The translations under genes and the position numbers were made by a program. Below are positions 1-64,000 of a stretch of DNA of 64,000 nucleotides, piece after piece. The DNA is from Candidatus Aenigmatarchaeota archaeon. Lineage in GTDB: Archaea; Aenigmatarchaeota; Aenigmatarchaeia; PWEA01. The notes under the pieces are model-generated. The model had not been told where the DNA came from, ran no database searches, and worked only from the letters and a program-made list of their open reading frames with translations. The stretch is from contig PWEA01000005.1 of NCBI GenBank assembly GCA_003553905.1, forward strand, positions 7,915 to 71,914, in the 5' to 3' direction. How positions within the stretch are numbered: position 1 is the first letter of the stretch; each line of letters opens with the position of its first letter.

Positions 1-287
1 CTATGTAGTTTCTCTATATCAACAGTATTAAAACCAGCAAATGTTATTCCATCAAGCATTATGATACGGAGTTGGTCTCTGTGCTTAGTATTCTTCGAAG
101 CCTTGGCAATTTTTTGGGTTGCATCAAAGCCATCGACGGCTATATCTTCAACAAGAACACCATCAAGATAGGGTTTACCACCACGGACTACACTCCCTAC
201 AATAGGTACTCTTTCATCCTCTTCGCTGAAAGGAGAATCGTCCCAGCCCAGGATTCGTATTTCCTCCTTGATTTTCCTTATAGACAT
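1..287 (-). CDS. DUF99 (UPF0215) family protein, truncated by the window edge
   Basis: Minus-strand ATG at 287..285 reads through to position 1 with no stop. Translation MSIRKIKEEIRILGWDDSPF..VPIVGSVVRGG..VDGFDAT..RIIMLDGITFAGFN fits the conserved pattern of archaeal DUF99 proteins. It is absent from the ORF track because its stop codon lies outside the window. Confidence 0.5.
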   Translation of the reverse strand, partial: MSIRKIKEEIRILGWDDSPFSEEDERVPIVGSVVRGGKPYLDGVLVEDIAVDGFDATQKIAKASKNTKHRDQLRIIMLDGITFAGFNTVDIEKLH

Positions 288-317
288 CAAAAATCGAACC
301 AGCAGAATAAAAAGAAG

Positions 318-590
318 TCACAGATTCTCTGTCTGTTTTTTGAACTCTCCTGCATCGGACTTTATCTCTTCTGAAGCGTTTATGACTTCTTCGACAGGAT
401 CTCCTTCGGTTGTTTCAACTAGTAACTTTATGTTATCTAAGTAGGTGTGACCTTTCCTGAACTCCGCTTTTTTTATCTCAGTGCCGGATTCCCAAAGGTT
501 TTGTCTAAGAAGGTTCACAAGAGAAAAACCTTCGTCTTCAAACTCAAGCTTGAGTTTATTCTTTCCCTTTCCTCTAATCTTTATGCTCAT
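318..590 (-). CDS. rpoL: DNA-directed RNA polymerase subunit L (Rpb11-like)
   Basis: 90-aa protein with KLKLEFEDEGFSLVNLLRQNLWES..AEFRKGHTYLDNIKLLVETTEG, which resembles the RpoL consensus (LEFELEGEDHTLGNLLR..). Size and position next to housekeeping genes fit. Confidence 0.6.
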   Translation of the reverse strand: MSIKIRGKGKNKLKLEFEDEGFSLVNLLRQNLWESGTEIKKAEFRKGHTYLDNIKLLVETTEGDPVEEVINASEEIKSDAGEFKKQTENL

Positions 591-632
591 ATTACCACAG
601 GTTTATTTTAAGAACAATACTTTTAAAGTTTA

Positions 633-1577
633 TTACATCTTTAGGTTCTTAAAAACATTTTTCAGCTCACGGGGGTTGAGTATCGGACATCTGAAAGCTG
701 TTCTGTGCTCAACTGCAATACGGGGACATGCTGTATTGACAAAACAGTCAACGTCTATACCTTCGAGTTTCTCCGGGGTTATTTCATCCATAACAAACAC
801 AGAAACATTCCTACCGGCCTCCTTAAGCATATCCTTAAGTTCAAAGGCTAAATCAGGCCTTGACTGTCCTTTTTTTGTGGTCACAAGAATACCAAAATCT
901 TCTGCTTCCTTAGCCTGTTCTTGGGCAACTATACACTGTCTCTGGAATCTATCAAAGTCTACCATCTTCAACGACCCTTCTTCGAAATCCAGTCTAAATA
1001 TAGGCTTATCCGTCTCTAAAGCAAGACCGAGAGGATGAAACATACCGGAACCAATGTATATGAAACAGTCGACGTCTTCTTCAACCGCCATGGCAGAAGA
1101 AACATCGCAACCAAGGATCTGACCCTCCTCGACCCTTTCCCCAGCATCGCTAAGGACAGTAAATCCATTAGACTCAAAAAATTCCTTTGCCTTTTCAAAA
1201 GAAGGTCGGAAATTTGCAGCGGCAAGTAGGCCTATGTTTTCAAAGTCCTGAACAGTTTCGATGGAAGACTCTAATATCGGAACAGGATCTTTTTGATAAT
1301 ACCAGGGAAAGTATATGGTCCTTATCTTCTCGTCCTTGCAAAATCGTGTGTGACCTATATGAACAAGAATATCGCAGCCGAGGTCCATGGCTTCTGTGTC
1401 CTTTATATCACATGCTCCATAACACGGTTCCAGAGACACAATAGAATCTGTATCTTTCTTATCAAGTTCGTCCTGTAATACCTTTACCTTTTTCTTGAGG
1501 CCTTCCGGAACCTGGATAAATACTCTCTCGGGGTTATCTTCCAAAATCACAGAAACCAGTTCTCTTATCCGTTTCAT
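633..1577 (-). CDS. dph2: 2-(3-amino-3-carboxypropyl)histidine synthase (diphthamide biosynthesis Dph2)
   Basis: 314 aa with a conserved Cys-containing segment (LEPCYGACD) typical of archaeal Dph2 radical-SAM-like enzymes. Size is typical. Confidence 0.75.
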   Translation of the reverse strand: MKRIRELVSVILEDNPERVFIQVPEGLKKKVKVLQDELDKKDTDSIVSLEPCYGACDIKDTEAMDLGCDILVHIGHTRFCKDEKIRTIYFPWYYQKDPVPILESSIETVQDFENIGLLAAANFRPSFEKAKEFFESNGFTVLSDAGERVEEGQILGCDVSSAMAVEEDVDCFIYIGSGMFHPLGLALETDKPIFRLDFEEGSLKMVDFDRFQRQCIVAQEQAKEAEDFGILVTTKKGQSRPDLAFELKDMLKEAGRNVSVFVMDEITPEKLEGIDVDCFVNTACPRIAVEHRTAFRCPILNPRELKNVFKNLKM

Positions 1578-1578
1578 A

Positions 1579-2256
1579 TTATCTCAAAAGGTTTGATATT
1601 ATCGGCAGATACGATATCTCTCCAAATATGGACCACATGTAGGGCATTACAAGAAGTACAGCAAGTAGGACTGCAACAACGATTAACCCCTGCTTACTAC
1701 CCCCTTCTCTGAAACCAAAGGCTATGCCGGATACCATACCACCTATATGTGCTATATGCGCAACGTTTCCGTGTCCTCCTGTCATAAAGCTAACAACTTC
1801 CGTAATGGCCATAAATATACCTATAAGGGCTAGAGGAAGGGGGAGAGGTATAGGATACGGTATAAAATCAAAGGGTGTGAGAACTATGGCAGTTCCCATT
1901 ATAGCAAAGACGGCACCGGAAGCACCTATAACTATCTGATCCATTGGGTATGTAAAGAGGACAAAAAGGTTACCGACTATACCTCCTATAAAGAATATTA
2001 TTAGGAATGTTTTTACAGATAACTCCTCCTCGAGCGCACGACCGAAGAAAAAAAGAGCTATAGAGTTAAGGGCAAGATGAGCAGGGTTTCCATGGAGAAA
2101 TATCGAAGTTATAAGGGTCCACACTTCACCACCCATAAGATTCTCACCAGAAAATCCAAGGTTTTGGGTAATAATATCGGTCTGTGGGAAAAGCCAAATA
2201 ATAGTAGATATAGCTATAATGATTAAAATCATAAGGTAGGTAATTCTTAGTTTCAT
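1579..2256 (-). CDS. Rhomboid-family intramembrane serine protease
   Basis: Polytopic membrane protein with the GASGAVFAIMG (GxSG) serine motif and a downstream AHIAHIGGMVSG histidine helix. Confidence 0.75.
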   Translation of the reverse strand: MKLRITYLMILIIIAISTIIWLFPQTDIITQNLGFSGENLMGGEVWTLITSIFLHGNPAHLALNSIALFFFGRALEEELSVKTFLIIFFIGGIVGNLFVLFTYPMDQIVIGASGAVFAIMGTAIVLTPFDFIPYPIPLPLPLALIGIFMAITEVVSFMTGGHGNVAHIAHIGGMVSGIAFGFREGGSKQGLIVVAVLLAVLLVMPYMWSIFGEISYLPIISNLLR

Positions 2257-2260
2257 GGGG

Positions 2261-4354
2261 CTACCTCATACGTTCCAATAGAAGTTTTTTCTCGATCCTT
2301 GCGACAGTGTTCTTTACATGGGCTACTTTGTTAGGTCTAACTAGGATAGTATCGACGCCGTTCTCTATAAGCTTCATGAGAAAGCCTTTGTCTGCCACAT
2401 CGGAAACCGCTACCTTTGAACCTTCCTCTCTACAGGTATCACAAAAGTCCTCAATAGAACTCCAGAAGGGCTTAGACGAGAACACATTTCTTCCCTTGGT
2501 GTGTCCAAAGAAAAGGTCCACTAAACTCTCGAAATCAAGCAGGTAAAGATCAGCCCCTGTGTCCCCCAAACTGCCCAACGAAAGAAGCATCTCTGGGGTA
2601 TCAACAACCAGACCTACCTCTGTCTCATCAGGAATCCCAAGCGAGTTTATTTTTTTATCAAGATCTTTAAAGCTATTTACAGACAGCAGAACATTCGTAT
2701 TTTCGGGACTTCTGTCTATGGTCCCAAGAAGCTCAGAGACCCTACTCATACCACCATCACTATCTTCAGGCTTTAACCAAAGCTCCTTTTCCTTCGGCCA
2801 TCTTGAAAGCTTGTCCGAAAGTCCCCTTTCCCTTGAAATCCCAAAATTCATAGACGATACATTAGAACCATCAACCAGTACAACACACCCTTCTACGTCG
2901 TCGAATCTCTCGGGATCAAAGTTTTCTGAGTTTGTCAAAACAATCAGTTCGGTTGCAGTTATAGAATCTATATTGTGAGCCATCAGACTCCCACCACTGG
3001 AAGTTTCAGAATCCCACTGCATTCCATCGGCCTCATGTTTAGTTCTGTTGTGAGAAAAAACAACTCCCTCAACAGTATCCACTACCACTTCCTTACCTTC
3101 GGACAATGAAGAATAATCGGGATCTTCAATTATCATGGAAGGTATTTCCAACTCTCTTGTGATCTTAGCCTGCCTTGATGAAAATCCCCCCGATGTCGTC
3201 AGGAGTGCACTAGGTCTTTTTGTTAAAATATCAAACACTGAAGTCAGGTTTTTTACCAGTATCTTTTCTTCGGAATTCCTTTCTGATCTAGTAACCTCAC
3301 CGGAAACCTTTCCTGGGCTTACACCAAATCCTTTAGAAAGTACATCACTATTCTGTCCTTCTCTTTCCATTGTATTGGTATTTTTCAATGTCATCACATC
3401 AAGTACAAAAAAATCACCGTTGCGCGTGCAGAACTCCACAGCTACCGACGAACCAAATCTTGAAGTTACCTTTCTTAAACTTGACGCAAGTTCACTTGCT
3501 TCTCTATCCTTTAAAACAGGCCTATCTTTCTTACTGGAAGAAGATGGTTGTTTCTCAATGTCACCAGTCGATGGGTTTTTCTCCTGTACCCACTCCCTCC
3601 TATTCGTTTTCTTATCTACCAGGGATCCGTTTTGGTCAAAAAAGTAAATATCAGGAACAACCTCACCCCTGAACATCAGCTCACCGAAACCGTATATACC
3701 CTCCAAAACCGAACGTTCTGGATTACAAGGATCTCTTTCGAGGTATGCAAAGGTTTTATCTGGAACTATCATCTTTTGGACAAGGACCCCAAAGGAAAGA
3801 TCATGTGGATATCCCCTCTTTTCTCTATAGTATATGGCCCCAGGACTAAAGAAGCTCTTCCACGACTCCTTGATTTCTTTTATTAGATTATCATTTCCCT
3901 TTACATTCATACTGCTTCTGTAGATAGACGGTGAAAGATTACCATCCCTTTTTGGAGAAGATCTAACCACAACAGGCGGATTGTCTCTACCGGCCTTAAT
4001 TAGTTCCATGGCCTTACGACCAGCCTTTTTGGCCTCGGAAGATATGACGAAGTTTTTATATGCTTCCTCTATCTCATTTTTTAGCTCATGTGATATATGA
4101 AAGTTCTCGAAAAGATTAAATATCTCTCTGCTGGCATCTTTTAGTTCTCTCCTATCATCAATTTTTGTTCTTGAAAGAATAGAAAGTATCTTATCACTTA
4201 TCCCATTTCTTTCGAGAAAGTCTTTCATGGCTTGGTCTGTTACTACAAAACCCTGAGGTACCTTGGAAGTCTCGGAAACCGCAGCCAATGAAGCTGCCTT
4301 GCTTCCTACATCATCCTCTTCGTACGCATCTTCAAGAGAAAGTATTTTCTTCAT
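2261..4354 (-). CDS. PEP synthase / pyruvate phosphate dikinase-like protein (PEP-utilizing enzyme family, divergent)
   Basis: N-terminal PPDK_N / ATP-grasp-like region (VGSKAASLAAV..VPQGFVVTDQA). Central mobile-domain-like segment GGFSSRQAKITRELEIPSMI corresponds to the canonical GGRTSHAAIxARELGIP but lacks the His. C-terminal region is degenerate. Confidence 0.5.
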   Translation of the reverse strand: MKKILSLEDAYEEDDVGSKAASLAAVSETSKVPQGFVVTDQAMKDFLERNGISDKILSILSRTKIDDRRELKDASREIFNLFENFHISHELKNEIEEAYKNFVISSEAKKAGRKAMELIKAGRDNPPVVVRSSPKRDGNLSPSIYRSSMNVKGNDNLIKEIKESWKSFFSPGAIYYREKRGYPHDLSFGVLVQKMIVPDKTFAYLERDPCNPERSVLEGIYGFGELMFRGEVVPDIYFFDQNGSLVDKKTNRREWVQEKNPSTGDIEKQPSSSSKKDRPVLKDREASELASSLRKVTSRFGSSVAVEFCTRNGDFFVLDVMTLKNTNTMEREGQNSDVLSKGFGVSPGKVSGEVTRSERNSEEKILVKNLTSVFDILTKRPSALLTTSGGFSSRQAKITRELEIPSMIIEDPDYSSLSEGKEVVVDTVEGVVFSHNRTKHEADGMQWDSETSSGGSLMAHNIDSITATELIVLTNSENFDPERFDDVEGCVVLVDGSNVSSMNFGISRERGLSDKLSRWPKEKELWLKPEDSDGGMSRVSELLGTIDRSPENTNVLLSVNSFKDLDKKINSLGIPDETEVGLVVDTPEMLLSLGSLGDTGADLYLLDFESLVDLFFGHTKGRNVFSSKPFWSSIEDFCDTCREEGSKVAVSDVADKGFLMKLIENGVDTILVRPNKVAHVKNTVARIEKKLLLERMR

Positions 4355-4408
4355 ACTATCAATACTTTGGATTGTTAATTAAATAACTTAGGAGACCCGA
4401 GGCGAAAA

Positions 4409-4945
4409 TCACGAATACTTTTCGAGACCCTTGATAGTACAAGGACATGGAAGTTTATGTTTTGCCCTTCTGAGTGTTTCCTTTGCGATATCCAATTTGT
4501 TCTCTGGTACTCTGATAAGCATAAAATTCTGTCCTTTATCCATCCTTGCGGCTCTTCCTATAGGATTACCAAATGCCTTCGTCATTCCTTCCTGAAATCT
4601 ATCGGCTCCTGCTCCCGTCGCAAGGGGATTTTCACGAAGTACGTGGTGAGGATAAACAAGAAGCTTAAGGAAATAATTTTTCTCACCGAGTTTGTCCTTC
4701 AGATATTTGTTAGCATTCATTCTAGCAGCTTCTATGGCGTTATGCCTTATCTGGACATCCTTATCAACGGAAAGTTTAAGCTCGATCTTATAGTCATCCT
4801 TGTTCTTTAGATCGCCGTTTTCAAAGTCCCTTGTCTTTATAGCTGGAACTCCTTTGATGTAGCTCTTCCTGGGGTTTCTTTCACTTACCCTTGTATAAGG
4901 CTTCCCGTCCTTGTCACGGTAACACCTTCCTGGTCTGAGTCCCAT
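4409..4945 (-). CDS. rpl10e: 50S ribosomal protein L10e (uL16)
   Basis: MGLRPGRCYR..GAGADRFQEGM..AFG.PIGRAARM is the classical L10e/L16 signature. Confidence 0.9.
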   Translation of the reverse strand: MGLRPGRCYRDKDGKPYTRVSERNPRKSYIKGVPAIKTRDFENGDLKNKDDYKIELKLSVDKDVQIRHNAIEAARMNANKYLKDKLGEKNYFLKLLVYPHHVLRENPLATGAGADRFQEGMTKAFGNPIGRAARMDKGQNFMLIRVPENKLDIAKETLRRAKHKLPCPCTIKGLEKYS

Positions 4946-5047
4946 AATTTCACCTTTTGCCTTGAGAATTTTACTGAGTACATTTAAATATTTTTGCCTC
5001 TAAAACAAAGAAAAATAAAAATGGGGGTTCGACCACAAAGATATGGG

Positions 5048-5290
5048 TCATTCCTTTTCTTTCCAATCGCCTGTTTTCTTAAGGTATTCTACTTCGCCCG
5101 AGTTCTTGGCATCGTAGGTTACGCCGGTTTCGTGAACCATCTTTTTAACTACCTGATTAGTCACTTTATCCTTTGCGTACTCAGATGCCTCTTCGATGTC
5201 CTTGCCAATTTCTTCAATGTCTATTGTTGTCGGTTTTAGAATATCTGGCTTATCCTCGGACTTGTCATACCCCGATTCTTCATCAGCCAT
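5048..5290 (-). CDS. Hypothetical small acidic protein
   Basis: 80-aa ORF with coding-like composition and no recognisable motif. Confidence 0.35.
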   Translation of the reverse strand: MADEESGYDKSEDKPDILKPTTIDIEEIGKDIEEASEYAKDKVTNQVVKKMVHETGVTYDAKNSGEVEYLKKTGDWKEKE

Positions 5291-5348
5291 AGAATCACCA
5301 ATAATACTTAGTTACCTGAACTTTAAAAGCATTATATATCGCAGAAGG

Positions 5349-5831
5349 TTACTGTTTGTCGTATTTCTGTATTTCGTCATTCATTATCTCAAGTGCCACA
5401 CCTGCTTTCTGGAATATACTCTTCGTATCCTCGGAAGCATGATAGTCTCTTTCACAAACCACCCTTTCTATCCCAGCGTTGATTATCATCTTCGCACATG
5501 TATAACAAGGAGTCATCCTACAGTATAGGGTCGCACCCTCTATGGATACACCGAGTTTAGCTGCCTGTACAATTGCATTTTCTTCTGCGTGGCTTGTTCT
5601 TACACAGTGTTGGCTTGAAGAACCATCCTCATGAGTAACTTCCTTGAACTTATGACCTACCTCATCACAGTGCGGCATTCCAGAAGGAGCACCTACGTAT
5701 CCTGTGGTGAGTATCCTTTTGTTCCTTGCTATAACACAACCACTCCTACCACGGTCACATGTCGCCCTATCGGCAACCACATCGGCTACCTTCAAAAAGT
5801 ATTCATCCCAACTTGGTCTTTTATCGGTCAT
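5349..5831 (-). CDS. dCMP deaminase (CMP/dCMP deaminase zinc-binding family)
   Basis: HAEENAI zinc-ligand and catalytic Glu motif, then PCYTCA Cys ligands. Confidence 0.8.
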   Translation of the reverse strand: MTDKRPSWDEYFLKVADVVADRATCDRGRSGCVIARNKRILTTGYVGAPSGMPHCDEVGHKFKEVTHEDGSSSQHCVRTSHAEENAIVQAAKLGVSIEGATLYCRMTPCYTCAKMIINAGIERVVCERDYHASEDTKSIFQKAGVALEIMNDEIQKYDKQ

Positions 5832-5835
5832 AGTA

Positions 5836-7080
5836 TCAAAAGGGAGTCAGCCAGTCAGAAATTTTATCTCCAAGGCTTTTGCTTTCTTTTTCCTCCTTTT
5901 CTTTCCTTTCCATCTCCTTTATATTTTTCTTTATAACCTTCTCCGCTTTCTTCGCCGCTTCACTGTCGTTTCCGACACCTACCGATATACCAACTCCAAC
6001 TACGATTATATCGCTTCCTTCGGGTGATCTCATAATAGATTTTTCAACTAGCTTCTCAACTTCAGGAACTGCTTTGTATATCTCCTCCTTCATTGGTCTT
6101 ACTACATCCTCCATTGGATCCTGATTGATTCCAATTGACTCTATGGCTATGTCTTCTTCTACAGCTATATCTTCTATCCAATGTCTTTCAGCATTTCCCC
6201 TTGGCCCCATGGCAAATCCTACACCTTCAACTACACTACCTCTCTTCTCTCCCTTCAACATTCCTTTGGCATCTATCGGTATTATTTTATCCACATCATT
6301 TTCCTCGGTGATTTTTTCGACCGCTTCGTGAACCTCACCGAGAACTGCAGCAGGACCGTTCGGTTTTATTATAAACACGTTCCTTCCCTCAATCTCCCTT
6401 TCCGCACAGACCTGATCCTCGGCTATTTCCTCTACATCAGCATCGCCTATCAAAGATGCAGCACAAAGAGGTCCTATAGAATCACCTACAGGCTCTTGGT
6501 TTGCAAGACAAAGAACACTTTCTTTTAGCATCTTTATCTGTTTCTCTATAAACGGTATCTGCATCTTAAGAAGCATCCCTATCTGTAGGTTCTTGGTTTC
6601 TTTAACCAATTCGAGCATATGCCTAACAATCTTAGAAATCTGCTGAACCGCAGTAGCATGAACAGTTGCCGCAGCAAAGCTCTTTTGTTCTCCTGCCTCG
6701 AGATCGGAAACATCGCCTATAAACTGCCTGTATCTTTCATCATGTATATCATACATCTGTTTTATCTTCTTCATAACACCAGAAGGATCCGTCTGCTCAG
6801 GAGGAACAGTAAACAGGTCCACAATCCTATCAAAGTTTTCTCTTAGTTCGCTACTGGATAGTTCGCTCCTTTTTTCAAGTAACTCTACTAGCTCGTCTCT
6901 CGCCTCTTCAGACATCTCTTCGAACTCTTTAACCTTCTCCTGTAGCTTCTGAACCAATTGGTATATCATTAGCTTGGGGTAGAACATGAAAAAGGATATG
7001 ATTAATGCAAACCAAAGAATTCTAGTCCACCAATCACCGTTACCAAAAAACTGTGCAAGAATCTCCAACATAAAACCCAC
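5836..7080 (-). CDS. Hypothetical N-terminally membrane-anchored protein with acidic coiled-coil region
   Basis: 414 aa. N-terminal hydrophobic helix (WWTRILWFALIISFFMFYP), then a long charged region. Possibly a DUF1512-like archaeal protein, but the family is not verified. Confidence 0.5.
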   Translation of the reverse strand: MGFMLEILAQFFGNGDWWTRILWFALIISFFMFYPKLMIYQLVQKLQEKVKEFEEMSEEARDELVELLEKRSELSSSELRENFDRIVDLFTVPPEQTDPSGVMKKIKQMYDIHDERYRQFIGDVSDLEAGEQKSFAAATVHATAVQQISKIVRHMLELVKETKNLQIGMLLKMQIPFIEKQIKMLKESVLCLANQEPVGDSIGPLCAASLIGDADVEEIAEDQVCAEREIEGRNVFIIKPNGPAAVLGEVHEAVEKITEENDVDKIIPIDAKGMLKGEKRGSVVEGVGFAMGPRGNAERHWIEDIAVEEDIAIESIGINQDPMEDVVRPMKEEIYKAVPEVEKLVEKSIMRSPEGSDIIVVGVGISVGVGNDSEAAKKAEKVIKKNIKEMERKEKEEKESKSLGDKISDWLTPF

Positions 7081-7169
7081 GAACTTATTTTTATCTTTGG
7101 TCCTTTTAAATGTTCACAGCAGAATCTAAGGAAGCATTTGACCATGGACCTTAATTACTACATGGTCGA

Positions 7170-7436
7170 TTATTCAGCCAACTTGTCAAGCTCTTTCTTG
7201 ACATCTTCAGGTAGAATATCCTTCCCAAACTTGTAGAGTGGTTCCGAACCTTCCTCACGTTCCGGATCCCTTAGATTGTAGCTATCGTCTGTTTTCTCTA
7301 CCTTTTTGAAGGAAAACTCCTTTGTAGAACCATCCCACATCTCTTTGTAGAGTCTTGGATCTCCCTTTTCATCGTACCCGAAGTTAATGTCAATTTTTCC
7401 ATTCTCTTTGTTGTCGTCGTTTTCCATACCTAACAC
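7170..7436 (-). CDS. Hypothetical protein
   Basis: 88-aa acidic ORF, same strand as neighbours, no motif. Confidence 0.35.
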   Translation of the reverse strand: MLGMENDDNKENGKIDINFGYDEKGDPRLYKEMWDGSTKEFSFKKVEKTDDSYNLRDPEREEGSEPLYKFGKDILPEDVKKELDKLAE

Positions 7437-7479
7437 CTTTACTATGTAACCTGAATTATATTTATTTTTGAGCTTAAAA

Positions 7480-8193
7480 TTACTTTATCTTCTCCTTGAC
7501 TTTTCTAAAGAATCCTATAAGTACACTTGCTTCCTTTCTCGATATCATCGATCTGCCTAATATGTTTTTGAATGAAAACTTCAATGATTCATATCTGTAA
7601 TCCTCAACGTCGACGGAATCAACGATATCCTTCAGTTGGTCCATTAGAACCTCTCTCTCCTTATGACTAGCAAGTTCATAAGAACCGTCCCCCTCTGCCT
7701 TACTTAACTCATATAGTATTATTGCAGTGGCATGTGAAAGATTGAATACTGGATACTCGCTGTTAGCCGGTATATGGCAAAGCAAATCCGTTTTTTTGAC
7801 CTCGTCGTTATTTAGTCCCTTTGATTCGGGGCCGAAGACCAAAGCTATGCTTCCTTTGACATCGGAGATCTTCTCCTTGATATCACAGGGCCCAAGTGCA
7901 TTTCTGAGTATATTGTACCTTCCACCTGTCTCTGAGGAAGTCGAAATGACTATATCGAAGCCCTCCCAATCCATACTTTCCTCGATGACCGCATCGTCGA
8001 GGATGTCTCTGGCATGCTTGGCTCTGTTTCTTGCCTCGGTTCCAATATCACAAGGATCCACGAGCAAAAGTTTTTCGAAGCCGAAGTTTTTCATGGCTCT
8101 GGCAACGGCGCCTATGTTCCCCTCTGTTTCGGGTCTCATCAAAACGACAGTTATATTTTCATTCTTCATACAATCACTCAACAGTATATCCAA
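7480..8193 (-). CDS. trmJ: SpoU/TrmH-family tRNA 2'-O-methyltransferase (TrmJ-like)
   Basis: MRPETEGNIGAVARAMKNFG is the SPOUT-class TrmJ N-terminal motif. 237 aa. Confidence 0.65.
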   Translation of the reverse strand: MDILLSDCMKNENITVVLMRPETEGNIGAVARAMKNFGFEKLLLVDPCDIGTEARNRAKHARDILDDAVIEESMDWEGFDIVISTSSETGGRYNILRNALGPCDIKEKISDVKGSIALVFGPESKGLNNDEVKKTDLLCHIPANSEYPVFNLSHATAIILYELSKAEGDGSYELASHKEREVLMDQLKDIVDSVDVEDYRYESLKFSFKNILGRSMISRKEASVLIGFFRKVKEKIK

Positions 8194-8296
8194 ACGTGGA
8201 AATCCCTTTGATCTTTAGACTTTTATTATTAAGAGTTGGATGTATAGAGTCGTTTTTAACAGAGTATTTAAATCTCCAGTTCTAAAAATTTAGACA

Positions 8297-8983
8297 ATGA
8301 AAAAAGGCATCAGCACTTCTGTACTTTTGGCAGTGATAGCTGCAACGCTGCTCTTAGCAGGAGGTTTAATAAGAGATGTTGGCGGTGAACTCCCAACTGA
8401 AGAAGGTGTAACAGTTCTGAGAAGGGTAATAAACTTTGTATCGGACTCCATATCAAAAGGTGTCACAGTCAGAAGAGATATAGACATAAATGGATCTCTG
8501 ACCCATAACGGAAGTTTTGAATTCGAGAACATAAATCCTGAAAAGATGTCTATAAGGTATCTACCCGCTGAAACCGACGTAGTATCAGATGACAAAAGTA
8601 TAGTTGTCGACGGCGATGTAGCAGATATGGAAGTCGTTGATTTCCGTGGTTCCGTCGAAATTGACCACGAAACTGTGATATTGGAAGGTGAAACAACCTC
8701 ACTCTCTTCAGGAGGCACGACCTTCGAAGGCGATTTTATAGACGTCACAATGAACGGTACTTTCAAAAGAGTGGAGATTGGAAAAGCAGAGATAAAGGAA
8801 ATAGGCTTCGGAGATCCCCATGGAATACTTGATGTAGGTAGATCTTTATCAGTGACCTTGGATGGGACCGAAACAACAGTACACGCATTCTCTGGGGATA
8901 TTCAGTTTGAACCTCAAAAAGTATTCATAACCGGAGAAACGAGCAAGATAACCTCAGGAAACAAAACCATAAGCGCAAACTAA
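8297..8983 (+). CDS. Secreted or surface protein with pilin-like (class III-type) N-terminus
   Basis: MKKG then ISTSVLLAVIAATLLLAGG: a basic N-terminus, a KG dipeptide, then a hydrophobic helix. The rest is beta-rich and acidic. Confidence 0.5.
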   Translation: MKKGISTSVLLAVIAATLLLAGGLIRDVGGELPTEEGVTVLRRVINFVSDSISKGVTVRRDIDINGSLTHNGSFEFENINPEKMSIRYLPAETDVVSDDKSIVVDGDVADMEVVDFRGSVEIDHETVILEGETTSLSSGGTTFEGDFIDVTMNGTFKRVEIGKAEIKEIGFGDPHGILDVGRSLSVTLDGTETTVHAFSGDIQFEPQKVFITGETSKITSGNKTISAN

Positions 8984-8988
8984 AACTT

Positions 8989-9417
8989 TCAGTCATCCTC
9001 GCGGTTCTCTCTTAATTTCTTATCGAGATCGTCCTTCGTGACAAAGTCTTTACTCTTCGAAAACAACTTCCTTGCAGGCCATGTAACTACCCTTAAAATC
9101 TTCTTGACTGTGCCTATGAAAACATATCCCAGATAAAGGATAAGTGCGAACAGGCCATAGGACAACATCGAATCAATCCCTATGGCTATGGCGGTACCGA
9201 AAAAATTGTTGGCAAAAAGAGGGAAAAGCGCCCCTGCAACAAAAACAAGCATCCCATGGAAGGCTATCTTTAATGACTTGTATATAAGATACACAAATAT
9301 AACAAATACTGCTACAGGAAGCAAACTATAGAGGTTGGACCCTATGCCTATGAACTGATCGGGGATAACGGACGATAGAAGCGAAACTATAATATCTACT
9401 AAACCAGATAGAGGCAT
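8989..9417 (-). CDS. Hypothetical polytopic membrane protein
   Basis: 142 aa with 3-4 predicted TM helices. No A24 peptidase motifs could be confirmed. Confidence 0.4.
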   Translation of the reverse strand: MPLSGLVDIIVSLLSSVIPDQFIGIGSNLYSLLPVAVFVIFVYLIYKSLKIAFHGMLVFVAGALFPLFANNFFGTAIAIGIDSMLSYGLFALILYLGYVFIGTVKKILRVVTWPARKLFSKSKDFVTKDDLDKKLRENREDD

Positions 9418-9450
9418 ATAGAAAAATACTCCTTATTAAATAAAAATGTT

Positions 9451-10053
9451 TTAGTTTTTCTGTGTTTTTGGGGATATCTCAAGAACAAAGAGTGTTTCCC
9501 ATGGGATCTTTTTCTTTTTAACAACTTCGACCTCGAATCCACCATCGACAAACAAATCCTTTGTATCCCGAAGACCCGTAACCGATGAAATTAAAAGAAG
9601 TATAGTTCCACTTTCGGAGAGATGGTTTTCAACCTCTTTGGAAAAATCTCTAATCACAGATATACCGTCTTCGCCACCGAACCACTGTTCGCTTCCGGGT
9701 ATTTTTTCATCATAACCGTTCCCTGGTAGGTAAGGCGGGTTGAAAACCACAAGATCAAACCTTCCTTCAACTTCCTCGAAAAGATTACTTTGAATAAACC
9801 TGACGTTCTCTATTTTGTTTTTCGATGCATTGTGTTTAGCAAGATTTACCGCTTTATCGTTTATATCTACACCAACAACCTCTTGACACATCTCCGCCGC
9901 AAAAAGTGCAATCAGGCCCGTACCCGTCCCTATATCGAGTACCTTGTAATCATCCGAAATCTTATCCTCCAGAACATTCAGAAGAAGATATGTATCCTCC
10001 CTTGGAACATAGACATCGCTCAATAGATCGATATCAAGACCAAAAAAATCCAT
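9451..10053 (-). CDS. Protein N5-glutamine methyltransferase (HemK/PrmC family, Mtq2-like)
   Basis: SAM motif VLDIGTGTGLIALFAA and the NPPYLPG catalytic motif. 200 aa is typical of archaeal Mtq2. Confidence 0.7.
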   Translation of the reverse strand: MDFFGLDIDLLSDVYVPREDTYLLLNVLEDKISDDYKVLDIGTGTGLIALFAAEMCQEVVGVDINDKAVNLAKHNASKNKIENVRFIQSNLFEEVEGRFDLVVFNPPYLPGNGYDEKIPGSEQWFGGEDGISVIRDFSKEVENHLSESGTILLLISSVTGLRDTKDLFVDGGFEVEVVKKKKIPWETLFVLEISPKTQKN

Positions 10054-10059
10054 ATATAC

Positions 10060-10869
10060 CTACACCCCGGTGGATTCTATTAAAGCGGCAACCACCAGAA
10101 CAACCAGCCCTATACCAAAAAACAAAAAGGAGTCTCCCATTAGCTTCATGGCGTAGGCCTTATCTTCCCACTGTACAACTGACCTCACTTCATGGGAAAG
10201 GAAAAAACCCGAAAGTCCTGCTATTATGTACGCTGAGATTTCGAGAATGCCGTGTGGAAGATATGAAAGAACCATGATGGGCACGTCTACAATCCCTTTT
10301 GAAATTTCTGAAATGAAAACACCAAGTATAGAAGCGTTCCAAACGAGAACAAAAATCATACCTGCAGTAAGAAAAAAGGACAGTATAAAGGTAACAAGAA
10401 AAACTGATAGGTTGTTTGTCAGTATTTCCGTGAAAAAGCCTGGTGAAAATATCCTCCCTGTGGCTACATCCGGTCTTATTGATCCTATAACTTCGTGTTG
10501 GACCTCGAAAGACTCCGGAATAAAGGCATTCGAAACTCCAAAGGCAAGAGAAACACCAAGGAAGAAAATCAGATATATTTCAAGTTCCGATTTATGTCTA
10601 TCGAGTAGATCAAACATGCTACTAGAATCCTTCACTTTCCCTTCTTCAAATATTTCCTGCTCGTCCTCAAGATATTTTATAAGTGGATATGATGCTGCAA
10701 GGGATGTCAAAACTACAGACATAAAACCAGTGAACTCATATCCAGAGACCTTGAAAGGCACGATATACCGGGCGATAATAATAGAAGCAAAGGTGAAAAT
10801 TGTTGAAAGTGCAAAACAAAAGACAAAGTTCCTTTCTCTCTCTTCCCGAATCCAAAGTTTTTCAAGCAT
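10060..10869 (-). CDS. SpoIIM-like / DUF95-family membrane protein
   Basis: Polytopic membrane protein with the LPHGILEISAYIIAG motif characteristic of the DUF95 (stage II sporulation protein M-like) family. Confidence 0.55.
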   Translation of the reverse strand: MLEKLWIREERERNFVFCFALSTIFTFASIIIARYIVPFKVSGYEFTGFMSVVLTSLAASYPLIKYLEDEQEIFEEGKVKDSSSMFDLLDRHKSELEIYLIFFLGVSLAFGVSNAFIPESFEVQHEVIGSIRPDVATGRIFSPGFFTEILTNNLSVFLVTFILSFFLTAGMIFVLVWNASILGVFISEISKGIVDVPIMVLSYLPHGILEISAYIIAGLSGFFLSHEVRSVVQWEDKAYAMKLMGDSFLFFGIGLVVLVVAALIESTGV

Positions 10870-10872
10870 AGG

Positions 10873-11127
10873 CTACTCCCCCAAATCTATTTTTTCCTCA
10901 ACCCCGAGTCTTTTTATCTTGCCGTTTTTAGAAAGAACAACGGTTAGGGTTGCCCTATCTACGGCACACTTCTTCATATTGAAGACCTCTCCACAACTGT
11001 AACATTCAACGTCAGAAGCCATATCAATTCCATACCATCCCGACTCTGCAACAGGAGTACTGCACTCGGGACAAACAGCTACAGCCATATCAAAAAAAGT
11101 TATTTTCTCAGATTCTGATTTAGACAT
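10873..11127 (-). CDS. Small zinc-ribbon protein
   Basis: CPECS...CYSCGE: two CxxC pairs in 84 aa. Confidence 0.4.
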   Translation of the reverse strand: MSKSESEKITFFDMAVAVCPECSTPVAESGWYGIDMASDVECYSCGEVFNMKKCAVDRATLTVVLSKNGKIKRLGVEEKIDLGE

Positions 11128-11130
11128 ACT

Positions 11131-11739
11131 TTATTCCCCGATGAAAGCATTTACCTTTTCTATTATCATTTTCTTTGTATCTTCCAGAGATCCGCTATTA
11201 TCAACAACTACGTTATAATATTTTTTATCTCTGACATCTATACCATACTTTTCCTTGTATGTTTTAATATCTTGTGAGTTCCTTCTCTCCAGTCTCTCAT
11301 CTGCCTCATCAGGTGTCATTTTTTCCCTTTCAGCCAGTCTTTCTACTACAACGTCTCTAGAACACTCGACAAGGATCCTAACCTCTGCTATGTCGCACAA
11401 CAACGCTCCTGTAAGTCTTCCCTCGATAACAACATCATCCTTCGTAAAAGCCAGTCCGAGCACCCGTCTGTCCCACATAAGATCCGGATCTGGACCAACA
11501 TCAGGATTTCTATATTTGTCAAAGAAATCAGGAAGATCTAGGTCCTTTTCTTCTGCCTTCCTGCGAAAAAATGTTCCTGAAGAAATCAGATCCATTCCAA
11601 GTTCATCGGAAAGAATCTCTGCAACAGTGCTACTACCAACCCCAACCAGTCCAGAAACTGTAACTACCCTTTCTGAAGATGGACCATGCTCATCTCTAAG
11701 CTTAGTCTCGTACTCTTTGAGCCTTTCAACACACGTCAC
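11131..11739 (-). CDS. cmk: Archaeal-type cytidylate kinase-like protein with degenerate P-loop
   Basis: The architecture ISSGTFFRRKAEE..DRRV..DDVVIEGRLTGAL matches archaeal CMP kinases. The P-loop reads GLVGVGSST instead of GxxGxGKTT, so the lysine is absent. Confidence 0.5.
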   Translation of the reverse strand: MTCVERLKEYETKLRDEHGPSSERVVTVSGLVGVGSSTVAEILSDELGMDLISSGTFFRRKAEEKDLDLPDFFDKYRNPDVGPDPDLMWDRRVLGLAFTKDDVVIEGRLTGALLCDIAEVRILVECSRDVVVERLAEREKMTPDEADERLERRNSQDIKTYKEKYGIDVRDKKYYNVVVDNSGSLEDTKKMIIEKVNAFIGE

Positions 11740-11846
11740 GGTCTACCACAGTATATTTCATGTTCCGATAGTATAAAAATAGGCCTTCGGAAAGTTTTAA
11801 ATAAATACTCGATGAATAATTTTGATACTTAAGGAGGTAGATTTCA

Positions 11847-12035
11847 TTGATAATAACGTTAAGGGATCTTGCAAAGTGCAAAAGATGTGGATCCTCAAAC
11901 ACAATTGCTGAGATGGTTATTCCTTCAAGGGACTTGGATAAACTAAGGGGTAGCGCTGAAGAAGAAATAGTAGAGATATCATGCAAAAGCTGTGGAAAAA
12001 TTGATAGAAGAGATCAAAAGATAGAGATAGAATAG
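11847..12035 (+). CDS. Small zinc-ribbon protein
   Basis: 62 aa with CKRCGS...CKSCGK. Confidence 0.35.
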   Translation: MIITLRDLAKCKRCGSSNTIAEMVIPSRDLDKLRGSAEEEIVEISCKSCGKIDRRDQKIEIE

Positions 12036-12057
12036 TTAATCGTGGATATTCGTAGGT

Positions 12058-13311
12058 GTGGAAATGAAAAGCATAGAAATTAAAGAACCAGATGTAGTTG
12101 TAAGTGAATTTCCATCACACCCGGAGCACAGTGACTGGGGCCCAAAGGAGTCTGTTGTTTATAATACGAGAATATCAGGCGATCCCAAAGGACGTTCTGC
12201 GATTGAAATATGGAAAAACAAAAAAGAATCCATGGGAAAAAAGGAGCTGTTGGAAGAGGAGGAAGGCTTTCTGGAATTTCTAGCAGAGAGGGGACACATA
12301 TCTGCATTCTACAGGACCAACGTGGGAATAACCTACAAAGTCCCAAGGCATACGACACTTTTTTTCTGCTCCTTCGATCATCCAAAATATATGCAGCAGT
12401 CACAGAGGTATACAAAGGCTAAAGAGTTCATAAGCTTGATAGATTCCACTGAAGCTAAAGAGATGTTCTCAAAACAGTCACAGTTATATAACAAGATGAT
12501 AGAAAACAAGTCCATACCAAAGGAAGATGCTAGATATATACTTCCGCTAGGCACAGCAGCAACACATCTACATCAAAACACAAACATAGCAGGACTTATG
12601 AATATATACCGCGTCCTTAGATCCAATGGATCCGAGGTACCTGATATGACTGAAGATATATTCAAAGACTGTATAGGAAAACTTGAGGAGCTGGAACCCA
12701 GTCTTTTCAATGAAAAAATAATGAACCTGCTCATGGGTGCAGATAAGGGATACCCTGTTGCTAACATGTTCTCACAAAAAAATGAATGGGTCGATAAGGC
12801 ACTAAAGAATCACAGGTCCTGTGATGTAGTATCACGTTTCACATACGAAGTAACAGAAAAACTGAAAAACAAAGCAGATGGGTTCAACGATGAAGCATTG
12901 AGTTTTCTAAACCTGAATAATAGTCCTCTGAAAGTCGAAGGCTATGTTACAACCATGTCGATATCAGCCTGGCACCAGTTTATGAGAAATGACACTGTAA
13001 AGAACTCCGTAGAATCCATATACAGTGCAGCAGATAGAGGGAAGATGGTTATACCACCAAAAATCAAAGATTCGGAATTTGAAGAGGATTATATAGATAT
13101 TTTCGAGGAGTCTTTGAAACTATACGAATCATTGAAAAAACAGAATGGGAGAAGCACTGCGATCGAAGTCCTACCACACGGTCTTGGTATAGGTGTAGCA
13201 TTCGGTCTTGATGGCTTCAACAGGATCAAAGGATTTTTACCGGACAGAACACAAGAAGCTGCGCAGTGGGAAATAAGAGCCATAGCAAGAAAAGTAGCAA
13301 AAGAGCTTTAG
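12058..13311 (+). CDS. ThyX (Thy1-domain, flavin-dependent thymidylate synthase)-like protein with large insertion
   Basis: Blocks match ThyX: ERGHISAF (cf. HGHETPFEH), FDHPKYMQQSQRY (cf. RHRIASYNELSGRY), EDARYILPLGTAATHLHQNTNIAGLMNIYRVLRS (cf. [32 protein letters not shown]), and C-terminal AAQWEIRAIA (cf. HAQWEIQQYALAI). A ~200-aa insertion separates the last two blocks. Confidence 0.5.
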   Translation: MEMKSIEIKEPDVVVSEFPSHPEHSDWGPKESVVYNTRISGDPKGRSAIEIWKNKKESMGKKELLEEEEGFLEFLAERGHISAFYRTNVGITYKVPRHTTLFFCSFDHPKYMQQSQRYTKAKEFISLIDSTEAKEMFSKQSQLYNKMIENKSIPKEDARYILPLGTAATHLHQNTNIAGLMNIYRVLRSNGSEVPDMTEDIFKDCIGKLEELEPSLFNEKIMNLLMGADKGYPVANMFSQKNEWVDKALKNHRSCDVVSRFTYEVTEKLKNKADGFNDEALSFLNLNNSPLKVEGYVTTMSISAWHQFMRNDTVKNSVESIYSAADRGKMVIPPKIKDSEFEEDYIDIFEESLKLYESLKKQNGRSTAIEVLPHGLGIGVAFGLDGFNRIKGFLPDRTQEAAQWEIRAIARKVAKEL

Positions 13312-13321
13312 AAAAATATTT

Positions 13322-13804
13322 TTAATCCAATAAGAAGCTATCGTCCTTGAACTGATTAAACTTCCTATCGGGCTCTTCTTTTTTGAGTATAGCATCCGAA
13401 ATATCTTCACGGAGCTTGTTCAAACTTTTGTAATATTTTCCTACTTCCGGAACACCTTTAGATGGATTCTCTTGATTATCAAGAAAACCATCAGGAAGGT
13501 TTTCAAAGGCCTTGTTGTAGTCAAGCAGATCTTTATCGATCTGTATTTCGTCGTGACCCACTCTCTTGCCTCTAAAGGGTATCTCATAACAGGAAACCTC
13601 CACACTACTTTCTTTGTGTTGTCTTAGCTCAACGTTCCATCTTTCTGCATCTCTGTATATTATAACTCCTTGATCTCTGCTTGGATTTGTAGCATACACC
13701 TCTGCTAAAAAACTATCCGTGTCCGTGTCACTATACTGCTTCTCCAAACCCTTCTTTACTGCATCATCAACATCTTTCCTCATAGATCCAAGTCCCTGTG
13801 TCAT
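13322..13804 (-). CDS. Hypothetical protein
   Basis: The ORF in the track runs to 14164, but its upstream 120 codons are low-complexity and overlap the next gene. Internal ATG at 13804..13802 (MTQGLGSMRK..) gives a compact 161-aa protein. Confidence 0.45.
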   Translation of the reverse strand: MTQGLGSMRKDVDDAVKKGLEKQYSDTDTDSFLAEVYATNPSRDQGVIIYRDAERWNVELRQHKESSVEVSCYEIPFRGKRVGHDEIQIDKDLLDYNKAFENLPDGFLDNQENPSKGVPEVGKYYKSLNKLREDISDAILKKEEPDRKFNQFKDDSFLLD

Positions 13805-13903
13805 TTTAATTACCCCATAGTAATAATTTATAATAAAATATTTATATATCCCACACAGAATTGAAGACTTAAATCCATAGAAAAGGAAATTTTTCTGGGT
13901 AGG

Positions 13904-14962
13904 ATGACAGATAAAGCAAAACATATTGACTGGGGAGTTTTCGACGTAAACCAAGGCCTCGATCACGCGGCCGCCTCTGAAATTGTCTATGTAATAAACA
14001 ACTATAGACCCGTAGAAAAAACGTTTGCCTATGCAGCTAAAAACAGAGAGTATAGAGATATCCTTCGTCGTGCAGGTGAAGTTGATCGGGATATAGAAAA
14101 AGAAATAGGAAAATCTTACAACCCAGAAAAAAGTATTCTTGACAAAATACGTTATAAAACACACAGATTTGTCAGCGGACTTTTCGATTCTTATACAGAC
14201 GATGTCTTCTCAATGTTAATGAAAAAGAGGCCATATAAAAAGGGTGCTGTGATGAATACTGTATGTGAAAGTGCTGTGGAAAGTTTTGATGAAAACCCTG
14301 AAATATACAGAGACATGATCGAGGATCAGTATGTGGATTCAAAAAAAGTATCTCATATAGCACTCGGGATTGATGAAGAAACGGACAAGAAGACCTTGGA
14401 ACTTCTAAAAGAGCCAGAAACCAAAAAACTTATGGACGACTATAAAAAATACACAACTCCATCCGTCCTAGACGTAAGACTGCTTTCCATCGAGCCAGAA
14501 AGATCATTTGAAAGACTTGAACAGATAGAAGTCATAAACAAAGAAATAGTAGAAGAAGGATATAATATGGATCCGATGTTGAAGTCCGTTCCAATGATGA
14601 CATACAAGGCCTTTGAACTTGAAATCGATGAAATACAGAACTTTGTAAAAAATACAAGCTCTATGGACAAGTTTGTCCGAAATCTAGACAAATTTCTTCT
14701 GGAAAGTGATGAGAAAAGGGCAGATTTAGCCATCGAAAGCGCAACAAAGCTTATTTCAGAAGACCTGGACACATACGATAAAAAATCAATCAAAATGGCT
14801 TCTACGGCCTTGCCCTATGATATGGATAAAGTAACTGAAATGATGTATGATAAATACAAAAACCCCACGAAATACTCAAAGAAAGAAGAGTTATCGGAAA
14901 TGGATTGGAGAGGAACCGTGGAAAAAATAACAAAGGACAACGAACATCCACGGGTTTTTTAG
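13904..14962 (+). CDS. Hypothetical protein
   Basis: 352-aa ORF with coding-like composition and no recognisable motif. Confidence 0.5.
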   Translation: MTDKAKHIDWGVFDVNQGLDHAAASEIVYVINNYRPVEKTFAYAAKNREYRDILRRAGEVDRDIEKEIGKSYNPEKSILDKIRYKTHRFVSGLFDSYTDDVFSMLMKKRPYKKGAVMNTVCESAVESFDENPEIYRDMIEDQYVDSKKVSHIALGIDEETDKKTLELLKEPETKKLMDDYKKYTTPSVLDVRLLSIEPERSFERLEQIEVINKEIVEEGYNMDPMLKSVPMMTYKAFELEIDEIQNFVKNTSSMDKFVRNLDKFLLESDEKRADLAIESATKLISEDLDTYDKKSIKMASTALPYDMDKVTEMMYDKYKNPTKYSKKEELSEMDWRGTVEKITKDNEHPRVF

Positions 14963-15015
14963 AACTGAACCCTATGAAACCAAAGTATAAATTTTTTTCG
15001 TGTTAGTTTACTACT

Positions 15016-15210
15016 ATGTCAAGCATAAGTGAAGAGAGTAGTCTGTTTTACACTCAAATAGAAAAAGAATGTGAAGATATAGAAAAAGATCTCAAAAAAC
15101 TAAAAGAAAGGCTGTACTCTGTAGGACACAAACTGGACAGCTTTGACATCTATTTTGAAGATATGAAGGAAATTTCGGAGGAAATAAACGAAAAACTGAA
15201 GAAGATATAG
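15016..15210 (+). CDS. Small coiled-coil protein
   Basis: 64-aa K/E-rich heptad-like sequence. Confidence 0.3.
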   Translation: MSSISEESSLFYTQIEKECEDIEKDLKKLKERLYSVGHKLDSFDIYFEDMKEISEEINEKLKKI

Positions 15211-15220
15211 ACCGATAAAA

Positions 15221-15637
15221 CTAACTACCTGATTCATCCAGTTTCCTATTACACAGAAAGTCCGCCCTGCCTATCATTTTATGTTCGCGGTTTCTGTGAA
15301 CAAAACTTACCTTATCAAAAAAACGAGTAAGTCTTTTCACCTTCCTGTACAATGGTTTTATATTACTGCTTTTGACTCTCCATTCCCCTTGAAGTTGTTT
15401 AACCAAAAGATTGCTATCTGAGTTTACTTGAAGATCGCCATCTGTGTACTCCTTTGCCATTTCCAATGCATTTATAACAGCAGTGTACTCTGCCTGGTTG
15501 TTTGTTTTCTTCCCGAGGTACTCTGATCGTTCCTGAAGAACTGTCCCTTCTCCATCGGTAATAATAAAGGCTGCCGACGCAGGACCGGGATTACCGCGTG
15601 AAGCACCATCTGTATAAACTTTCAACTCATCTGACAT
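15221..15637 (-). CDS. rnhA: Ribonuclease HI
   Basis: YTDGASRGNPGPA at the N-terminus (the DEDD-fold first Asp motif) and TNNQAEY. 138 aa. Confidence 0.8.
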   Translation of the reverse strand: MSDELKVYTDGASRGNPGPASAAFIITDGEGTVLQERSEYLGKKTNNQAEYTAVINALEMAKEYTDGDLQVNSDSNLLVKQLQGEWRVKSSNIKPLYRKVKRLTRFFDKVSFVHRNREHKMIGRADFLCNRKLDESGS

Positions 15638-16085
15638 ATTTTTTCATCTCCTCTGCAAACTTTTTCGCATTATCCAAATCACTTTCGTTCGGCCTGCTCA
15701 TGTGAAGTCCTCCAAAAAACTTCAAGGGACCGTATCTGTCGCTCCCACGACATGTGAATGATCCAAGAAACTCAAAGCCGTTTTCCTTCAGTCTTTTCCT
15801 CATTTTTTCTTCATAGTTGTGGACAAAAGGCAGTGGTCTGAAACCACTTGTAGAAAGTAGAAAAGCTCGCTTTCCGTCGCCGTCTGTGTTATCTACGAAA
15901 TCCTTGATGCTTCTGTGAAAATCACCGTAGTATACACCAGAAGCAAAACCAATGAGATTATACTTATCTAGATTTTCTACTTCATTAGGTTCTTTAATCT
16001 CACAACCAATCACATCGGAAACAGCTTCAGCTACCTTTTTTGTATTTCCCATGTGGATAGACTTGTATATTATAAGAGAGTCCAT
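15627..16085 (-). CDS. Flavodoxin-like protein
   Basis: IIYKSIHMGNTKKVAEAV N-terminal FMN-binding loop pattern. 152 aa. Confidence 0.6.
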   Translation of the reverse strand: MDSLIIYKSIHMGNTKKVAEAVSDVIGCEIKEPNEVENLDKYNLIGFASGVYYGDFHRSIKDFVDNTDGDGKRAFLLSTSGFRPLPFVHNYEEKMRKRLKENGFEFLGSFTCRGSDRYGPLKFFGGLHMSRPNESDLDNAKKFAEEMKKYVR

Positions 16086-16092
16086 GGTATCA

Positions 16093-16911
16093 TCAACAGA
16101 GATTTGAAAGTGAATGCAATATGGTCTTCGCAGCTAGATGTGCTGTCCTGTTGTTAAGCCTCTTTGAAGCTACCTCACATAAATCCATACCAACGACTTC
16201 CTTCTCAAAAACAACATCTATAAGACTGAAAACCTCACGTGGACTCATGCCATCTTCCTCCGGGAAACCCACGTCGGGGGCAAACGATGGATCAAATACA
16301 TCCATATCCACTGTCAGATATATCGGACCCTTTGCCTCCCTTATATCTTTCTTCACACCGTCTTCGTCCATATAACTTTTACCTGTTTCCTGATCCTCCG
16401 TATAGCTTCTACATCCAACTCGGATAACCTCTGTGTCGTCTTCACTTACATTCGAAGCCCATGTATTATGTGAAAACTTGTTGCCTTGGTAGTCTTTGGC
16501 CATATCAAGATGTGCATCCATCTGGACAACGGTACTAGGTTCAAGTTCCTGAACGATTGGAAGGGTTATAGAATGTTCTCCTCCTATGAAAACGAAGAAT
16601 ATATCAGAGTTTTCATCCAAAATATCACAAACTGTATCCTTTATCCTCTCGGACGTCTTGTCAAAACACCCAGGTACCCATTCAATATCACCTATATCAG
16701 ATATCTTCAAATCTTTCAAGGGATTTTTCTTTTTGTCGGGCACATAACTCACCTTTGTTTTTAGGGCCTGTCGAACTGTAACTGGTCCAAATCTCTGGTT
16801 TCCCTCTGCAAGGGCGGTGGAATCAAATGGGATTCCAAGAAAACATACATCGGCCTCGTCTAATGGATATCTTGCTGTAAACGAACTTCGTGTATAAAGC
16901 ATATCATTCAT
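16093..16911 (-). CDS. speB: Agmatinase (arginase/ureohydrolase family)
   Basis: GGEHSITLPIV, DAHLD and DMDVFDPSFAPDVG manganese-binding motifs. Confidence 0.8.
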   Translation of the reverse strand: MNDMLYTRSSFTARYPLDEADVCFLGIPFDSTALAEGNQRFGPVTVRQALKTKVSYVPDKKKNPLKDLKISDIGDIEWVPGCFDKTSERIKDTVCDILDENSDIFFVFIGGEHSITLPIVQELEPSTVVQMDAHLDMAKDYQGNKFSHNTWASNVSEDDTEVIRVGCRSYTEDQETGKSYMDEDGVKKDIREAKGPIYLTVDMDVFDPSFAPDVGFPEEDGMSPREVFSLIDVVFEKEVVGMDLCEVASKRLNNRTAHLAAKTILHSLSNLC

Positions 16912-16962
16912 TTTATTACCCGGAGAACTGTTTAAACGGAAGGTTAATAACTTTTACGCAGC

Positions 16963-17277
16963 TCAGTCAGATGTAAGACTTTTCAGAAATTTTACGTACT
17001 CCTTTGAATCTTCTAATGCATGTTTTCTGTCTTCTATCATCTCTTCCTGAGAAGAAAATCCATTTCCCTCGAGGCTAACACCGACATCATCCACCTCTAT
17101 TTTTACCTTGTATGACTTCTCTTCATCCTTCTCAAATTCCGAGAAACTGTCTCCATAGATCACGCCTTTGACACAGTTGCGTATATACTCACTTCTGTTC
17201 ATGCCAAGTAACTCTGCCCTTTGATCTATATCATTCTCAAAGTCCTTCCCTAGACGAAGACTTATCTTATTTCCCAT
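16963..17277 (-). CDS. Ribbon-helix-helix (CopG-like) DNA-binding protein
   Basis: N-terminal ISLRLGKDFENDIDQRAELLGMNRSEYIRNCV fits the RHH beta-alpha-alpha pattern. Confidence 0.5.
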   Translation of the reverse strand: MGNKISLRLGKDFENDIDQRAELLGMNRSEYIRNCVKGVIYGDSFSEFEKDEEKSYKVKIEVDDVGVSLEGNGFSSQEEMIEDRKHALEDSKEYVKFLKSLTSD

Positions 17278-17350
17278 AAACCAACAAATAAAAACTAAAG
17301 CTTAAATTAGTTTCCTTTAGAAAAAGAAATAAGAAAGGGGTCGAGGCTTG

Positions 17351-17743
17351 CTACTTCTTTTCCTTGAGAAGTTTGTCACCCATGACCTCCCAATATTCTA
17401 CTTCATCTCCTTCGCCTAAATCACAGCTGTAGTCGTCTGGAATAGCCATTTCAAATGTATCGTAGGTTTCGAGGTCCATCAGTTGAACAGAATCACTTTT
17501 TATCGAAATGACCTGACCAACCTTCTTGTCTATTATTGGTACTTTGATCTTTGCATCAGAAGGTTTTACGATCTGCCTTTTCTTTCCGTCCACAATTCCC
17601 TTTGTTCTCAGTCTGACTTTTGTTGAGCCATGTTTCCCAGCAGAAGAAGTTTTTCTCTTTGTTGCTACACAAGGCTCTCCTTCTATAACTATGTAGTCGC
17701 CTTCCTTTACATTCTTTATCTGGTCTTGTTTCGTTGGCATCAC
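17351..17743 (-). CDS. eif5a: Translation initiation factor 5A (aIF5A)
   Basis: TSSAGKHGSTKVRL hypusine loop (GKHG) and an OB-fold C-terminus. 130 aa. Confidence 0.85.
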   Translation of the reverse strand: MMPTKQDQIKNVKEGDYIVIEGEPCVATKRKTSSAGKHGSTKVRLRTKGIVDGKKRQIVKPSDAKIKVPIIDKKVGQVISIKSDSVQLMDLETYDTFEMAIPDDYSCDLGEGDEVEYWEVMGDKLLKEKK

Positions 17744-17746
17744 TTA

Positions 17747-17947
17747 TTACCTCGTTACCAGGTCAACATCCTCTTTCTTTACTGTAACTCTTCCTGCGTG
17801 TTTTGTGGCAGTTACTGCATCCTTAGCAAGATCCTCTGCTATGTCCTCAACAACGTCCCTAAGCTCTTTCACAGCTTCTTCGGAAACTCTATCGGCTCCA
17901 GAGTTCTTTGCAATCCTTTTCAGCGGCGCAAGTGGTAATTCACCCAT
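17747..17947 (-). CDS. Archaeal histone (HMf-like)
   Basis: 66 aa with ELPLAPLKRIAKNSGADRVSEEAV..AEDLAKDAVTATKHAGRVTVKKEDV, a typical histone-fold sequence. Confidence 0.85.
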   Translation of the reverse strand: MGELPLAPLKRIAKNSGADRVSEEAVKELRDVVEDIAEDLAKDAVTATKHAGRVTVKKEDVDLVTR

Positions 17948-18012
17948 GTTTTCACCTCTTTGTATTGTTTTGAAAGAAAACCTTAAAAAACTTAACTATA
18001 AACCAACGGTAG

Positions 18013-19179
18013 TTACATCAACTTTCTTGCTGATTTTATCATCTTAGGTCTCTTAAGTAAAAGCCTTCCGAGTTTCGATAGTCTCTTTCCCTGAGTAAAC
18101 TTCATAAGATCATCACCATCGAGCTTCCGTGATAAATAATTCAGGTCTTCGTCGTCAAGATCCTCAAGAACTTCCCTGAGACTTTCCACATTCTTGAGAT
18201 CCTTTCCTCTCTCTTTCCACCATCTTTTATTATACTTCTGTAGGTTCTCGCTTGTTGTATCACCCTTTTCCAAGGCCTCGGTGACTACATCCGAAGCTAT
18301 AACCCCCGCCTTTATGCCTTCTCTTATTCCCCCACCGTGGATGGGATTTACCTGGTTCGCTGCATCACCGACTGCCAGAAGATTTTCTGCTGTCATGTCG
18401 TCAAGAAAACCTCCCACAGGAATCAGTCCAGAATTGACCTCAACCACCGAAGCTCTTTCAAATCTATCGTTACTATCTATAAACTTATCGAGATAATGCT
18501 TTGCATTTTTATCTGCATCTCCCGATATCCCGATACCAACGTTTGCCTTGTTCTCACCCTTTGGAAACACCCATACATAACCACGTGGTGCAACATCATC
18601 TCCAAAGTAAAGCTCAAGCTTATGTTTGTCCTTTAGGTCAAGGTTCACCATCTCGTACTGATATCCCGAATCAACTAGATGCATCTGTGAAGATCCTCTT
18701 ACCCCTCCCTTTCTTGCTATCAAAGATTCGACACCGTCTGCAGCTATTACCATCCGTGACTCAACTCTTTTTGTCTCGCCTTCGACCTCAACAACCACAC
18801 CTCTGTTATCAGGTAGAAGATCAACCACATCGGACTTTGCACGGACCTTTGCACCGGCATTTGCAGCTCTCTCCGCCATCCATTTGTCGAACATCTTTCT
18901 TTCAATTATCCAACCAACGGTTTCATTGGAATGTATTCTTACATAGTCTCCGTTGGGCGAGAAAACCAGGGCACCGTTCATCGATTGCATGCGGCAGTAG
19001 TCGGGTATATCAAGATCAAGTTCGTCCATGGCACTCAAAGAAAGTCCCTCGCCACATCTTTTTGGCGCTCCTATCTCTTGTCTTTTTTCATAAACAACAA
19101 CATCGTATCCTTCGTCTGCAAGTCCCTTTGCAACCGAACATCCCGCGGGACCTGCTCCTACAACTACAACATCTTTCAT
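18013..19179 (-). CDS. Geranylgeranyl reductase (digeranylgeranylglycerophospholipid reductase)
   Basis: N-terminal FAD fold VVVGAGPAGCSVAKGLADEGYDVVVYEKR, then RCGEGLS. 388 aa. Confidence 0.8.
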   Translation of the reverse strand: MKDVVVVGAGPAGCSVAKGLADEGYDVVVYEKRQEIGAPKRCGEGLSLSAMDELDLDIPDYCRMQSMNGALVFSPNGDYVRIHSNETVGWIIERKMFDKWMAERAANAGAKVRAKSDVVDLLPDNRGVVVEVEGETKRVESRMVIAADGVESLIARKGGVRGSSQMHLVDSGYQYEMVNLDLKDKHKLELYFGDDVAPRGYVWVFPKGENKANVGIGISGDADKNAKHYLDKFIDSNDRFERASVVEVNSGLIPVGGFLDDMTAENLLAVGDAANQVNPIHGGGIREGIKAGVIASDVVTEALEKGDTTSENLQKYNKRWWKERGKDLKNVESLREVLEDLDDEDLNYLSRKLDGDDLMKFTQGKRLSKLGRLLLKRPKMIKSARKLM

Positions 19180-19358
19180 CTGTTACCACCAACGGTTATA
19201 GATCCAACGGGGCATAGTTTCTCACAGTTACCACAGCTTATACATCTCCTTTCGTCTATTTCAATACCGTTTTCCGTGAGGACGAGAGCATCTACAGGAC
19301 ACACTGCAACGCATCCGCCACATCTCAAACATTTCTTTCTTTCTATTTCCCATGTCAT
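19176..19358 (-). CDS. 4Fe-4S ferredoxin
   Basis: Two CxxCxxCxxxCP clusters (CLRCGGCVAVCP, CISCGNCEKLCP). Overlaps the GGR start by 4 nt. Confidence 0.7.
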   Translation of the reverse strand: MTWEIERKKCLRCGGCVAVCPVDALVLTENGIEIDERRCISCGNCEKLCPVGSITVGGNR

Positions 19359-19390
19359 GCCAAGATACCTCAGATCACAATTTTTAATTA

Positions 19391-20695
19391 TTACGGTTCA
19401 AGTCTATCGGGAGTCCTGGGGAAAAGCACAGCCTCCTTTATGTTTTCTATACCAAGAACACTTGCTATAAACCTATCCAAACCCATTCCAAAACCTCCGT
19501 GTGGTGGCATTCCATATCTAAATGCATCGAGATAAAACCTCATATCACTCGGATCCATACCCTGCTCTTCTATTCTCTTCTTTAAAAGCTCCAGGTTATG
19601 TATCCTCTGTCCACCGGAAGACAGCTCCCATGATCTATAGTTTAAATCAAAGGTCTGCGAGTATTTTGTATCCTCAGGATCTGGTCTGTAGTAGAAGGCT
19701 CTTTCGTCTGCAGGCCATCTCTTTATAAAATAAAAGTCGTGTCCTTCTTCCTTAAGCCTATCACCTATTTTTCTCATGGCCTTTATGTTTATATCCTCCC
19801 CCCATTGTATATCCTCTCCCTCCTCCTCTGCTATTTCTAAAGCTTCATCATAAGTTAACCTTTTCAATGGAAGCTCTGGTATTTCTAGACCTACATCCAA
19901 CTCTTCAAGCTGTTTGCGGCCTTTTTCTTTTATCATATTTACCATATCTCGGACAACCATCTCCTGTACCTCCATGACATCTTCTTGGTCCTCTATAAAT
20001 GACATCTCCATGTCCACAGACCATGATTCTGTAAGATGCCTTGGAGTCCGACTTTTTTCGGCACGCCACTGTGGAGTTATTTCGTATACCCTTTCAGCAC
20101 CACTCGCCTGCATCAGTTGTTTGTAAAGCTGTGCAGACTGAACCAAGAAAGCTTCTCTTTCGTAATATATTATAGGAAAGACTTCAGCGCCACCCTCGGT
20201 GCCCGAAACTGTTATCTTTGGTGTGTGAACCTCCATAAACCCGTTCTCCTCTAAACATTTCCTGGCTCCACGGCAGGCAAGGTCCCTGACCTCGAATATA
20301 GCCCTTCTATCGACCTTTCTTAAATCCATAAAACGGTTGTCAAGTCGTGTAGCAAGATTGGCATCCTGTTTTCCGCGTGGATCCATAGGAAGAGGTTTTT
20401 TTGCCTCGGAAAGTAGTTCAAGACTCTCGGGGTGTATTTCATTCCCGCCAGGTGCCTGTTCGTTTTCTTTTACAGCACCAACGACTGATATAACTGACTC
20501 ACGGGTAAGTTCCTCTGCGAGTTCAAGTAGGTTCCCATCAACCTCATCCTCTTTAACCGTTATCTGAACCTCGCCGTATCTATCCGCCAATATAAGAAAC
20601 ATTATACTTCCGAGATCCCTCTTTTCGCGTAGCCAACCCTGAACCTTCACGCTACCCGAGCTACCGGCGATATCCGAAGTGTGTATTCTTTCCAT
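19391..20695 (-). CDS. aspS: Aspartyl-tRNA synthetase (archaeal type, class IIb)
   Basis: N-terminal OB fold, class II motifs and C-terminal GMGLDRFIASVLG..FPRTPDRLEP. 434 aa matches archaeal AspRS. AsnRS cannot be strictly excluded. Confidence 0.7.
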   Translation of the reverse strand: MERIHTSDIAGSSGSVKVQGWLREKRDLGSIMFLILADRYGEVQITVKEDEVDGNLLELAEELTRESVISVVGAVKENEQAPGGNEIHPESLELLSEAKKPLPMDPRGKQDANLATRLDNRFMDLRKVDRRAIFEVRDLACRGARKCLEENGFMEVHTPKITVSGTEGGAEVFPIIYYEREAFLVQSAQLYKQLMQASGAERVYEITPQWRAEKSRTPRHLTESWSVDMEMSFIEDQEDVMEVQEMVVRDMVNMIKEKGRKQLEELDVGLEIPELPLKRLTYDEALEIAEEEGEDIQWGEDINIKAMRKIGDRLKEEGHDFYFIKRWPADERAFYYRPDPEDTKYSQTFDLNYRSWELSSGGQRIHNLELLKKRIEEQGMDPSDMRFYLDAFRYGMPPHGGFGMGLDRFIASVLGIENIKEAVLFPRTPDRLEP

Positions 20696-20704
20696 GGTAA
20701 ATCC

Positions 20705-20956
20705 TCAAAGATTGTAGAAAAATACTGAGAAAACTGCCCAAATAAGTATAAATGGCACTGCTCCGTTGCTAATCCACCACTTTAGTCCCCTTTCTTCATC
20801 CTCAGAAACAAATATCTTTGCCGCATTGCCTGTAACTAGAAGAACTGCGATTGCTACTCCGAGTGCATGCGTAGGTTGACCAGTAAAGTTTGAAAGGTAT
20901 CCTGCAACGGCACCTGATAATGCATGTACTGATGTCAGTAGTTTGTCGTCGTCCAT
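20705..20956 (-). CDS. Small membrane protein
   Basis: 83 aa with two hydrophobic helices. Confidence 0.4.
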   Translation of the reverse strand: MDDDKLLTSVHALSGAVAGYLSNFTGQPTHALGVAIAVLLVTGNAAKIFVSEDEERGLKWWISNGAVPFILIWAVFSVFFYNL

Positions 20957-21040
20957 AATACCCCCACAGTTTAAGCTACACTGGTTTTTATAGTTTGTAC
21001 TTAAATAATTTATTTAAATCTAGGAGAAAAAGTTAACTCC

Positions 21041-21682
21041 ATGAAAAGGGTCCATGGATACGTATCCATTGTTATCGTGTCTTTTCTTCTCCTTGGCAGC
21101 ATTGCATCGGCGGACTTCTTCAGCGAGGATCTAATGATAATTGTTGGGATAGAAGAAAGGATGGACATAGAGGTAACGGACTGTACGGGTTACGGAGACG
21201 AAACAATAGAAAAGAAACTAGGTGAATGGGGTCACTGTAATATAAGTCTTAGAAACGAAGGAAATACCGACTTCACCTTTAACATCACAGCTCCCCTTGA
21301 CCAAGGAAACAGAGACTGGACAAGATGGAAGTTTGAATGTACCGATGACATCGGAACGTGTAACGGTGAATCAGATTCAGAAATGGAGCCCCTGGATAAG
21401 GATCCTAAGGTAAGCAACATAGAACTCAATGCCGGTGAAAGTACACTGCTTCGATTAAATACCTCGGTTTCGTTATCAGGAAAGAGCTCCATAATAGGGC
21501 TTGTTATGGTCTATGAAGATCAAGAAGGTGATCCCGAGGAAGTAGGTAAAATTACCGTTATAACCGAGGACGAAATGGGTGATGAATATGGCCCCTTTGT
21601 AGCGCCTGGGTACACAGAAACTTCAATCATAGCACTCTTTATACTATCGGTTTCACTGTTTTCGTTAACAAAAATCAGATAG
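21041..21682 (+). CDS. Secreted protein with Sec signal peptide and C-terminal TM anchor
   Basis: N-terminal signal VSIVIVSFLLLGSIASA. C-terminus PGYTETSIIALFILSVSLFSLTKIR: a tripeptide, a TM helix, then a basic tail, which is PGF-CTERM-like. Confidence 0.5.
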   Translation: MKRVHGYVSIVIVSFLLLGSIASADFFSEDLMIIVGIEERMDIEVTDCTGYGDETIEKKLGEWGHCNISLRNEGNTDFTFNITAPLDQGNRDWTRWKFECTDDIGTCNGESDSEMEPLDKDPKVSNIELNAGESTLLRLNTSVSLSGKSSIIGLVMVYEDQEGDPEEVGKITVITEDEMGDEYGPFVAPGYTETSIIALFILSVSLFSLTKIR

Positions 21683-22339
21683 ATTTCCTTGGTTCTTTTC
21701 CTCGACCATTCTTTCTGCCGTTACCCAACTATTCCTAACTACATGAGGAAAAACGCCGTCTCTTTCAAGAACTCTATGAAGAAACTTCTTTGTCCTGTCA
21801 TCACTGGGATACCCATTTCCTATCTCCTCGTCAAGTTTTCTTTCTATATCAACTACTGAACTATCTCTTGTTACCTTGGCAAGAATAGAGGCCGCAGAAA
21901 CAACCGGATAGTTTTCATCTGCCTTGTTCTCTGCAACTATTTCCACAGTCTTTCTTGCTTCCTCGCTCAGAAGACTTTGTATAACCCTTTGAACCTTGTC
22001 CGTATTCGCTTCTGTGGCATCAACTATTGCCCTATCTGGTCTTAAAGTATCTATAAGATTCGCCATTCGTTTGGCTTCTATGAGGTTCAGACTCATGCTC
22101 CTCATCTCTTCATCTATTTTGCTGGCCCTTATCTTTATCACAGCAAAATCATGAGCAACCTCTTTTACCTGCTCTTCCAGCTCTTCCCTTCTCTTCTTAC
22201 TAAGTTTTTTAGAATCATCGACACCCATATCTTCAAGAACCTTCTCCTTTCCCTCCTCGACTACAACCGCAGCTATACAAAGAGGACCAACTACGGCCCC
22301 TCTACCGGCCTCATCAACTCCCAGAACAAGATCAGACAC
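21665..22339 (-). CDS. rnhB: Ribonuclease HII
   Basis: VLGVDEAGRGAVVGPLCIAAV N-terminal catalytic motif. Confidence 0.85.
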   Translation of the reverse strand: MSDLVLGVDEAGRGAVVGPLCIAAVVVEEGKEKVLEDMGVDDSKKLSKKRREELEEQVKEVAHDFAVIKIRASKIDEEMRSMSLNLIEAKRMANLIDTLRPDRAIVDATEANTDKVQRVIQSLLSEEARKTVEIVAENKADENYPVVSAASILAKVTRDSSVVDIERKLDEEIGNGYPSDDRTKKFLHRVLERDGVFPHVVRNSWVTAERMVEEKNQGNLSDFC

Positions 22340-22443
22340 CTTAGCACCATAGAAAAAATAGTTTTTGAACTTATTAAGATTCGGATACTAATCCAACAAA
22401 CTTTAAAAGCTTACTTCACAATTCAATTAAGGTAGTGAAATAA

Positions 22444-22518
22444 AGCGGGGTAGAGCAGCCTGGAGTGCTCGTCGGGCTCATAACCCGGAGGTCGGTGGTT
22501 CAAATCCACCCCCCGCTA
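22444..22518 (+). tRNA. tRNA-Met(CAU), initiator type
   Basis: Cloverleaf read by eye: acceptor AGCGGGG/CCCCGCU with an A1:U72 pair, D-arm GAGC..GCUC, anticodon loop CUCAUAA with three G:C pairs at the bottom of the anticodon stem, T-arm GGUGGUUCAAAUCCACC, discriminator A. No CCA is encoded. Confidence 0.8.
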
Positions 22519-22584
22519 CTATTTTCTAAAACAGCTCTGGAACAAGGCAAGGTATATAAATTTTTGTATTGTAAATAGTTAGAT

Positions 22585-23109
22585 ATGTCATCGAAAGAAG
22601 ATGCTCATGCTCCTGAATATAGGGTAAGAGGTGGTGAATTGGATTTTCCCCTCGATCCCGAAGAATTCGCTGAACTCCTTAGAAATGTAGAACTTATGGA
22701 GCTTGTTGATAAAAAACCTATATACCCCGGTGTAGAGAGATTGAAACCTGAAAACTCAACCAGAAGTAGAAAGGTTATAAACGGGTCGGGTGTGGGTGAA
22801 AAAACATCAGAAATTCTTGGTCTAGAAAATGATCTAATAGGTGAAGTATACTGCATAGAGGACAACTCCATATCGATACTTCTGGGAACAGAAACCCTGG
22901 GCAGGGGTGATGGCTACAAGAACCCTCTGAATTACAGTGTAAGGAAAGAAGGTAAAACACTGATACATTCGTTCAGGTGGAAGGGAACGGACTCGCCCGA
23001 TACAGAAACCGATTATGAAAAAAGGATACTCGATGCTTACGGTGATATAACAATGTCAAACAGAGATGATGTAGCAGACTACATGGAAATATGGACCGAT
23101 GGAGAGTAG
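22585..23109 (+). CDS. Hypothetical protein
   Basis: 174-aa ORF with no recognisable motif. Confidence 0.45.
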   Translation: MSSKEDAHAPEYRVRGGELDFPLDPEEFAELLRNVELMELVDKKPIYPGVERLKPENSTRSRKVINGSGVGEKTSEILGLENDLIGEVYCIEDNSISILLGTETLGRGDGYKNPLNYSVRKEGKTLIHSFRWKGTDSPDTETDYEKRILDAYGDITMSNRDDVADYMEIWTDGE

Positions 23110-23159
23110 AACTGCTTTTCTTGATAAAATACTTTAAAACTCCAAAAGTATACACATCC

Positions 23160-23711
23160 ATGCTAACACAAGAACAAGGCTCGAAGGTACTGGAATATAC
23201 AAGGAAAGTCTTCGAAAACTACATAGAAGGCCAAACTATACCCGATCCTCCCGACGAAGATTTCTTCAAAGAAAACAAAGGTGTTTTTGTAACGCTGAAA
23301 GGGGGAGATAATTTAAGAGGTTGTGTTGGGGTTCCCAGTCCCCGATTCAAACTTGGAGAAGCCATAAGGAGAGCTGCTATGTCTGCGGTAGATGATAGAA
23401 GATTTCCCCGGGTAGAAAAACACGAAACCAAAAAGATCGATATAGAGGTAACCATACTGACCGAACCTAAAACTATAGAAGTACAGGATCCATCGGATTA
23501 CTTAAAGAAGATAGAGATAGGTGAAGATGGACTGATAATAGAAAGGGGGAGTAAAAGCGGTCTTCTCCTTCCCCAGGTTCCTGTTGAACAGGACTGGAAC
23601 TGCAAGGAATATCTTAGGGGTCTGTGCAAAAAGGCTTTACTGGATCCAGATGCCTGGAAAAATAGTTCGACAGAGATAAAATCCTTCAGGGGTCAGATCT
23701 TTAGAGAATAG
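23160..23711 (+). CDS. AMMECR1-domain protein
   Basis: The LRGCVGV motif matches the AMMECR1 LRGCIG signature. Start is trimmed to the internal ATG (MLTQEQ..) to avoid overlap with the upstream gene. Confidence 0.65.
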   Translation: MLTQEQGSKVLEYTRKVFENYIEGQTIPDPPDEDFFKENKGVFVTLKGGDNLRGCVGVPSPRFKLGEAIRRAAMSAVDDRRFPRVEKHETKKIDIEVTILTEPKTIEVQDPSDYLKKIEIGEDGLIIERGSKSGLLLPQVPVEQDWNCKEYLRGLCKKALLDPDAWKNSSTEIKSFRGQIFRE

Positions 23712-23803
23712 ATACAATGACCACACTATATATACGATTTCTCGACATACAACGAGATAACCTTTATATATAACACATATCAATTGATATCATACGTGGT
23801 AAA

Positions 23804-24076
23804 ATGATTGAAATAGCATTCGTTCTTGTCTGCCTCCTAGCTCCTGTACTTGCTAAGTACGCAGGAATAATGGAGAGGGCAAAAAGAGGATTTTCATTGA
23901 TCGCTGGAGCAGGTATACTTTACCTGCTTTCTGCTTCCTTCGCAAGAACAGAACTTGTAGTTGAAGAAGCAGCTGAACTAGCAACATGGGGTTCCTACCT
24001 ATTTGGTCTCATTGGATGGATCTTCGTACTTGTGGGATCCCTTATGGTAGCATACAAATTTGCGATCGAGGAATAG
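23804..24076 (+). CDS. Small membrane protein
   Basis: 90 aa with three hydrophobic helices. Confidence 0.4.
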   Translation: MIEIAFVLVCLLAPVLAKYAGIMERAKRGFSLIAGAGILYLLSASFARTELVVEEAAELATWGSYLFGLIGWIFVLVGSLMVAYKFAIEE

Positions 24077-24106
24077 TAGAGACATAAAAAATCTCTACAC
24101 CTTTTC

Positions 24107-24943
24107 TTATTTTTTATCTTTGAAAACGCAGTCTACACATATCTTCCATTTTCTAGGAGCAAACGGTAAGACCTTTCTAGTGTCCTTTATCTCTGTTTCC
24201 TTGTTGTTTCTTCGTCCTGCCTCAATGAGGTTCTCCTTGGCTTTGTCGTAAAGTCCATCTTCTCCACTCCAACTATAGTAATGTACGATGCCTGTATCTT
24301 TCAAACACTTCACAGCCAAATCTAGAAACCTATCCGAATCCTTTGGAAGTGGCATAAGAACCCTATCACACATTCCAAAATATTCGGGACATATATCCAT
24401 CACATCACCTTTGAGAGGAACCACAGTATCCTCAAGCTTGTTCAGTTTTATGTTTTCCTCGAGATAATCGCATGCAGCTGGATTTAACTCAACTGCATAT
24501 ATCTTATTGACATCCTTTTCCCTGGCTATTACAATTGGGAATGGTCCAACACCTGCAAACATGGCCATTATAGTTTCACCCCTCTCGACCTGCTCCATTA
24601 TCCTCTGCCTTTCCGTTGCCTCCTTCTCAGAAAAATAAACCTTTGTTGGGTCAAGTTTAAACCGACATCCATGTTCTTTATGTATGGTTTCTATATTGTC
24701 CATCCCTGCTATTAGTTCATAGTCCCTCGTCCGAAACTCTCCTTTACGACCCGAAGTCTCTCTCAAAACCGTCCTTATATGACTGTTGAGTTCCATCAGT
24801 CTTTCGCCTATGATATCCTTCCTATGTTCAAGTTCCTCGGGAACCTCCAATATAGCTACATCACCCACTACCTCAAAGGACTTGACTAGATGGTCAAGCT
24901 CGTCGTCGTCAAGATCGTCTTCTAAAGCATCCTTGAGATCCAT
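24107..24943 (-). CDS. Trm5/Taw2-family (Met-10+ like) tRNA methyltransferase
   Basis: Class I SAM methyltransferase with MFAGVGPFPIVIA and AVELNP motifs, as in tRNA(m1G37) methyltransferase / wybutosine Taw2 enzymes. Confidence 0.65.
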   Translation of the reverse strand: MDLKDALEDDLDDDELDHLVKSFEVVGDVAILEVPEELEHRKDIIGERLMELNSHIRTVLRETSGRKGEFRTRDYELIAGMDNIETIHKEHGCRFKLDPTKVYFSEKEATERQRIMEQVERGETIMAMFAGVGPFPIVIAREKDVNKIYAVELNPAACDYLEENIKLNKLEDTVVPLKGDVMDICPEYFGMCDRVLMPLPKDSDRFLDLAVKCLKDTGIVHYYSWSGEDGLYDKAKENLIEAGRRNNKETEIKDTRKVLPFAPRKWKICVDCVFKDKK

Positions 24944-26403
24944 AGTGAAACACCTCTAAAAAAATCATCTAAAACCCTGGCTGTGTTTTCGACAAAAAGA
25001 TCCAAAGTTCCTGGTAAGGTTGGGTCCTCTAGCACACGTCTCTCTTCTATATCTATTTCTTCTTTTCTAGCGTCAAACGTATGGTTTAGATATATATCTT
25101 CCATGTCGAAGGTCTGGTTATTTATACGGTCCAGACAACTATCAAACTCAGTCCTGCTTTCATTATAACATGGTCGCATGTCGACTATATCCTCCATAAT
25201 TCTAGCTTTTTCGCCGGGATCTTCGATCCTTCTCCCGATTTCAGAAAGCTCACTATACAAATCTCTTAACGAATCCATACCCTCGTTCTTTACATGATTG
25301 CGTATAATAAGCTCTGAAAGGGCATAACCAAATGTTCTTGAATCCTCGTACTCTTCGTTTCTGGGTGACCAGTATACTATCCAGTCATCACCCTCCGAAT
25401 AGTAGTCCCATAGTTCGTCGGAAGAAGACTTGGAAGGTATCCTATACCTCGAGCCATCTTCGGTGTAGTCCACTGCCTCTCCAAACACTTCGGCTCTAGG
25501 AAAACCAACGACCTCGGAAAAGAGAAGTTCTGTGAACTGCGCAGTCCCCTCATCATAGTAGGCTGTTCCTGTTGAATCCCAGTTGAGAGCTCGATCGTTA
25601 AACGCATGTGTTGTTTCATGTAAAAGTGTACTTATCATATCTATATGGTCCATCTTTTCACGTATCGCTACAAGTCCGCCTGATTTATACATACCATCAC
25701 TCCACGATCCGAACTCGTCATCGTAGGAATCATCAGAAAGCACCACAACAGGAATCTTTTCATGTGGGTTCGAAACTCCTGTAACATGCTCGACAATTGG
25801 AAACATCTCCTCCGCTTCTGAGAAGTCATAGTCCTCAGAATAGTAATAATTATCTGTAGATTCGCCTCCGTCGGAAAGGTATCCCAATAACCAGAGATTA
25901 CCTTCCCCTTCGAACTTAAGAAGACCATCGGAATACTGTGATTTAAACAAAAATGGTTCGTTCCATGAAACCAACCGGGTATCTTCTACAACCACGTTTG
26001 TCTTTCTACCATCAAAGCCAAAAAGCCCCACATCTAGCCTTTTCAACCCGGAAAAGGGTTCTGTAAGAGCCCGATTCTTTGACCAAGCCACCTCTATATC
26101 ATGCTCTCTTCTTGAAACGGACGAATCGACCTCCAGGACCAAGTTACCGCCATCATAGCTATATGTAGCTTCTCCAACCTGACTGGATACGTTGATTACA
26201 TCTATATCTTCTTCAAGTCCAACCGTAATCCTTGCCCCACCAACGGCTTCCTCTGACTCCAGTAGGAGAAACGAATCCACTAGAGCTGAACCGCCGTCCA
26301 ACTCAACATCATGTCTAACAAAGGCCGAGGTCGTCGACGAAACAAGCGAAAAAAATAGTACAAAAGCAACTAAAGTACAAAAGCTCTTCGTGTATGGACG
26401 CAT
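24922..26403 (-). CDS. Secreted protein with HExxH zinc-metallopeptidase-like motif
   Basis: N-terminal signal (FCTLVAFVLFFSLVSSTTSA) and LLHETTHAF. 493 aa. Confidence 0.5.
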   Translation of the reverse strand: MRPYTKSFCTLVAFVLFFSLVSSTTSAFVRHDVELDGGSALVDSFLLLESEEAVGGARITVGLEEDIDVINVSSQVGEATYSYDGGNLVLEVDSSVSRREHDIEVAWSKNRALTEPFSGLKRLDVGLFGFDGRKTNVVVEDTRLVSWNEPFLFKSQYSDGLLKFEGEGNLWLLGYLSDGGESTDNYYYSEDYDFSEAEEMFPIVEHVTGVSNPHEKIPVVVLSDDSYDDEFGSWSDGMYKSGGLVAIREKMDHIDMISTLLHETTHAFNDRALNWDSTGTAYYDEGTAQFTELLFSEVVGFPRAEVFGEAVDYTEDGSRYRIPSKSSSDELWDYYSEGDDWIVYWSPRNEEYEDSRTFGYALSELIIRNHVKNEGMDSLRDLYSELSEIGRRIEDPGEKARIMEDIVDMRPCYNESRTEFDSCLDRINNQTFDMEDIYLNHTFDARKEEIDIEERRVLEDPTLPGTLDLFVENTARVLDDFFRGVSLWISRML

Positions 26404-26532
26404 ACAGTCTACTGATGGGCCCAGAGATAAAAAACTTTAGAAAGTAAACGATAACTCTTCCTGCGCCACCCAAACCGATCGAAACGATGATCGGTGATGG
26501 GATATTTAAAGTTTAAGAAACCTACTTTTTCC

Positions 26533-27273
26533 ATGCTCACTCTTATAGGCCTCGGTCTTATAGACGAAAAAGACATAAGTATCAGAGGTCTCGAAGCATT
26601 GGAACAATCCGATGAGGCCTTCCTTGAGATATACACCTCGCCCTGGAAAGGTCGGAGAGGCCTCGCGGACTATACAGATATTGATATAGAAACCGTTAGT
26701 AGGAGCGACCTGGAAGAAAACGTTGATAGAATACTGGATCTGGCTGAGAAGAAGGATATCGCTGTATTGATACCCGGTGATCCTCTTGTAGCTACCACAC
26801 ACGTAGAACTTTTAATCCAAGCCAAGAGAAGAGGTATAGATACAAGTATTGTGCACTCATCCTCGATCTATTCGGCTGTAGCTGAAACAGGCCTTCAGAT
26901 ATACAAGTTTGGAAAAACCACTACAATACCAACGCCACAGAAAAACTACAGACCTGAATCACCATATGAAGCAATAGCTGAAAACAAGGCCATGGGTCTT
27001 CATACTCTTGCCCTTCTTGATATAAAGGAAGATGCTATGAAAGTCAAAGAAGGATTAGAATATCTTTTAGAACTCGAAGAAAGGAAGGGTGACGGTATAA
27101 TAGACAAGGATGAAAAGGTTGTGGCATTCAGTATAGGAAAAGGTAAAAAAAGCATAGCTTACAGAAGGCTGGGAGAAATGTTAGAAATGGATTTTCCAAC
27201 TCCGGCAGTAGTAGTTTTCCCTGGGAAGCTCCACGAAAAGGAAGAGGAGGCACTCGAGCTACTTTCCATTTGA
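26533..27273 (+). CDS. dph5: Diphthine synthase (Dph5)
   Basis: MLTLIGLGL tetrapyrrole-methylase-fold N-terminus and ~247 aa. The track ORF starts 13 codons upstream; the internal ATG is chosen by homology. Confidence 0.8.
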   Translation: MLTLIGLGLIDEKDISIRGLEALEQSDEAFLEIYTSPWKGRRGLADYTDIDIETVSRSDLEENVDRILDLAEKKDIAVLIPGDPLVATTHVELLIQAKRRGIDTSIVHSSSIYSAVAETGLQIYKFGKTTTIPTPQKNYRPESPYEAIAENKAMGLHTLALLDIKEDAMKVKEGLEYLLELEERKGDGIIDKDEKVVAFSIGKGKKSIAYRRLGEMLEMDFPTPAVVVFPGKLHEKEEEALELLSI

Positions 27274-27283
27274 TGGTGTTAAG

Positions 27284-27529
27284 ATGAGAGAAACAGAAAA
27301 GCTACTCGTGAAGGAAACAGACAAATGGCTATCCAGATTAAAGAGCAAAGAAGTGATCTCTTTAGGTAAAAAAGGCGACATGATCAAAGAAAATATAGAA
27401 GCATACACGGAGGATGCAGAACACTTTTTAGACAAGGATGACCTCGTACGAGCGTTTGAAGCAGTTGTTTGGGCATGGAGCTGGCTAGAGATAGGTGAAG
27501 AACTGGGGAAAGTAGAAAGATCCGAATAA
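27284..27529 (+). CDS. Hypothetical small protein (possibly DUF357-like)
   Basis: 81 aa. DDLVRAFEAVVWAWSWLEIG recalls a small archaeal DUF family. Confidence 0.4.
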   Translation: MRETEKLLVKETDKWLSRLKSKEVISLGKKGDMIKENIEAYTEDAEHFLDKDDLVRAFEAVVWAWSWLEIGEELGKVERSE

Positions 27530-27550
27530 TTTTCTCGAAGTATAAATATC

Positions 27551-27955
27551 TTGACCTGGAACTATTTCTCGTCGAGCAAAACCTTGGACTGTGTGGTGAA
27601 TATCATCGAAAAAAAGAATTATGTAAAAAATCATCCAGGAGAAGATGCTACCGAAGACGAATGGGTAGAGATGTACAAGCAACATATCAATAGAGAAAAA
27701 AACGAGGGTATAGAAGGCTTTGTTACAGCCTACGAACTACTCGGAGAAGACAGACACAGATGGTTAAAAAGGATCTTAGGGATAGACAAGAAAATGAAGA
27801 AACCTCCCGAAGAACACAGAGAAGAGGAGGATATCTACAGGATACGAAACGAAACTGGAAAGTACGGAGAAATGCTGTCTGAGAATGAAAGAAAGCATCC
27901 AGGAGAAGAGAATTCCGACGATATCTGGTTAGAAAGATACGATGGATCTAGGTAG
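27551..27955 (+). CDS. Hypothetical protein
   Basis: 134-aa charged ORF. Confidence 0.4.
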   Translation: MTWNYFSSSKTLDCVVNIIEKKNYVKNHPGEDATEDEWVEMYKQHINREKNEGIEGFVTAYELLGEDRHRWLKRILGIDKKMKKPPEEHREEEDIYRIRNETGKYGEMLSENERKHPGEENSDDIWLERYDGSR

Positions 27956-28068
27956 TTTTTCGGATTAAATGAAGTGTTGTTAAAAACACCTGCAGTTTTA
28001 CTACTTTAGAGTTACAAATAACCCAAACCTTTAAATAGTAGGAATGTTAATTACTAATTGGTGGTAAT

Positions 28069-28398
28069 ATGTCAGAAGAAAAAAAGTTGTACGATAAAGA
28101 TAATGTCAAAAAAGGTGTCACAGAAGGACTGATGGACTTTGGAGATTATCTGACAAAGGGTTCAAAAAGCTTTCTGAAAGAAGTTTACGAAGGTGTCAAG
28201 TATAATCCAAAGGGAGAAGACTGGTATCCTGATACCTACGATGAAATCGATATAGGAGAAGACGAAGAAGAACTCTATATAGATCTAGAAAGTATGGTAG
28301 ATTATTGGAAGGACGTAGAAACAGAGTACAAGGATCTGAAGGATCACAAAGATACCCTTGTCGAAGACTTGGAGTACCTAGACTCCAACGAAGAGTAA
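28069..28398 (+). CDS. Hypothetical acidic protein
   Basis: 109 aa, very D/E-rich. Confidence 0.4.
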   Translation: MSEEKKLYDKDNVKKGVTEGLMDFGDYLTKGSKSFLKEVYEGVKYNPKGEDWYPDTYDEIDIGEDEEELYIDLESMVDYWKDVETEYKDLKDHKDTLVEDLEYLDSNEE

Positions 28399-28416
28399 AA
28401 TTTCTCAGGTGATTAT

Positions 28417-29433
28417 ATGAACGAAACAGAAATATATGAAAAACTTATGCGTGGCGTGGAAACCCGGGTAAAGGTAAAAGAGAAGATTAAAAATATTTCT
28501 CCAGAGTCCTTGATAAACAAAATAAACGGTTTTGAAAATGAGCTTGATGAAGGATACAACGAGTTTATAGGACCATGTCTACAGGAATACTGCAGCGTTC
28601 AGGAAAGACTGGAAAAGGTTCAGGAAGAAATAAACCAAGGAAGCGGGGACTGTGAGGAGTACAGGGATATTGAAAACAAAATCGAAGGTTCTTTTGGAGG
28701 ACTACCCTGGGAACCCGAGGACATAAAACAGATTGCAGACGAGGATGCAAAAGCCTACAACGATGCCATAAAAGAAAATGTTGACTCCGAAATACTTGAA
28801 AGAATAACTAATCAGGTAGATGTCTGGGAAAGTATGAAGGATTTAGTTAAAGAAAATCCAGGCGAACTGGAAAAAAGATTAGACCAAGCCCTTGAAGAAG
28901 AAAGGGGTCTGCTCGTTGAAATAGAAGAATCCATTGATCCTATATACAAGAAACAGGTGGAAATCGTTCGAAACTTAGAGGAAGCCGGTTATATAGAAAA
29001 CATCCTTGAAGATGCTGATAAGACGTACAATACAAGAGCCTACACAAAGGAAAGCAAGGCAATAAAATACCATGAGGGTCTATTGGACTTGAACGTTCTA
29101 GAGCAGAAAATGTACAATAACGGGAACAGAAGGGGGAGTGTACTGGATGACGATGATTATAAAATAGCAGACAGGATAAACGATATGACTATAGACGACA
29201 TCAACGACTGGAAGGTAAAAATAAATAGAGCTATGGAATCAGAAGAAAAATCGTACCTAGAACCAACAGAAGCACTCCAGGAAACAGTGAACGCATACGT
29301 AAATGAAATACTGGGGGGTAAAGACAGGAAGGGTGCAAAAGAAAAACTGAGAGTCGCTTACACAGACATAAGAGAGTGTACTAGCAAAGGACACGGAAAC
29401 GGTATACCCTGGCAGATCGTACAGGATATATAA
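28417..29433 (+). CDS. Hypothetical acidic helical protein
   Basis: 338 aa, charged and helical, no motif. Confidence 0.45.
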   Translation: MNETEIYEKLMRGVETRVKVKEKIKNISPESLINKINGFENELDEGYNEFIGPCLQEYCSVQERLEKVQEEINQGSGDCEEYRDIENKIEGSFGGLPWEPEDIKQIADEDAKAYNDAIKENVDSEILERITNQVDVWESMKDLVKENPGELEKRLDQALEEERGLLVEIEESIDPIYKKQVEIVRNLEEAGYIENILEDADKTYNTRAYTKESKAIKYHEGLLDLNVLEQKMYNNGNRRGSVLDDDDYKIADRINDMTIDDINDWKVKINRAMESEEKSYLEPTEALQETVNAYVNEILGGKDRKGAKEKLRVAYTDIRECTSKGHGNGIPWQIVQDI

Positions 29434-29478
29434 AAACCTAGTTTTTTATATAGGAGCCTTCAATTAATTACTGGTAGC

Positions 29479-30033
29479 ATGGACCTTTATCAGTTGATAT
29501 TCAGAGTAATTTTGGGGGTGGCCGAATGTTCCAGAGGTTCTGACTGGGGCTGTCTAACCGGAGATCCAACACATGATTTCATATATGCATTCCTACTTCC
29601 ACATATTGTTCTGTTCATTTTTCTATTCATATTTGCTCAACCAATCCATAAACTACACAATGGCCTGGGGGTTTTATTCGGGGTAGGTGCATACATATTC
29701 ATAATATACGAAGGATGGTACGGAGCTATCCTCGCTCCTCTGTTAATCTGGTGGTTTGTATTAAGTATCATTATGGGACTTGGATACTTTTTCATCACGA
29801 AGTTCATGGGTGCCGGTGAACAAAGAGGTAACGTAGGTAAATGGGCAGGTGAAAAGATCAAGAAAGGAATGAAAAAGGAGAAGGTTATACAGCAGCTTGA
29901 AATGGACATCAACGATTACAAACAAAAGTTAAAAAACACAAACAACGACGAACAGATTAAGATTTACACCCAAAAATTAGAAGAACTAAGAGAAACAAAG
30001 AAAAAAATAATGAGAGGAAATCTAGACCCCTGA
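29479..30033 (+). CDS. Membrane protein, distant member of the tandem paralog family (LPWLL..SQLGDG family)
   Basis: Three to four TM helices. FIFAQPIHKL resembles LLFAQPLMAF of the fourth paralog (31159..31653). C-terminal coiled-coil tail. Confidence 0.5.
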   Translation: MDLYQLIFRVILGVAECSRGSDWGCLTGDPTHDFIYAFLLPHIVLFIFLFIFAQPIHKLHNGLGVLFGVGAYIFIIYEGWYGAILAPLLIWWFVLSIIMGLGYFFITKFMGAGEQRGNVGKWAGEKIKKGMKKEKVIQQLEMDINDYKQKLKNTNNDEQIKIYTQKLEELRETKKKIMRGNLDP

Positions 30034-30048
30034 GGGTGAAAAAATACC

Positions 30049-30528
30049 ATGAGTTCTCCCTTTGTTCAGCTACTTCAAGACCCGACTGTACAGCCGTTCC
30101 TGCCATTTTTCTTTACGTTGGCGGTTGTTTACGGCCTATTGTCTATCATGGGAGAAGGTGATGAAGGACTTTTCGGGAAAAACTCTGTCAACCTTATAAT
30201 TTCTCTCGTATTTGCTTTTTTTGCGGCGGGCTACAGCCCCTTTGTAAATTTCTTCATAAACTATTTCGGCATAATACTATGGTCTTTCATAGGTCTCTTT
30301 TTCCTAGCCTTTTTCAAGAAAGCAATATCAGCAGGAGATGCAAATAGACAGGACAAAATAATAATAGTTGGTGCAGTTCTACTTGTAGGTGTTAGTCTGG
30401 CGGGGCTTGGTACAGGTTACATAAAAGATATGGATATACCGATAATAGGATCAGAGAACTTTATAGTGCTTATAGGACTTTTCCTTGTGATGTTCGTATT
30501 TTACAACGCATATAAGTTAAAGGAGTGA
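30049..30528 (+). CDS. Membrane protein, tandem paralog family member
   Basis: PFLPFFFTLAVVYGLLSIMGEGDEGLFGKNSVNLIISLVFAFF aligns with the LPWLLTFAIVYGVLSQLGDG..SDA.R.VI..VLAF core of the downstream paralogs. Confidence 0.55.
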   Translation: MSSPFVQLLQDPTVQPFLPFFFTLAVVYGLLSIMGEGDEGLFGKNSVNLIISLVFAFFAAGYSPFVNFFINYFGIILWSFIGLFFLAFFKKAISAGDANRQDKIIIVGAVLLVGVSLAGLGTGYIKDMDIPIIGSENFIVLIGLFLVMFVFYNAYKLKE

Positions 30529-30609
30529 AAACTTAGTCTGAATATTTTCAAAAGTGGCAGTACTGGTTGAAGCTTTAAATAAGTAACCTCGAAAGAATAA
30601 AATGGTAAG

Positions 30610-31107
30610 ATGTCAGGAAGCATTATAGGACAAATGATACAGAACCTCGAGGGTCTAGGCTTCTTTGCATATCTACTACCTTGGTTACTTACTCTGGCAA
30701 TAGTATTCGGAGTGCTAGAACATTATGATATGCCCGAGTCAACTTCAGCCAGAGGTGTAATAGCAATAGTTGCTGCATTTGTTGTACTTCCTGTAGGCAA
30801 TATAATAGCTCCATTTTTAAAGAATATAGTCACGGGACTTGTAGCTATAGGAGTCGGTATTCTGGTTGCAGTAATCTTTATAGAACTCCTGGGGTACAAG
30901 GTCAGTGAAAAGGAAAATATCTTCCTTGCAAATCCTATGAGCTTCGGTGTAATAATGATAATACTTGCTGTTATGGTATTCATCGGTGCCGGTGGAATGG
31001 ACCTTGTAGGGTTTAGCATAGATATTACGAGCGAGCTTGTAACGCTACTTGCCTTCCTAGCTGTGATATCGCTGGGTGTTTGGTTTATGGCAGCAAAGGA
31101 AAGTTAA
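30610..31107 (+). CDS. Membrane protein, tandem paralog family member
   Basis: LPWLLTLAIVFGVLEHYDMPESTSARGVIAIVAAFVV shares the core motif. Confidence 0.55.
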   Translation: MSGSIIGQMIQNLEGLGFFAYLLPWLLTLAIVFGVLEHYDMPESTSARGVIAIVAAFVVLPVGNIIAPFLKNIVTGLVAIGVGILVAVIFIELLGYKVSEKENIFLANPMSFGVIMIILAVMVFIGAGGMDLVGFSIDITSELVTLLAFLAVISLGVWFMAAKES

Positions 31108-31158
31108 TGTAAGCGAAAGGCTTAAAAAGTTTAAGGAGGAAAAGTAAGGTGTGAAAAG

Positions 31159-31653
31159 ATGAACGGAGTTGCTTTGGATCTTTTTGGAATGGGAGCTGCA
31201 GATTCTTTCTTTATATATGCTATGCCCTGGCTTCTTGTTTTTGCCCTTGTATACGGGATACTTTCACAGTTAGGTGATGGAGGACTACCCAAAAGCGATG
31301 CGTCCAGGGTTGTGATATCAGTAGTACTCGCTTTTTTCTCCCTTCTGTTTGCCCAGCCACTAATGGCTTTTCTTCAGGCAATGGGAGGAAGCACAATCGT
31401 GGTACTCACAGGCTTCTTGTTTTTCCTTATATTACTCGAAATAACAAGTGAAGATGGCGCCATGAAGTTTGTAAGCCAACGTCCAAAGGCCTTTGGTATA
31501 GGTATACTGGCCGTTATAGTTGTTTTATTCCTTGGGTCGGGTGGCATGGAAATGATTGGATGGGGAAACATAGATCCCCAACTGAACCCTGTAACTGTGT
31601 TTTTCCTTGTCATAGTTGCCGTTTCGATATGGTGGATGGTAAATGAAAACTAA
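31159..31653 (+). CDS. Membrane protein, tandem paralog family member
   Basis: MPWLLVFALVYGILSQLGDGGLPKSDASRVVISVVLAFF. Confidence 0.55.
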   Translation: MNGVALDLFGMGAADSFFIYAMPWLLVFALVYGILSQLGDGGLPKSDASRVVISVVLAFFSLLFAQPLMAFLQAMGGSTIVVLTGFLFFLILLEITSEDGAMKFVSQRPKAFGIGILAVIVVLFLGSGGMEMIGWGNIDPQLNPVTVFFLVIVAVSIWWMVNEN

Positions 31654-31665
31654 AAGGTGATATAA

Positions 31666-32268
31666 ATGTTTAATATAGCAAATGGTATGACTGCCTTGAT
31701 GGCGCAGACAGGACCAATCGACGAAGTATCACAGATAATCGGGATAGACTTCTTCTCAATGGTGCTTCCATGGCTTCTGACCTTCGCTATAGTATACGGA
31801 GTACTTTCACAGTTAGGTGATGGAGATGGACTACCCGAAAGTGATGCAGCCAGGGCGGTAATCGGAATAGTACTGGCATTTGTAATAGCACCTGTTCTTT
31901 CGCCTTATGTCATACAGCTCGCTGCGCTTTCAACCGGATTCGTAGCCTTGATCGCCGGAGTAATTCTGCTTTCAATATTCGTTCAGATAGCAGGCTTCGA
32001 AGGTGGTGGAGGTGGAAAGAAGTTCTTCGGGAAGTATCCGACATTAACAGGATTCACTGTCTTCGTACTCGCGGTATTGATTTTCATAGGATCAGGTGCA
32101 CATGAAGCCCTTGGTATAACAATCCCAGGATACATATCACAAAACTATCCGCTGTTGTTTTTCCTTGCATTCATGGTTATGATTGTACACTGGATGGTCA
32201 AGGGAGACGAAGACAACAAAAAAAGCGGCGGTAAACCAAAGCAACAAAGACCGAAACAACAGAATTAA
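31666..32268 (+). CDS. Membrane protein, tandem paralog family member
   Basis: LPWLLTFAIVYGVLSQLGDGDGLPESDAARAVIGIVLAFV, plus a Gly run and a basic tail. Confidence 0.55.
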   Translation: MFNIANGMTALMAQTGPIDEVSQIIGIDFFSMVLPWLLTFAIVYGVLSQLGDGDGLPESDAARAVIGIVLAFVIAPVLSPYVIQLAALSTGFVALIAGVILLSIFVQIAGFEGGGGGKKFFGKYPTLTGFTVFVLAVLIFIGSGAHEALGITIPGYISQNYPLLFFLAFMVMIVHWMVKGDEDNKKSGGKPKQQRPKQQN

Positions 32269-32279
32269 AATCTTTTCTC

Positions 32280-33074
32280 TTAGTCTGTTGGAATAGCTGA
32301 CATCCCGTCCTTTTCGTCTTGATTTTCCTCCAAAGAATCACCACCTACCATAGCCAAAGCCTTGTTTCTGTTGTCTCTCGATAGTTTTGGTAAAAACTCC
32401 TTAAATGCTCTTTCCAAAGAACTAACTCTGGATTCGATGCTCTCGACCCGAGAAAGTGCTTCATCTGCATCTTCTTCTATGTCTCTTATCTTTTTACGCT
32501 GGCTTTTTTCAAGATCTTCGACCTTGTCTTTGACGCTTTCAAGTTCTGTGTTTATATCACCGATATCATCGATAAGACCACTTAACTCGAGTTCTACGTT
32601 ATCCCACTTTTCATCGATTATCTCTTCCACAAGTATTTCGAGTTCTATCTGATCTTCATCTGACATCCCTGTCTTGTTACTGGACGGCTGTGAAAAATCG
32701 CTGTCTTCCTGATTTTCTTCCTGATTTGTAAAAGATGATGACGGCTGGGGTGCAATGAAGTTTTTATCGGAGATACCATCACCTGAACTACTGTAATCGG
32801 CTGGAATTTCTTCGTCGAAGTCCGGTGAACCACGAGCAACCCTTTCTTCTCCGGAGAAGCTTGAAACCTTGTTTTTGAGTACTTTGTTCATACTCCTCTC
32901 TATCTCATCGTTTGGATAGCCCTTGGCCTTGAGTTCATCGATTATCTCCATCTCAGAATATCCTCTCGAAGCAAGTCTCCTGACCTCTCCTGTAGGAGAC
33001 CCACCCCCAGAAGAATCTAAACTATCACTCCTCTCACTACCTCCGTCGGTGTTATTACCCAAACCAAGAACCAT
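32280..33074 (-). CDS. Acidic coiled-coil protein with small N-terminal helical (UBA-like?) module
   Basis: RRLASRGYSEMEIIDELKAKGYPNDEIERSMNKV, then a low-complexity acidic linker and a C-terminal heptad coiled coil. Divergent from the pilus ATPase operon. Confidence 0.5.
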   Translation of the reverse strand: MVLGLGNNTDGGSERSDSLDSSGGGSPTGEVRRLASRGYSEMEIIDELKAKGYPNDEIERSMNKVLKNKVSSFSGEERVARGSPDFDEEIPADYSSSGDGISDKNFIAPQPSSSFTNQEENQEDSDFSQPSSNKTGMSDEDQIELEILVEEIIDEKWDNVELELSGLIDDIGDINTELESVKDKVEDLEKSQRKKIRDIEEDADEALSRVESIESRVSSLERAFKEFLPKLSRDNRNKALAMVGGDSLEENQDEKDGMSAIPTD

Positions 33075-33079
33075 GTTAC

Positions 33080-33481
33080 CTACTTTCTCCTTTGAAACTC
33101 CTCTTTAATAAGTCTTTTTACTTCTTCTTCGGTAAGAAACTCCGTCTCGAGGGGAGAAAAAAGATCTACGAAGCTTTTCACCTCTTCGAACTCGCCTCTG
33201 CGGGGAACGTCCTCCAGTCTTTCCTTGATCTTGGGTATTTTGTTTTCTACCTTCATTATCCTCATTAGAAGTTCGTCCAGTCCGTCCTTTACCTTTTCTA
33301 TGTCCTCGACTTCCTTCTTTTCTAGATCCATCAACCGATCTTCTATAGACTTAAGGTTCGATTCCATGGAGTTACTTCTTTTCTCCACATCTCTGATACG
33401 TCTGGAATTTCCTTTAACACGGTCCAAAAGCTCCCGTACAATATCCCTGAGACCCGAATCATCCGCCTCACCGAAAGCCAT
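33080..33481 (-). CDS. Coiled-coil protein
   Basis: 133 aa, almost entirely heptad-like K/E/R-rich helix. Confidence 0.5.
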   Translation of the reverse strand: MAFGEADDSGLRDIVRELLDRVKGNSRRIRDVEKRSNSMESNLKSIEDRLMDLEKKEVEDIEKVKDGLDELLMRIMKVENKIPKIKERLEDVPRRGEFEEVKSFVDLFSPLETEFLTEEEVKRLIKEEFQRRK

Positions 33482-33562
33482 AGTATCAGTTTACTTTATT
33501 AGAACTTTACTTAATAAAGTTAGAGGGATACAAAACTTTTAGAAGCTCCTACACAAAAGATA

Positions 33563-33570
33563 AGTATATA
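33563..33570 (+). promoter_or_regulatory. Candidate archaeal TATA box for the ATPase operon (leaderless transcript)
   Basis: AGTATATA lies ~20-25 nt upstream of ATG 33588. The intergenic region is shared with the divergent coiled-coil genes. Confidence 0.3.
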
Positions 33571-33578
33571 CCTGTACT

Positions 33579-35861
33579 GTGGTTCAAATGCCATGTGATT
33601 ACGAATACAACCAAAAGGAAAATAAAATAGAAGTAAACTGCTCTGGATGCATCTACGGAAGTAGTGTAGCTGACTACGAGGAGTGTATGGCGAACACAAT
33701 CGATAAAATTCTTGAAGTAAAAGGAGTAGAATCGATTGTATTCAAAAACAGCCGTGAACACGAGTATCCGTATGAGCAGACAAAGCTCCTTGTAGAGATA
33801 GCCCAGGTTCTTAAGGATCTGACCAAAGACAAGGGTCTAAGGAAACTAAAGAAGCTAGATGTACCGGGCTGCAACAAATATTTCCGGGAAAAATATTCGG
33901 AGCTACAGAATATAATCCTCGAAGAACTGAGCAAGGACCCAATAGGTACGTACATACATCTCAAAAGAAAGATAAGGCATCTCAAGATCCAATTAAAGGA
34001 AAATAAGGGTGGTTCACAGAACGAGTGCAGAGAAAAGTACATGAACAAAATACTTATACCAATAAAGGACGAGATCGAGAACACGGGAATGATACAGGGG
34101 GTTAAAAACCAACTTTCCGGATATCGACCAGGCAGGAGAGACGCCTACAGAGAGCTTTTTTACCCTTCTGTACGACCAAACTTCATGCGGACAAAATACA
34201 TGAGACAAGCCCCCGAAGAAGGTAAGAAGGTAGAACATTATGATGTAGGAACTTCTGATGTAGATATATACAGACTGCCTGAAGAAACCAGGCCTCTATA
34301 CCACTTTTCCCCTCCCGAGTTCAAACTCGAGGAGGAAGAATATAAGATACTAGACGAGGCTCAGAGATATATCAGCGAGCATAGACCCGAAACTACCGAG
34401 TTTGCAGAGTCGAAGAGAACCAGGGAAGTTTTCACATCAATATGCAGGGACCTGGTGAAAGACATAGCGGATAATAAGAAAACTGTACTGGAAACCGATC
34501 AGGTCGAAAGACTCACAACCATACTAGGTAGATATACAGGTGGTTTGGGGATACTTGAAGCACTCCTGGAGGACAAAAGAATCCAAGACATATACATAAA
34601 CTCACCAATAGGAAACAAACCGATCTTCGTCAACCACGAAAAATATGGAGAATGCAAAACAAATATAATACCCACCCAAGACGATGCAGAAAGCTGGGCA
34701 ACAAAACTAAGACTTTCGAGTGGAAGACCATTGGACGAAGCCAATCCGGTTCTTGATGCATCCATAGAGGTACCCGGAGGAAGTGCAAGGATAACGGTCA
34801 TAGCTCCCACGCTTTCACCTGAAGGTATTGGTTTTGCTATAAGAAGACACAGAGAAGATCCATGGACATATCCACTGTACTTGAGACCGGATATAAACTA
34901 TATAAATCCACTTTTTGCAGGTCTCATGAGCTTCATAATCGATGGTGGACGTACGTTCCTCGTTGGGGGTGGAAGGGGTTCTGGAAAAACATCACTTCTC
35001 GGAGCCTCGATGCTTGAAATGAAGAGAGACTGGAGGATACTTACAGCAGAGGATACATTAGAGCTACCAGTCGAAAGGCTCAAAAGGCTTGACTACGATG
35101 CACAGAGATTAAAGTCAAGGTCTGTTATAACCCAGGTAGAAACCGAACTTCCTGCGTCGGAAGCAATACGAACGGCCCTTCGTCTGGGTGATTCAGCACT
35201 AGTTATAGGTGAAGTAAGGAGCACGGAAGCAAAGGCCCTCTACGAAGCCATGCGTATAGGAGCGATGGCTAAAACGGTCGCCGGTACTATACATGGTGAA
35301 TCAGCATACGGTCTTTTCGACCGTGTTGTAAACGACCTCGGAGTCCCAAAGACATCTTTCAAAGCTACAGACATCGTAGTTATATGCAACAGGATAAAGA
35401 GCGCATCCGGTCTCGAGGAAATAAGAAGAGTAACAAGTGTTACTGAAGTAAGAAAACACTGGTCCGATGATCCCAGGGCAGAGGATGGATTTGTTCCTCT
35501 TATGAAATATTCGGCAGAAGATGACGAGTTAAAACCGACCGACACTCTACTAAACGGTGAGTCAGAGGTTCTGAATAAGATATCTTCACAGGTCAAGGAC
35601 TGGGCAGGAAGGTGGGATAGGGTCTGGGAAAATATAGAGCTCAGGGCTAAGGTTAAAAAAGCCATAACCGACTATGCACTCGAAACAGGTGAAGAAGATC
35701 TAATGGAAGCCCCGTTTGTTGTCAAGAGCAACAGCAAGTTCCGCCTTATCATGGACGAGGTAAAAAAGAAGACAGGTTACATAGACCCGGATGAAACCTT
35801 CGATAAGTGGGAACAATGGCTCAAGGATCAGATAAAGACTGGTGAATTTAGGAATGTTTAA
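33579..35861 (+). CDS. Type II/IV secretion-system ATPase (FlaI/TadA/PilB/VirB11 family) with extended N-terminal region
   Basis: Walker A GGGRGSGKTSLLGA, Asp box ILTAEDTLEL, GEVRSTEA and a TIHGE His box. 760 aa from the GTG at 33579; the alternative ATG at 33588 would be leaderless. Confidence 0.8.
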   Translation: MVQMPCDYEYNQKENKIEVNCSGCIYGSSVADYEECMANTIDKILEVKGVESIVFKNSREHEYPYEQTKLLVEIAQVLKDLTKDKGLRKLKKLDVPGCNKYFREKYSELQNIILEELSKDPIGTYIHLKRKIRHLKIQLKENKGGSQNECREKYMNKILIPIKDEIENTGMIQGVKNQLSGYRPGRRDAYRELFYPSVRPNFMRTKYMRQAPEEGKKVEHYDVGTSDVDIYRLPEETRPLYHFSPPEFKLEEEEYKILDEAQRYISEHRPETTEFAESKRTREVFTSICRDLVKDIADNKKTVLETDQVERLTTILGRYTGGLGILEALLEDKRIQDIYINSPIGNKPIFVNHEKYGECKTNIIPTQDDAESWATKLRLSSGRPLDEANPVLDASIEVPGGSARITVIAPTLSPEGIGFAIRRHREDPWTYPLYLRPDINYINPLFAGLMSFIIDGGRTFLVGGGRGSGKTSLLGASMLEMKRDWRILTAEDTLELPVERLKRLDYDAQRLKSRSVITQVETELPASEAIRTALRLGDSALVIGEVRSTEAKALYEAMRIGAMAKTVAGTIHGESAYGLFDRVVNDLGVPKTSFKATDIVVICNRIKSASGLEEIRRVTSVTEVRKHWSDDPRAEDGFVPLMKYSAEDDELKPTDTLLNGESEVLNKISSQVKDWAGRWDRVWENIELRAKVKKAITDYALETGEEDLMEAPFVVKSNSKFRLIMDEVKKKTGYIDPDETFDKWEQWLKDQIKTGEFRNV

Positions 35862-37938
35862 GGGCGATAAGGATGACCGCAAAGAAGAGATAAAAAGACT
35901 TCTGGAAAGAAGAAACGAAGGACTCCGGATGCCCGAAAGCAGAAAAAGAACATTCACATCGAGGGAGTACGAAACATTCTTAAAAGAGGAACAGAAGCAG
36001 AGGAAACTATCACTTTACGAAAAACTATGTAATATTGCCGAAAATATAATAGTCGTAGAGCCGTCCGATGAAAAGAGGGAGGAGATGGAACGGTCAATAG
36101 ATATGACCTACATGAATATAACCCCTGAGGGGGCCTACTCTCTAGCCATTCTGTCCGGTATCGGCATCTTTGTCACTGCGATATTACTTATGGTACTGGG
36201 TCTTGCCTCGATAATATTTGGTCTCCTCATGTTTATACTGGGTGGTGTATCAATATACCTCCTCGCAGAATATCCAAATTCGGAGGCCAGGCTTTTCCGG
36301 GTCAAAGCTGCCGATCAGATTATGCTTGCTGTGATATACATGGTCATATACATGCGTACTTCTCCTAACCTCGAAGGTGCAGTTAAATTCACCGCCAAGC
36401 ATCTAGGAGAGCCCCTTTCACTTGATTTCAAAAAACTGCTCTGGGATGTAGAAACCCGAAACTATGTTTCGATGAGGGAAGCCCTTTCCGCCTACCTGGA
36501 AAAGTGGGAAGACAACAAAACCTTCGTGGAAGCTATACAGATAATAGAAGACTCGATGCAACAAGCCGGAGAAAAAAGAAAAAGAATGCTCAACGAAGCA
36601 ATAAACACGATGATGACAGGCTCAAGAGAGATGATGAAAAACTACTCAAACAAACTCGAACTTCCTATACTCGTAATACACGCCCTCGGTATAATGCTTC
36701 CTATCATGGTTCTGATAATGTTCCCTATAATAATGCTTATGCTTGAAGAAACTATCCGGCCTGCGTTTCTCATTCTGGGCTACAATGTTATACTACCGCT
36801 CATAATATATCTAACAGGAAAAAGAACGCTGGAGTACAGGCCGATGGGATTTTCTGAGCCTGACATATCAAAACATCCGGACCACATTCCCTCTGGAATG
36901 ATAAACATCGCAGGTAAGGAGATAAAGATATGGCCTATATCTGTTCTTCTGTCGGTTCCTGTGATAATTACCGGTATCTATCTGGTTAACTTCTACGCAG
37001 GTACAGATATATCAACTCAGCTCTACACGTCAATAATCATAACCATCGGAATAGCACTGGGTCCTTCGAGCTACTTCTACCTCGACTCCAGCGCTAAGCT
37101 CAAGATAAGGAAGGAGGTGAAGGATATCGAGGATGAATTTTCGGAGTCTCTTTTCTCACTGGGTAATATACTCAAGCTGGGTAAGCCAATGGAGAGGGCC
37201 ATGGAAGAAGCTGCTGTAAAAAATAAGGATATGGACATATCGAAGATGTTCGATATAGTCGTAAACAATATCAAAAAGGGTGGGATGAACATCAGGAAGG
37301 CTTTTTTCGATGATGAATACGGTGCAGTGTGGCATTATCCTTCGACACTCATAATATCCGTCATGAAAATCGTCATAGATGCGACAAAAAAGGGTTCCGA
37401 TATTGTCTCTAGGTCAACTATATCAATATCAAAGTATCTACAACAGCTCGATGAGATAGAAGAAGACCTGAAAAATATGCTCTCTTCGGAGACTACTTCT
37501 ATGCAGTTCCTGGGAACGTTTCTTGGACCCTTTGTGGCAGGTGTTTCTGTGGCCATGGCTGCTATAATGATATCAATATTCCAAGGTGTGGGTGGTTCAT
37601 TGGATGCACTGGCAGGAACCGGAACCTCACCCGGTGTTGGAGGTCTAGGTGGGATGGGACTCAATGAAGGCCTAGTAGGTGGATGGGGTTCAGCAGAAAA
37701 TATGATACCCATATCATGGATACAGGTTGTCGTAGGTCTCTATGCTATCCAGACATCCTACCTTCTTTCTATGCTAACATCCGGCATAGAAAACGGTCCC
37801 GGTGACCAAATAAAGAAAAGACAGTCCGCAGCAATTATGATAATGATAGGTGTAATAGTCTACGGTGTTTCAATTGCTGTGGTTTGGCAAATATTCGGAG
37901 GGCAGATATCTGAACTTCTAGCAGCAACCATAAACTGA
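35842..37938 (+). CDS. FlaJ/TadC-like polytopic membrane platform protein
   Basis: 698 aa. Cytoplasmic helical domains alternate with clusters of TM helices, the two-T2SS_F-domain layout. Overlaps the ATPase by 20 nt, suggesting translational coupling. Confidence 0.7.
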   Translation: MNLGMFKGDKDDRKEEIKRLLERRNEGLRMPESRKRTFTSREYETFLKEEQKQRKLSLYEKLCNIAENIIVVEPSDEKREEMERSIDMTYMNITPEGAYSLAILSGIGIFVTAILLMVLGLASIIFGLLMFILGGVSIYLLAEYPNSEARLFRVKAADQIMLAVIYMVIYMRTSPNLEGAVKFTAKHLGEPLSLDFKKLLWDVETRNYVSMREALSAYLEKWEDNKTFVEAIQIIEDSMQQAGEKRKRMLNEAINTMMTGSREMMKNYSNKLELPILVIHALGIMLPIMVLIMFPIIMLMLEETIRPAFLILGYNVILPLIIYLTGKRTLEYRPMGFSEPDISKHPDHIPSGMINIAGKEIKIWPISVLLSVPVIITGIYLVNFYAGTDISTQLYTSIIITIGIALGPSSYFYLDSSAKLKIRKEVKDIEDEFSESLFSLGNILKLGKPMERAMEEAAVKNKDMDISKMFDIVVNNIKKGGMNIRKAFFDDEYGAVWHYPSTLIISVMKIVIDATKKGSDIVSRSTISISKYLQQLDEIEEDLKNMLSSETTSMQFLGTFLGPFVAGVSVAMAAIMISIFQGVGGSLDALAGTGTSPGVGGLGGMGLNEGLVGGWGSAENMIPISWIQVVVGLYAIQTSYLLSMLTSGIENGPGDQIKKRQSAAIMIMIGVIVYGVSIAVVWQIFGGQISELLAATIN

Positions 37939-37987
37939 GGGAGGAAAACAATAAAAACAAGGTAAAACAAGGTTTACCTAGGTCCAC

Positions 37988-39286
37988 ATGAAGCCGCTCA
38001 ACGACCAGATAGGAGCTTCAACTCTTATCATGATAATAGCCGGGGTAATAATAATACTCATAGCGGGCAGCTTTGCAACAGTACTGATGAGTCGTATTGC
38101 CCAAGACGTACTTGGACAAAGTGTCATGTGTGATACTTTTTGTTCGATGCAGTCTACTGTTAAAGAAGTGACAACACTGGATATGATACCAAGCCCCGGA
38201 CTTACCGGTACACTTGGTTATATTGCCATAGGGGCTGTAATAGGTTCGGTGGTACCGGGAATAGGAACCGCGATAGGAGCAGCGATAGGAGCAATTGTTG
38301 GAGTTGCTATAGCCGCAGTACAACATTTTGCAAGCTGGCTGGGAAGAGATGATGAAGATGTTGCAAGAGATCTGGCAATAGACTACTTGGTTCGCCCCGA
38401 AGGCATGGGTTGTTACTGTGGCGTGTCCAATGCCAGAGGAAAGTATATACACTTTCTGACACCCGGTCCTAGCTCAACCAGGCCACATGTGGCCGAGTTC
38501 CATCTAACAGACCAAACTCCGGAAAAACATCTCCAAGAAGAGATAATAGATACAGATGGAAACACTATATTCAAACACGGTGGTTATGGCCAAAAAAGTA
38601 ACTGTGAAGATGAACTTAGTAAAATAGATGAACTTGACAACGGTGAATACTTAGTCGAACTCGATATATATCCAGGGTGCATAATACTATCAACGACCGA
38701 TGACAACTGTGCAATATGGGCATTCAATGAAACCTTTGCAATAACCAATGAAGAAGGAAAGTCCATAAGGGAACAGGCTGAAGAACAGGATAAAATAATA
38801 TTCGCTAGCACGATAAGGTCCGATGACCCCGTAAACAGCCTGGGTATCGCAGAAGAGATAGAGGCAAGTGGCAGACACGAGTCCCAGAGGATGCTCCTCG
38901 AGCATTACGAAGAAGGTATACACCCATTCCAAGTTCACGTCCCTGTAGTTTGTAAATCTGAAGAAAGAACTGAAAGGCGTGTCCAGGATCCACTTGACAG
39001 GGCATGTAGAGAACAGTGCCATGACGGAAACGCACTTCTATGGGCTTCTAGGTGTTTCGAAGAACCAGAAGATGCCGGGGAAACCTACTATTCACTGGAA
39101 GAAGATTTTCTTCCAGAAGAATATGATGACACCAGAGACTTATGCCCTATGGAAGACGAAGACAACGGAGATGAAGACGGGGGGGAAGATGAAAACAACA
39201 ACGAAGATCGCGGTTATCCCTTCTGTCTCTGTAACACTCCTCGAAGTTATTCATGGGAACTGGACGAAGAATACGCAGAAATATAA
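37988..39286 (+). CDS. Pilin-like protein with Cys-rich acidic extracellular domain (family 1, paralog A)
   Basis: N-terminal hydrophobic helix. Motifs shared with family-1 paralogs: C.TFCSMQ, GMGCYCGV, YIHF, HLTDQTP, DGNTIF, SQRMLL, VVCKS, CREQC, LCP, PFCLC, SWELDEEY. An extra Gly-zipper hydrophobic segment (GAVIGSVVPGIGTAIGAAIGAIVGVAIAAV) is unique to this copy. Confidence 0.65.
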   Translation: MKPLNDQIGASTLIMIIAGVIIILIAGSFATVLMSRIAQDVLGQSVMCDTFCSMQSTVKEVTTLDMIPSPGLTGTLGYIAIGAVIGSVVPGIGTAIGAAIGAIVGVAIAAVQHFASWLGRDDEDVARDLAIDYLVRPEGMGCYCGVSNARGKYIHFLTPGPSSTRPHVAEFHLTDQTPEKHLQEEIIDTDGNTIFKHGGYGQKSNCEDELSKIDELDNGEYLVELDIYPGCIILSTTDDNCAIWAFNETFAITNEEGKSIREQAEEQDKIIFASTIRSDDPVNSLGIAEEIEASGRHESQRMLLEHYEEGIHPFQVHVPVVCKSEERTERRVQDPLDRACREQCHDGNALLWASRCFEEPEDAGETYYSLEEDFLPEEYDDTRDLCPMEDEDNGDEDGGEDENNNEDRGYPFCLCNTPRSYSWELDEEYAEI

Positions 39287-39307
39287 TATCTTGAATTTGT
39301 GATGTAA

Positions 39308-40408
39308 ATGATTGACGAAAAAGGTGGTTCCTTATTACTCATAATAGTTGTAGGTATAATATTATCCCTGATCGTTGGTTCTTTGATGACCGGTGCATTT
39401 AGTGTGGTGGTGAGAACCGTAATCGGAACCGACCTGTCGTGTCCTACATTCTGTGCAGTTCAAGCAGACATAGAGGAGTATAGCATGGCAGATATAATGC
39501 TACCATCGATTCTACCATTCATAGAGGAAAGCTCTGAGGCAACGGCTCATAAAATAGCAGACTGGATAATACAACCGGAAGGGCTTGGCTGTTACTGCGG
39601 CGTCAAAGCAAGAAGTGGAAGATACATCCACTTCCATACAGGTTCACCTGGAGAAAGGTACATAAGAGAGCTTCACTTGACGGACCAAGATCCACATATA
39701 CATCTAGACTATCATGTCAGTGATTCCGATGGAAACACGTTGTTCGACCACAGCTTCGACAAGAGCAGCTGTGAGGAAGACATAAGTAACATAGAAGAAG
39801 TACAGTACTATCAAACCGTTGGCTGTGTAATCGTGGTTAACTCCGAGGGAGGGTACTGCTCTATACATGTAATAGGAGAAGGTTCAGTTATAGAAAACAA
39901 CATAGGTGAAAGCATACACGATCAGGTTGAAATAAAGGAAACATTGACGACAAACTATGAAGACAACGATCCCATTTCATTTTTTAAAATCGGCGACAGA
40001 TACAGCGTACCTCGATTTGCATACGGGACAGGAGATGTCCTGACCTACACGATAGGAACCCAGCCCTACCAGCACGATTCCCAACGAATGCTCCTCCGGG
40101 ACTACGACGAATACCTAGGAGCTAAGTTCGCTCTCTATGCTCCTGTTGTCTGTAGGGCATCAACAAGAGAAGGACAAGATACTCAGACAGAACTCGATGA
40201 AAAATGTAGAAAGCAATGTAAGGAAGACGATAAGATTTTCTTCTCTTCTGCATGCCAAGATATCCCCAGGGAAGGTTATGACATGCTACGTGACGAATAC
40301 CGCGAAGACACTCTCTGTGAAAAGGATGACGAGGGCCCATACTGCAGATGTGTGCACGAGAAACGATACTACTGGGAGGTAGACGAAGATTATTCGAGAG
40401 AAGAATGA
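39308..40408 (+). CDS. Class III signal-peptide (type IV pilin-like) protein with Cys-rich domain (family 1, paralog B)
   Basis: MIDEKG then GSLLLIIVVGIILSLIVGSL. Shared motifs SCPTFCAVQADIEEYS, GLGCYCGV, YIHF, HLTDQDP, DGNTLF, SQRMLL, VVCRAS, CRKQC, LCEK, PYCRC, YYWEVDEDY. Confidence 0.7.
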   Translation: MIDEKGGSLLLIIVVGIILSLIVGSLMTGAFSVVVRTVIGTDLSCPTFCAVQADIEEYSMADIMLPSILPFIEESSEATAHKIADWIIQPEGLGCYCGVKARSGRYIHFHTGSPGERYIRELHLTDQDPHIHLDYHVSDSDGNTLFDHSFDKSSCEEDISNIEEVQYYQTVGCVIVVNSEGGYCSIHVIGEGSVIENNIGESIHDQVEIKETLTTNYEDNDPISFFKIGDRYSVPRFAYGTGDVLTYTIGTQPYQHDSQRMLLRDYDEYLGAKFALYAPVVCRASTREGQDTQTELDEKCRKQCKEDDKIFFSSACQDIPREGYDMLRDEYREDTLCEKDDEGPYCRCVHEKRYYWEVDEDYSREE

Positions 40409-40447
40409 AAAAGTTAAAAACTAAACGAAAACCTATTAAATGATAAT

Positions 40448-40561
40448 ATGGAAGTAAGTATGTCTGTCTTGCTCTGGGTGATTGTAGCCTTTGCTCTGTT
40501 TGTATTTGTAGTAATATTTACCGGTATGTTTTTCGCCGACACGTTTGGAATTTTAATATAA
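40448..40561 (+). CDS. Possible 37-aa hydrophobic micro-protein
   Basis: MEVSMSVLLWVIVAFALFVFVVIFTGMFFADTFGILI is a single TM helix lying between two pilin genes, below the ORF-track cut-off. Confidence 0.2.
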   Translation: MEVSMSVLLWVIVAFALFVFVVIFTGMFFADTFGILI

Positions 40562-40572
40562 TCAAGGATACT

Positions 40573-41850
40573 ATGATCGATCAAAAGGGAGCATCAGTAA
40601 AGGCACTCTTCGTAATCATAATTGTAATGGTGGGTGCATGGGTTTTAATACAAAGTATTGGTCCTATAACCAAAGCTGCCATGGGAACCGAAGTATCCTG
40701 TCCGCTTTTCTGTGATATACAGTCAGGTATAGAAGACTACTCGAGATGGGCATGGTGGCCGGGGTGGCTTGGAGGAAGTGTAAGCTGGTCCGATATATTC
40801 AAAAATGAACTAAGAAGAAACATGGTAGCACCTAAATCAATGGGATGTTACTGTGGTGTACAGGAAGAAAGAGGAAAGTTTATCCATTTCCAGGGGAGTA
40901 CCAGTAGTATACGCGAATTCCACATGACGAATCAGGATCCATTGGTACATCTTAGCCTTGAGGCCGGTCCATTTGACCACAGGCCTACTTCATCGCAAAT
41001 TCGTAATATGTGTCGATCCATCATAGAAGATTACGGAGAAGAGTTCAGTCCACCTGTATACGATCAAAGCGATCTCAATAGAGTTCAAGCATGCATGATT
41101 GTTTCAGAATCACCGGGTTGTGCAATATGGAGATTTGAAGAGGGTTTTGTCATTAGGAGAGACTCTGATGATTCTATATGGGAACAGGCACAGGAACAGG
41201 GAAAAGACATAGGCTTTTTTTCCTTTAATAGAGACGAAGACCCTGTTTCGGATCTAAGCATAGGTGAAACTGTGTATGTATCGGGATCAAAGGACCCCTC
41301 CCAACGGATGTTACTCCAAAAATACGAAAGCGGCGATCAAGATTTCAATCTCTCTGCATCCGTGGTATGTAAAAGTGTTAGAATGGATGAATCTATGCCC
41401 ACAAACGAACTAGACAGGGCTTGCAACGAATACTGCTCGGATGAAAATCTTTTCTTCATGAATTCTAACTGCCTAGAGGAGAGGAGAGGTGGTTATGATA
41501 TCCTTCCAGAAGAATACATAGAAAATGGGAGGGATAAACTCTGCCCTGAAGGAAGAGAACTTCCCTTCTGTCTCTGTGCAGGAGAAAAGGACTACTACTG
41601 GGAAACATACTGGGAAGATTTCTACACAGTAACGGTAGAAACCCAAGGTAGTGGAAATGTGGACATAAGCCCCGACCTGGACGAGTATCACGAAGATCAG
41701 GAAGTATCATTGGAAGCAGAAGCGTACAACGATTGGGAATTTAGCCATTGGGAAGGAGATCATCCACATGGACAAAAAGAAGATGCAGAGATAACGATCA
41801 CGGTAGATGGAGATATGGAAGTAACTGCAGTATTCGAATCGACATCATAG
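40573..41850 (+). CDS. Class III signal-peptide protein with Cys-rich domain (family 1, paralog C) and C-terminal InlB B-repeat-like domain
   Basis: MIDQKG then ASVKALFVIIIVMVGAWVLI. Shared motifs SCPLFCDIQSGIEDYS, MGCYCGV, FIHF, HMTNQDP, SQRMLL, VVCKS, CNEYC, LCPEG, PFCLC, YYWE. C-terminus YTVTVETQGSGNVDISPDLDEYHEDQEVSLEAEAYNDWEFSHWEGD..ITITVDGDMEVTAVFE fits the divergent InlB B-repeat pattern. Confidence 0.7.
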   Translation: MIDQKGASVKALFVIIIVMVGAWVLIQSIGPITKAAMGTEVSCPLFCDIQSGIEDYSRWAWWPGWLGGSVSWSDIFKNELRRNMVAPKSMGCYCGVQEERGKFIHFQGSTSSIREFHMTNQDPLVHLSLEAGPFDHRPTSSQIRNMCRSIIEDYGEEFSPPVYDQSDLNRVQACMIVSESPGCAIWRFEEGFVIRRDSDDSIWEQAQEQGKDIGFFSFNRDEDPVSDLSIGETVYVSGSKDPSQRMLLQKYESGDQDFNLSASVVCKSVRMDESMPTNELDRACNEYCSDENLFFMNSNCLEERRGGYDILPEEYIENGRDKLCPEGRELPFCLCAGEKDYYWETYWEDFYTVTVETQGSGNVDISPDLDEYHEDQEVSLEAEAYNDWEFSHWEGDHPHGQKEDAEITITVDGDMEVTAVFESTS

Positions 41851-41910
41851 GACAGGTCGTGGATTAAAACTTATAATACGCGGTAAACATACATAATAGG
41901 GAGATGTTCC

Positions 41911-42093
41911 ATGAATACGGATTCAAAAAGCCTCTTTTCCAGAGGTGAAATAAGTATACAGGCCCTGGTAGTGATAATTCTAATGTTGATAGGGATCATA
42001 ATCATTGTTATAATATCATCGGGCGTCGGTGACTTTGGAGGAGATGCGTCTTCGACTATAATGGAATATTTAGCAGATGCTATAGGTGCATAA
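41911..42093 (+). CDS. Short pilin-like protein (60 aa)
   Basis: SLFSRG then EISIQALVVIILMLIGIIIIVI. Almost entirely the signal/helix segment, so a candidate structural pilin. Confidence 0.5.
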   Translation: MNTDSKSLFSRGEISIQALVVIILMLIGIIIIVIISSGVGDFGGDASSTIMEYLADAIGA

Positions 42094-42097
42094 AGTT

Positions 42098-42250
42098 ATG
42101 GTACATAATAAAAAGGGGTTCATAAGTTTCGCTATGATTGTGATCATAGTTCTTATAGCTCTAACGGTCGGTATTCTGCTTATACACACCTTTTGGGGAG
42201 GCGGTGAAGGATTGTTAAACCTACTCATCCAAAGGCTTCAACAGGTATAG
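42098..42250 (+). CDS. Short class III signal-peptide pilin (50 aa, not in ORF track)
   Basis: MVHNKKG then FISFAMIVIIVLIALTVGILLIHTFWGGGEGLLNLLIQRLQQV. Textbook archaeal prepilin N-terminus. ATG at 42098, TAG at 42248..42250. Confidence 0.5.
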   Translation: MVHNKKGFISFAMIVIIVLIALTVGILLIHTFWGGGEGLLNLLIQRLQQV

Positions 42251-42259
42251 GTATAAAAT

Positions 42260-42406
42260 ATGTCTACATTTAGCGACACATTAACTGTTTTCGAAAACAA
42301 TACAAAGATAATATTTGCCTTAGTGGTGTTTGCTCTGCTTATAGGCATACTTTACTACACGATAGGTCCTATAATAGATACATTACTGGGGGCTATAGGT
42401 TATTGA
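42260..42406 (+). CDS. Small membrane protein (48 aa, not in ORF track)
   Basis: MSTFSDTLTVFENNTKIIFALVVFALLIGILYYTIGPIIDTLLGAIGY. Single TM helix, no KG cleavage motif. Confidence 0.35.
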   Translation: MSTFSDTLTVFENNTKIIFALVVFALLIGILYYTIGPIIDTLLGAIGY

Positions 42407-42407
42407 T

Positions 42408-43124
42408 ATGAACGTAATCAACAAAAAAGGTTCAAGATCACAGAGTGAGTTCATATTTCTTGCAATAAAGGCAGTGATAGGTATCTTGGTTATAGGAATT
42501 GTTGCCTTGAGTGTTAGGGGCATGGAAACAGGCTGCAGTACACATGACGAAAATCCAACGGCATGTATAAGAAATACCGAATGCAGGCCTGCAGTTAGAA
42601 GAAAGAGAAACATATTCACGTTCTATATTGATCCTGCTCGTACCATAGACCTAATCTACCATACAAAAATAACCGGTGATATAGAATGCCGAGACGCGAT
42701 AAGGACTCCTAACAACAGATACCACGCCGCAGAGGATGCTCAGTGTGTATGTCCTGTTGGATGGGAAGTAATTTTAGACAAGGATGATCAGTACTACGGA
42801 GTCTGCAGACTACCAGGAACTAACGACTATCACCCATGCGAGTATCCACCAGACGGCGAACAGCAAGAAGCAGAATTCAAAGACATGTGTGAAGATGGAG
42901 ACAGATACCACGGAGAAGTCTGGATCGACGGAACAGATGAGGAAGCTCCAAATATGTGCTGCGATGATGGAGATACAAAGGAATGTGACTCCGATAACAT
43001 AGACGAAGAATGTGGCGATTTGGTTTGTATTGAAATAGAGGTCGAGGACGAAGACGGAGAAGAGGAAGAAACCACTTTCTGGATAGAAGAAGAAAGCGTA
43101 CCTGATATAGAATACTTCCTTTAA
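42408..43124 (+). CDS. Class III signal-peptide protein with Cys-rich acidic domain (family 2, paralog A)
   Basis: MNVINKKG then SRSQSEFIFLAIKAVIGILVIGIVAL. Shared with the next gene: ETGCSTHDENPTACIRNTECRPAV, GDIECRDAIRTPNNRYHAAEDAQCVCPVGWE, YYGVC, YHGEVWIDG..MCCDDGDTKECD. Confidence 0.7.
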   Translation: MNVINKKGSRSQSEFIFLAIKAVIGILVIGIVALSVRGMETGCSTHDENPTACIRNTECRPAVRRKRNIFTFYIDPARTIDLIYHTKITGDIECRDAIRTPNNRYHAAEDAQCVCPVGWEVILDKDDQYYGVCRLPGTNDYHPCEYPPDGEQQEAEFKDMCEDGDRYHGEVWIDGTDEEAPNMCCDDGDTKECDSDNIDEECGDLVCIEIEVEDEDGEEEETTFWIEEESVPDIEYFL

Positions 43125-43151
43125 AATACACAAAATAAAAGATGAAGCGGA

Positions 43152-43802
43152 ATGTTTTCAAAAAAAGGTACTGCTAAATCGCAGGAAGAAACACTTTGGT
43201 TTATAATCAAGATAGCTATAATGTTGATAGGAATGGTAGTTTTGATTGTTTCTTTACTCGAGATGGAGGCAGGCTGCAGTAGACACGATGAAAATCCATC
43301 GGCATGTGTAAGCGATGAAAACTGCAGACCCGCAGTTAAAACATTTGACCTAGGATGGGGTTTATATGGTTTCTCTCAAATCGAAGTAGTGGGTGAGATC
43401 GAATGCCGGGAATCTGTGAGAAAACCCAATACAAGATATCATGCAGCCCAAGATGGAAAATGCGTATGCCCTGGTTTCTGGAACGAAATCATGGACAGGG
43501 ACCATGACTACTTTGGTGTGTGTTATACTGAATATGACGGAGAAGAAATGTACTATCCATGCCAGTACGGCCTGGATGTTCAGGCTGAGGAAATAAAAGA
43601 CAGATGCGATACCGACAACGGTCTTAGAATGCACGGAGAAGTATGGGGCTCCGGTTGGAATGTTCCAGATAGATGCTGCGACGATGGTGAAGTAAAGAAA
43701 TGTGGGATAGATAAAAGAGGTGAAACTTGTGCAGACCATACCTGTAAATCCGGTCCAGCAATGCATGATGTTGTTATAGTCAACTACTATTGGCAGCCAT
43801 AA
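43152..43802 (+). CDS. Class III signal-peptide protein with Cys-rich domain (family 2, paralog B)
   Basis: MFSKKG then TAKSQEETLWFIIKIAIMLIGMVVLIV. EAGCSRHDENPSACVSDENCRPAV, GEIECRESVRKPNTRYHAAQDGKCVCPGFWNE, YFGVC, MHGEVWGSG..RCCDDGEVKKCG. Confidence 0.7.
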   Translation: MFSKKGTAKSQEETLWFIIKIAIMLIGMVVLIVSLLEMEAGCSRHDENPSACVSDENCRPAVKTFDLGWGLYGFSQIEVVGEIECRESVRKPNTRYHAAQDGKCVCPGFWNEIMDRDHDYFGVCYTEYDGEEMYYPCQYGLDVQAEEIKDRCDTDNGLRMHGEVWGSGWNVPDRCCDDGEVKKCGIDKRGETCADHTCKSGPAMHDVVIVNYYWQP

Positions 43803-43847
43803 ACCACATTTACACCTTTCAAAAAGATTTAAACGAACACGACAAAG

Positions 43848-44270
43848 TTGTATATGATGAACACCCCAGCAAAGGGCATAGGCGTAGGAAAGTCTCTTAT
43901 GTTAATATTGATACTGGTAGTACTCATATTTACAACGGTCGTAATAGGTGACATCTTTACATCTGTTCTTGGTATGGGTATAGGAGATGAGTTCCACCTC
44001 ACAATGGGTGAGTTGTCTGTATCCTACACTACATCTAGCTCTTTTCAGGAAAAAACAGAAATAGAAGAAAATCTTCCGATGGCCTGCGAAAGAGTTGTAT
44101 TTAGAAACAACACACTAAAGGCTTATCTAGAACATGATGAATTCTACTTCGTTTCCTACACTACACAGGAAATGGATGAAGATTTCGAGGTAGAATGTGA
44201 TTCCTTTGGTGGGGTGAAGTTTATTGACGGGAGGATTGAAGCCTCTAGCCCGGTTGATGGAACATTGTGA
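43848..44270 (+). CDS. Class III signal-peptide (pilin-like) protein
   Basis: MNTPAKG then IGVGKSLMLILILVVLIFTTVVIG. 140 aa. Confidence 0.6.
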   Translation: MYMMNTPAKGIGVGKSLMLILILVVLIFTTVVIGDIFTSVLGMGIGDEFHLTMGELSVSYTTSSSFQEKTEIEENLPMACERVVFRNNTLKAYLEHDEFYFVSYTTQEMDEDFEVECDSFGGVKFIDGRIEASSPVDGTL

Positions 44271-45169
44271 TTATGATGACAAGGATAGATAACAAAGGAA
44301 CAACCGGAGGAGACTATATATGGTATATACTATTTGTGATAGTAACAATAACCTATCTATATGCCTTTTACGCAATATTCATGGCCGGTTCAACAGTAGA
44401 TGTTGAGGGAATTGAAAGAACTCAAGGAAGACTACAGGGTTCTGCTGCTTATACAAGATTGTTATCATATCCCAACTTCGTCTCGACGGGAGAGATCGGT
44501 GTATTCGATAAATCATCTCTCGATTCGAAGAACGGTACAGAGAAGCTAGAGGAACTCTACAACCCATCACTCTGGATTTATATTGAGATAGAAAACACCG
44601 AAAATGATGATAAGTATATATTCGGTACACCAGGACCAAAGAAGGCAACCGAAGAATGGATAGCTGAGGACGGGTATATGAGTACCTGGGACGATGAAGA
44701 TGAAATGAGCTTTTGGGATCATATGTCCGCCAAATATAGTACAATGGTAAACATAGACACCGGCGACGGCTTCGATCTAGCTAAACTACATTTTTACTTC
44801 CGACAAATACCCGATCCTGTATTGAGCCTGAAAAGGGGTGCCCATATAGCCAAGGAGGAAGGAAGCCATACAGTCACATTGTTTCACCCAACGTCAGGCT
44901 GTAAAATTTATGCACAAGATAGATATGGGAGAGCTCAGTGTTTCGTCCGCGAAGATCCTTTTGTAATAGATACAAGTCAATCTGATAAAATAAAGGACGA
45001 CTTCGGTGAATACATGCATCTGAAAGGCATAGAACTGAAGGCATTCGACGATGATGAGGAAGAGTTCGAGATAGACCCGCCCGGTAGGTTTACAGAAGGA
45101 AAGACGAGGTTAGAACTAGCCCACACCGGCGGCAAAACGGTAGAGTATGAAATAGTCGATAGTTGGTAA
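44267..45169 (+). CDS. Class III signal-peptide (pilin-like) protein
   Basis: MTRIDNKG then TTGGDYIWYILFVIVTITYLYAFYAIFMAG. 300-aa acidic globular domain. 4-nt overlap with the upstream gene. Confidence 0.6.
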   Translation: MIMMTRIDNKGTTGGDYIWYILFVIVTITYLYAFYAIFMAGSTVDVEGIERTQGRLQGSAAYTRLLSYPNFVSTGEIGVFDKSSLDSKNGTEKLEELYNPSLWIYIEIENTENDDKYIFGTPGPKKATEEWIAEDGYMSTWDDEDEMSFWDHMSAKYSTMVNIDTGDGFDLAKLHFYFRQIPDPVLSLKRGAHIAKEEGSHTVTLFHPTSGCKIYAQDRYGRAQCFVREDPFVIDTSQSDKIKDDFGEYMHLKGIELKAFDDDEEEFEIDPPGRFTEGKTRLELAHTGGKTVEYEIVDSW

Positions 45170-45170
45170 A

Positions 45171-45701
45171 ATGAAAAAAAGAATCGGTAAAAAGGGTGGC
45201 TTTATGATCTTGCTAGCTACGCTTATATTCACCGCCGTGTTCTTAATTACTTTGTTTATAGTCGGTCCCTTCGTTGGAGGAGCACAGATGGAAATAGAGG
45301 TAATGTCAGAAGACCCTGCCAGATTCAGTATAGAGAAAAATACGCTTCTAAGAACCAATGAAACAAAAAGAAAACTCATGGCTTTCGGAGAAGGAGACGG
45401 GTCGGTAGACGAATCTATCGCCAAGACAAGCGACAAATTTGGAGAAGCTGATTCGGGCTCTCATATACTGCTTTTCCAGTTCGAAGGGGACGATGACATA
45501 GAAAGGGTGGGTTTCCTTTGTTTAGACGACTGCGGGCATATAAGTGGATATGATGAAGAGTTTAAAGCAATTCTACAAAATTCAAAAGTAATAGCACCTA
45601 GACCCATAATGCTCCCGGAAGGTGGAATGGGATCCTCATATTCGATCTATTATGATCCAGATGAAGTCGCATCAGATATTATGGACGGTGTGATGTACTG
45701 A
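45171..45701 (+). CDS. Class III signal-peptide (pilin-like) protein
   Basis: MKKRIGKKG then GFMILLATLIFTAVFLITLFIVG. 176 aa. Confidence 0.6.
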   Translation: MKKRIGKKGGFMILLATLIFTAVFLITLFIVGPFVGGAQMEIEVMSEDPARFSIEKNTLLRTNETKRKLMAFGEGDGSVDESIAKTSDKFGEADSGSHILLFQFEGDDDIERVGFLCLDDCGHISGYDEEFKAILQNSKVIAPRPIMLPEGGMGSSYSIYYDPDEVASDIMDGVMY

Positions 45702-45708
45702 TGATAAA

Positions 45709-46272
45709 ATGTTAGGAGATAAAGGAATAAAGGTTACGATTGTGGTCTTAGCAGCCGTACTGATAGCCATCTCTCTGGCAACTACAGTAATTGTAGGAGT
45801 ACTATCATACCAAGGTCAGGAGCAGTCCTGGTTCGGGCAGAGTGAAAGAGTTACAGCAAAGGTTCAGTTTGACCATGCTCTGGAAGCTATAGAAGATTCG
45901 TTTTTGTTAGGTATATACTGGGGTATACGGGAATCAGGTAGCGACTGGGAAGACGCAAGTGAATCCCTTGAAGAAGAAATAGAGGAGAAAATAGATGATT
46001 ATCTGACTAAGTTAGAGGGTTTCTACAGAGGCGAATACGATACGCAACCGTTCCGACTCGAAACGATGATACAGATAAATGACGTCGATATAGAAGTAGA
46101 TTTGGATGAGGACGAGGAAACCATAGATAGGGTAGAATTATCAGGTAATCTGACTTCTTACAGGAACCAGCCCTCGATAACAATATCCGATGATTTCTAC
46201 TTCAGTGAAAACTTTAACGAAGACTATTCAGACCTCTATGACATGGCTCGTAATCCATTAGAAAATATGTAA
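45709..46272 (+). CDS. Class III signal-peptide (pilin-like) protein
   Basis: MLGDKG then IKVTIVVLAAVLIAISLATTVIVGV. 187 aa, acidic. Confidence 0.6.
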   Translation: MLGDKGIKVTIVVLAAVLIAISLATTVIVGVLSYQGQEQSWFGQSERVTAKVQFDHALEAIEDSFLLGIYWGIRESGSDWEDASESLEEEIEEKIDDYLTKLEGFYRGEYDTQPFRLETMIQINDVDIEVDLDEDEETIDRVELSGNLTSYRNQPSITISDDFYFSENFNEDYSDLYDMARNPLENM

Positions 46273-46301
46273 ATTTTATAAGAAAGGGGGAGATATTTAA
46301 C

Positions 46302-47288
46302 ATGAAGATGAATCAAAAGGGATCCAAGTCTATGATGGCTTTAGTAGTTCTTATAATTCTAGGTGTTTTGGTAATATTTGTTTTTTCCACAACATCGGGA
46401 TCTTTTTTGGAGATTTCAGAAGGTCTTATGGACATAGGCGAGGAGGAGGCAAGAAGGGTTCATAGGAAGTTCAAATACCCTATTTTAAAACACGAGCTCC
46501 CGGAAGAAGAATTTCCCGGAGAGGGGTCAGGACGGATTGTGACCTCATGTAAATCAATAGGTTCAGAAGGTGAATATCAGCTCCAAGACTCTATAAGATG
46601 TTCAGATCACGAACCAATCCGAGAGTTCAGCGGGACGCTGGACGGTCGTGGTCACAGTATATATGGTTTAGATGAGCCACTATTTGAAACGATATCTTCC
46701 TCGGGAACCGTAAAAAATATTAGAATCTCGGAAGTAGATATATTTGAGGAAGGTCCTGCAGGTGGTCTTTCTGTAGAAAACCAAGGAACCATCAAAAGAA
46801 TCCGTATTTCCGGGATGGTTCAAGGCGAAAGTAACGTTGGCGGTCTTGTTGGAACAAACAGTGGAGAGATACGGAAATCTTCCTCCACGGCAAATGTAGA
46901 TGGAGATCAAAATGTAGGAGTACTGGTAGGACAACATACCTCCGGTTCCGTAACAAATTCTTACACGGTCGGCTCTGTAGAAGGTATATCAAATGTAGGG
47001 GGACTAATAGGATCAGGAAGTGGACAGGTAGATAAAACATACGCAGCTAGTTTTGTAACCGGACTCACAAACAAACAAGGCTTGGTCGGTTCCGGTTCTG
47101 CTGGGGCAGTGACAAACTCCTTCTGGAGTACTGACACATCCGGAATTCTTCCTGGAGATATCTCTGGAAGTGTTATAGGAACACCGAAAGTTGACGAAGC
47201 CATGGAAGACAAGGCAACATTTGTTTCCACAAGAACGGAAGGCCTCGTAGATCCCTGGGACTTCGATGAAATATGGACTATGGGATAA
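46302..47288 (+). CDS. Class III signal-peptide protein with GLUG-like repeat domain
   Basis: MKMNQKG then SKSMMALVVLIILGVLVIFVF. Central repeats NVGGLVGTNSGEI..NVGVLVGQHTSGSVTNSYTVGSVEGISNVGGLIGSGSGQV..GLVGSGSAGAVTNSFW fit the GLUG motif (GGLVG.N.G.I.NSYATG.V.G). Confidence 0.65.
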   Translation: MKMNQKGSKSMMALVVLIILGVLVIFVFSTTSGSFLEISEGLMDIGEEEARRVHRKFKYPILKHELPEEEFPGEGSGRIVTSCKSIGSEGEYQLQDSIRCSDHEPIREFSGTLDGRGHSIYGLDEPLFETISSSGTVKNIRISEVDIFEEGPAGGLSVENQGTIKRIRISGMVQGESNVGGLVGTNSGEIRKSSSTANVDGDQNVGVLVGQHTSGSVTNSYTVGSVEGISNVGGLIGSGSGQVDKTYAASFVTGLTNKQGLVGSGSAGAVTNSFWSTDTSGILPGDISGSVIGTPKVDEAMEDKATFVSTRTEGLVDPWDFDEIWTMG

Positions 47289-47290
47289 AA

Positions 47291-47452
47291 ATGAACTACG
47301 CTCTTCGAACCAGAGGACTACAGTTTAATATCCTTGTTTATATAATACTTGGAATACTTTTGATAGGTGTGATTGCTGCTCTTGCCCTGACTACAGAGGG
47401 GCTCTTCGAAGGATTTTTTGACCTAATGAAAGAACTGATACTTTCAGGGTGA
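47291..47452 (+). CDS. Short class III signal-peptide pilin (53 aa, not in ORF track)
   Basis: MNYALRTRG then LQFNILVYIILGILLIGVIAALAL. ATG 47291, TGA 47450..47452. Confidence 0.45.
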   Translation: MNYALRTRGLQFNILVYIILGILLIGVIAALALTTEGLFEGFFDLMKELILSG

Positions 47453-47497
47453 GGACAGACCGTAAGTTTTAAATCCAATAGGTAACAACCTTTAACC

Positions 47498-47755
47498 ATG
47501 AAAATCAAGTCCGGGAAGAGATTAAAGCCTCTACATCTCGGAGCTCTGGTTTTGAGTTTGATAGTGATCCTATCCATCATAGTTTTTAGTCTGGACGTAA
47601 CAGAAGGACCAGGTGAGGAAGATGAGATGGGCAGGTCTTGTGTAGGATACCTACAGAGGAATTGTTGCAGTAACCCCGGAGCAGTTCGATGCCAAGAATT
47701 CGAAAACGAAATATGGACACACCAAGAAGATCCATTTGATGTATGTTGTGAATAA
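47498..47755 (+). CDS. Small TM-anchored Cys-rich protein (family 3)
   Basis: N-terminal helix LHLGALVLSLIVILSIIVF, then SCVGYLQRNCCSNPGAVRCQEFE..DVCCE, a C..CC..C..CC pattern shared with the next gene. Confidence 0.5.
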   Translation: MKIKSGKRLKPLHLGALVLSLIVILSIIVFSLDVTEGPGEEDEMGRSCVGYLQRNCCSNPGAVRCQEFENEIWTHQEDPFDVCCE

Positions 47756-47758
47756 ACT

Positions 47759-48070
47759 ATGTTAAGTAAAAAGGGTATGGACGCGATAAGAATAATAAGG
47801 GTATTTATAATAACATTACTCATTCTCTTTGCTCTTCTTGCCCTCTGGGTAGGCACAGGAGATGCAGGTCTAACGGAAATAGAGTTCGATGGAAAGATGA
47901 GGATAGCCTGTAATAGATTTGAAAACAGGGGTTGTTGTAGAAGCTACGACGAAGAAGATCCCGGACAGTGTGCTGTAGATAAGGTATGGGAAGGCTACGA
48001 CGAAGAAGAAATGGACGAAGAGCTTATAGAAAGGCTGGAAGAAGTCGATTGGGAACAAAGGTGTTGTTGA
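47759..48070 (+). CDS. Class III signal-peptide Cys-rich small protein (family 3)
   Basis: MLSKKG then MDAIRIIRVFIITLLILFALLAL. IACNRFENRGCCRSYDEEDPGQCAVD..EQRCC. Confidence 0.55.
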   Translation: MLSKKGMDAIRIIRVFIITLLILFALLALWVGTGDAGLTEIEFDGKMRIACNRFENRGCCRSYDEEDPGQCAVDKVWEGYDEEEMDEELIERLEEVDWEQRCC

Positions 48071-48071
48071 A

Positions 48072-48323
48072 ATGAAAGAAAAGGGTATATCGCTTGCGAT
48101 AAGGACCGTTGTAATCTTGATTATCTCTATACTCATACTACTTGCAGTTATCACCATGTTTACAGATGTATGGGATGTAAGTCCCTTTGAAGACACTAAA
48201 GGAAATATTTCCGAGGAATACGGACCGGATTGGGGTAATGGGGAAGAAAATGGCCAAGAAAGTTACAATACCTTTTCTTTAAGCAGTCTATCCGAAACCA
48301 CACATTCACTGTCTAGTCTTTAA
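48072..48323 (+). CDS. Class III signal-peptide (pilin-like) protein
   Basis: MKEKG then ISLAIRTVVILIISILILLAVITMF. 83 aa, S-rich tail. Confidence 0.55.
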   Translation: MKEKGISLAIRTVVILIISILILLAVITMFTDVWDVSPFEDTKGNISEEYGPDWGNGEENGQESYNTFSLSSLSETTHSLSSL

Positions 48324-48329
48324 TCAATA

Positions 48330-48513
48330 GTGCGCCTGCCGGGAGTTCCCGAATCCCTCAGGAGAGGCATTCACATTATCTTCCGTGAACGTTTTGTCTT
48401 CTGCAAAAAGATTCTTTTGAACCCGGGCTTCGAGCATGGGAGGCTCGAGTCTTACCCAAAGGACGTAGACTTCGTCCACGTCGATCTCTAGGCCAGACTA
48501 GACCACAGGCGCA
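48330..48513. ncRNA. Candidate structured ncRNA (identity unresolved)
   Basis: A ~184-nt GC-rich island in AT-rich DNA between convergent genes. Terminal 9-bp helix GUGCGCCUG / CAGGCGCAC. A nested CCGGG / CCCGG helix encloses hairpins GGGAguuCCC, CCUCaggaGAGG and UUCAC..GUGAA. Further 3'-half hairpins CGAGC..GCUCG, GGACG..CGUCC and CUAG..CUAG. No ORF. Confidence 0.3.
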
Positions 48514-48538
48514 CGTTCTTATCCTTGTATTTTATAAC

Positions 48539-49669
48539 TTAAGTCTTTAATCCATGGCCTGTCACAATACAAACTACTTTTTCTCCCTGTCTGAAATTTT
48601 CTCTATTTTTCAGTATCCCTGCTAGCGCAACCGCACCTGCTTCTTCTGCATATATTCCTTCCCTTTTGGCTAGAACCTGTTTCGCCTCCAAAATATCTTT
48701 ATCGCTCACAGTAATACCCGTTCCTTCGCTTTCCCTCAAAGCCATGATAGCTTGGTCTCCGTCCAAGGGCTCTCCACATGATATTGCGTCCGCCACCGTA
48801 TCAGGTTGATCTATAACATCAGGTTTCTCCCGACCCTTGTTTAATGCCCCCACGACGGAATTGCAGCCCTTTGACTGAACACCAACCATCTCAGGACATT
48901 TCTTCAACAAACCTGTAGTCCTCAGCTCACAGAAACCTTTCCAAACGCCATGTATAAGGGTTCCGTTTCCGATGGGTGCAACAACTTTGTCAACCTCAGC
49001 CTGGTCGCCTATCTCATGACCTACTGTCTTTTCACCCTCGCCTCTGTAAGGATAGTCTCCCATGAGGTACATATCATCTTCTTCTTTGTCTTCCCATGCC
49101 CTCTCCTCTGCGTCATTGTAATCGTCGCTCACCTCTATAACCTCAGCACCGTGTTCTCTCATATGCTTTAGCTTCGGGCTCGCTACACCATGAGGTACAT
49201 ATATTCTTGCTTCAACGCTTGCCCTCGCACAGTAGGCAGCTATCGAAGAACCCATATTTCCGGTCGTGGCGGTAACTATCTCTTCGGCACCATGCTCCAG
49301 AGCCTTTCCAAGCTCGACGGAAGTTCCTCTGTCCTTGAAGCTCCCTGTAGGGTTCAAACTCTCCATCTTGAAGTAAAGGTCTATTCCTAGTTTCTCGCCT
49401 AAGCTTGTTGACTTTAAAAGAGGTGTTCCGCCCTCACCCATCCTTACTATAAAATCGGGGTCAAGGACAGGTAAAAGTTCCTTATATCTCAAGTGAGAAA
49501 AATTCCTTTCTCTCAAAAGATCCCAAGAAAGCTTGTTTTTTACCTCGTTGTAATTGTAAAGAACATCGACAGATGAATGGCATTTCTTACATGAATATCT
49601 TATTTCGTCTGCAGTATATACTTCACCGCACCCGACACAAACAAGGCCTTGTACATGCATACAATACAT
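48539..49669 (-). CDS. thrC: Threonine synthase
   Basis: N-terminal Zn-ribbon-like CVGCGE..CKKCHS, the PLP-lysine motif SLNPTGSFKDRG and GNMGSSIAAY. Confidence 0.8.
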   Translation of the reverse strand: MYCMHVQGLVCVGCGEVYTADEIRYSCKKCHSSVDVLYNYNEVKNKLSWDLLRERNFSHLRYKELLPVLDPDFIVRMGEGGTPLLKSTSLGEKLGIDLYFKMESLNPTGSFKDRGTSVELGKALEHGAEEIVTATTGNMGSSIAAYCARASVEARIYVPHGVASPKLKHMREHGAEVIEVSDDYNDAEERAWEDKEEDDMYLMGDYPYRGEGEKTVGHEIGDQAEVDKVVAPIGNGTLIHGVWKGFCELRTTGLLKKCPEMVGVQSKGCNSVVGALNKGREKPDVIDQPDTVADAISCGEPLDGDQAIMALRESEGTGITVSDKDILEAKQVLAKREGIYAEEAGAVALAGILKNRENFRQGEKVVCIVTGHGLKT

Positions 49670-49720
49670 CTCTAATTCACAATTAATAACTATAACGCAG
49701 AAATGGATATATCCAACAGA

Positions 49721-50578
49721 CTACGGACTGTCCGGATCCATACATGTTCTTCCGTAATGAAAAAGATATTCCTGTGCGTAACCAGCATACTTTCCAAAGT
49801 AGTTTCTCATATTTTCCGACAGCTCGCTGTAGTTTTTCGAATATTTTCCATTATACTCCTTTTTAACTATCTTCCTTATCCAAGTATCAATGGGGAACGA
49901 TTCAAGGAAGTCCAAAGAAAAAAGAAGAACACAGTCTGCAACCTTTTCTCCGACACCAGGAAGTATCATTAGTTTATCCTTTGCTTCCTCGTAGTTTAAT
50001 CGCCTGATTTCACCGGGATCAACGACACCGTCCCGTATCATCTCAGAGGTCCTCTTGATGTATCCGGCTCTATATCCTGCATTGAGATCCCTCAGTTCGT
50101 TCTCCGGTACTTCTGCAAGACTCTCCGGTGATGGGAACTGGTAATACTCTCTGTCAAAGTCCAGAGATGCTCCATAGTTTATTCTGATGTCCTTCTGTAT
50201 TCTTTTTATCCTGGGGATCTGCATCTGTGATGAGGTTATATACGATATGAGACAAGGGAAAAAATCATCTCTAACGATACGAAGACCATAGTTCGCTGCT
50301 ATAGTTCTTTCAATAAACCTATCCTTGTTCATGGATTCATAGATATCATCAAGCTTGTCATCAAGCCTTAGAACATCGATGGGATCCACCTCATCGCCCT
50401 GGTTAGTATAAAAAAGCTTATCACCGTCTTGCCAGACCTTTAAAACACCACCACTTCTCACCGTATAATATTTCTCGGTGTCCTCCTCCTTGATCTTGTT
50501 CCAAGAAAATGTCTGTCCGCATTCAAGGGTCTTTTCTAAACTAAACGGAACGTCTTCGAGGTTTATGAAATCAACCAT
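49721..50578 (-). CDS. ogg: 8-oxoguanine DNA glycosylase / AP lyase (HhH-GPD superfamily, Ogg-like)
   Basis: N-terminal LECGQTFSW (OGG N-domain GQ.FRW-like) and HhH-GPD motif LPGVGEKVADCVLLF with a downstream Asp. Confidence 0.6.
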   Translation of the reverse strand: MVDFINLEDVPFSLEKTLECGQTFSWNKIKEEDTEKYYTVRSGGVLKVWQDGDKLFYTNQGDEVDPIDVLRLDDKLDDIYESMNKDRFIERTIAANYGLRIVRDDFFPCLISYITSSQMQIPRIKRIQKDIRINYGASLDFDREYYQFPSPESLAEVPENELRDLNAGYRAGYIKRTSEMIRDGVVDPGEIRRLNYEEAKDKLMILPGVGEKVADCVLLFSLDFLESFPIDTWIRKIVKKEYNGKYSKNYSELSENMRNYFGKYAGYAQEYLFHYGRTCMDPDSP

Positions 50579-50756
50579 CTATATCACCAGCTTTTCTGAA
50601 CTTCCCATCGGAGTCCTTTGGTTTAGGTCGTGAACAACGGTTCGTTTTTTCTTTGTATGTAGCACCACAGTTATGACATTTCACACGTTTTTCTGCCTTG
50701 GACTTCTGCCTAAATCCACAGCGAGGACATCGGTGGTAAAAGACTTTATCTCTCAT
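50571..50756 (-). CDS. Small basic zinc-ribbon protein
   Basis: CPRCG..CHNCG in 61 aa. Overlaps the ogg start by 8 nt. Confidence 0.4.
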   Translation of the reverse strand: MRDKVFYHRCPRCGFRQKSKAEKRVKCHNCGATYKEKTNRCSRPKPKDSDGKFRKAGDIDG

Positions 50757-50831
50757 CGATCATAGTTTCGATCTCAAGTCTAAAAAGTTATTCGGTGGGT
50801 AACAGAATATTTAAACCATCGAGAAAAAGAA

Positions 50832-51329
50832 TTGTTCATGGAAAAGCTTTACCTTGATATAGAAACAACCGGCCTAAGTAAGGAAAGGAACAAAGTTACT
50901 GTAGTGGGGGCCTACGATGGAAACAGAGTTTATCAGCTTGTGAAGGGGAGGAACCTAAACCAAAAAGCTGTAGAAGAACTACTTGACAAAGCCGAAAGGA
51001 TAGTTACATACAACGGAAAAAGATTTGACATACCGTTTCTAGAGCACAACTACAACCTAGAGGTGGATATTGATCATAAAGATCTAATGTATCTTGGATG
51101 GAAATGTGACCTAAAGGGCGGACTAAAGGTAATAGAAAAAGAGATAGGAATAGGGAGAGATTCGGGTGTTTGTGGTGGTTCGGAAGCAGTTCGCCTCTGG
51201 AAAAAATACAAACAAAACAACTGCAGTAAGTCGCTCAGAAAGCTTCTTATGTACAACAGGGAAGACGTAGTAAATCTTGTAGATGTAGAAAAAGCCATAG
51301 TGAAGAGGCTACAAAAGCAAAACTCATGA
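50832..51329 (+). CDS. RNase H-like (DEDD-type) 3'-5' exonuclease domain protein
   Basis: YLDIETTGL exo I motif near the N-terminus. 165 aa. Confidence 0.5.
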   Translation: MFMEKLYLDIETTGLSKERNKVTVVGAYDGNRVYQLVKGRNLNQKAVEELLDKAERIVTYNGKRFDIPFLEHNYNLEVDIDHKDLMYLGWKCDLKGGLKVIEKEIGIGRDSGVCGGSEAVRLWKKYKQNNCSKSLRKLLMYNREDVVNLVDVEKAIVKRLQKQNS

Positions 51330-51335
51330 AACCAG

Positions 51336-51713
51336 ATGTCCGAAAAAGATAAGTTTTCAAAGGGTCTATATCTTCTTTTCATCCGCCTCGATGTCAGTAA
51401 AACTATAGGAATAGGGAAACTAGGAAACTTTGAATTCAAACCAGGGATATATTGTTACGTTGGATCGGGTATGAACAACCTGGATAAAAGGATTGAAAGA
51501 CATATTTCAGACGACAAGAAAAAACACTGGCATATAGACTACTTTCTCGAGGAGGCAGAAATCATAGCTACGGTAAAGATAAGAACCGAAAACAATGACG
51601 AATGTCTCCTAAACAAAGCTATTTCTATCTTAAGCAAAGAAACCCCGGTCAAAAAATTTGGATCTTCCGACTGTAACTGCAGAGCTCATCTTCACTATAT
51701 GGAGGAGAAGTAA
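51336..51713 (+). CDS. GIY-YIG nuclease-like protein (DUF123-like)
   Basis: GIYCYVGSG..LDKRIERH fits GIY-(x9-11)-YIG..R..E spacing. 125 aa is typical of archaeal DUF123. Confidence 0.5.
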   Translation: MSEKDKFSKGLYLLFIRLDVSKTIGIGKLGNFEFKPGIYCYVGSGMNNLDKRIERHISDDKKKHWHIDYFLEEAEIIATVKIRTENNDECLLNKAISILSKETPVKKFGSSDCNCRAHLHYMEEK

Positions 51714-51722
51714 AGCTATTCA

Positions 51723-52076
51723 ATGCTTAAATACTTTACCGACCTTATATTAGCCTATTGTCTCTTAACCTGGAAAGGAGGTGAAAAAATGAGCCAAGAA
51801 AATGAAATCGACAAAGAACTGTATTCTTTTGAAGAATTCAACGAAGTCATACGGGATCCTTATGCTACCGATATCGGTGCTGTTGCGCTGAATTTCGAGC
51901 CGGAGAACTGCAGACAAAGATTTTATAAAGCAATGGTCCTCGAAGGCCAGTGTTTTTTCGATGAAGCAGAAAAAGAGTATACATCTGTACTTGAAGAAGC
52001 CGAAGACCAATGTAACGAAGAAATCAAGTTCATGGCCGGTTACAGACTACACAAGCTTCCAAAGAAAAAGGATTGA
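51723..52076 (+). CDS. Hypothetical protein
   Basis: 117-aa ORF. Probably begins at the internal MSQENEIDKE. Confidence 0.35.
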   Translation: MLKYFTDLILAYCLLTWKGGEKMSQENEIDKELYSFEEFNEVIRDPYATDIGAVALNFEPENCRQRFYKAMVLEGQCFFDEAEKEYTSVLEEAEDQCNEEIKFMAGYRLHKLPKKKD

Positions 52077-52139
52077 ATAGACAGAAAGAATTTGTAAATA
52101 TTTAAAAAGGTAGTTGTCTAAGATAAGAACGGGGATAGT

Positions 52140-52685
52140 GTGTTAAGGAAATTAAAAGAAAGTTTTTTCTCGGCTTCTCGAAAGAGTGGGAGTTCGACAG
52201 AGAGACCCTATCCAAGGGTAGCAGAAAGCGCTTGGGTGGCTCCGGATGCTGTACTTATCGGAGATGTAGAAATAGGTGAAAACAGTTCTGTATGGCCTGG
52301 CACTGTGATTAGAGCAGACATAGGAAAAGTAAAAATAGGAGAAAATACGAACATCCAGGACAATGTTGTCATACACCCTAACTCCAAGGACGGCGTTAGT
52401 ATAGGAGACAACGTAACAGTTGCCCACGGAACTGTTCTCGACGGCTGTGATGTCGACGATAACGTAATGATAGGAATAAATGTTACTGCTCTGCATCACA
52501 CCAGGATAAAAAGGAACAGCATAATAGGAGCAGGAAGCCTGCTTCCTCCGGGAACTGAGACTAAGCCAAATTCTGTCTACAGTGGAAATCCTGCAGAAAA
52601 GGTAAGAGAACTCCAAGAACAGGACAGAGAAGTCATGAAAAAGATGGCAAAGAGCTACGTAAACCTGAAAGGAGAATACCAGTAG
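52140..52685 (+). CDS. Gamma-class carbonic anhydrase-family protein (left-handed beta-helix, hexapeptide repeats)
   Basis: AWVAPDAVLIGDVEIGENSSVWPGTVIRADIG.VKIGENTNIQDNVVIH shows hexapeptide repeats with conserved His positions. Confidence 0.7.
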   Translation: MLRKLKESFFSASRKSGSSTERPYPRVAESAWVAPDAVLIGDVEIGENSSVWPGTVIRADIGKVKIGENTNIQDNVVIHPNSKDGVSIGDNVTVAHGTVLDGCDVDDNVMIGINVTALHHTRIKRNSIIGAGSLLPPGTETKPNSVYSGNPAEKVRELQEQDREVMKKMAKSYVNLKGEYQ

Positions 52686-52709
52686 AACTGGATTTCTTCC
52701 CGATGTTAT

Positions 52710-53732
52710 ATGGGTGTGAATATTGCGGATCTCGTTGAACCTGAAGAATCTTCTTTAGATTCATTTAAAGGCAGAGCCTTTGCTATCGATGCTCTTAACA
52801 TGCTCTATCAGTTCCTCTCTATAATACGACAACCAGATGGCGAACCATTGAAAGACTCAAATGGAAGGATAACATCCCATCTTTCGGGCCTTTTCTACAG
52901 AACCACAAAGCTCGTAGAACATGAGATTAGACCCTTCTATGTTTTTGATGGAAAGCCTCCTGAATTTAAGGAGAGTGTAAACAACGAGAGAAGGGAAAAA
53001 AGAGAGGAAGCAAGGAAGAAATACAAGGATGCACTGAAGAGAGGTAATATAGAGAAAGCAGAAAAATATGCTAAACAATCAACAACGGTCCAAAAAGAGA
53101 TGGTAAACCAGTCTAAAAATCTACTGGATGCCATGGGAATCCCGTGGGTACAAGCACCAAGCGAAGGTGAGGCCCAGGCCGCACATATGACAAAAAAAGG
53201 TGATGCATGGGCGGTAGGAAGCCAAGATTTTGATGCACTTCTGTTTGGTTCACCAATACTCGTGAGGAATCTAACTATAACAGGAAAAAGAAAGCTCCCC
53301 AATAAGCAACAATACAAGAAGATTAGACCAGAGAAGCTGGATCTCGAGAAAATACTGAACAAAAACGGCATAAGTAGAGAACAACTAATTATAATGGGAA
53401 TACTTGTAGGGACTGACTACACTCCAGGCGGTGTAAAGGGTGTAGGCCCTAAGAACGCGTTAAAGCTTGTAAAAAAACACGGAGATCTACGCTCTGTAAT
53501 CAATCAAGTTGATTGGCCTTTCGAAAAGGACCCAGAAGATATATTAAACCTATTCATGAACCCGTCTGTGACCGATGATTATAAAATCGAATGGCGGGAT
53601 CCCAGTAAAGAAAAGATCAAGAGCTTTCTGTGTGATAGACATGATTTTTCCGAAGACAGAATAAAAAAGCCCATTGAAAGATTACAAAGGGACAGAAACA
53701 AAGGAACACAGTCAAGACTCGACACATTCTAA
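52710..53732 (+). CDS. fen: Flap endonuclease 1
   Basis: MGVNIADL..AIDALNMLYQFLS..TSHLSGLFYRTTKLVEHEIRPFYVFDGKPPEFK is canonical FEN1. Confidence 0.9.
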   Translation: MGVNIADLVEPEESSLDSFKGRAFAIDALNMLYQFLSIIRQPDGEPLKDSNGRITSHLSGLFYRTTKLVEHEIRPFYVFDGKPPEFKESVNNERREKREEARKKYKDALKRGNIEKAEKYAKQSTTVQKEMVNQSKNLLDAMGIPWVQAPSEGEAQAAHMTKKGDAWAVGSQDFDALLFGSPILVRNLTITGKRKLPNKQQYKKIRPEKLDLEKILNKNGISREQLIIMGILVGTDYTPGGVKGVGPKNALKLVKKHGDLRSVINQVDWPFEKDPEDILNLFMNPSVTDDYKIEWRDPSKEKIKSFLCDRHDFSEDRIKKPIERLQRDRNKGTQSRLDTF

Positions 53733-54971
53733 GCTGACATCAATCCCAAGGAGTTCTTCAGTATGTTTCACGAGTTCATCCTCCAGTTCATCTATCGTAT
53801 TCTCAAGATCCTTCTGTTTCTGCTTCGTTTTTTCGAGTCTATCCCTCATATCTTCTATATCCTCACTTTTTCTCTTTATCTTTCCACTAATATTCTCTTT
53901 GGGCCCCTCTGATAAAAGATTCTCGATTGATTCTTCTAGTTTGTTTCTTTCCTCTTCTAAATCATAAATGGTTTCAACAGAGGACTTGATTTTGTTTATA
54001 TCAACAGCATCGAGTTCATTTTCAAGTCTTTTTGCTTCTGAGTCATCGAAGTCCAGATTCCTGTCAGCAAGCTTTTCATCAAGTTTCTCAGTTGTTTTTA
54101 ATAAGAACGAAAGGCCTTCGTCTTTTTTGGTAGCCAGAACAGGCTTGGTGATATAATGTTCAAGAAGCTCTTCCTCTCCTGAAAAAAAACCAAAATATCT
54201 TAGCTTCTTAAGACCTCTTTTTAGTGGCGATATACTACTGCGTATCCTGCTCTTCTCCTTTTCCATTTTCTTCTCTACATCCCCCATCCTTTGGCGCTTT
54301 TCTTCTATGGCTTCTCTATCTTCAGATTTTTCTATCTCCTCCAACTTTTTATGAAGTTTTTCTCTTTCTTCGAGGCTGTCCTCCAACTCGATTTTTATCT
54401 TTTCATGCCTATCTGAAAGTTCCGAAAGCCTTTCGATCTTTTGATTGAGTTCCTTGTATAAATCAACTATTTCGACGGTCTTCTGTAGGTCTTCATCTAT
54501 ATCAAGAGATCTTTCTAGTTCTCTTATTGAATTAACTATTCCCTTTGTAACGTCTGGCTGTGCCTTATCAAGTACAACCAAACTCCTCTTTATATTATCT
54601 GAAACCTTATCGAGCTCCGACGATCTATCCTCCAGGAAGCTTTGCAATTGTTTGTATCCTCTTCCATCGGGTATAGTAAACTTATCGATGAAACTCTGAA
54701 GATGCTTTATCAAAACCTTTCTGTTTGATTGGGCCATTTTCTTAAGCCTGGGTGCCATTTCATCGGGAAGATCCTTTTCCTCGAACTCTACCAAAGCCTT
54801 CTGCAAGCCTTCCATAGAATTCTTTATTTGGGAGTATACTTCGTTCTGATCGCTCCAGTCGAAACCATCCAAACCCTTGAGCTGATTCTCAAACCAACAG
54901 AGGAAATCTTGAAACTTAACCGTTTTCTCTTCCTTTTTTTTGTCAGTAAAAAACCCAAATACAGAAGACAT
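53712..54971 (-). CDS. Large coiled-coil protein
   Basis: 419 aa, dominated by heptad K/E/L-rich segments. Confidence 0.45.
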   Translation of the reverse strand: MSSVFGFFTDKKKEEKTVKFQDFLCWFENQLKGLDGFDWSDQNEVYSQIKNSMEGLQKALVEFEEKDLPDEMAPRLKKMAQSNRKVLIKHLQSFIDKFTIPDGRGYKQLQSFLEDRSSELDKVSDNIKRSLVVLDKAQPDVTKGIVNSIRELERSLDIDEDLQKTVEIVDLYKELNQKIERLSELSDRHEKIKIELEDSLEEREKLHKKLEEIEKSEDREAIEEKRQRMGDVEKKMEKEKSRIRSSISPLKRGLKKLRYFGFFSGEEELLEHYITKPVLATKKDEGLSFLLKTTEKLDEKLADRNLDFDDSEAKRLENELDAVDINKIKSSVETIYDLEEERNKLEESIENLLSEGPKENISGKIKRKSEDIEDMRDRLEKTKQKQKDLENTIDELEDELVKHTEELLGIDVSLECVES

Positions 54972-54994
54972 ATAAAACCTATTTTATTTTAAAC

Positions 54995-55642
54995 TCAAAA
55001 ACCTTTGGTTCCTCTGAGCTTAACGAAACGATAACCCCTTTCTTTCTTTATGAGATCTAAACCGTCGTCTTTCTTCTCAAAAACAACAAGACTGTGTAAA
55101 ACTATTTCTCCGAGGGGAGTAACCAGCCTCCCTCCTACCTTAAGCTGTTCAACCCATTCGTCCTGAATCTCTGGAGAAACGGCAGTACAGATTATACTAT
55201 CATATGGAGCATATTTTTGTAGACCGATCGACCCATCCCCAAAAACAACCTCCACGTTGTCTATACCTGCCTTATTGATATTTTCTCTGGCGTTCTTTGC
55301 CAGCCCTTCAATTAGTTCAACTGTATAAACTTTTCCCGAACTTCCAACAAGACGAGAAAGTACAGCAGACTGCCATCCGGACCCAGCACCTATTTCAAGT
55401 ATTCTGTCACCCTCCTTGACGTCAAGAAACTCTGTCATCTTTGCAACAACAGACGGTTGGGAAATAGTTTGACCATGACCTATGGAAAGAGGTGAGTCGG
55501 TGTATGCCTTTTCTTTGTCTTTACTTGAAACAAAAAGATGCCTCGGAACCTTTCTCATAGCCTTCTCAACACGTTCAGAAGTAAGATTGCCCTTGGCCTT
55601 CATGGTTTCGATTAAAGAATCTATATCCTCTTTTTTGTTCAT
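54995..55642 (-). CDS. pcm: Protein-L-isoaspartate O-methyltransferase
   Basis: GQTISQPSVVAKMTEFL..ILEIGAGSGWQSAVL is canonical PIMT. Confidence 0.85.
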   Translation of the reverse strand: MNKKEDIDSLIETMKAKGNLTSERVEKAMRKVPRHLFVSSKDKEKAYTDSPLSIGHGQTISQPSVVAKMTEFLDVKEGDRILEIGAGSGWQSAVLSRLVGSSGKVYTVELIEGLAKNARENINKAGIDNVEVVFGDGSIGLQKYAPYDSIICTAVSPEIQDEWVEQLKVGGRLVTPLGEIVLHSLVVFEKKDDGLDLIKKERGYRFVKLRGTKGF

Positions 55643-55680
55643 ACAAAACCTTTTATTTATCGCTTCACATAAAGTTTTCT

Positions 55681-56535
55681 ATGCCGATGCCCGACGTCGA
55701 TGAGACTGTAAAAAAGATAAAGAACCTTGAAATACAGGGAGCACAGTCAATAGCAAAGGAAAGTCTTAAAGTTCTTTCGAAGATAGTCGAAGAAGAAGGG
55801 TTCGGTGAAAAATTCGAAGAAGCAGCAGAAAGATTGAAAAATGCGCGTCCCACGGGAGTATCAGCACATAACTGCATAAACTTTGTTAAAAGAAGGGGAG
55901 AGATAGAAGCCATAGACGCAACCCTAGACTATCTAAACACCGCAAAAAACGAAGCGGGTAAAGTAGTCGCAGATATTGTAAAGGACGAATCCGTAATACT
56001 GACACATTGTCACTCTTCTGCTGTTATAGCAGCTTTTAGGAGTATGCTGGATATGGACAGAAACTTCCGTGTGATAGTTACAGAAACCGAGCCAAAGCTA
56101 CAAGGCGTTAAAACAGCAAAAAAGCTCAATGAGATGAACATACCTGTCAATTATATAGTAGATGCAGCAGCCGGGCTATATATGTGGGCTGCAGACTACG
56201 TGTTTGTTGGCGTGGATTCGATAAGGCCTTCTGGTGTCCTGAACAAGATAGGAACATATATGCTATCCCTTGCTGCGAAGGAGGATCCTGATACGGAGTT
56301 TTACTTCATAGCTACAAAGGACAAATTCGACTACGACAACTTCTCAACACTGGAAGAGAGATCGCCTGATGAAATACGGGAACACGAATACCTTGAGAAA
56401 GAACACGAACTGGTACTAGAAAATCCTGCCTTTGATATGACACCCTGGGCAAATATAGACAAACTAATAACGGAAGACGGTGTAATGAAAAAACATGAAA
56501 TAATAGAAGAGTTAAAAGGAAGGTTCACAATATAG
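55681..56535 (+). CDS. Ribose-1,5-bisphosphate isomerase (eIF-2B alpha/beta/delta family, e2b2)
   Basis: eIF-2B-family fold signature (ILTHCHSSAVI, Rossmann-like segments). Immediately upstream of type III RuBisCO. Confidence 0.7.
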   Translation: MPMPDVDETVKKIKNLEIQGAQSIAKESLKVLSKIVEEEGFGEKFEEAAERLKNARPTGVSAHNCINFVKRRGEIEAIDATLDYLNTAKNEAGKVVADIVKDESVILTHCHSSAVIAAFRSMLDMDRNFRVIVTETEPKLQGVKTAKKLNEMNIPVNYIVDAAAGLYMWAADYVFVGVDSIRPSGVLNKIGTYMLSLAAKEDPDTEFYFIATKDKFDYDNFSTLEERSPDEIREHEYLEKEHELVLENPAFDMTPWANIDKLITEDGVMKKHEIIEELKGRFTI

Positions 56536-56553
56536 ATAGAGAGGGATGAATTT

Positions 56554-57816
56554 ATGAACTTCATAGACAAAGAATACGAACCAAAAGAAGACGATCTTAT
56601 CTGTCTTTTTAGAATAGAACCATCAAAGAACTACACGATCAAAGAAGCAGCAGCCAATGTCGCCAAGGAATCCAGTGTAGGAACATGGACACACATCGGA
56701 ACAGTCAATGAAAGAGCAAAGAGGATAAAGGCGAGGGTATATGATATAGATGATCCCTACGTAAAAATAGCCTATCCGAAGGAACTCTTCGAACTCAGCA
56801 GCATACCACAACTGCTGTCTTCGGTTGGAGGAAACATATTTGGAATGAAACTACTCGATAGTCTACGGCTAGAAGACATAAGATTTCCGAAGAAAATGTT
56901 AGAAAAGTTCCATGGACCACAGGTAGGTATAGACGGAATAAGAAACCTCTTTTCTGTATATGATAGACCAATGCTCGGAACTATAGTCAAACCCAAGCTC
57001 GGATTGGGCCCAAAAGAACATGCCAAGGTTGCTTACAAGGCATGGAAGGGTGGTCTTGATATAGTAAAGGATGATGAAAATCTTACCTCGATGAGCTTCA
57101 ACGGTTTCAAAAAAAGGGTAGACGAAACAATGAAACTCAAGGAAAGGGCCGAAAAGGAAACAGGCGAAAAGAAAGAATATATGGGAAACATAACGGCGCC
57201 TGTATCAGAAATGAAGAAGAGAGCAGACTACCTCATAGGAAAGGGCAGCAACTACGTTATGATAGACATAATAACAATAGGTTGGAGTGCACTACAGGAG
57301 ATGCGTGAATACCTCGTAGGAAAGAATGTAGTCATACACTGTCACAGAGCAGGTCATGCCGCATTCACCAGAAGCAAAAAACATGGTATCAGCATGCTTA
57401 CGGTGGCTAAACTAACAAGACTCATAGGTGGTGACCAACTACATATAGGGACAGCTGGTATCGGTAAGATGGAAGGAGACCAAAAAAAGGTCCTGAAAAT
57501 AGAGGAAGCTATAGAATCAATGGACGTATCCGAAGAAGGCCGCAGGTTGGATCAGAACTGGGGTAATATAGACAAAACATTTGCCGTTGCATCCGGTGGT
57601 CTTCATCCAGGAGGACTTCCTGGCTTAGTGGATAAAATGGGCAAGGATATAATAGCCCAGTTTGGCGGAGGATGCCATGGACACCCCGATGGTACAGAAG
57701 CCGGAGCCAGAGCCATAAGACAAGCCTGTAGAGCTGTTATGAATGGAAGAAGTCTAGAAGAAGCATCGATGGAAAACAAAGAACTGAAAAAAGCGCTAGA
57801 CAAGTGGGAAAAATGA
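56554..57816 (+). CDS. rbcL: Ribulose-bisphosphate carboxylase large subunit, type III
   Basis: GTIVKPKLGL (carbamylated-Lys region), GGLDIVKDDENLTSMSF, and a C-terminal GGGCHGHPDG-like loop. 420 aa. Confidence 0.9.
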   Translation: MNFIDKEYEPKEDDLICLFRIEPSKNYTIKEAAANVAKESSVGTWTHIGTVNERAKRIKARVYDIDDPYVKIAYPKELFELSSIPQLLSSVGGNIFGMKLLDSLRLEDIRFPKKMLEKFHGPQVGIDGIRNLFSVYDRPMLGTIVKPKLGLGPKEHAKVAYKAWKGGLDIVKDDENLTSMSFNGFKKRVDETMKLKERAEKETGEKKEYMGNITAPVSEMKKRADYLIGKGSNYVMIDIITIGWSALQEMREYLVGKNVVIHCHRAGHAAFTRSKKHGISMLTVAKLTRLIGGDQLHIGTAGIGKMEGDQKKVLKIEEAIESMDVSEEGRRLDQNWGNIDKTFAVASGGLHPGGLPGLVDKMGKDIIAQFGGGCHGHPDGTEAGARAIRQACRAVMNGRSLEEASMENKELKKALDKWEK

Positions 57817-58070
57817 TAAATATAGGATGGCTAGGAGCTATTTTACTGCTAGCAGCATGGCTACCCGAAACCATAACCACAATGAAAACAGAAAGCCTAG
57901 AAGCACTGGACCCAAAATTCATTTTCTTTAGTCTGCTTGGATCCATGTCACTTGCACTACATTCCTACAGGATAGGAGATCTTGCTTTTCTATTTATGAA
58001 TACGATCTTGTCGATTGTGGTAGCCATTGAGCTGGTTGTTTATTTTTATAAATCAAAGTCCACCGTTTAG
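57804..58070 (+). CDS. Small membrane protein (uncertain)
   Basis: 88 aa, three hydrophobic helices. Overlaps the rbcL end by 13 nt. Could be spurious. Confidence 0.3.
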   Translation: MGKMINIGWLGAILLLAAWLPETITTMKTESLEALDPKFIFFSLLGSMSLALHSYRIGDLAFLFMNTILSIVVAIELVVYFYKSKSTV

Positions 58071-58080
58071 TTGTGTTAAA

Positions 58081-59556
58081 ATGGAAGCAAAGGTAAAGAC
58101 TCTGGATATAAGGGCAGGAAAGCCTGTGGTAATTCTCAACAACAGGGAAGCCATAGAACGTTCTATATTCCTTGGCGACAGAATATGTATAAAGCACGAG
58201 GACACAGAAGTCATGGCCATAGTTGATACCTCAAACGAGGTCCCGGAAGGTCATATAGTACTGTTCGATGAAACAAACGAAGAACTCGGGGCCGAGGAAG
58301 GAAAAACCGTCATCGTAAACAGCATACCAAAACCTGATTCTATAGACTATATCAAGAAAAAGGTAGAAGGTAAGGATCTATCATATGATGAAACCCATGA
58401 AATAGTAAAGGATGCAGTAGACTTCCGTTTAACTGATTCCGAACTGATGGCATATACTGTAGCTATAGATATGTCCGACTTCTCACTTGATGAAGCAAGG
58501 GATCTTACAAAGGCGATGGTAGATACCGGTGAAGAGATAGATATAAAAAATGCATTGGACAAACACTGCATAGGCGGTGTCCCAGGAAACAGAACAACAC
58601 CGATAATAGTTTCTATAATCGCAGCAGCTGGTTATAAGATACCGAAAACCTCGTCAAGAGCGATAACCTCACCGGCAGGAACCGCAGACACAATGGAAGT
58701 CATCACAGACGTAGAACATTCTTTGAAGGAGATCGAAGATATAGTTGACAAAACCAACGGATGCTTCTCGTGGGGCGGAGCACTAAATCTCGCACCGGCC
58801 GACGATGAATTCATAAGAGTCAGGGATTCCCTCAATCTGGATCCACTGGAGCAGCTCCTTTCATCTGTTCTGGCAAAGAAAAAGGCTGTTGGGGCCGAAA
58901 CTGTGCTTATAGATATACCCATGGGAGACGGATCAAAGATAAAAAATTCCAAAGAAGCAAGTAAGCTATCTGAATATTTCGAAAAGCTGGGGAGTGAACT
59001 GGGAATGGATGTTTTCACTCTTGTATCAGATGGCTCCAATCCGATCGGAAATGGGATAGGCCCGGCGCTCGAGGCAAGGGACGTTTTAAAAATACTGAAA
59101 TCCGGGGGTAAAGAAGGACCTAAGGATCTAACAGAAAAATCTATTAAGATGGCCGACCTTCTACTTGAAGAAGTTGGTTCAGATAAAAGTGCAGAAAGGA
59201 TACTAACAAGTGGAAAAGCTTACAACAAGTTCAAAGATATAGTCGAGGCCCAGGGAGGTGGAGTTATGGACCCTGATGAAGTAGAACTTGCCGAAAATCA
59301 TCAGATAGTTCGATCTCAGAAAAGAGGGCGTGTAAAGGATCTGGACAATAAAATAGTGAGTAAAATAACAAAGGCAACGGGCTGTTCTAAGGACAAAAAA
59401 TCAGGACTATACCTACATAAGAAAAAAGATGATCCCGTTGAAAAGGGTGAAAAAATTATGACAGTCTATTCTGAAAGTCCTGATAAACTTAAAAAAGCAC
59501 TGGAAATTGCGGAAGAAAATAAGGTCTTTACATTCAAATCACTTCTTTCAGAATAA
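58081..59556 (+). CDS. deoA: AMP phosphorylase (thymidine phosphorylase family)
   Basis: MEAKVKTLDIRAGKPVVILNNREA N-terminal domain and GGVPGNRTTPIIVSIIAAAG glycosyl-transferase-family-3 motifs. Start is set at the internal ATG, 18 codons into the track ORF. Confidence 0.8.
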   Translation: MEAKVKTLDIRAGKPVVILNNREAIERSIFLGDRICIKHEDTEVMAIVDTSNEVPEGHIVLFDETNEELGAEEGKTVIVNSIPKPDSIDYIKKKVEGKDLSYDETHEIVKDAVDFRLTDSELMAYTVAIDMSDFSLDEARDLTKAMVDTGEEIDIKNALDKHCIGGVPGNRTTPIIVSIIAAAGYKIPKTSSRAITSPAGTADTMEVITDVEHSLKEIEDIVDKTNGCFSWGGALNLAPADDEFIRVRDSLNLDPLEQLLSSVLAKKKAVGAETVLIDIPMGDGSKIKNSKEASKLSEYFEKLGSELGMDVFTLVSDGSNPIGNGIGPALEARDVLKILKSGGKEGPKDLTEKSIKMADLLLEEVGSDKSAERILTSGKAYNKFKDIVEAQGGGVMDPDEVELAENHQIVRSQKRGRVKDLDNKIVSKITKATGCSKDKKSGLYLHKKKDDPVEKGEKIMTVYSESPDKLKKALEIAEENKVFTFKSLLSE

Positions 59557-59603
59557 AAAAAGAAAAGAAAGAATAGGGCTTGTTTTTGAAACATTACCTG
59601 TTT

Positions 59604-59894
59604 TTACTTCTTCATCAGGATGTCTATCGAGCTAACGTTGATTTCATCTCCTTCGTCTGTTTCAATTTCTTCGGTTCCTGTCTCGATGCTTTCTATAACA
59701 GCGTCTTCTTCGAACCTGTTCCTTGTTATCTCTGCAACATCAACTGCCCTTGAGATTGCTTTGCCTCTTGCCTTGATGTGAACCTCATCCATTCCATCGT
59801 TGAACTGAGTAACACATGCAAGAACATAGCTCATCGGTGGCTTGTTTCCAACGAAAATCACATTGTCGTCTGCTTCTTCTGCCATTAGATTCAC
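59604..59894 (-). CDS. albA: Alba (Sso10b) DNA/RNA-binding protein
   Basis: [45 protein letters not shown] is canonical Alba. Confidence 0.85.
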
Positions 59895-60016
59895 CTCCGT
59901 TTATTCTGTTGTTTTGGTCTTTGAATTTCTAGTACTTTTGAACACTAGATCTCACTCTGTCCATTTGATTAACCTGTAAAAGTATTTAAAAGTTTGCAGA
60001 AGGTGAAAACAAAAAA

Positions 60017-60343
60017 TCAGCATGCAGGACATTCACTTGGCCTGGGAACATATTCCGAACAGACGCGTTCTCTGCCCCCTATATCTACACAAACGTCGCC
60101 TTCCATATCACCACATTCGCTCATACCACTGAGCTCGGGATCCCAGCTGTCTTCACCACAGTGTCTATAGGTTACGACGGGGCTGCAGCATGAGTTTATA
60201 ACTGTTCTATCCTCCACGGGACCTGTGTCGAATCCACCGGTAAAGAAGGCTATAACGGCTAAAAGAACTATAACGGCTACAGCAAGGATTACAAGCATGT
60301 TGATAGGAAGAGATATTCCTTTATCCGTTGTCATGTTTAACAC
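60017..60343 (-). CDS. Class III signal-peptide pilin with Cys-rich C-terminal domain (family 4)
   Basis: MTTDKG then ISLPINMLVILAVAVIVLLAVIAFF. CCSPVVTYRHCGE..C..C..C..CPAC. Confidence 0.65.
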   Translation of the reverse strand: MLNMTTDKGISLPINMLVILAVAVIVLLAVIAFFTGGFDTGPVEDRTVINSCCSPVVTYRHCGEDSWDPELSGMSECGDMEGDVCVDIGGRERVCSEYVPRPSECPAC

Positions 60344-60397
60344 TACCTATAGTTTATCTGAACTACTTAAAAACTTGTTGTCGAGAAACGCTGATCT

Positions 60398-60733
60398 CTA
60401 ACAGGCAGGGCAGTTTTGTGGACCGCCAGGAATAACATTACTACAGTCGTGCCATTCGCCACCGACCTGTACACATACCTCGGCAGTGGAAACAGGTGAA
60501 TCATCGGGAGCATCACAATCAAGGGCTGTTAGTTCCTCTGTCCAACTGGTTTCTGCACAGTGACCAAAGGTTGCAACAGGACTACAACATCTATTTATGA
60601 CCGTCTGTTCATCTACAGCACCTGTCTCGAAGCCTCCCATAAAGAAAGCGACTATGGCTAAAAGAACTATAACGGCTACAGCAAGGATTACAAGCATGTT
60701 GATAGGAAGGGTAACACCTTTTTTTGCAGCCAT
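60398..60733 (-). CDS. Class III signal-peptide pilin with Cys-rich C-terminal domain (family 4)
   Basis: MAAKKG then VTLPINMLVILAVAVIVLLAIVAFF, near-identical to the paralog. CCSPVATFGHCAE..C..C..C..CPAC. Confidence 0.65.
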   Translation of the reverse strand: MAAKKGVTLPINMLVILAVAVIVLLAIVAFFMGGFETGAVDEQTVINRCCSPVATFGHCAETSWTEELTALDCDAPDDSPVSTAEVCVQVGGEWHDCSNVIPGGPQNCPAC

Positions 60734-60851
60734 ACAATCACTAACTTAAATGTATCAACTCCTTTATTTAAAAGTTTCCCTCTGTATCATGGGCAACTAG
60801 GTATAAAGGGCTGGTTTTGAAAGTTAAATACCTTGAAAATAATAATATATC

Positions 60852-61037
60852 TGTGGCGGGAGGTCAGGGGTCTAGCCTGTCTTAGTAAGGCGTGGAGCGT
60901 GCGTTCCATAAAGTCCTTGAGACTGGAGGGGCGTATGTGAGACGAACTGTAAAACACACGGGAGAAATTCGCGAATCGCGCCGTTTGGACAAGGCAACGG
61001 CAAGGAAGGTAGCCATGACCCTAATAACTTCCCCCAC
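60852..61037. ncRNA. Candidate structured ncRNA (SRP-RNA-like motifs; identity unresolved)
   Basis: ~186-nt GC-rich island after an A/T-rich promoter-like stretch (TATAAAGG at 60801..60808, AAATAATAATATAT at 60836..60849). Terminal helix GUGGCGGGAG / CUUCCCCCAC. 5' GGUCAGG and 3' GGAAGGUAGCCA segments resemble SRP RNA helix-8 consensus. The only ORFs here (60872..61162 minus, 60892..61083 plus) are low-complexity and mutually overlapping. Confidence 0.3.
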
Positions 61038-61089
61038 GTTTTACCCAACCGAAATATTTTTAAGTATGACAACGAGAGAGTGAAAGGCA

Positions 61090-61647
61090 ATGATAAAGGA
61101 TAAAGTCGATGAACCCCTCGTGAGAGAAGTAATGTCTGAGGATTTGAACTATGCCGACCCACAGGAATCCATATGCGACATAGCCAAAAGACTGAAAAGT
61201 GGCGACAGGGGTTCAGTTATAATAAAAAAAGATGATGAGATAAAGGGATTAATCACTAACTCAGATATAGTCAACAAGTTTGTCGTCGATGATAAGGGAA
61301 GCAAAGCAAAGGACATAATGACAACAGATATGGTCACAATCTCCCCTGAGATGGATATAGAGGATGCAGCAATGGTTATGGTGGAGGAGGGAATAGAAAG
61401 ACTTGTTGTTATGGAAGGAGGAGACATCATAGGTATAATCTCACAACATGACATAATGAAAGTAAGGCCAAACCTCTATCTAGGTATAAGCCAGGGAATC
61501 AAACTTGGTCCCGAAAGTATGGATATGGACTTCGGTGATAGAGAAATAGGGAAGTGCGAATCTTGTGAAAACTACTCTGAATCTCTCAATGAGGTCAACG
61601 GAAACCTTCTCTGCCCCGAATGTCAGGAAGAAATGAACTTTGCCTAA
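61090..61647 (+). CDS. CBS-pair domain protein with C-terminal zinc ribbon
   Basis: Two CBS-like segments (VMSEDLNYADP..I; IMTTDMVTISPEMDIEDAAMVMVEEGIERLVVM..IGIISQHDI) and C-terminal CESCEN..CPEC. Confidence 0.65.
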   Translation: MIKDKVDEPLVREVMSEDLNYADPQESICDIAKRLKSGDRGSVIIKKDDEIKGLITNSDIVNKFVVDDKGSKAKDIMTTDMVTISPEMDIEDAAMVMVEEGIERLVVMEGGDIIGIISQHDIMKVRPNLYLGISQGIKLGPESMDMDFGDREIGKCESCENYSESLNEVNGNLLCPECQEEMNFA

Positions 61648-62024
61648 GAATTCAGTTTCTTAACTTCTCCGTGAACAAGAACAAGGCCGATAAATGTAGA
61701 AAGTACTCCTACAAAGAAGTTCAGTCCCATTGGCATCAATACGATCAAGGGGACACCCATCAGAAAGAAAGCAAGGCCGAAAGCAAGCTTGCCCTTGTTG
61801 AATCCAAGTTCCTGGTCCATCAGCATATCCTTAAACTCATCGGAATCCCTTTCCTCCAAAAACTCCTTCGCGTCATCTAGTCTATCTCCATCTATATTCA
61901 AAAACAGCCTTCCTTTGTATCCACATTCAGGACAGCTGTATCCGCGCTCCATCCCCAACAAAGCTAAAAAATTAGCTCTATCTGTTTCTATCTTCTCCGA
62001 ACCACAACTGGGACATATTCTCAT
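61644..62024 (-). CDS. Zinc-ribbon protein with C-terminal TM helices
   Basis: CPSCGS..CPECG, then two hydrophobic helices. Confidence 0.45.
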   Translation of the reverse strand: MRICPSCGSEKIETDRANFLALLGMERGYSCPECGYKGRLFLNIDGDRLDDAKEFLEERDSDEFKDMLMDQELGFNKGKLAFGLAFFLMGVPLIVLMPMGLNFFVGVLSTFIGLVLVHGEVKKLNS

Positions 62025-62096
62025 GTCTATATCTTATCTATCAAGAACTTTAATCTTTCCCGTAAACATTTAAAGAGAAAAGTAAATTATCACAAC

Positions 62097-62756
62097 ATGC
62101 TCAAGGAAAAAATCGACCGTTTCTACCGAAAACAGGAAAAAAATAGACGTAGAGACTACTTTTATGCTTCCGAAGTAACCGACTGCAAGAGAAAAATATA
62201 CTTAAAGATGAAAGGAGCCGACAAAGAAGATCTTGATCCGCAGACAAGACGAAAGTTTGAAAGAGGAGATATGATACACCAAAGGCTTGTGTCTGCTCTC
62301 TATTCAGCAGGGGTAGTTACAGCATCGGAGGTTAGAATGCCGGATCAGTCCATGTTCCATGGACGAGCAGACGCAATCGTTTCGATAAACAACGAAAACT
62401 ATATAGTTGAAATCAAATCGGCAAGTCCGTATAGTTTCAAAAATCTAAGCGAACCCAAAGAATCGTGGAAAAAACAGCTCCAGATCTATCTAAACCATTT
62501 TGGTATAGACAAGGGGATAATACTCGTAGAATGCAAAGGAACACAGAAGCTTAAGGAGTTCAGTATAGAAAAAGACGAAGGAGTTTTGGAAGAGCTTCAG
62601 GAAGAGTTCGAAAAGCTCCTGGATATGATAAAAAAAGATGTAATACCCAAAAAGCCTGACAAGGGCGACTGGAAGTTCGATAAGTGTAGATACTGCCTTT
62701 ATAAGGAAGCATGTGAAGAATCCAGCAATAATTTAACAGGCTTCACAGGTGAGTAG
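62097..62756 (+). CDS. Cas4-like PD-(D/E)xK nuclease with 4-Cys cluster (DUF83/RecB-nuclease family)
   Basis: N-terminal YASEVTDCKRK (first Cys), GRADAIV..YIVEIKS (D..E.K catalytic triad) and C-terminal CRYCLYKEAC (three Cys). No cas genes or repeats nearby. Confidence 0.55.
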   Translation: MLKEKIDRFYRKQEKNRRRDYFYASEVTDCKRKIYLKMKGADKEDLDPQTRRKFERGDMIHQRLVSALYSAGVVTASEVRMPDQSMFHGRADAIVSINNENYIVEIKSASPYSFKNLSEPKESWKKQLQIYLNHFGIDKGIILVECKGTQKLKEFSIEKDEGVLEELQEEFEKLLDMIKKDVIPKKPDKGDWKFDKCRYCLYKEACEESSNNLTGFTGE

Positions 62757-63189
62757 GATACCACAAAACGTTTTGGCAAGCGGTAAGTTTGACTTGATCC
62801 ATCCTGGCCACCTATTCTACCTTAAGAAATCCAAGGAACTGGCAAGCAACGGAAACCTAAACGTAGTGATAACCAACGAAAAAAACATAAGAAACTGTCT
62901 TTTCTCGAATATCGAAAGGAAAGAAATGATAGAAAACCTTGGTATTGCTGACTATGTTGTTGTTGGCGAAAGGAAAATCAACTACAACAAAATATTAAAG
63001 AGATTCGAACCTGATATAATATCCCTTGGACACGATCAAGAACCAAACGGTCTCCAAGAAGCTCTCGAGAATTATAAAGGTAAAATAAAAATCAAGAGAA
63101 TCAGATCACTGAAACCCGAAAAGTACTCCTCAAGCAGATATAAAAAAATCTTCAAGAACCGAGATCCTAATCTTCAAGGCCGCTTATAA
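62749..63189 (+). CDS. Cytidylyltransferase-like nucleotidyltransferase (RibL/FAD synthetase-like)
   Basis: GKFDLIHPGHLFYL is the (H/T)xGH motif of the nucleotidyltransferase alpha/beta phosphodiesterase fold. 146 aa. 8-nt overlap with the upstream gene. Confidence 0.55.
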   Translation: MSRIPQNVLASGKFDLIHPGHLFYLKKSKELASNGNLNVVITNEKNIRNCLFSNIERKEMIENLGIADYVVVGERKINYNKILKRFEPDIISLGHDQEPNGLQEALENYKGKIKIKRIRSLKPEKYSSSRYKKIFKNRDPNLQGRL

Positions 63190-63985
63190 AGCTGTGGATA
63201 TTCTTACCCAGATGATCGGCTCCGTATCCACCTTCTAAAACACAAAAAGTAGGTAAACCAAGTTCGGATAGTTTCTTCCCTACTCTCCTATAAGATTCTG
63301 TGGTAAGCTGTATTTGAGAAGCCAGGGGGTCTTCTTTATGTGTATCAAAGCCCGCAGAAACCGCCAATAGATCAAACTCTCCACTGGAGTTCAACATGCT
63401 TCCAAGAACTTCAAGATACTCATCATCCTCTACAGTACGTGTAAAGCGGTGATTGCGACAGTTTTGTTTTGATAGTTTACCTGTACCCGGGTACCCGACA
63501 CTGTGTAGAGAAACGTACTCTACATCATCCCTCCCAAAAAATATATTCTGTGTACCGTTTCCATGATGTCTGTCTATATCAACTATAAGGACTTTTTTAT
63601 CTGATCTCTCAACGGCTACAGCTATATTATTAAAATAACAGAATCCACCAACCGAATCATGTGTAGCGTGGTGACCAGGTGGTCTCATCAACGAAAAGCC
63701 GTTGATTTCTGCAGCCTTTAGGGCGCCACCGACAGAAAGACAGGCGTATTCGTAAATTTTATCATATCTTGGACAGTCTGAAATATGAAAATTATTGTTT
63801 TTAACCTTCTCGATAAAATCTCTGCTGTGCACTGTAAGTAGATCCTCTTCAGTACATTTTCCAGGGTCGGTGAATTCGTACCCTTTATTCTTCAAAAAGT
63901 CAGCAGCCTTCTCTACCCGTCTGGGCGATTCTGGATGGCCTATTCTACCGAAACGTAGACATTTGGGAGTATATACTATCTTCAA
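63167..63985 (-). CDS. Histone deacetylase-family protein (HDAC / acetoin utilization / acetylpolyamine amidohydrolase)
   Basis: RPPGHHA, DIDRHHGNGTQ and GGGY motifs. Start Met at 63985. Confidence 0.7.
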   Translation of the reverse strand: MKIVYTPKCLRFGRIGHPESPRRVEKAADFLKNKGYEFTDPGKCTEEDLLTVHSRDFIEKVKNNNFHISDCPRYDKIYEYACLSVGGALKAAEINGFSLMRPPGHHATHDSVGGFCYFNNIAVAVERSDKKVLIVDIDRHHGNGTQNIFFGRDDVEYVSLHSVGYPGTGKLSKQNCRNHRFTRTVEDDEYLEVLGSMLNSSGEFDLLAVSAGFDTHKEDPLASQIQLTTESYRRVGKKLSELGLPTFCVLEGGYGADHLGKNIHSFISGLED

Positions 63986-64000
63986 CTCACACCAACTCCT

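Follow-up and report, generated by a model that had tools for sequence, protein, structure and literature searches.

A tandem ThyX-ThyX fusion protein of Aenigmatarchaeota, with catalytic residues divided between its two domains and a probable composite active site

An open reading frame at 12058..13311 (+) of a 64-kb stretch of DNA from an Aenigmatarchaeota archaeon, referred to here as the window, encodes a relative of the flavin-dependent thymidylate synthase ThyX in which the hallmark motif of that enzyme appears to be missing. ThyX is the sole thymidylate synthase in many microbes and a studied antibiotic target. The locus raises the question of what such a protein does, and the preliminary description of this DNA had left it between a highly divergent functional ThyX and a ThyX-fold paralog with another role. 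The evidence presented below supports the former better, with the qualification that the motif is divided between two domains and not simply altered.

The reading frame is uninterrupted and encodes 417 aa when read from GTG 12058, the position from which all residue numbers are counted in this study. Translation more likely begins at ATG 12064, which has AGGTG 5 nt ahead of it and gives 415 aa, than at GTG 12058; a database protein of 415 aa (P0001) is 100% identical to the tandem ThyX of the window. The antisense frames inside 12058..13311 in the list of open reading frames were 64-111 aa long only and unsupported.

Comparison of the whole protein with the Pfam Thy1 profile (PF02511) gave 108.8 bits (3.8e-31) in two stretches, against a cut-off (gathering score) of 24.8 bits. 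This confirmed the ThyX homology claimed earlier, for which the Pfam profile had been proposed as a check, and the PDB matches obtained by sequence and by fold were to ThyX and PolB only. The NCBIfam thyX equivalog TIGR02170 scored 66.2 bits in three stretches, under its cut-off of 87.9. When the halves were searched separately, residues 28-190 of the N half matched Thy1 profile positions 8-170 with 59.4 bits, and residues 296-416 of the C half matched positions 62-184 with 53-54 bits, covering HQxxR, loop and LP blocks of its own. Because each half matches Thy1 separately, the gene product is a ThyX-ThyX tandem fusion, composed of an N-terminal domain (aa 1-215; 12058..12702, +) and a C-terminal domain (aa 216-417; 12703..13308, +; own Thy1 match 53.1 bits). 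It is devoid of the insertion of ~200 residues that had been placed between the ARxxLP block and a C-terminal AQWEIR helix: that segment and the AQWEIR helix together make up the second ThyX domain.

A second HMM was built from seven canonical ThyX sequences, among them T. maritima TM0449, the sequence of which was checked and found identical to PDB 1kq4_A. This HMM found two domains as well, at aa 57-219 and 297-415, and its match to the N domain extended to position 204, giving this domain a degenerate C-terminal helix of its own. Direct comparison of the N half with the C half returned no match by BLASTP (E = 16) and a weak one by hhalign (E = 0.011, probability 3.8%), though in the correct register. 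The tandem duplication is visible only via the canonical ThyX profile, and it was missed by eye because the two halves are too diverged for direct mutual recognition.

An AlphaFold model of the full chain, built on 28 orthologs, reached a pLDDT of 91.4 and a pTM of 0.89, and the ThyX order of strands and helices occurs twice in it. In Foldseek searches of the PDB with this model, the top 50 matches listed (probability 1.00) were without exception ThyX or PolB chains, 188-246 residues long and each aligned to roughly half of the query (TMq ~0.37; highest TMt 0.74). The top match was nominally PolB 4p5b (E = 4.3e-6), with PolB and ThyX chains scoring equally. For the C half modelled alone (pLDDT 88.3), the top PDB matches were all ThyX chains (probability 1.00), with moderate TM values of 0.41-0.53 and up to 201 of 205 columns aligned; judged by this model, the C half is a diverged ThyX fold. 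The PDB relatives found by sequence were all single-domain ThyX proteins, and a chain with two ThyX domains occurred neither among them nor among the top 50 Foldseek matches.

The canonical ThyX active site is unusual in that it spans three subunits. In the M. tuberculosis (Mtb) enzyme, subunit A gives the RHR motif and a C-terminal Arg (R199), subunit C gives a Ser-x-Arg-Tyr loop (S105, R107, Y108) and a further Arg (R87 of this subunit being a dUMP ligand), and S71 and R190 of subunit B touch the FAD phosphates (PMC6514825). Numbered as in T. maritima (Tm), the enzyme has its anionic reduced flavin FADH- stabilised by R78, receives H53 from a third monomer, and carries Ser30 in its folate loop (PMC11940539). 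His53 stacks on flavin/folate while Ser/Thr55 touches a FAD phosphate (PMC6514825, PMC11940539), and H79, R80 and R165 are basic ligands of the FAD phosphates/ribityl (PMC6514825). R174 serves to activate dUMP, and S88 and Y91 are placed next to the flavin carbinolamine (PMC8316439).

These positions were located in the tandem protein and in 28 orthologs from Aenigmatarchaeota (DPANN) MAGs that are 40-70% identical to it and align with 51 invariant columns and 55% mean column identity. The first block of the N domain, R38-I-S40-G-D42 (12169..12183, +), is a counterpart by eye, not by HMM, of Tm R28-V-S30-F-D32 with the folate-loop Ser30; S40 is invariant among the orthologs and I39 and D42 are at least 90% conserved. 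G79-H80-I81-S82 (12292..12303, +) corresponds by HMM mapping to Tm G52-H53-E54-T55, with His in 27/28 and Ser in 27/28 orthologs, and the earlier observation that GHISAFYR stands here in place of GHE..FEH proved correct, the His being retained. R97 (12346..12348, +), eight residues ahead of the RHR position, is family-invariant and by eye the counterpart of the dUMP ligand R87 of Mtb subunit C; its motif spacing suggests that the two are equivalent. RHR itself is degenerate in this domain. It had previously been read as DHP, and while RHR is indeed absent from the N-terminal block, that register was two residues off: the true counterpart in the HMM alignment is S105-F106-D107 (12370..12378, +), where the first position is Arg in 1/28 orthologs. 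The active-site loop Tm S88-G-R90-Y91 is present as S115-Q-R117-Y118 (12400..12411, +) in all 28 orthologs, and the ARxxLP block as E156-D-A-R159-Y-I-L-P163 (12523..12546, +), in which R159, equal to Tm R147, is found in 28/28. Over the whole N domain, S88, R90, Y91 and R147 were thus each counted in 28/28 orthologs, H53 in 27/28 and R78 in 1/28. One ortholog, P0028, looks chimeric and is the source of the single outliers in the N-domain counts; in the query and three further orthologs, a non-conserved residue of the N domain, R188, was aligned to Arg174 by HMMER as well.

The C domain shows the complementary pattern. Its 'HQLVRHR' block reads W305-H-Q307-F-M-R310-N311-D312 in the HMM alignment (12970..12993, +), with Q307 at Q75, R310 at R78, N311 at H79 and D312 at R80. 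The active-site loop S320-I-Y322 (13015..13023, +) is degenerate: Ser and Tyr are kept (S320 at Tm S88, Y322 at Y91), the R90 position is gapped in 28/28 orthologs, and the R147 position is occupied by Ile369. Near the C-terminus, R397, equal to Tm R174, is followed by A402-Q-W-E-I-R407 (13246..13278, +). Q75, R78, R174 and the QWE were found in all 28 orthologs and R90 and R147 in none; the H79 position is Asn in 23, Gln in four and His in one, and the R80 position is Asp throughout.

A contiguous RHR-x7/8-S motif is consequently present in neither domain, the N domain reading S105-F-D...S115 and the C domain R310-N-D...S320, and on these alignments the ThyX motif of the tandem protein exists only as a composite of both. 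Each of Tm R78, S88, R90, Y91, R147, R174 and H53 occurs once per chain, as R310, S115, R117, Y118, R159, R397 and H80, respectively, and this split, written 'N:H-sp / C:-a---u' for the query, is common to the clade. Of the set that contacts the FAD phosphates and ribityl (Tm H79, R80, R165 and Ser/Thr55), only S82 (= T55) is kept, and R165 is gone from both domains. With H79, R80 and R165 lost, flavin binding in the Aenigmatarchaeota clade may therefore differ in kind or affinity. Both domains have a Lys at the Tm S83 position (K110 and K315), and it is a speculation that these compensate for the missing basic FAD ligands.

The same division of residues extends well beyond the clade. When 1.84 billion representative proteins were searched with a profile, 2086 matches passed E <= 1e-3 and 288 of them passed E <= 1e-10, and about 100 of the best 150 matches were proteins of 400-510 aa, most of which aligned over both domains. 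Fused ThyX proteins came from named sources such as Nanohaloarchaeota, Nanoarchaeota, Woesearchaeota, candidate division WOR-3, Stahlbacteria and Acidobacteria, and these relatives are all auto-annotated as FAD-dependent thymidylate synthase, a name that the orthologs bear too. A bacterial fused subtype was present in at least 583 genomes in a scan of species-representative genomes, with taxa that include Calditrichia, Syntrophales/Smithella, Nitrospinota, Omnitrophota, Aminicenantes, Elusimicrobiota and Planctomycetia. Among 100 fused proteins from outside the query clade, the N domain carried S88 in 97, R90 in 98 and R147 in 93, and the C domain carried R78 in 93, R174 in 99 and R147 in 0. 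When 196 two-domain sequences were considered, the C domain had Arg147 in none and Ser88 together with Arg90 in one. The split was seen in 28/28 orthologs and in some 170 further fused ThyX, which come from DPANN archaea as well as many bacteria. Across 30 diverse fused ThyX that share 18-38% identity with the query, S115, R117, R310, R397 and E405 are among the invariant columns, and R159 is at least 90% conserved.

While architecture and division of catalytic residues are identical to those of the query, the other fused ThyX differ in the flavin-phosphate positions: most have R-H/Q-R in the C domain (Arg at the R80 position in 87/100) and often keep R165 in one domain, whereas the Aenigmatarchaeota clade reads R-N-D at this place and is without R165. 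The subtypes vary in the domain that holds His53 and R165: proteins of the bacterial 'YTEKSQRY' type keep them in the N domain and those of a Woesearchaeota type in the C domain, and the query clade has His53 in the N domain. The N and C domains of the query scored highest, with 151 and 141 bits, against their counterparts in DPANN-type proteins, compared with 43 and 34 bits against single-domain ThyX and 40 and 18 bits against the bacterial fused type. By these scores, the DPANN fusion looks like one lineage, and the bacterial 'YTEKSQRY' fusion, which resembles the query no more than single-domain ThyX does, may be an independent event.

Searches of the literature combining ThyX with DPANN, and for fusion or tandem wording in ThyX reviews, found neither a paper on fused ThyX nor reports of activity, cofactor or oligomer for any such protein. 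Fused two-domain ThyX is hence a common yet little-described architecture, and a class without a formal name. Chlamydial ThyX, at ~529 aa about twice the normal length, is biochemically active and possibly of the fused type; name look-ups and the genome scan gave no chlamydial record among the matches listed. If it does belong here, the architecture has already been validated experimentally, which would lower the novelty of the present protein and raise confidence in its function.

The reading I favour, with good though not full confidence, is that the gene encodes a functional flavin-dependent thymidylate synthase in the form of a single-chain tandem with a composite active site. Because the split between the domains matches the published roles of the subunits, one chain would hold one complete catalytic set. 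The C domain would take the role of subunit 'A', with R310 holding the reduced flavin at N1/O2 and contacting dUMP, and R397 activating dUMP. The N domain would take the role of subunit 'C', with R97, S115, R117, Y118 and R159 binding the dUMP phosphate and flanking the methylene donor, and also that of subunit 'B', with H80 stacking on flavin/folate and S82 contacting FAD. Two chains could then assemble into an N2C2 pseudo-tetramer that has 222 symmetry like the ThyX tetramer itself, in which two sites, each made of one C domain and both N domains, would be live and two would be dead. From the residue partition and the published subunit roles, I thus infer a homodimer that mimics the ThyX tetramer and has two live sites. 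Such an enzyme would convert dUMP to dTMP, which thymidylate kinase would then phosphorylate.

The gene neighbourhood bears on the product of this reaction. As the preliminary description had pointed out, a dCMP/cytidine deaminase-family gene lies 6 kb away (5349..5831, -; PF00383, 84.9 bits; HAE...PCxxC motif); it is also found in two syntenic loci (L001/L002) and is a possible source of dUMP for ThyX. A cytidylate-kinase-like gene (11131..11739, -; PF13189, 71.5 bits) is divergent from thyX and syntenic in the same two loci, and the surrounding genes are archaeal, among them histone, aIF5A, geranylgeranyl reductase and class II AspRS. In tblastn searches of the 64-kb window with E. coli ThyA, T. 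maritima ThyX and three thymidylate kinase (tmk) proteins, ThyA, a second ThyX and tmk were all absent, in agreement with the earlier statement on ThyA. Three relatives of the tandem protein have a thymidylate kinase gene (PF02223) directly upstream of thyX, on the same strand and with a gap of 27-99 nt: P0018 (49% identical), P0012 (52%) and the nanoarchaeotal P0066 (22%), the pairs being seen at loci L003/L004, L005 and L006. The tandem ThyX is thus linked genomically to dTMP metabolism by the upstream tmk of its relatives and by the deaminase in the window and in L001/L002, and tmk adjacency together with the nearby deaminase supports real dTMP synthesis by this protein.

The alternative that survives best, albeit as an unlikely one, is a ThyX-fold paralog with altered chemistry, which might still methylate or otherwise modify a pyrimidine nucleotide but would employ another flavin (FMN or a loosely bound one), another one-carbon donor, or another nucleotide such as UMP, like PolB. 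The loss of H79, R80 and R165, with Asp taking the place of R80 throughout, the score under the equivalog cut-off and the nominal first place of PolB 4p5b in the Foldseek search all speak for it. So does the absence of folate and one-carbon enzymes from the window, where Pfam scans of the other sizeable ORFs tested found none, and PMC8316439 reports that ThyX accepts formaldehyde in vitro. Against this, every residue that recognises or activates dUMP or holds the isoalloxazine is invariant, the pairing of tmk with thyX indicates dTMP as the product, and PolB and ThyX tie in Foldseek while an antibiotic-cluster context is absent. Small DPANN genomes, moreover, require some source of dTMP. A related but narrower version, in which the enzyme of this clade has a rebuilt pocket (FMN, a metal-bridged or an exchangeable flavin) and perhaps a non-folate methylene donor, DPANN cells being poor in folate, with dUMP chemistry and the two-site pseudo-tetramer kept, is considered quite unlikely.

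That the protein is non-catalytic, as a decayed duplicate or a nucleotide-binding regulator, is very improbable. The intact RHR...S motif is found in neither domain and the equivalog threshold is missed; nevertheless, the 51 columns without any change and the mean column identity of 55%, among orthologs that are 40-70% identical to the query, argue against decay, the residues that never vary coincide with the catalytic ones, split by domain, and both the split, conserved across phyla, and the operon-like linkage to tmk point the same way. An unrelated stretch of ~200 residues placed inside one ThyX domain has next to no chance of being right, since this anatomy, which would fit the lack of a BLASTP match and the weak hhalign match between the halves, is refuted by the separate Thy1 matches, by the canonical-ThyX HMM, which like Thy1 recognises the C half by itself and follows the N half to position 204 (170 in Thy1) and its own C-terminal helix, and by the ThyX fold of the C half.

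The tandem protein with a composite site, which is probably a functional enzyme, has several implications. A single-chain ThyX with a half-site in each domain reveals which residues work together, and offers an evolutionary parallel to mutant-mixing experiments. An intrinsically asymmetric ThyX would further allow live and dead sites to be mutated separately in studies of half-of-sites behaviour, flavin binding and folate access. With respect to annotation, the composite site explains both the sub-threshold thyX equivalog score and the apparent absence of the ThyX motif, and fused ThyX should be annotated as composite enzymes, neither as pseudogenes nor as paralogs bearing an insert. The protein also lends support to de novo dTMP synthesis in DPANN archaea, organisms that are often assumed to rely on their hosts for nucleotides.

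Among known systems, canonical ThyX/FDTS (EC 2.1.1.148), as in T. maritima TM0449, M. tuberculosis, H. pylori and PBCV-1, shares fold and family with the tandem protein. The catalytic residues are kept, and, as in the canonical enzyme, the site would draw on residues of different ThyX modules; reaction and pathway position, beside tmk and dCMP deaminase, are presumed to be the same. The two differ in that the tandem protein has two non-identical domains per chain, each with an incomplete motif, and in that two sites are predicted per particle instead of the four of the canonical homotetramer. It is a variant within the ThyX superfamily and not a canonical member, because it fails the equivalog threshold and lacks the contiguous RHR-x7/8-S and the FAD-phosphate ligand set. 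PolB (PDB 4p5a/4p5b), a C5-methylase of UMP/dUMP in polyoxin synthesis and a paralog of ThyX, has the ThyX fold and provides a precedent for changed specificity. It is, however, a single-domain protein of a Streptomyces antibiotic cluster that coexists with a housekeeping thyX, whereas the query is set near a dCMP deaminase, and in its relatives tmk, in a small archaeal genome, with a housekeeping neighbourhood and no second thyX in the window. The closest parallel in principle comes from engineered heteromers: Leduc and colleagues reportedly mixed complementary inactive ThyX mutants in 2004. There, as proposed here, a working site would arise from modules that lack different essential residues; those heteromers were a laboratory mix of separate subunits, while the complementation in the tandem ThyX would be natural, covalent and evolutionarily fixed.

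The slot immediately upstream of thyX (12058..13311, plus strand) is occupied in the window by a 62-aa zinc-ribbon ORF of the CxxC...CxxC type (11847..12035, plus strand), which ends 22 nt before thyX on the same strand. At the two syntenic loci L001 and L002 a 61-aa gene takes this slot, while at L003, L005 and L006, the loci of further relatives, a thymidylate kinase sits in its place. Just downstream of thyX lie two ORFs, one on each strand (13322..14962), the plus-strand ORF encoding 352 aa (13904..14962) and its minus-strand neighbour being shorter. Neither had a match in Pfam, and their position after thyX is kept in L001 and L002. Also conserved at both loci is a flavodoxin gene (15627..16085, minus strand; PF12641/PF12724), which is found 2.3 kb downstream of the gene for the flavoenzyme ThyX. 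An arginase/agmatinase-family gene follows (16093..17743, minus strand) near aIF5A, and a small ribbon-helix-helix ORF lies between the two.

Further along the plus strand (33579..47288), a series of large ORFs with no match in Pfam comes after a gene for a T2SSE-type secretion/pilus ATPase, as do genes for proteins that carry InlB B-repeat and GLUG motifs; this region is probably a surface-appendage locus. Three adjoining plus-strand genes (55681..59556) encode an IF-2B family protein (193 bits), a RuBisCO large chain (310 bits) and an AMP-phosphorylase-like Glycos_trans_3N/PYNP_C protein, a trio that represents the archaeal AMP/pentose-bisphosphate nucleotide-salvage genes.

Among the database proteins, P0028 (434 aa), the outlier in the N-domain catalytic residue counts, and P0075 (446 aa) are identical over their N-terminal 173 residues and part directly after the conserved 'KEDARYILPL'. 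Such a pair suggests that an assembly is chimeric or that recombination took place at this motif.

P0217 (HDD46252.1, 462 aa), from another Aenigmarchaeota MAG, is a fused ThyX of a very different subtype with 22% identity to the query, and more than one fused ThyX lineage therefore exists within the phylum. The contrast between subtypes is seen, for example, in P0086, P0102 and P0184 versus the query versus P0119 and P0220. The subtypes part over the domain that retains His53 and Arg165 (T. maritima numbering): in one type, from Woesearchaeota, it is the C domain, and in the DPANN type and the bacterial YTEKSQRY type it is the N domain, which implies that live sites are placed differently in the pseudo-tetramer between subtypes.

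Follow-up and report, generated by a model that had tools for sequence, protein, structure and literature searches.

Five genes clustered at 29479-32268 of the window (the whole 64,000-nucleotide stretch of DNA analysed here) encode small membrane proteins, p1 to p5, of which p2-p5 belong to a family with five transmembrane (TM) helices that is large, distinct, unannotated and paralog-expanded, and that is confined to DPANN archaea as far as sampled. The conserved position of the array beside a type IV pilus-like locus strongly supports a functional link between the two. We propose, with about even confidence, that p1-p5 together with coiled-coil proteins are a lineage-specific membrane accessory or scaffold module of the DPANN type IV filament-like apparatus, a role that we infer from genomic association.

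DPANN archaea rely on being in physical contact with their host cells, and to our knowledge the machinery of this contact is largely unknown. The candidates at present include type IV pilus-like loci that also encode coiled-coil proteins, as presented in the passages of Hamm et al. (2024; PMC11291902) on these loci. New here are the size, topology and paralog structure of a large polytopic family and its nested co-occurrence with the coiled-coil proteins (CCPs). The family supplies a concrete candidate for a missing membrane component, to be used in structural models, AF-Multimer predictions, the interpretation of subtomograms and the proteomics of the apparatus. Its profile could annotate present "hypothetical protein" entries in hundreds of genomes, and the family is a marker separating the CCP-associated variant from other archaeal type IV filament systems.

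Organization of the array and the adjacent locus

The five ORFs lie in a tight cluster on the plus strand, at exactly the coordinates of the original prediction, with spacers of 15, 81, 51 and 12 bp. The array forms a transcription unit of its own, outside the ATPase operon, and converges on the gene for CCP-large, which lies 11 bp from the 3' end of p5. The genes are as follows.

29479-30033, plus strand: p1, 184 aa, first gene of the array; about three TM helices and a C-terminal K/E-rich helical tail, coiled-coil-like and on the cytoplasmic side
30049-30528, plus strand: p2, 159 aa; five-TM member of an old, distinct subfamily
30610-31107, plus strand: p3, 165 aa; five-TM member, nearest to the family consensus
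31159-31653, plus strand: p4, 164 aa; five-TM member, protein modelled with AF2
31666-32268, plus strand: p5, 200 aa; five TM helices, GGGGG in cytoplasmic loop 3-4, basic C-terminal tail
32280-33074, minus strand: CCP-large, cytoplasmic; N-terminal three-helix domain, acidic linker, C-terminal coiled coil
33080-33481, minus strand: CCP-small, 133-aa coiled-coil protein; divergent from the ATPase gene, 97-bp spacer
33579-35861, plus strand: T2SSE ATPase (FlaI/TadA-like), Pfam T2SSE E 1e-15; clade-specific N-terminal extension of about 280 aa
35842-37938, plus strand: platform-like protein, 698 aa, polytopic; in the TadC/FlaJ position, 20-nt overlap with the ATPase gene
37988-47288, plus strand: run of genes for ten pilin-like proteins of 140-432 aa with (K/R)G and hydrophobic N-termini

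The array had been described as lying immediately upstream of a pilus locus. Such a locus is indeed present downstream, with a T2SSE ATPase, a platform-like protein and ten pilin-like proteins with class III-type N-termini; the array is upstream of it, yet not immediately, as the two minus-strand coiled-coil genes (32280-33481) intervene. The ATPase matches the NCBIfam FlaI model at 2e-40, which is under the cut-off. Its identity across DPANN phyla is 51-53%, and its N-domain is present in 359 species genomes. The 698-aa protein has no match in Pfam, and its putative platform (TadC/FlaJ) identity is based on its position and on the loci described in the relevant passages of the literature (PMC11291902); one of its orthologs gives a faint T2SSF match. 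CCP-large matches Pfam RecX_HTH1 (E 5e-6) and coiled-coil-type models. Judged by the description in Hamm et al. (2024; PMC11291902), it is probably of the same type as the "CCP" genes reported there.

Paralogy and the divergent first gene

The products of p3, p4 and p5 are clearly paralogous along their whole length, with 30-38% mutual identity (BLASTP E 1e-15 to 1e-22; 1e-15 to 1e-20 for p3 against p4 and p5). The BLASTP match of p2 to p4 and p5 is confined to the N-terminal approximately 45 residues (E 1e-3 to 1e-4); the whole protein can still be aligned with them, its helices arranged alike, and it matches the family HMM at E 5e-40, within a range across p2-p5 that extends to the 6e-57 of p3. 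On this alignment and profile evidence p2 is a genuine though more distant family member. In 33 of 39 other loci its best match is the first array gene, and its subfamily typically provides the first five-TM gene of an array, while the best matches of p3 elsewhere are mostly second genes. A protein identical to p5 (P0001) occurs in public assemblies.

The array had been predicted to hold four paralogs and a more distant fifth, which is true only in part. Paralogy is demonstrable for p2-p5, whereas the homology of p1 is seen via intermediate sequences only, because its direct similarity to the others is not significant in BLASTP (E 17-19 against p2-p5) or hhalign. The alignment of the p1 family with the five-TM family reached an hhalign probability of 25%, and 52% in the wrong register in a second run; 87% in the correct register was obtained only after four bridging ORFs had joined the p1 alignment. 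These ORFs have the architecture of p1, that is, the truncated form of three TM helices and a tail, and match the family HMM over TM1-3. Orthologs of p1 are located directly upstream of p2 orthologs in four loci (L003, L005, L006 and L007; BLASTP E 1e-5 to 5e-18), and the p1 HMM is matched by 18 loci at E<=1e-5. We regard p1 as a conserved cluster partner that forms an orthologous group by itself; it is probably a diverged and shortened relative of the five-TM family. The N-terminal region of p1 has an arrangement only loosely similar to the helix and TM1 motif of the family.

Topology, motifs and predicted structure

Instead of the three to four TM helices originally given for each protein, p2-p5 have five, as seen in hydropathy and in the AF2 model of p4, and p1 has about three. 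Hydropathy, AF2, the positive-inside rule and the signal peptides of homologs all indicate an N-out/C-in topology for p2-p5. The mean number of K and R residues per protein is 0.23 in the N-terminus, 1.45 in loop 1-2, 0.03 in turn 2-3, 3.67 in loop 3-4, 0.33 in loop 4-5 and 1.22 in the C-terminal tail. In some homologs a Sec-type signal peptide precedes the conserved N-terminal helix, and where a coiled-coil tail is present, the TM helix before it is always odd-numbered. Variable tails had also been predicted: the helical K/E-rich tail of p1 and the basic tail of p5 are there, and the Gly-rich stretch of p5 lies in cytoplasmic loop 3-4 instead of a tail.

The hallmark of the family is an N-terminal amphipathic helix, predicted to be extracellular (..LIxNLxxxGFF..), followed by the TM1 motif LP(W/F)LL.FA(I/V)VYG.L. 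The helix consensus is clear in p3 (IGQMIQNLEGLGFF), approximate in p2 and degenerate in p4 and p5, which retain only its hydrophobic FF end; the TM1 motif is present in p3-p5. The shared core motif that had been quoted for all five proteins is found in p4 and p5 and, except for the absent LGDG stretch, in p3; it is approximate in p2 and barely recognizable in p1.

The AF2 model of p4 (pLDDT 73.9, pTM 0.47) has helices at residues 14-37, 47-62, 65-96, 109-126 and 144-162, and no structural neighbour of it was found among PDB folds. With such a low pTM and no structural neighbour, the structure supports no particular role. Among 88 family sequences the near-invariant residues are A, G, L, I, V and F, and none is a conserved charged or catalytic intramembrane residue, a pattern more in keeping with a structural role than with catalysis or ion conduction.

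Conservation of the gene neighbourhood

Loci were collected by a search with the ATPase N-domain, and the 80 taken are the best matches to the ATPase of this window, which tilts the sample to Aenigmat- and Nanohaloarchaeota. Counts were made on 49 species-level loci with at least 5 kb upstream of the ATPase. In 40 of these, CCP-small, CCP-large and one to six family genes are located just upstream, seven have neither CCP nor family, and two (L044, L068) have the CCP pair and no family gene nearby. CCP-large is therefore found at 42 of the 49 loci, and family genes stand beside the CCPs in 40 of these 42 and never occur without them (Fisher p 4e-7, the loci not being independent). The two coiled-coil proteins are the tightest partners of the family. 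From the end of the nearest family gene to the start of the ATPase gene the distance is 1.2-2.4 kb in 37 of the 40 loci, and 2.7, 3.5 and 4.4 kb in the others.

The same layout was found in 9 of 11 contexts retrieved with the family itself, including genomes labelled as Nanohaloarchaeota, Woesearchaeota and Nanoarchaeota, and the outer flanks of these loci are unrelated (Dph5/DUF357, GatB, AspRS, CysRS, ribosomal L15e). The check on gene-neighbourhood conservation suggested with the original prediction thus came out in its favour: the array is upstream of the coiled-coil pair, the ATPase and the platform gene in genomes labelled as Aenigmat-, Nanohalo-, Woese- and Nanoarchaeota. The gene order p1-type, p2-type, p3-type is kept. 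Two loci, L064 and L067, retain the linkage despite a rearrangement: their arrays have flipped and follow the CCP genes downstream in the same orientation. L048 has recent family duplications. Homologs in genomes without any pilus locus, or a profile match to an unrelated transporter family, had been named as evidence that would count against the prediction. The former is touched in part by L001 (a complete 875-kb genome, CP066684.1) and L007, where neither a CCP nor an ATPase gene lies within 10 kb of the family genes; of the latter, profile searches with the five-TM family found none.

Between the window and distant Aenigmatarchaeota, identity is 51-52% for the ATPase, 36-38% for the platform protein, 37-41% for p3-type proteins, 28-36% for p2, 25-31% for p1 and 24-33% for the CCPs, and the pilin-like proteins have no match in the same genomes. 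By these identities, the conservation of the family resembles that of a machine part, unlike that of a pilin or an effector.

Comparison with known proteins and systems

At 50% identity the five-TM family comprises at least 1700 clusters (1722), and its named members are from Aenigmat-, Nanohalo-, Woese- and Nanoarchaeota. Scans of p1-p5 against Pfam and NCBIfam gave nothing above threshold, and a sequence profile search of the PDB returned noise only (cytochrome oxidase subunit 2, E 0.055). As Pfam, NCBIfam and the PDB, the last searched by both sequence and fold, gave no match, the second option of the original prediction, a distinct paralog-expanded family, is borne out, and our literature searches found no description of it. 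Two sets of sub-threshold matches are weak leads only. Seventeen of the 88 family members match DUF2070 (PF09843), an archaeal predicted membrane family whose proteins are about three times longer (best E 3.8e-4, 10-20 bits against a gathering threshold of 30); in two members the match is to its N-terminal polytopic region, approximately 38-195 of 561. Hydrophobic helices often match one another spuriously and, the function of DUF2070 being unknown, membership would add nothing mechanistic. Six of the 88 match T4SS_pilin at E >= 0.028, which is not significant.

The statement that the proteins are not pilins was confirmed. There is no class III signal in p1-p5, which lack the (K/R)G leader of archaeal type IV pilins that is present in the genes at 37988-47288, and five TM helices spanning nearly the whole protein differ from the pilin architecture of a single N-terminal TM helix and a globular, mostly beta extracellular domain. 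Prepilin peptidases (Peptidase_A24: PibD/FlaK), polytopic proteins with two invariant catalytic aspartates of which the second is part of a GxGD-type motif, were likewise rejected, with no A24 match and no invariant or near-invariant Asp in the 88 sequences. TadB, TadC, PilC and FlaJ (T2SSF, PF00482) are polytopic inner-membrane parts of type IV filament machines, sometimes split as the paralogs TadB and TadC. A likeness to TadB/TadC fragments had been suggested and was rejected: PF00482 gave no match at E<=1, and hhalign against the platform alignment of the locus gave a probability of 2%. T2SSF proteins moreover carry cytoplasmic helical bundles, whereas the family proteins have none and are far smaller (160-200 aa).

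Crenarchaeal FlaX (an archaellum scaffold) and PilM, PilN and PilO of bacterial T4aP are membrane-anchored accessory proteins whose genes adjoin those of a type IV filament ATPase and platform, and they scaffold the motor by means of coiled coils. By analogy, p1-type proteins and the two soluble coiled-coil proteins may follow the same logic of membrane anchor and coiled coil. However, FlaX, PilN and PilO are bitopic while the family proteins are polytopic (three or five TM helices) with almost no soluble domain, and neither the paralog array nor the conserved extracellular N-terminal helix has a counterpart in FlaX or PilM/N/O. The suggested PilN/PilO-like similarity did not materialize, as p1-p5 gave no Pfam or NCBIfam signal for these proteins or for FlaX and PilM; a bitopic scaffold of this type was rejected as an identity, the three TM helices and coiled-coil-like tail of p1 being a likeness of architecture only.

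In the passages on pilus genes and CCPs, Hamm et al. (2024; PMC11291902) report conserved T4P-like and CCP loci across cluster-2 DPANN (Nanohalo-, Woese-, Pace-, Nano- and Aenigmarchaeota) and the detection of several locus proteins by proteomics. As far as described there, the locus in the window has the same taxonomic range and shares the core genes for a CpaF/TadA-type ATPase, a TadC-like platform and coiled-coil proteins. The five-TM family is not described in those passages, and term searches of the main and supplementary text gave no hit to it.

Possible roles of the array

Of the roles considered in the original prediction, an accessory membrane component agrees with the conserved linkage to the appendage locus, the role itself being deduced from that linkage. 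The proposed module would consist of the membrane array and two cytoplasmic coiled-coil proteins, would be DPANN-restricted as far as sampled, and would work with the adjacent motor (the extended FlaI/TadA-type ATPase and the TadC-like platform) and the pilins. The five-TM paralogs, N-out and C-in, may assemble into a scaffold in the membrane, surrounding the platform protein or next to it, and old, sub-functionalised paralogs in a fixed order argue for a hetero-oligomer. Their conserved N-terminal amphipathic helices would rest on the outer face of the membrane, and the three-TM p1-type subunit would extend its coiled-coil tail into the cytoplasm, where it could engage both coiled-coil proteins and, via them, the clade-specific N-domain of the ATPase. 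The role would be akin to that of FlaX or the PilM/N/O anchoring and alignment sub-complexes, without homology to them. Weighing against this reading are the separate transcription of the array, the isolated family genes of L001 and L007, and the lack of nearby family genes in L044 and L068.

The same linkage may be read differently. The array and the CCPs could be an independent membrane-associated module, serving for example to shape membranes, to mediate contact or fusion between cells or to scaffold division, which is co-regulated with the motor or only uses it and has no part in filament assembly. Such independence, which we consider unlikely, is suggested by the perfect co-occurrence of the family with CCPs among ATPase loci, by the seven of 49 loci where ATPase and platform occur without either, by the inverted arrays that keep the direction of CCP transcription and by L007, where family genes are near ftsZ with no ATPase; in the passages concerned, Hamm et al. 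(PMC11291902) also treat CCPs as candidate host-interaction proteins and not as pilus assembly parts. Yet wherever CCPs are present, their genes and the ATPase gene are direct neighbours that diverge from a short common spacer (97 bp in this window). The ATPase-seeded sample contains no CCP pair remote from an ATPase, and Pfam and NCBIfam scans revealed no known membrane-remodelling domain. The separate transcription of the array and the stand-alone family genes in L001 and L007 would also suit an unrelated system of small membrane proteins (a channel, a transporter part or membrane homeostasis) whose position is inherited synteny, and the sub-threshold DUF2070 matches point the same way. Indeed, the upstream housekeeping genes TYW2, Dph5 and DUF357 are also syntenic within Aenigmatarchaeota, so that a part of the conservation is plain synteny. 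We nevertheless judge this explanation unlikely, for the adjacency holds across phyla with wholly different flanks and through inversions, family presence and absence are nested with those of the CCPs, and there is neither a transporter-family match nor a conserved polar intramembrane residue.

It is very improbable that the paralogs are themselves exported or assembled, as subunits of an unconventional filament or tube or as effectors for the host membrane. The comparison with archaellin and pilin arrays comes to mind with tandem genes of variable copy number (1-6), recently duplicated in L048 and placed upstream of motor genes as in flaB arrays, and with the weak T4SS_pilin matches. However, the latter are not significant, the family is conserved far above the pilins of the locus, and the paralogs look like resident polytopic membrane proteins, with five hydrophobic TM helices in a positive-inside arrangement and no class III signal. 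A more far-reaching version of the scaffold module, in which the five-TM paralogs and the two CCPs are the membrane core of a DPANN-specific machine built on a type IV filament motor that forms or gates a host-contact conduit, seems to us distinctly improbable. The conduit would be a pore or cytoplasmic bridge for exchange of material between symbiont and host, with the N-terminal helices engaging the filament base or the host envelope; if real, it would be a previously unrecognised DPANN-specific machine.

Flanking genes and pilin-like genes

An acidic 338-aa protein encoded upstream of the array (28417-29433) was considered as a member of the module and dropped, since it is not conserved across loci. 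At other loci the upstream neighbours of the array include ribosomal protein L15e. Two paralog groups are found in the pilin-like run, 37988/39308/40573 (E ~1e-50) and 42408/43152 (E 5e-53), along with Flg_new_2 and GLUG domains. Small ORFs are interspersed in the run, and three of them have hydrophobic N-terminal segments.

Array Genes and the 5-TM Family

The array consists of five ORFs on the forward strand, separated in order by 15, 81, 51 and 12 bp:

29479-30033 (+), p1, ORF of 184 aa
30049-30528 (+), p2, ORF of 159 aa
30610-31107 (+), p3, ORF of 165 aa
31159-31653 (+), p4, ORF of 164 aa
31666-32268 (+), p5, ORF of 200 aa

The original prediction described five tandem paralogs; BLASTP and a family HMM bear this out for p2-p5, but p1 is a separate type. 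When the five were compared by BLASTP, p3, p4 and p5 proved to be paralogs over their full length (30-38% identity, E 1e-15 to 1e-22), the match of p2 to p4 and p5 was confined to approximately 45 N-terminal residues (E 1e-3 to 1e-4), and p1 had no significant similarity to p2-p5 (E 17-19). p2 nevertheless aligns with the family end to end, with an identical helix layout (E 5e-40 against the family HMM).

The family has no match in Pfam, NCBIfam, PDB sequences or PDB folds, and no description of it was found in a literature search. A word-indexed search with four paralogs as queries recovered 87 clusters, and each named one is a Candidatus Aenigmatarchaeota "hypothetical protein". A public contig of 82.8 kb carries identical copies of p2, p3 and p5. 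When 1.84 billion representatives were searched exhaustively with the HMM, 1722 clusters (50% identity) were matched at E<=1e-3 and 405 at E<=1e-10. Distant members bear the names of Nanohaloarchaeota, Woesearchaeota, Nanoarchaeota and one "Thorarchaeota" MAG, the contig with the latter label carrying the same DPANN-type locus.

Three to four TM helices had been assigned to these proteins, whereas p2-p5 have five according to hydropathy and an AF2 model of p4 (88-sequence alignment, pLDDT 73.9, pTM 0.47). The parts conserved best are an amphipathic helix at the N-terminus with the consensus ..LIxNLxxxGFF.. (IGQMIQNLEGLGFF in p3), the TM1 motif LP(W/F)LL.FA(I/V)VYG.L and the start of TM2; the family alignment contains no conserved charged residue inside the membrane. 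Mean K+R content per protein is 0.23 at the N-terminus, 1.45 in loop 1-2, 0.03 in turn 2-3, 3.67 in loop 3-4, 0.33 in loop 4-5 and 1.22 in the C-tail, and because of this distribution an N-out/C-in topology is predicted by the positive-inside rule. The prediction agrees with the Sec-type signal peptides preceding the conserved N-terminal helix in several members (P0071, P0060 and ORFs of the comparison loci L064/L087 and L034), with the coiled-coil or basic tails, each of which comes after an odd-numbered TM helix (in p1, in p5, in P0217 and in the bridging ORFs listed below), and with the architecture of p1, approximately three TM helices and then a helical, K/E-rich tail predicted to be cytoplasmic.

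p1 belongs to the cluster as a conserved gene: its orthologs are always directly upstream of p2 orthologs in the loci compared, and its HMM matched 18 loci at E<=1e-5. Comparison of the p1 and family profiles by hhalign was unconvincing, giving 25% and, in another comparison, 52% with the wrong register. Similar architecture, three TM helices and a coiled-coil tail, is also seen in the first genes of some inverted arrays, and these four ORFs bridge the two types (family HMM E-values against the whole ORF set):

L080, 4613-5095, bridging ORF, E 5.5e-10
L087, 5156-5644, bridging ORF, E 4.2e-11
L064, 3620-4129, bridging ORF, E 2.8e-14
L067, 6007-6534, bridging ORF, E 5.2e-12

The family HMM covers TM1-TM3 of all four (E 1e-13 to 1e-17 in the four-sequence set), and one is also matched by the p1 HMM over 150 residues (E 1e-7, whole ORF set). 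Once they join the p1 alignment, hhalign rises to 87% with the correct register. As far as profile comparison goes, p1 is probably a divergent truncated relative of the 5-TM family. In one groundwater Aenigmatarchaeota lineage (L034 3865-5692 (+); also L024, L033, L035, L036 and L042) two longer paralogs of 266-318 aa precede the array; with a Sec signal peptide, the family N-terminal helix and TM1 motif, additional TM helices and a long coiled-coil tail in the cytoplasm, they are enlarged p1-like forms.

The Appendage Locus

The array had been placed immediately upstream of a pilus locus. The appendage locus is genuine, but two genes for coiled-coil proteins (CCPs) intervene, divergent from the ATPase gene across a 97-bp spacer:

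32280-33074 (-), CCP-large, 264 aa; N-terminal RecX_HTH1-like three-helix domain, acidic linker, coiled coil
33080-33481 (-), CCP-small, 133 aa; coiled coil throughout
33579-35861 (+), T2SSE-family ATPase, 760 aa; Pfam E 1e-15, best NCBIfam FlaI 2e-40, below cut-off
35842-37938 (+), polytopic platform-position protein, 698 aa; 20-nt overlap with the ATPase gene

From across cluster-2 DPANN and Undinarchaeota, Hamm et al. (2024, PMC11291902) reported two conserved loci that resemble those of type IV pili and include coiled-coil proteins, and they proposed a role in host interaction. The locus in the window belongs to this kind. The 5-TM family is described in neither the section on these loci nor the figure legend, and term searches of the main and supplementary text did not surface it. 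Both CCPs are conserved, cytoplasmic proteins with no signal peptide and no TM helix, and therefore fit awkwardly with the published idea of viral-attachment-protein-like, extracellular proteins.

The ATPase carries an N-terminal extension of approximately 280 aa (33579-34478 (+)) with the invariant motifs RPNFM.T and YH..PPEF.L and a Cys-containing N-terminus. Between Aenigmat- and Nanohaloarchaeota the extension keeps 38-42% identity. It marks off a separate clade among the ATPases of archaeal type IV filaments, and the coiled-coil proteins might dock on it.

The stretch 37988-47288 encodes ten proteins, 140-432 aa long, that start with (K/R)G and a hydrophobic helix. Among the pilin-like genes are three tandem paralogs at 37988-41850 (+) (432, 366 and 425 aa, pairwise E ~1e-50) that have class III-type N-termini and are rich in conserved cysteines (as in MGCYCGV...YIHF...HLTDQ), the third ending in a Flg_new_2 / InlB B-repeat domain; no homologs of the trio were detectable in distant Aenigmatarchaeota loci. 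A further set of Cys-rich pilin-like paralogs, here a pair, lies at 42408-43802 (+) (238 and 216 aa, 44% identity, E 5e-53). The product of 46302-47288 (+), in which a class III-type N-terminus is fused to GLUG-motif / M26-peptidase-N-like repeats, looks like an adhesin-type minor pilin. Three tiny ORFs at 41911-42406 (+) (60, 54 and 48 aa) have hydrophobic N-terminal segments; genes for 40-75 aa also follow the platform gene in L003, L005, L006 and L009, and the three may be short major-pilin-like subunits such as occur there in other DPANN loci.

Conservation of the Gene Order

The array, the CCP pair and the ATPase recur in the same order across phyla, in loci seeded with either the family or the ATPase. 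Among family-seeded loci, one order is common to the window, distant Aenigmatarchaeota (L003, L005, L006), Nanohaloarchaeota (L008), the "Thorarchaeota"-labelled contig (L009), Woesearchaeota (L090), Nanoarchaeota (L091) and a metagenome contig (L092): the array, two minus-strand genes (~230-280 and 125-160 aa), a T2SSE ATPase (745-767 aa) and a membrane protein (680-746 aa). In L090 an extra minus-strand gene (316 aa) lies between the pair and the ATPase.

The N-terminal domain of the ATPase has relatives in 359 species genomes of GTDB. At the nearest species-level locus (L010, an Aenigmatarchaeota MAG) this domain is 83% identical to that of the window, which accordingly comes from an Aenigmatarchaeote. 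Among the best 80, 49 loci had at least 5 kb upstream of the ATPase; 40 of these 49 contain both CCP-small and CCP-large together with one or more family genes, seven contain none of the three and two the CCPs only (Fisher p 4e-7 for co-occurrence of family and CCPs, in loci that are phylogenetically non-independent and biased towards the window's relatives).

Elsewhere, p2 finds its best match in the array's first 5-TM gene in 33/39 loci and p3 mostly in the second array gene, p4 and p5 being less positional. Arrays hold one to six family copies, some from recent duplications (L048). Given the positional matches and varying copy number, the array is an old ordered core (p1-, p2- and p3-type) with lineage-specific duplication, a pattern such as would be expected of non-redundant subunits in one complex.

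Possible Role of the Array

The notion of an accessory membrane component finds its support, strong and cross-phylum, in gene neighbourhood, and we give an even chance to the array being a functional part of the apparatus formed by CCPs, ATPase and platform. If it is, a specific arrangement can be offered tentatively, with the balance against its details: the 5-TM paralogs would assemble in the membrane as a hetero-oligomeric scaffold, the tail of p1 would extend into the cytoplasm and touch the CCPs, these in turn would touch the ATPase N-domain, and the conserved helix on the outer face would contact the envelope, the base of the filament or the helices of pilins. The nearest parallels in function are FlaX and PilM/N/O, scaffolds that are anchored in the membrane around the type IV filament motor and make use of coiled coils. 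The parallel concerns the way in which the family may work; no mark of membership in either was found in it. As part of a locus type that had been reported before, the family is new, lacks annotation and occurs DPANN-wide.

Alternatively, CCPs and array may be a module with a membrane function of its own, merely co-regulated with the motor, which we consider unlikely. In L070, L073 and L076 (ATPase-seeded) the platform gene is divergent from the ATPase and followed by pilin-like genes, with no coiled-coil proteins or 5-TM family nearby; these variants show that the extended ATPase operates also where the CCP and array module is missing. Slightly less probable again is an unrelated membrane system retained nearby through synteny. 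Family genes do occur elsewhere: two paralogs in L001 (a complete genome of 875 kb) have an ERCC4 nuclease gene on one side and genes of purine synthesis on the other (Formyl_trans_N and AIRS-domain proteins), L007 has p1-, p2- and p3-type genes near ftsZ, and neither has a CCP or the ATPase within 10 kb of them. Set against this, the outer flanks differ wholly among lineages sharing the order, and L064 and L067 have an inverted array, co-directional with and downstream of the CCP genes, so that the linkage outlasts rearrangement.

That the paralogs are unconventional structural or exported subunits is very improbable. A pilin identity was rejected, the class III signal being absent from all of p1-p5, as had been noted. 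Between the window and distant Aenigmatarchaeota, identities are 51-52% for the ATPase, 36-38% for the platform, 37-41% for p3-type proteins, 28-36% for p2, 25-31% for p1 and 24-33% for the CCPs, whereas the window's pilin-like proteins have no matches there; on this evidence the evolution of the family resembles that of a machine component, not that of a pilin or effector. The suggested T2SSF/TadBC fragment was ruled out (hhalign only 2% against the locus platform), as was a prepilin peptidase, since the family has no conserved Asp. Among 88 family members, 17 match DUF2070 weakly and below threshold, which is a tentative lead.

Two extremely acidic soluble proteins of 109 and 338 aa are encoded at 28069-29433 (+), 45 bp before p1. 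The 338-aa protein was discarded as a module member because it is not conserved; neither has homologs in the other loci examined, and both are lineage-specific. Together with many other acidic proteins of the window, they suggest that the organism is a salt-in halophile. The sole Rfam match at the gathering threshold in the window is a single tRNA gene at 22444-22518 (+).

Follow-up and report, generated by a model that had tools for sequence, protein, structure and literature searches.

A type IV pilus-like gene cluster with an array of class III signal-type genes in a DPANN archaeon close to Aenigmatarchaeota

We analysed a stretch of 64 kb (hereafter the window) from a tiny DPANN archaeon of symbiotic type whose closest named relatives are Aenigmatarchaeota MAGs. 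It carries a type IV pilus-like gene cluster, with a + strand array at 33588-48323 in which a secretion ATPase gene and an overlapping platform gene are followed by 18 ORFs (17 of 48-432 aa and a micro-ORF of 37 aa). Packing is tight, all gaps being 60 nt or shorter. The original prediction had described an ATPase, a translationally coupled platform gene and a same-strand run up to 48323, and these ORFs and coordinates were borne out. The system also reaches upstream of the region described there, to a pair of coiled-coil proteins (CCPs) and four predicted 5-TM paralogs that are syntenic across DPANN. The features are as follows.

29479-30033, + strand: membrane protein of 184 aa whose basic tail is a coiled coil, at the start of the conserved upstream membrane array (tentative)
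30049-30528, 30610-31107, 31159-31653 and 31666-32268, + strand: predicted 5-TM tandem paralogs (159, 165, 164 and 200 aa)
32280-33074, - strand: first CCP (264 aa), divergent from the ATPase gene
33080-33481, - strand: second CCP (133 aa), with weak coiled-coil type Pfam matches only
33482-33587: A+T-rich divergent intergenic region with a TATA-like element, gtatatac, at about 33564-33571
33588-35861, + strand: type IV filament assembly ATPase (757 aa from the ATG)
35854-37938, + strand: polytopic TadC/FlaJ-like (T2SSF) platform protein (694 aa from the ATG)
37988-39286, 39308-40408 and 40573-41850, + strand: three family A paralogs (432, 366 and 425 aa), 14 Cys each
40448-40561, + strand: conserved micro-ORF (37 aa) between the second and third family A paralogs
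41911-42093, 42086-42250 and 42260-42406, + strand: three tiny genes (60, 54 and 48 aa)
42408-43802, + strand: two family B paralogs (238 and 216 aa), KG leader, 14 Cys each, very acidic
43848-44270, 44267-45169, 45171-45701 and 45709-46272, + strand: four proteins with the KG leader motif (140, 300, 176 and 187 aa)
46302-47288, + strand: KG-leader protein of 328 aa with GLUG / IgA1-protease-N-terminal type repeats
47273-47452, 47498-47755, 47759-48070 and 48072-48323, + strand: four small genes (59, 85, 103 and 83 aa) at the array end
48539-49669, - strand: PLP enzyme gene, the first past the array end
60017-60733, - strand: two unlinked short pilin candidates (108 and 111 aa)

The AMP salvage pathway is also represented in the window, by genes for RuBisCO form III and genes of the AMP-phosphorylase type and the IF-2B family. 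In the intergenic region, direct reading of the sequence places the TATA-like element about 20 nt 5' of the ATG at 33588, which suggests that the ATPase transcript is leaderless. Scans for sigma-70 promoters and terminators gave chance-level results; such models are not applicable to archaea.

The ATPase gene has an alternative GTG start at 33579 (33579-35861, 760 aa); the public gene call, 100% identical, begins at the ATG (33588, 757 aa). In its product, the T2SSE core (about residues 290-650) is preceded by an extension of some 290 aa that is specific to the family, and followed by another of about 110 aa. When the N-terminal domain was searched as a profile, the PDB yielded no relative. 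The protein belongs to the T2SSE/VirB11 superfamily of secretion ATPases (Pfam T2SSE, 1e-15) and has intact Walker A, Walker B, Asp and His boxes; 21 homologs show no variation in Walker A (GGRGSGKTS), in the acidic boxes or in the His box (AGTIHG). Homologs of full length and at least 52% identity occur in many Aenigmatarchaeota and Nanohaloarchaea MAGs. In NCBIfam it matches FlaI (2e-40) and TadA (1e-32), both far under the equivalog cut-offs, and its nearest solved structures are GspE2 of A. fulgidus (2OAP, 3.8e-27), CpaF of the Tad pilus (8e-21) and FlaI (1e-16). The reading of the ATPase in the original prediction is supported. A grouping with conjugation systems, named beforehand as an outcome that would speak against a pilus, was not found; we keep the ATPase apart from those systems because VirB11 and PilT are far more distant among the solved structures (1e-7 and 3e-5, respectively).

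The platform gene overlaps the ATPase stop by 8 nt from its ATG, or by 20 nt from an alternative GTG start (35842-37938, 698 aa). The window copy itself falls below every T2SSF threshold; its one match, a weak one, is to Spore_III_AB (0.0038, residues 150-294). Among 30 full-length orthologs, which are 32-72% identical to the window copy, 18 match Pfam T2SSF (best 3.2e-10), so that the predicted coupled FlaJ/TadC-like platform is confirmed through its orthologs and the gene overlap. An internal duplication was not significant by hhalign (E = 0.068). Relatives of the platform are spread over the DPANN phyla, in no fewer than 556 GTDB species genomes.

Upstream, the CCP pair lies directly adjacent to the ATPase gene and divergent from it in 44 of 62 related loci. 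In the 264-aa CCP, a three-helix domain at the N-terminus is joined by an acidic linker to a C-terminal coiled coil; the protein matches RecX_HTH1 (5e-6), has many weak matches of the coiled-coil type, and has homologs in loci L003, L006, L008 and L009. The 133-aa CCP is 56% identical in L003 and 30% in the Nanohaloarchaea locus L008. A cytoplasmic role of both CCPs seems more likely, because they lack a signal peptide and TM segments. The four 5-TM proteins, whose paralogy is supported by BLASTP (1e-5 to 1e-19), have no Pfam or PDB relative. Of 49 related loci, 32 have homologs of them on the same strand upstream of the ATPase gene, most often 3-4 copies and never without the coiled-coil pair; the window copies are 69-76% identical to their counterparts in L004, as compared with 80% for the ATPase. 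The 184-aa membrane protein matched no family in a Pfam scan, has a syntenic ortholog in L003 (60% identity) and, by iterated HMM search, relatives in 32 of 89 related loci; we tentatively include it in the system.

Downstream of the platform gene, 14 of the 18 ORFs begin with a short basic leader, [KR]-G and a hydrophobic helix of about 20 residues. In two ORFs the x-G is atypical (QIG followed by A at 37988, HLG followed by A at 47498), and the motif is absent from two others (42260 and 40448). The original prediction, according to which at least 18 consecutive genes encode class III signal peptides and each product begins with K/R-G, was therefore correct for the run of 18 ORFs and slightly overstated for the motif. 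The motif clearly exceeds chance: a strict pattern, which requires [KR]G among the first 28 aa and, within 9 residues of it, an uncharged 16-residue window with a mean hydropathy of at least 2.0, was matched by 12 of 17 locus ORFs, as against 4 of about 320 other window ORFs of at least 45 aa, and three of these four are themselves plausible pilins. Of 452 ORFs with an N-terminal anchor that lie downstream of the platform gene in related loci, 204 have [KR]G just ahead of the helix, as do 22 of 320 control ORFs, the K-G enrichment being about 6-fold. Position -2 is K in 92% of the motif-bearing ORFs of these loci, and their leaders are very short. Moreover, K-G and long hydrophobic N-termini persist in Nanohaloarchaea and other DPANN loci where the remaining sequence is unrelated. 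Counting against the assignment, many products have charged residues 3-9 residues past the Gly, and the +1 residue is highly variable. At the level of the motif, the array conforms to the class III signal. The number of such genes had been called unusually high; with 12 strict-pattern matches, as compared with 7-11 in about a dozen relatives (maximum 11), it stands at the top of the clade range and is not exceptional.

Purifying selection acts on the downstream genes: 14 that are pilin-like have dN/dS values of 0.10-0.30, which indicates that even the ORFs of 48-60 aa are real. Their products are acidic, as had been noted (median pI 4.31 against 5.03 in 53 other window proteins; Mann-Whitney p = 2e-4), and Cys-rich in 7 of 17 cases (five with 14 Cys, two with 6 Cys) rather than in most. 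The number of Cys per protein is even, which we count together with the acidity as fitting extracellular proteins. In family A (dN/dS 0.16-0.21), 12 of the 14 Cys are invariant, a C-x3-C follows the N-terminal helix, the motifs GCYCGV and SQRMLL recur, and the third paralog (425 aa) ends in an InlB B-repeat domain (Flg_new_2, 7e-9). The micro-ORF beside it is identical at 27 of 37 positions in the relative L090. The family B paralogs are 44% identical to one another (dN/dS 0.14-0.18). Families A and B and the small Cys-rich proteins are lineage-restricted here (27 representatives among 1.84 billion proteins, with 3 word-search matches for family A).

None of the three tiny proteins has a globular domain; each is a hydrophobic helix with a Gly-rich turn and a tail that is short and amphipathic. 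The first has an RG and the second a KG leader, and the third (42260-42406) has no K/R-G; no family was found for them in a Pfam scan, their order is kept in L004 and L090, and dN/dS is 0.17-0.30. The 60- and 54-aa products are candidate Flp/Epd-like filament subunits. The four KG-leader proteins of 43848-46272 (dN/dS 0.10-0.20) are candidate minor pilins, and that of 300 aa (44267-45169) is the product of the most widely conserved downstream gene, with matches in 10 related loci. The 328-aa protein is a candidate adhesin by its domain matches (Peptidase_M26_N, 1e-6; Glug, 1e-6; ZmpA/B, weak). Of the four small genes at the array end, 47273 has an RG leader, 47498 an atypical leader and 6 Cys, 47759 KG and 6 Cys, and 48072 KG. 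Counting against a pilus, none of the 18 downstream products matched a known pilin, archaellin or Flp family in Pfam; AF2 models did not display a pilin fold, at pLDDT values (38.5 and 51.8) too low to judge.

No A24 prepilin peptidase is encoded in the 64-kb window, which counts against a pilus; in its favour, two related loci of Aenigmatarchaeota (L045 and L050) have a Peptidase_A24 gene at a distance of about 2 kb or less from that of the platform. The two unlinked proteins of 108 and 111 aa, in which KG is followed by ISLPINMLVILAVAVIVLLA and VTLPINMLVILAVAVIVLLA, respectively, have 8-9 Cys and a sub-threshold Pilin_N match (0.074) as their sole family signal; it is possible that they are the major pilins of the same machine.

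The reading that we favour, with a probability of roughly three in four, is that the locus encodes a type IV filament machine resembling archaeal type IV pili. About 16 downstream products would be inserted into the membrane by their N-terminal hydrophobic helix, and an unlinked A24 peptidase of the PibD/FlaK type would then remove the basic leader of 3-15 residues after [KR]-G. The hexameric ATPase, docked on the TadC/FlaJ-like platform, would pull the mature subunits out of the membrane and polymerise them into a surface filament. Its shaft could be made of the helix-only proteins of 54-60 aa and/or the two unlinked pilins of about 110 aa. The larger acidic proteins, namely those that belong to the Cys-rich families or have InlB-repeat or GLUG domains, may be minor or tip pilins that display adhesive domains to a surface or to a host cell. 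The CCPs and the four 5-TM proteins probably surround the ATPase and platform as a cytoplasmic/membrane scaffold.

The same ATPase, platform and peptidase chemistry could instead build a short pseudopilus or bindosome-like surface layer that displays large class III proteins (binding proteins, adhesins, enzymes) and no long adhesive pilus. In the Sulfolobus bindosome (Bas), large non-pilin proteins with class III signals rely on a T4P-like ATPase and platform, and a 2026 bioRxiv survey proposes that binding proteins with such signals 'functionalise' archaeal TFF machines. Ten of the 18 products here are of about 140 aa or larger and five of about 300 aa or larger, which is large for shaft subunits, and the ATPase weakly matches the NCBIfam bindosome ATPase BasE (1.4e-14). 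However, this match (54 bits) is far under those of the FlaI, TadA and GspE2 type, Pfam scans found no substrate-binding-protein family or solute-binding domain among the array products, and the array includes helix-only small subunits of the kind typical of Epd/Tad shafts. We thus regard a bindosome-like layer as unlikely.

It is very unlikely, in our judgement, that the locus encodes a competence-type pilus whose uptake of DNA or nucleotides would feed the nucleotide salvage of an auxotrophic DPANN cell. DPANN pili have been speculated to import DNA (PMC9563170), the AMP salvage genes of the window would be in line with such a role and the ATPase weakly matches ComGA (3e-9). Nevertheless, this match is far weaker than those to FlaI, TadA and GspE2, no ComEC, ComEA, DprA or nuclease gene was found in the array by Pfam scans, and the adhesin-type domains suggest binding to surfaces or cells.

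Could the N-termini be ordinary, uncleaved signal anchors, and the products unrelated membrane-tethered surface proteins that merely lie beside an ATPase/platform pair? The missing pilin family or fold, the window without a peptidase and the atypical N-termini would all agree with this. A plain anchor, however, requires positive charge and not an invariant Gly, yet K-G is enriched and kept across phyla, and the tight operon linking these genes to the ATPase and platform is conserved; we consider signal anchors highly improbable.

It is extremely unlikely that the locus is a degenerate archaellum or serves conjugation or type IV secretion. FlaI is the top NCBIfam name of the ATPase and the VirB11 and TrbB families match too, but the ATPase scores 139 bits with FlaI (cut-off 550) and 59.5 bits with VirB11 (cut-off 250), VirB11 structures are far behind GspE2, and Pfam scans of the locus and window genes found no FlaH/KaiC, FlaF/G, archaellins (PF01917), VirB4, VirD4 or relaxase among the families listed (25 of 45 in one scan). 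The archaellum has a homologous ATPase and platform and subunits with class III signal peptides; FlaC/D/E/X, like the other archaellum-specific genes, are not present here. The original prediction had inferred a pilus rather than an archaellum from the absence of FlaH, FlaG/F and archaellin genes, and the absence of FlaH, archaellin and VirB4-type genes does support a pilus. Extra ATPase domains are typical of non-rotary systems according to the 2026 bioRxiv survey.

Among filaments with a big operon and many minor pilins, the Epd pilus of Methanococcus maripaludis (archaeal TFF system 1) and Tad/Flp pili resemble the present locus also in their ATPase, which is related through CpaF/TadA, and in shaft pilins devoid of a globular domain (Epd pilins, 2026 bioRxiv survey), as in the 54-60 aa products. 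In contrast, they have two platform genes (TadB and TadC) and a cluster peptidase, where we find a single fused platform of about 700 aa, no peptidase near the locus, no match to Flp or a known pilin family, and an ATPase with additional N- and C-terminal extensions. We therefore rejected assignment to either type.

A DPANN locus of this kind has already been published, and the present one is a well-developed example rather than a new system. Hamm et al. (2024, Nat Commun; PMC11291902) describe conserved loci with CCPs, CpaF and TadC in cluster-2 DPANN (Nanohaloarchaeota, Woesearchaeota, Pacearchaeota, Nanoarchaeota, Aenigmarchaeota and Undinarchaeota), report detection of the proteins by proteomics in Ca. 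Nanohaloarchaeum antarcticus and read the CCPs as resembling viral attachment proteins. In our locus, which likewise comes from a cluster-2 DPANN genome, the core consists of two adjoining CCP genes beside those of the CpaF-like ATPase and TadC-like platform, and it matches one or the other of the two CCP/pilus loci described there. The main text of that paper does not appear to mention a run of class III-signal genes or tandem 5-TM paralogs, and the CCPs here are more likely cytoplasmic than similar to viral attachment proteins. The locus likewise resembles the 'dark matter' T4P islands of DPANN, with unrecognisable, unannotated pilins (Makarova, Wolf and Koonin, 2019; PMC6393860, Fig. 2A), in which ATPase and TadC are followed by uncharacterised signal-peptide genes predicted to encode diverse pilins; that is a general statement with example loci, whereas families A and B and the small Cys-rich proteins of the present locus are lineage-restricted.

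It is tempting to go further and to suggest that the ATPase with its private 290-aa N-terminal domain, the CCPs, the 3-5 predicted 5-TM paralogs and the rapidly diversifying, disulfide-rich class III proteins form a DPANN-specific module that is more than an adhesive pilus, namely the assembly machine for an apparatus that contacts or penetrates a host, and whose pilin/adhesin cassette is swapped horizontally between lineages to track hosts. We hold this to be possible, but rather doubtful; if true, the 5-TM paralogs would represent core membrane components of a new class. By functional analogy only, episymbiotic Saccharibacteria (CPR), which are ultrasmall obligate symbionts, are reported to keep T4P for host attachment and motility (PMC9894109, PMC11623550), using bacterial T4aP machinery that has no locus-level homology to the one described here. 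A swap of the cassette is suggested by the comparison of two genomes at four-fold degenerate sites, where identity is 66% in the pilin block as compared with 44% for the core genes, as if two diverged lineages had exchanged this block in recent times.

Our analysis supports the original prediction that this locus encodes a type IV pilus-like system. From 33588 to 48323, the + strand carries a single compact array, all gaps being 60 nt or less, in which a secretion ATPase and a platform protein are followed on the same strand by 17 ORFs of 48-432 aa and by one micro-ORF. The proposed run of genes behind one ATPase and one platform is present, as 18 ORFs, but needs small corrections to its description.

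33579/33588-35861, + strand: ATPase, 760 aa (GTG start) or 757 aa (ATG start of the public gene call, 100% identical)
35842/35854-37938, + strand: platform, 698 aa (GTG start) or 694 aa (ATG start)
40448-40561, + strand: micro-ORF, 37 aa, with 27/37 residues identical in L090, the same locus in a close relative
48539-49669, - strand: PLP enzyme, the next gene past the array

The platform gene overlaps the ATPase stop by 20 nt (GTG start) or 8 nt (ATG start); exact look-up of the protein found the 694-aa ATG-start form on record and did not find the 698-aa GTG-start form.

The ATPase contains a T2SSE core (approximately residues 290-650) in which the nucleotide-binding motifs are invariant. Among solved structures, it is closest to GspE2 of A. 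fulgidus, the Tad ATPase CpaF and FlaI, whereas VirB11 and PilT match far more weakly, and the protein does not group with conjugation systems. Its scores against the NCBIfam FlaI and TadA models fall far short of the equivalog cut-offs. Extensions of about 290 residues at the N-terminus and 110 at the C-terminus are particular to this ATPase family, and a search for relatives of these extensions in the PDB detected none; a marginal PDB profile match of the N-terminal domain to a subtilisin prodomain was dismissed as probably spurious. The closest named relatives of both ATPase and platform are encoded by Aenigmatarchaeota MAGs, and the ATPase is at least 52% identical over 750 aa in many MAGs of Aenigmatarchaeota and Nanohaloarchaea. 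An identical protein sequence is present in NCBI GCA_022257665.1. Several ATPase orthologs in other DPANN genomes (homologs P0060, P0088, P0089 and P0094; locus L009:6165-9980) are interrupted by inteins (Intein_splicing and LAGLIDADG_3), with products of 912-1271 aa, which fits a highly conserved and probably important gene.

Among full-length orthologs of the platform, 18/30 reach the T2SSF threshold (best 3.2e-10), whereas the copy in the window falls below every T2SSF threshold, and both a PDB profile search and an NCBIfam scan were negative for this protein. An hhalign comparison of its N- and C-terminal halves, aimed at the internal duplication of T2SSF, was not significant (E = 0.068). 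At least 556 GTDB species genomes encode relatives of the platform, among them genomes of Aenigmat-, Nano-, Woese-, Parv-, Iain- and Micrarchaeota and of Nanohaloarchaea. The reported absence of FlaH, FlaG/F and archaellin-like genes is supported by Pfam scans of the locus and window genes, in which, among the families listed (25 of 45 in one scan), VirB4/VirD4 and competence genes were likewise not found.

Evidence for pilin-like substrates comes from the N-termini. Fourteen of the 18 downstream products have a leader of 3-15 residues ending in K-G (n = 12) or R-G (n = 2), and in these a hydrophobic helix of ~20 residues starts 0-9 residues after the motif. The initial claim that each product begins with K/R-G has to be narrowed, since two products have an atypical x-G (37988 and 47498) and two have no such motif (42260 and the micro-ORF at 40448). 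When a strict pattern was applied ([KR]G in the first 28 aa, then, within 9 residues, an uncharged 16-residue window of mean hydropathy ≥2.0), it matched 12/17 ORFs of the locus versus 4 of ~320 other window ORFs (≥45 aa), and three of these four are themselves pilin-like. Across 89 related DPANN loci, [KR]G directly precedes the helix in 204/452 N-terminally anchored ORFs downstream of the platform versus 22/320 controls; position -2 is K in 92%, and a Met often lies just two or three residues upstream. The motif is also found in loci of Nanohaloarchaea and other Aenigmatarchaeota. It is kept there although the downstream proteins are otherwise unrelated, as expected for a processing site rather than for a simple membrane anchor.

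We compared the pilin-like genes with those of L090, whose gene order is identical and whose ATPase is 85% identical. The dN/dS values for 14 of them, ORFs of 48-60 aa included, are 0.10-0.30, indicating that these are real genes. The pilin count, originally described as unusually high for one locus, is indeed the top of the sampled loci (12 by the strict pattern), although counts of up to 11 occur in relatives, about a dozen of which fall in the range 7-11. The K-G motif, together with helix-only mini-proteins, could provide a simple rule for annotating 'hypothetical' pilins in DPANN genomes.

The candidate substrates themselves are diverse, and no pilin, Flp or archaellin family was detected when every downstream product was scanned against Pfam and NCBIfam. 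Family A consists of three paralogs (432, 366 and 425 aa) that share 12 invariant Cys as well as the motifs C-x3-C, GCYCGV and SQRMLL; one paralog bears an InlB B-repeat domain. This family is lineage-restricted, with 27 representatives recovered from 1.84 billion proteins by an exhaustive profile search and only 3 proteins by a word-based search. Twenty-seven representatives are too few for a good model, and the AlphaFold2 prediction for the family A gene at 39308-40408 (5-sequence alignment) was unusable (mean pLDDT 38.5). The micro-ORF, which sits between two family A genes, encodes a single helix (MEVSMSVLLWVIVAFALFVFVVIFTGMFFADTFGILI), and its counterpart in L090 had been annotated within a 68-aa gene. 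Family B comprises two paralogs (238 and 216 aa) with 14 Cys apiece, and a 328-aa protein contains repeats of the GLUG / IgA1-protease-N-terminal type. In four tiny products (about 54-60 aa), a helix is followed by a Gly-rich turn and a short amphipathic tail; they share this helix-only architecture with the Epd and Flp shaft pilins, as reported in a 2026 bioRxiv survey. The description of the globular domains as acidic and Cys-rich stands for acidity (median pI 4.31 versus 5.03 in the rest of the window), but only 7/17 products are Cys-rich.

Where related loci have neither the coiled-coil nor the 5-TM genes found here upstream of the ATPase, the first genes past the platform encode Cys-containing proteins of 63-76 aa:

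L007:14687-15178, L013:12271-12610, L015:6804-6998, L017:2551-2742, L018:12298-12766 and L057:12365-12562: 63-76 aa Cys proteins, after the platform

These have one TM helix, C-x-x-[WYF]-C (a C-x3-C whose third intervening residue is aromatic) and a C-terminal G-F-C-G-C. Their HMM matches the N-terminal 55-70 residues of family A (E ~3e-5 to 6e-4, in a small database), which suggests that family A may be an expanded version of their Cys4 module.

Further class III-like candidates lie elsewhere in the window:

8297-8983, + strand: candidate of 228 aa, starting with MKKG followed by ISTSVLLAV
60017-60343 and 60398-60733, - strand: tandem candidates of 108 and 111 aa, Cys-rich

The tandem pair at 60017-60733 has a near-identical N-terminus (KG followed by [IV][ST]LPINMLVILAVAVIVLLA), and both proteins resemble classical short pilins. 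With one unlinked pilin candidate as query, a sequence search of the PDB found nothing.

No prepilin peptidase of the A24 family was found in the 64-kb window, and tblastn of the window with two Aenigmatarchaeota A24 peptidases gave no match. Two multi-TM window proteins were considered for this role and rejected, one being a rhomboid and the other a SpoIIM protein. The peptidase is unlinked in most other loci, as it is here, and lies ~2 kb or less from the platform gene in two related Aenigmatarchaeota MAGs:

L045:2495-3223, - strand: Peptidase_A24 gene, D...GDGD motif
L050:7062-7880, - strand: Peptidase_A24 gene, D...GDGD motif

Two further gene sets lie upstream of the ATPase, outside the coordinates first proposed for the system:

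29479-30033, + strand: fifth membrane protein, tentatively the first member of the membrane array (29479-32268) upstream of the coiled-coil genes
30049-32268, + strand: four paralogous predicted 5-TM proteins in tandem
32280-33074 and 33080-33481, - strand: two soluble coiled-coil proteins, divergent from and directly upstream of the ATPase

The coiled-coil pair has homologs at this position in 44/62 related loci, and the 5-TM paralogs have theirs in 32/49, usually in 3-4 copies and never without the coiled-coil pair. In the related locus L004, the 5-TM proteins are 69-76% and the ATPase 80% identical to those described here, versus 29-36% or undetectable identity for the pilin-like proteins. 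A Pfam scan of the 5-TM family (35 members) and a PDB profile search were negative, and the AlphaFold2 prediction for the paralog at 30610-31107 (four window paralogs aligned) was unusable (pLDDT 51.8). The idea that these proteins are divergent GxGD peptidases, raised by a GDG in two paralogs, was rejected, as the family as a whole does not conserve this motif. Both conserved accessory sets, the coiled-coil pair and the tandem 5-TM paralogs, could be tested as parts of the machine.

The pilin block (37988-47452) differs from its surroundings in its divergence from L090/L092 (ENA ERZ27265998 k141_392685) at four-fold degenerate sites.

Identity to L090/L092 at four-fold degenerate sites
Pilin block: 0.66 (628/947)
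ATPase, platform and coiled-coil proteins: 0.44 (270/620)
5-TM paralogs: 0.39
Diphthine synthase and its neighbour: 0.32-0.36

Pilin block and core differ significantly (Fisher p = 7e-19), and identity peaks beside the platform (0.80) and falls off toward the distal end. This difference and this decay suggest that the pilin block may have been exchanged more recently, by recombination or horizontal transfer, between two otherwise deeply diverged lineages. Alternatively, codon-usage constraint could explain the mosaic divergence at these sites. Should recent exchange of the block be confirmed, it would tie surface-protein cassettes to host range. A second 'young' patch (0.68-0.92) covers a DUF357 gene and a 119-aa gene at 27284-27955.

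DPANN archaea live as obligate or near-obligate symbionts, and little is known of how they find, hold and exploit their hosts. Few cell-surface systems are conserved across the DPANN phyla, and a type IV pilus-like machine is among them. Within one operon, the locus offers an unusually complete parts list: ATPase, platform, adhesin-type domains and ~16 candidate substrates in which the K-G motif is clear. The leaders are probably cleaved, the products probably form filaments, and these may serve in host attachment. The locus belongs to an already published kind. Hamm et al. (2024; PMC11291902) describe two conserved loci of coiled-coil proteins, a CpaF-like ATPase and TadC in cluster-2 DPANN, including Aenigmarchaeota, with proteomic support for expression in Ca. 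Nanohaloarchaeum antarcticus. Makarova et al. (2019; PMC6393860) predicted pilins among unrecognisable signal-peptide genes beside ATPase and TadC in DPANN islands, and Nanohaloarchaeota and Undinarchaeota also have Tad-like clusters without annotated pilins (PMC9563170). In the texts consulted, we found no description of the lineage-specific Cys-rich families, of the mosaic divergence or of tandem 5-TM paralogs forming a conserved accessory set.

Elsewhere the window consists of ordinary archaeal chromosome, with genes for diphthamide synthase, aspartyl-tRNA-synthetase-type, RNase HII and FEN1-type proteins. Rfam and tRNA scans of the window found one tRNA-Met only, far from the locus, and a promoter/terminator scan was at chance level, its models being bacterial and not applicable to archaea. 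Between the DUF357 gene and the membrane array, 28069-29433 is a variable segment, with coiled-coil-like genes of 109 and 338 aa that have no counterpart in the related loci L003 and L004; the close relative L092 instead has genes of 47, 293, 150 and 401 aa (3140-5931). The 493-aa product of 24922-26403 (- strand) matches no Pfam family and has a Sec-type signal-like N-terminus; its gene keeps its position in L001, L003 and L092, but the protein is only 53% identical to the L092 copy. At ~55681-59556 (+ strand; genes assigned by protein lengths only) lie, among others, genes for a RuBisCO large subunit, an IF-2B-family protein (ribose-1,5-bisphosphate isomerase type) and a nucleoside/AMP phosphorylase-type protein. 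Together they constitute the archaeal AMP salvage pathway, which is typical of DPANN.
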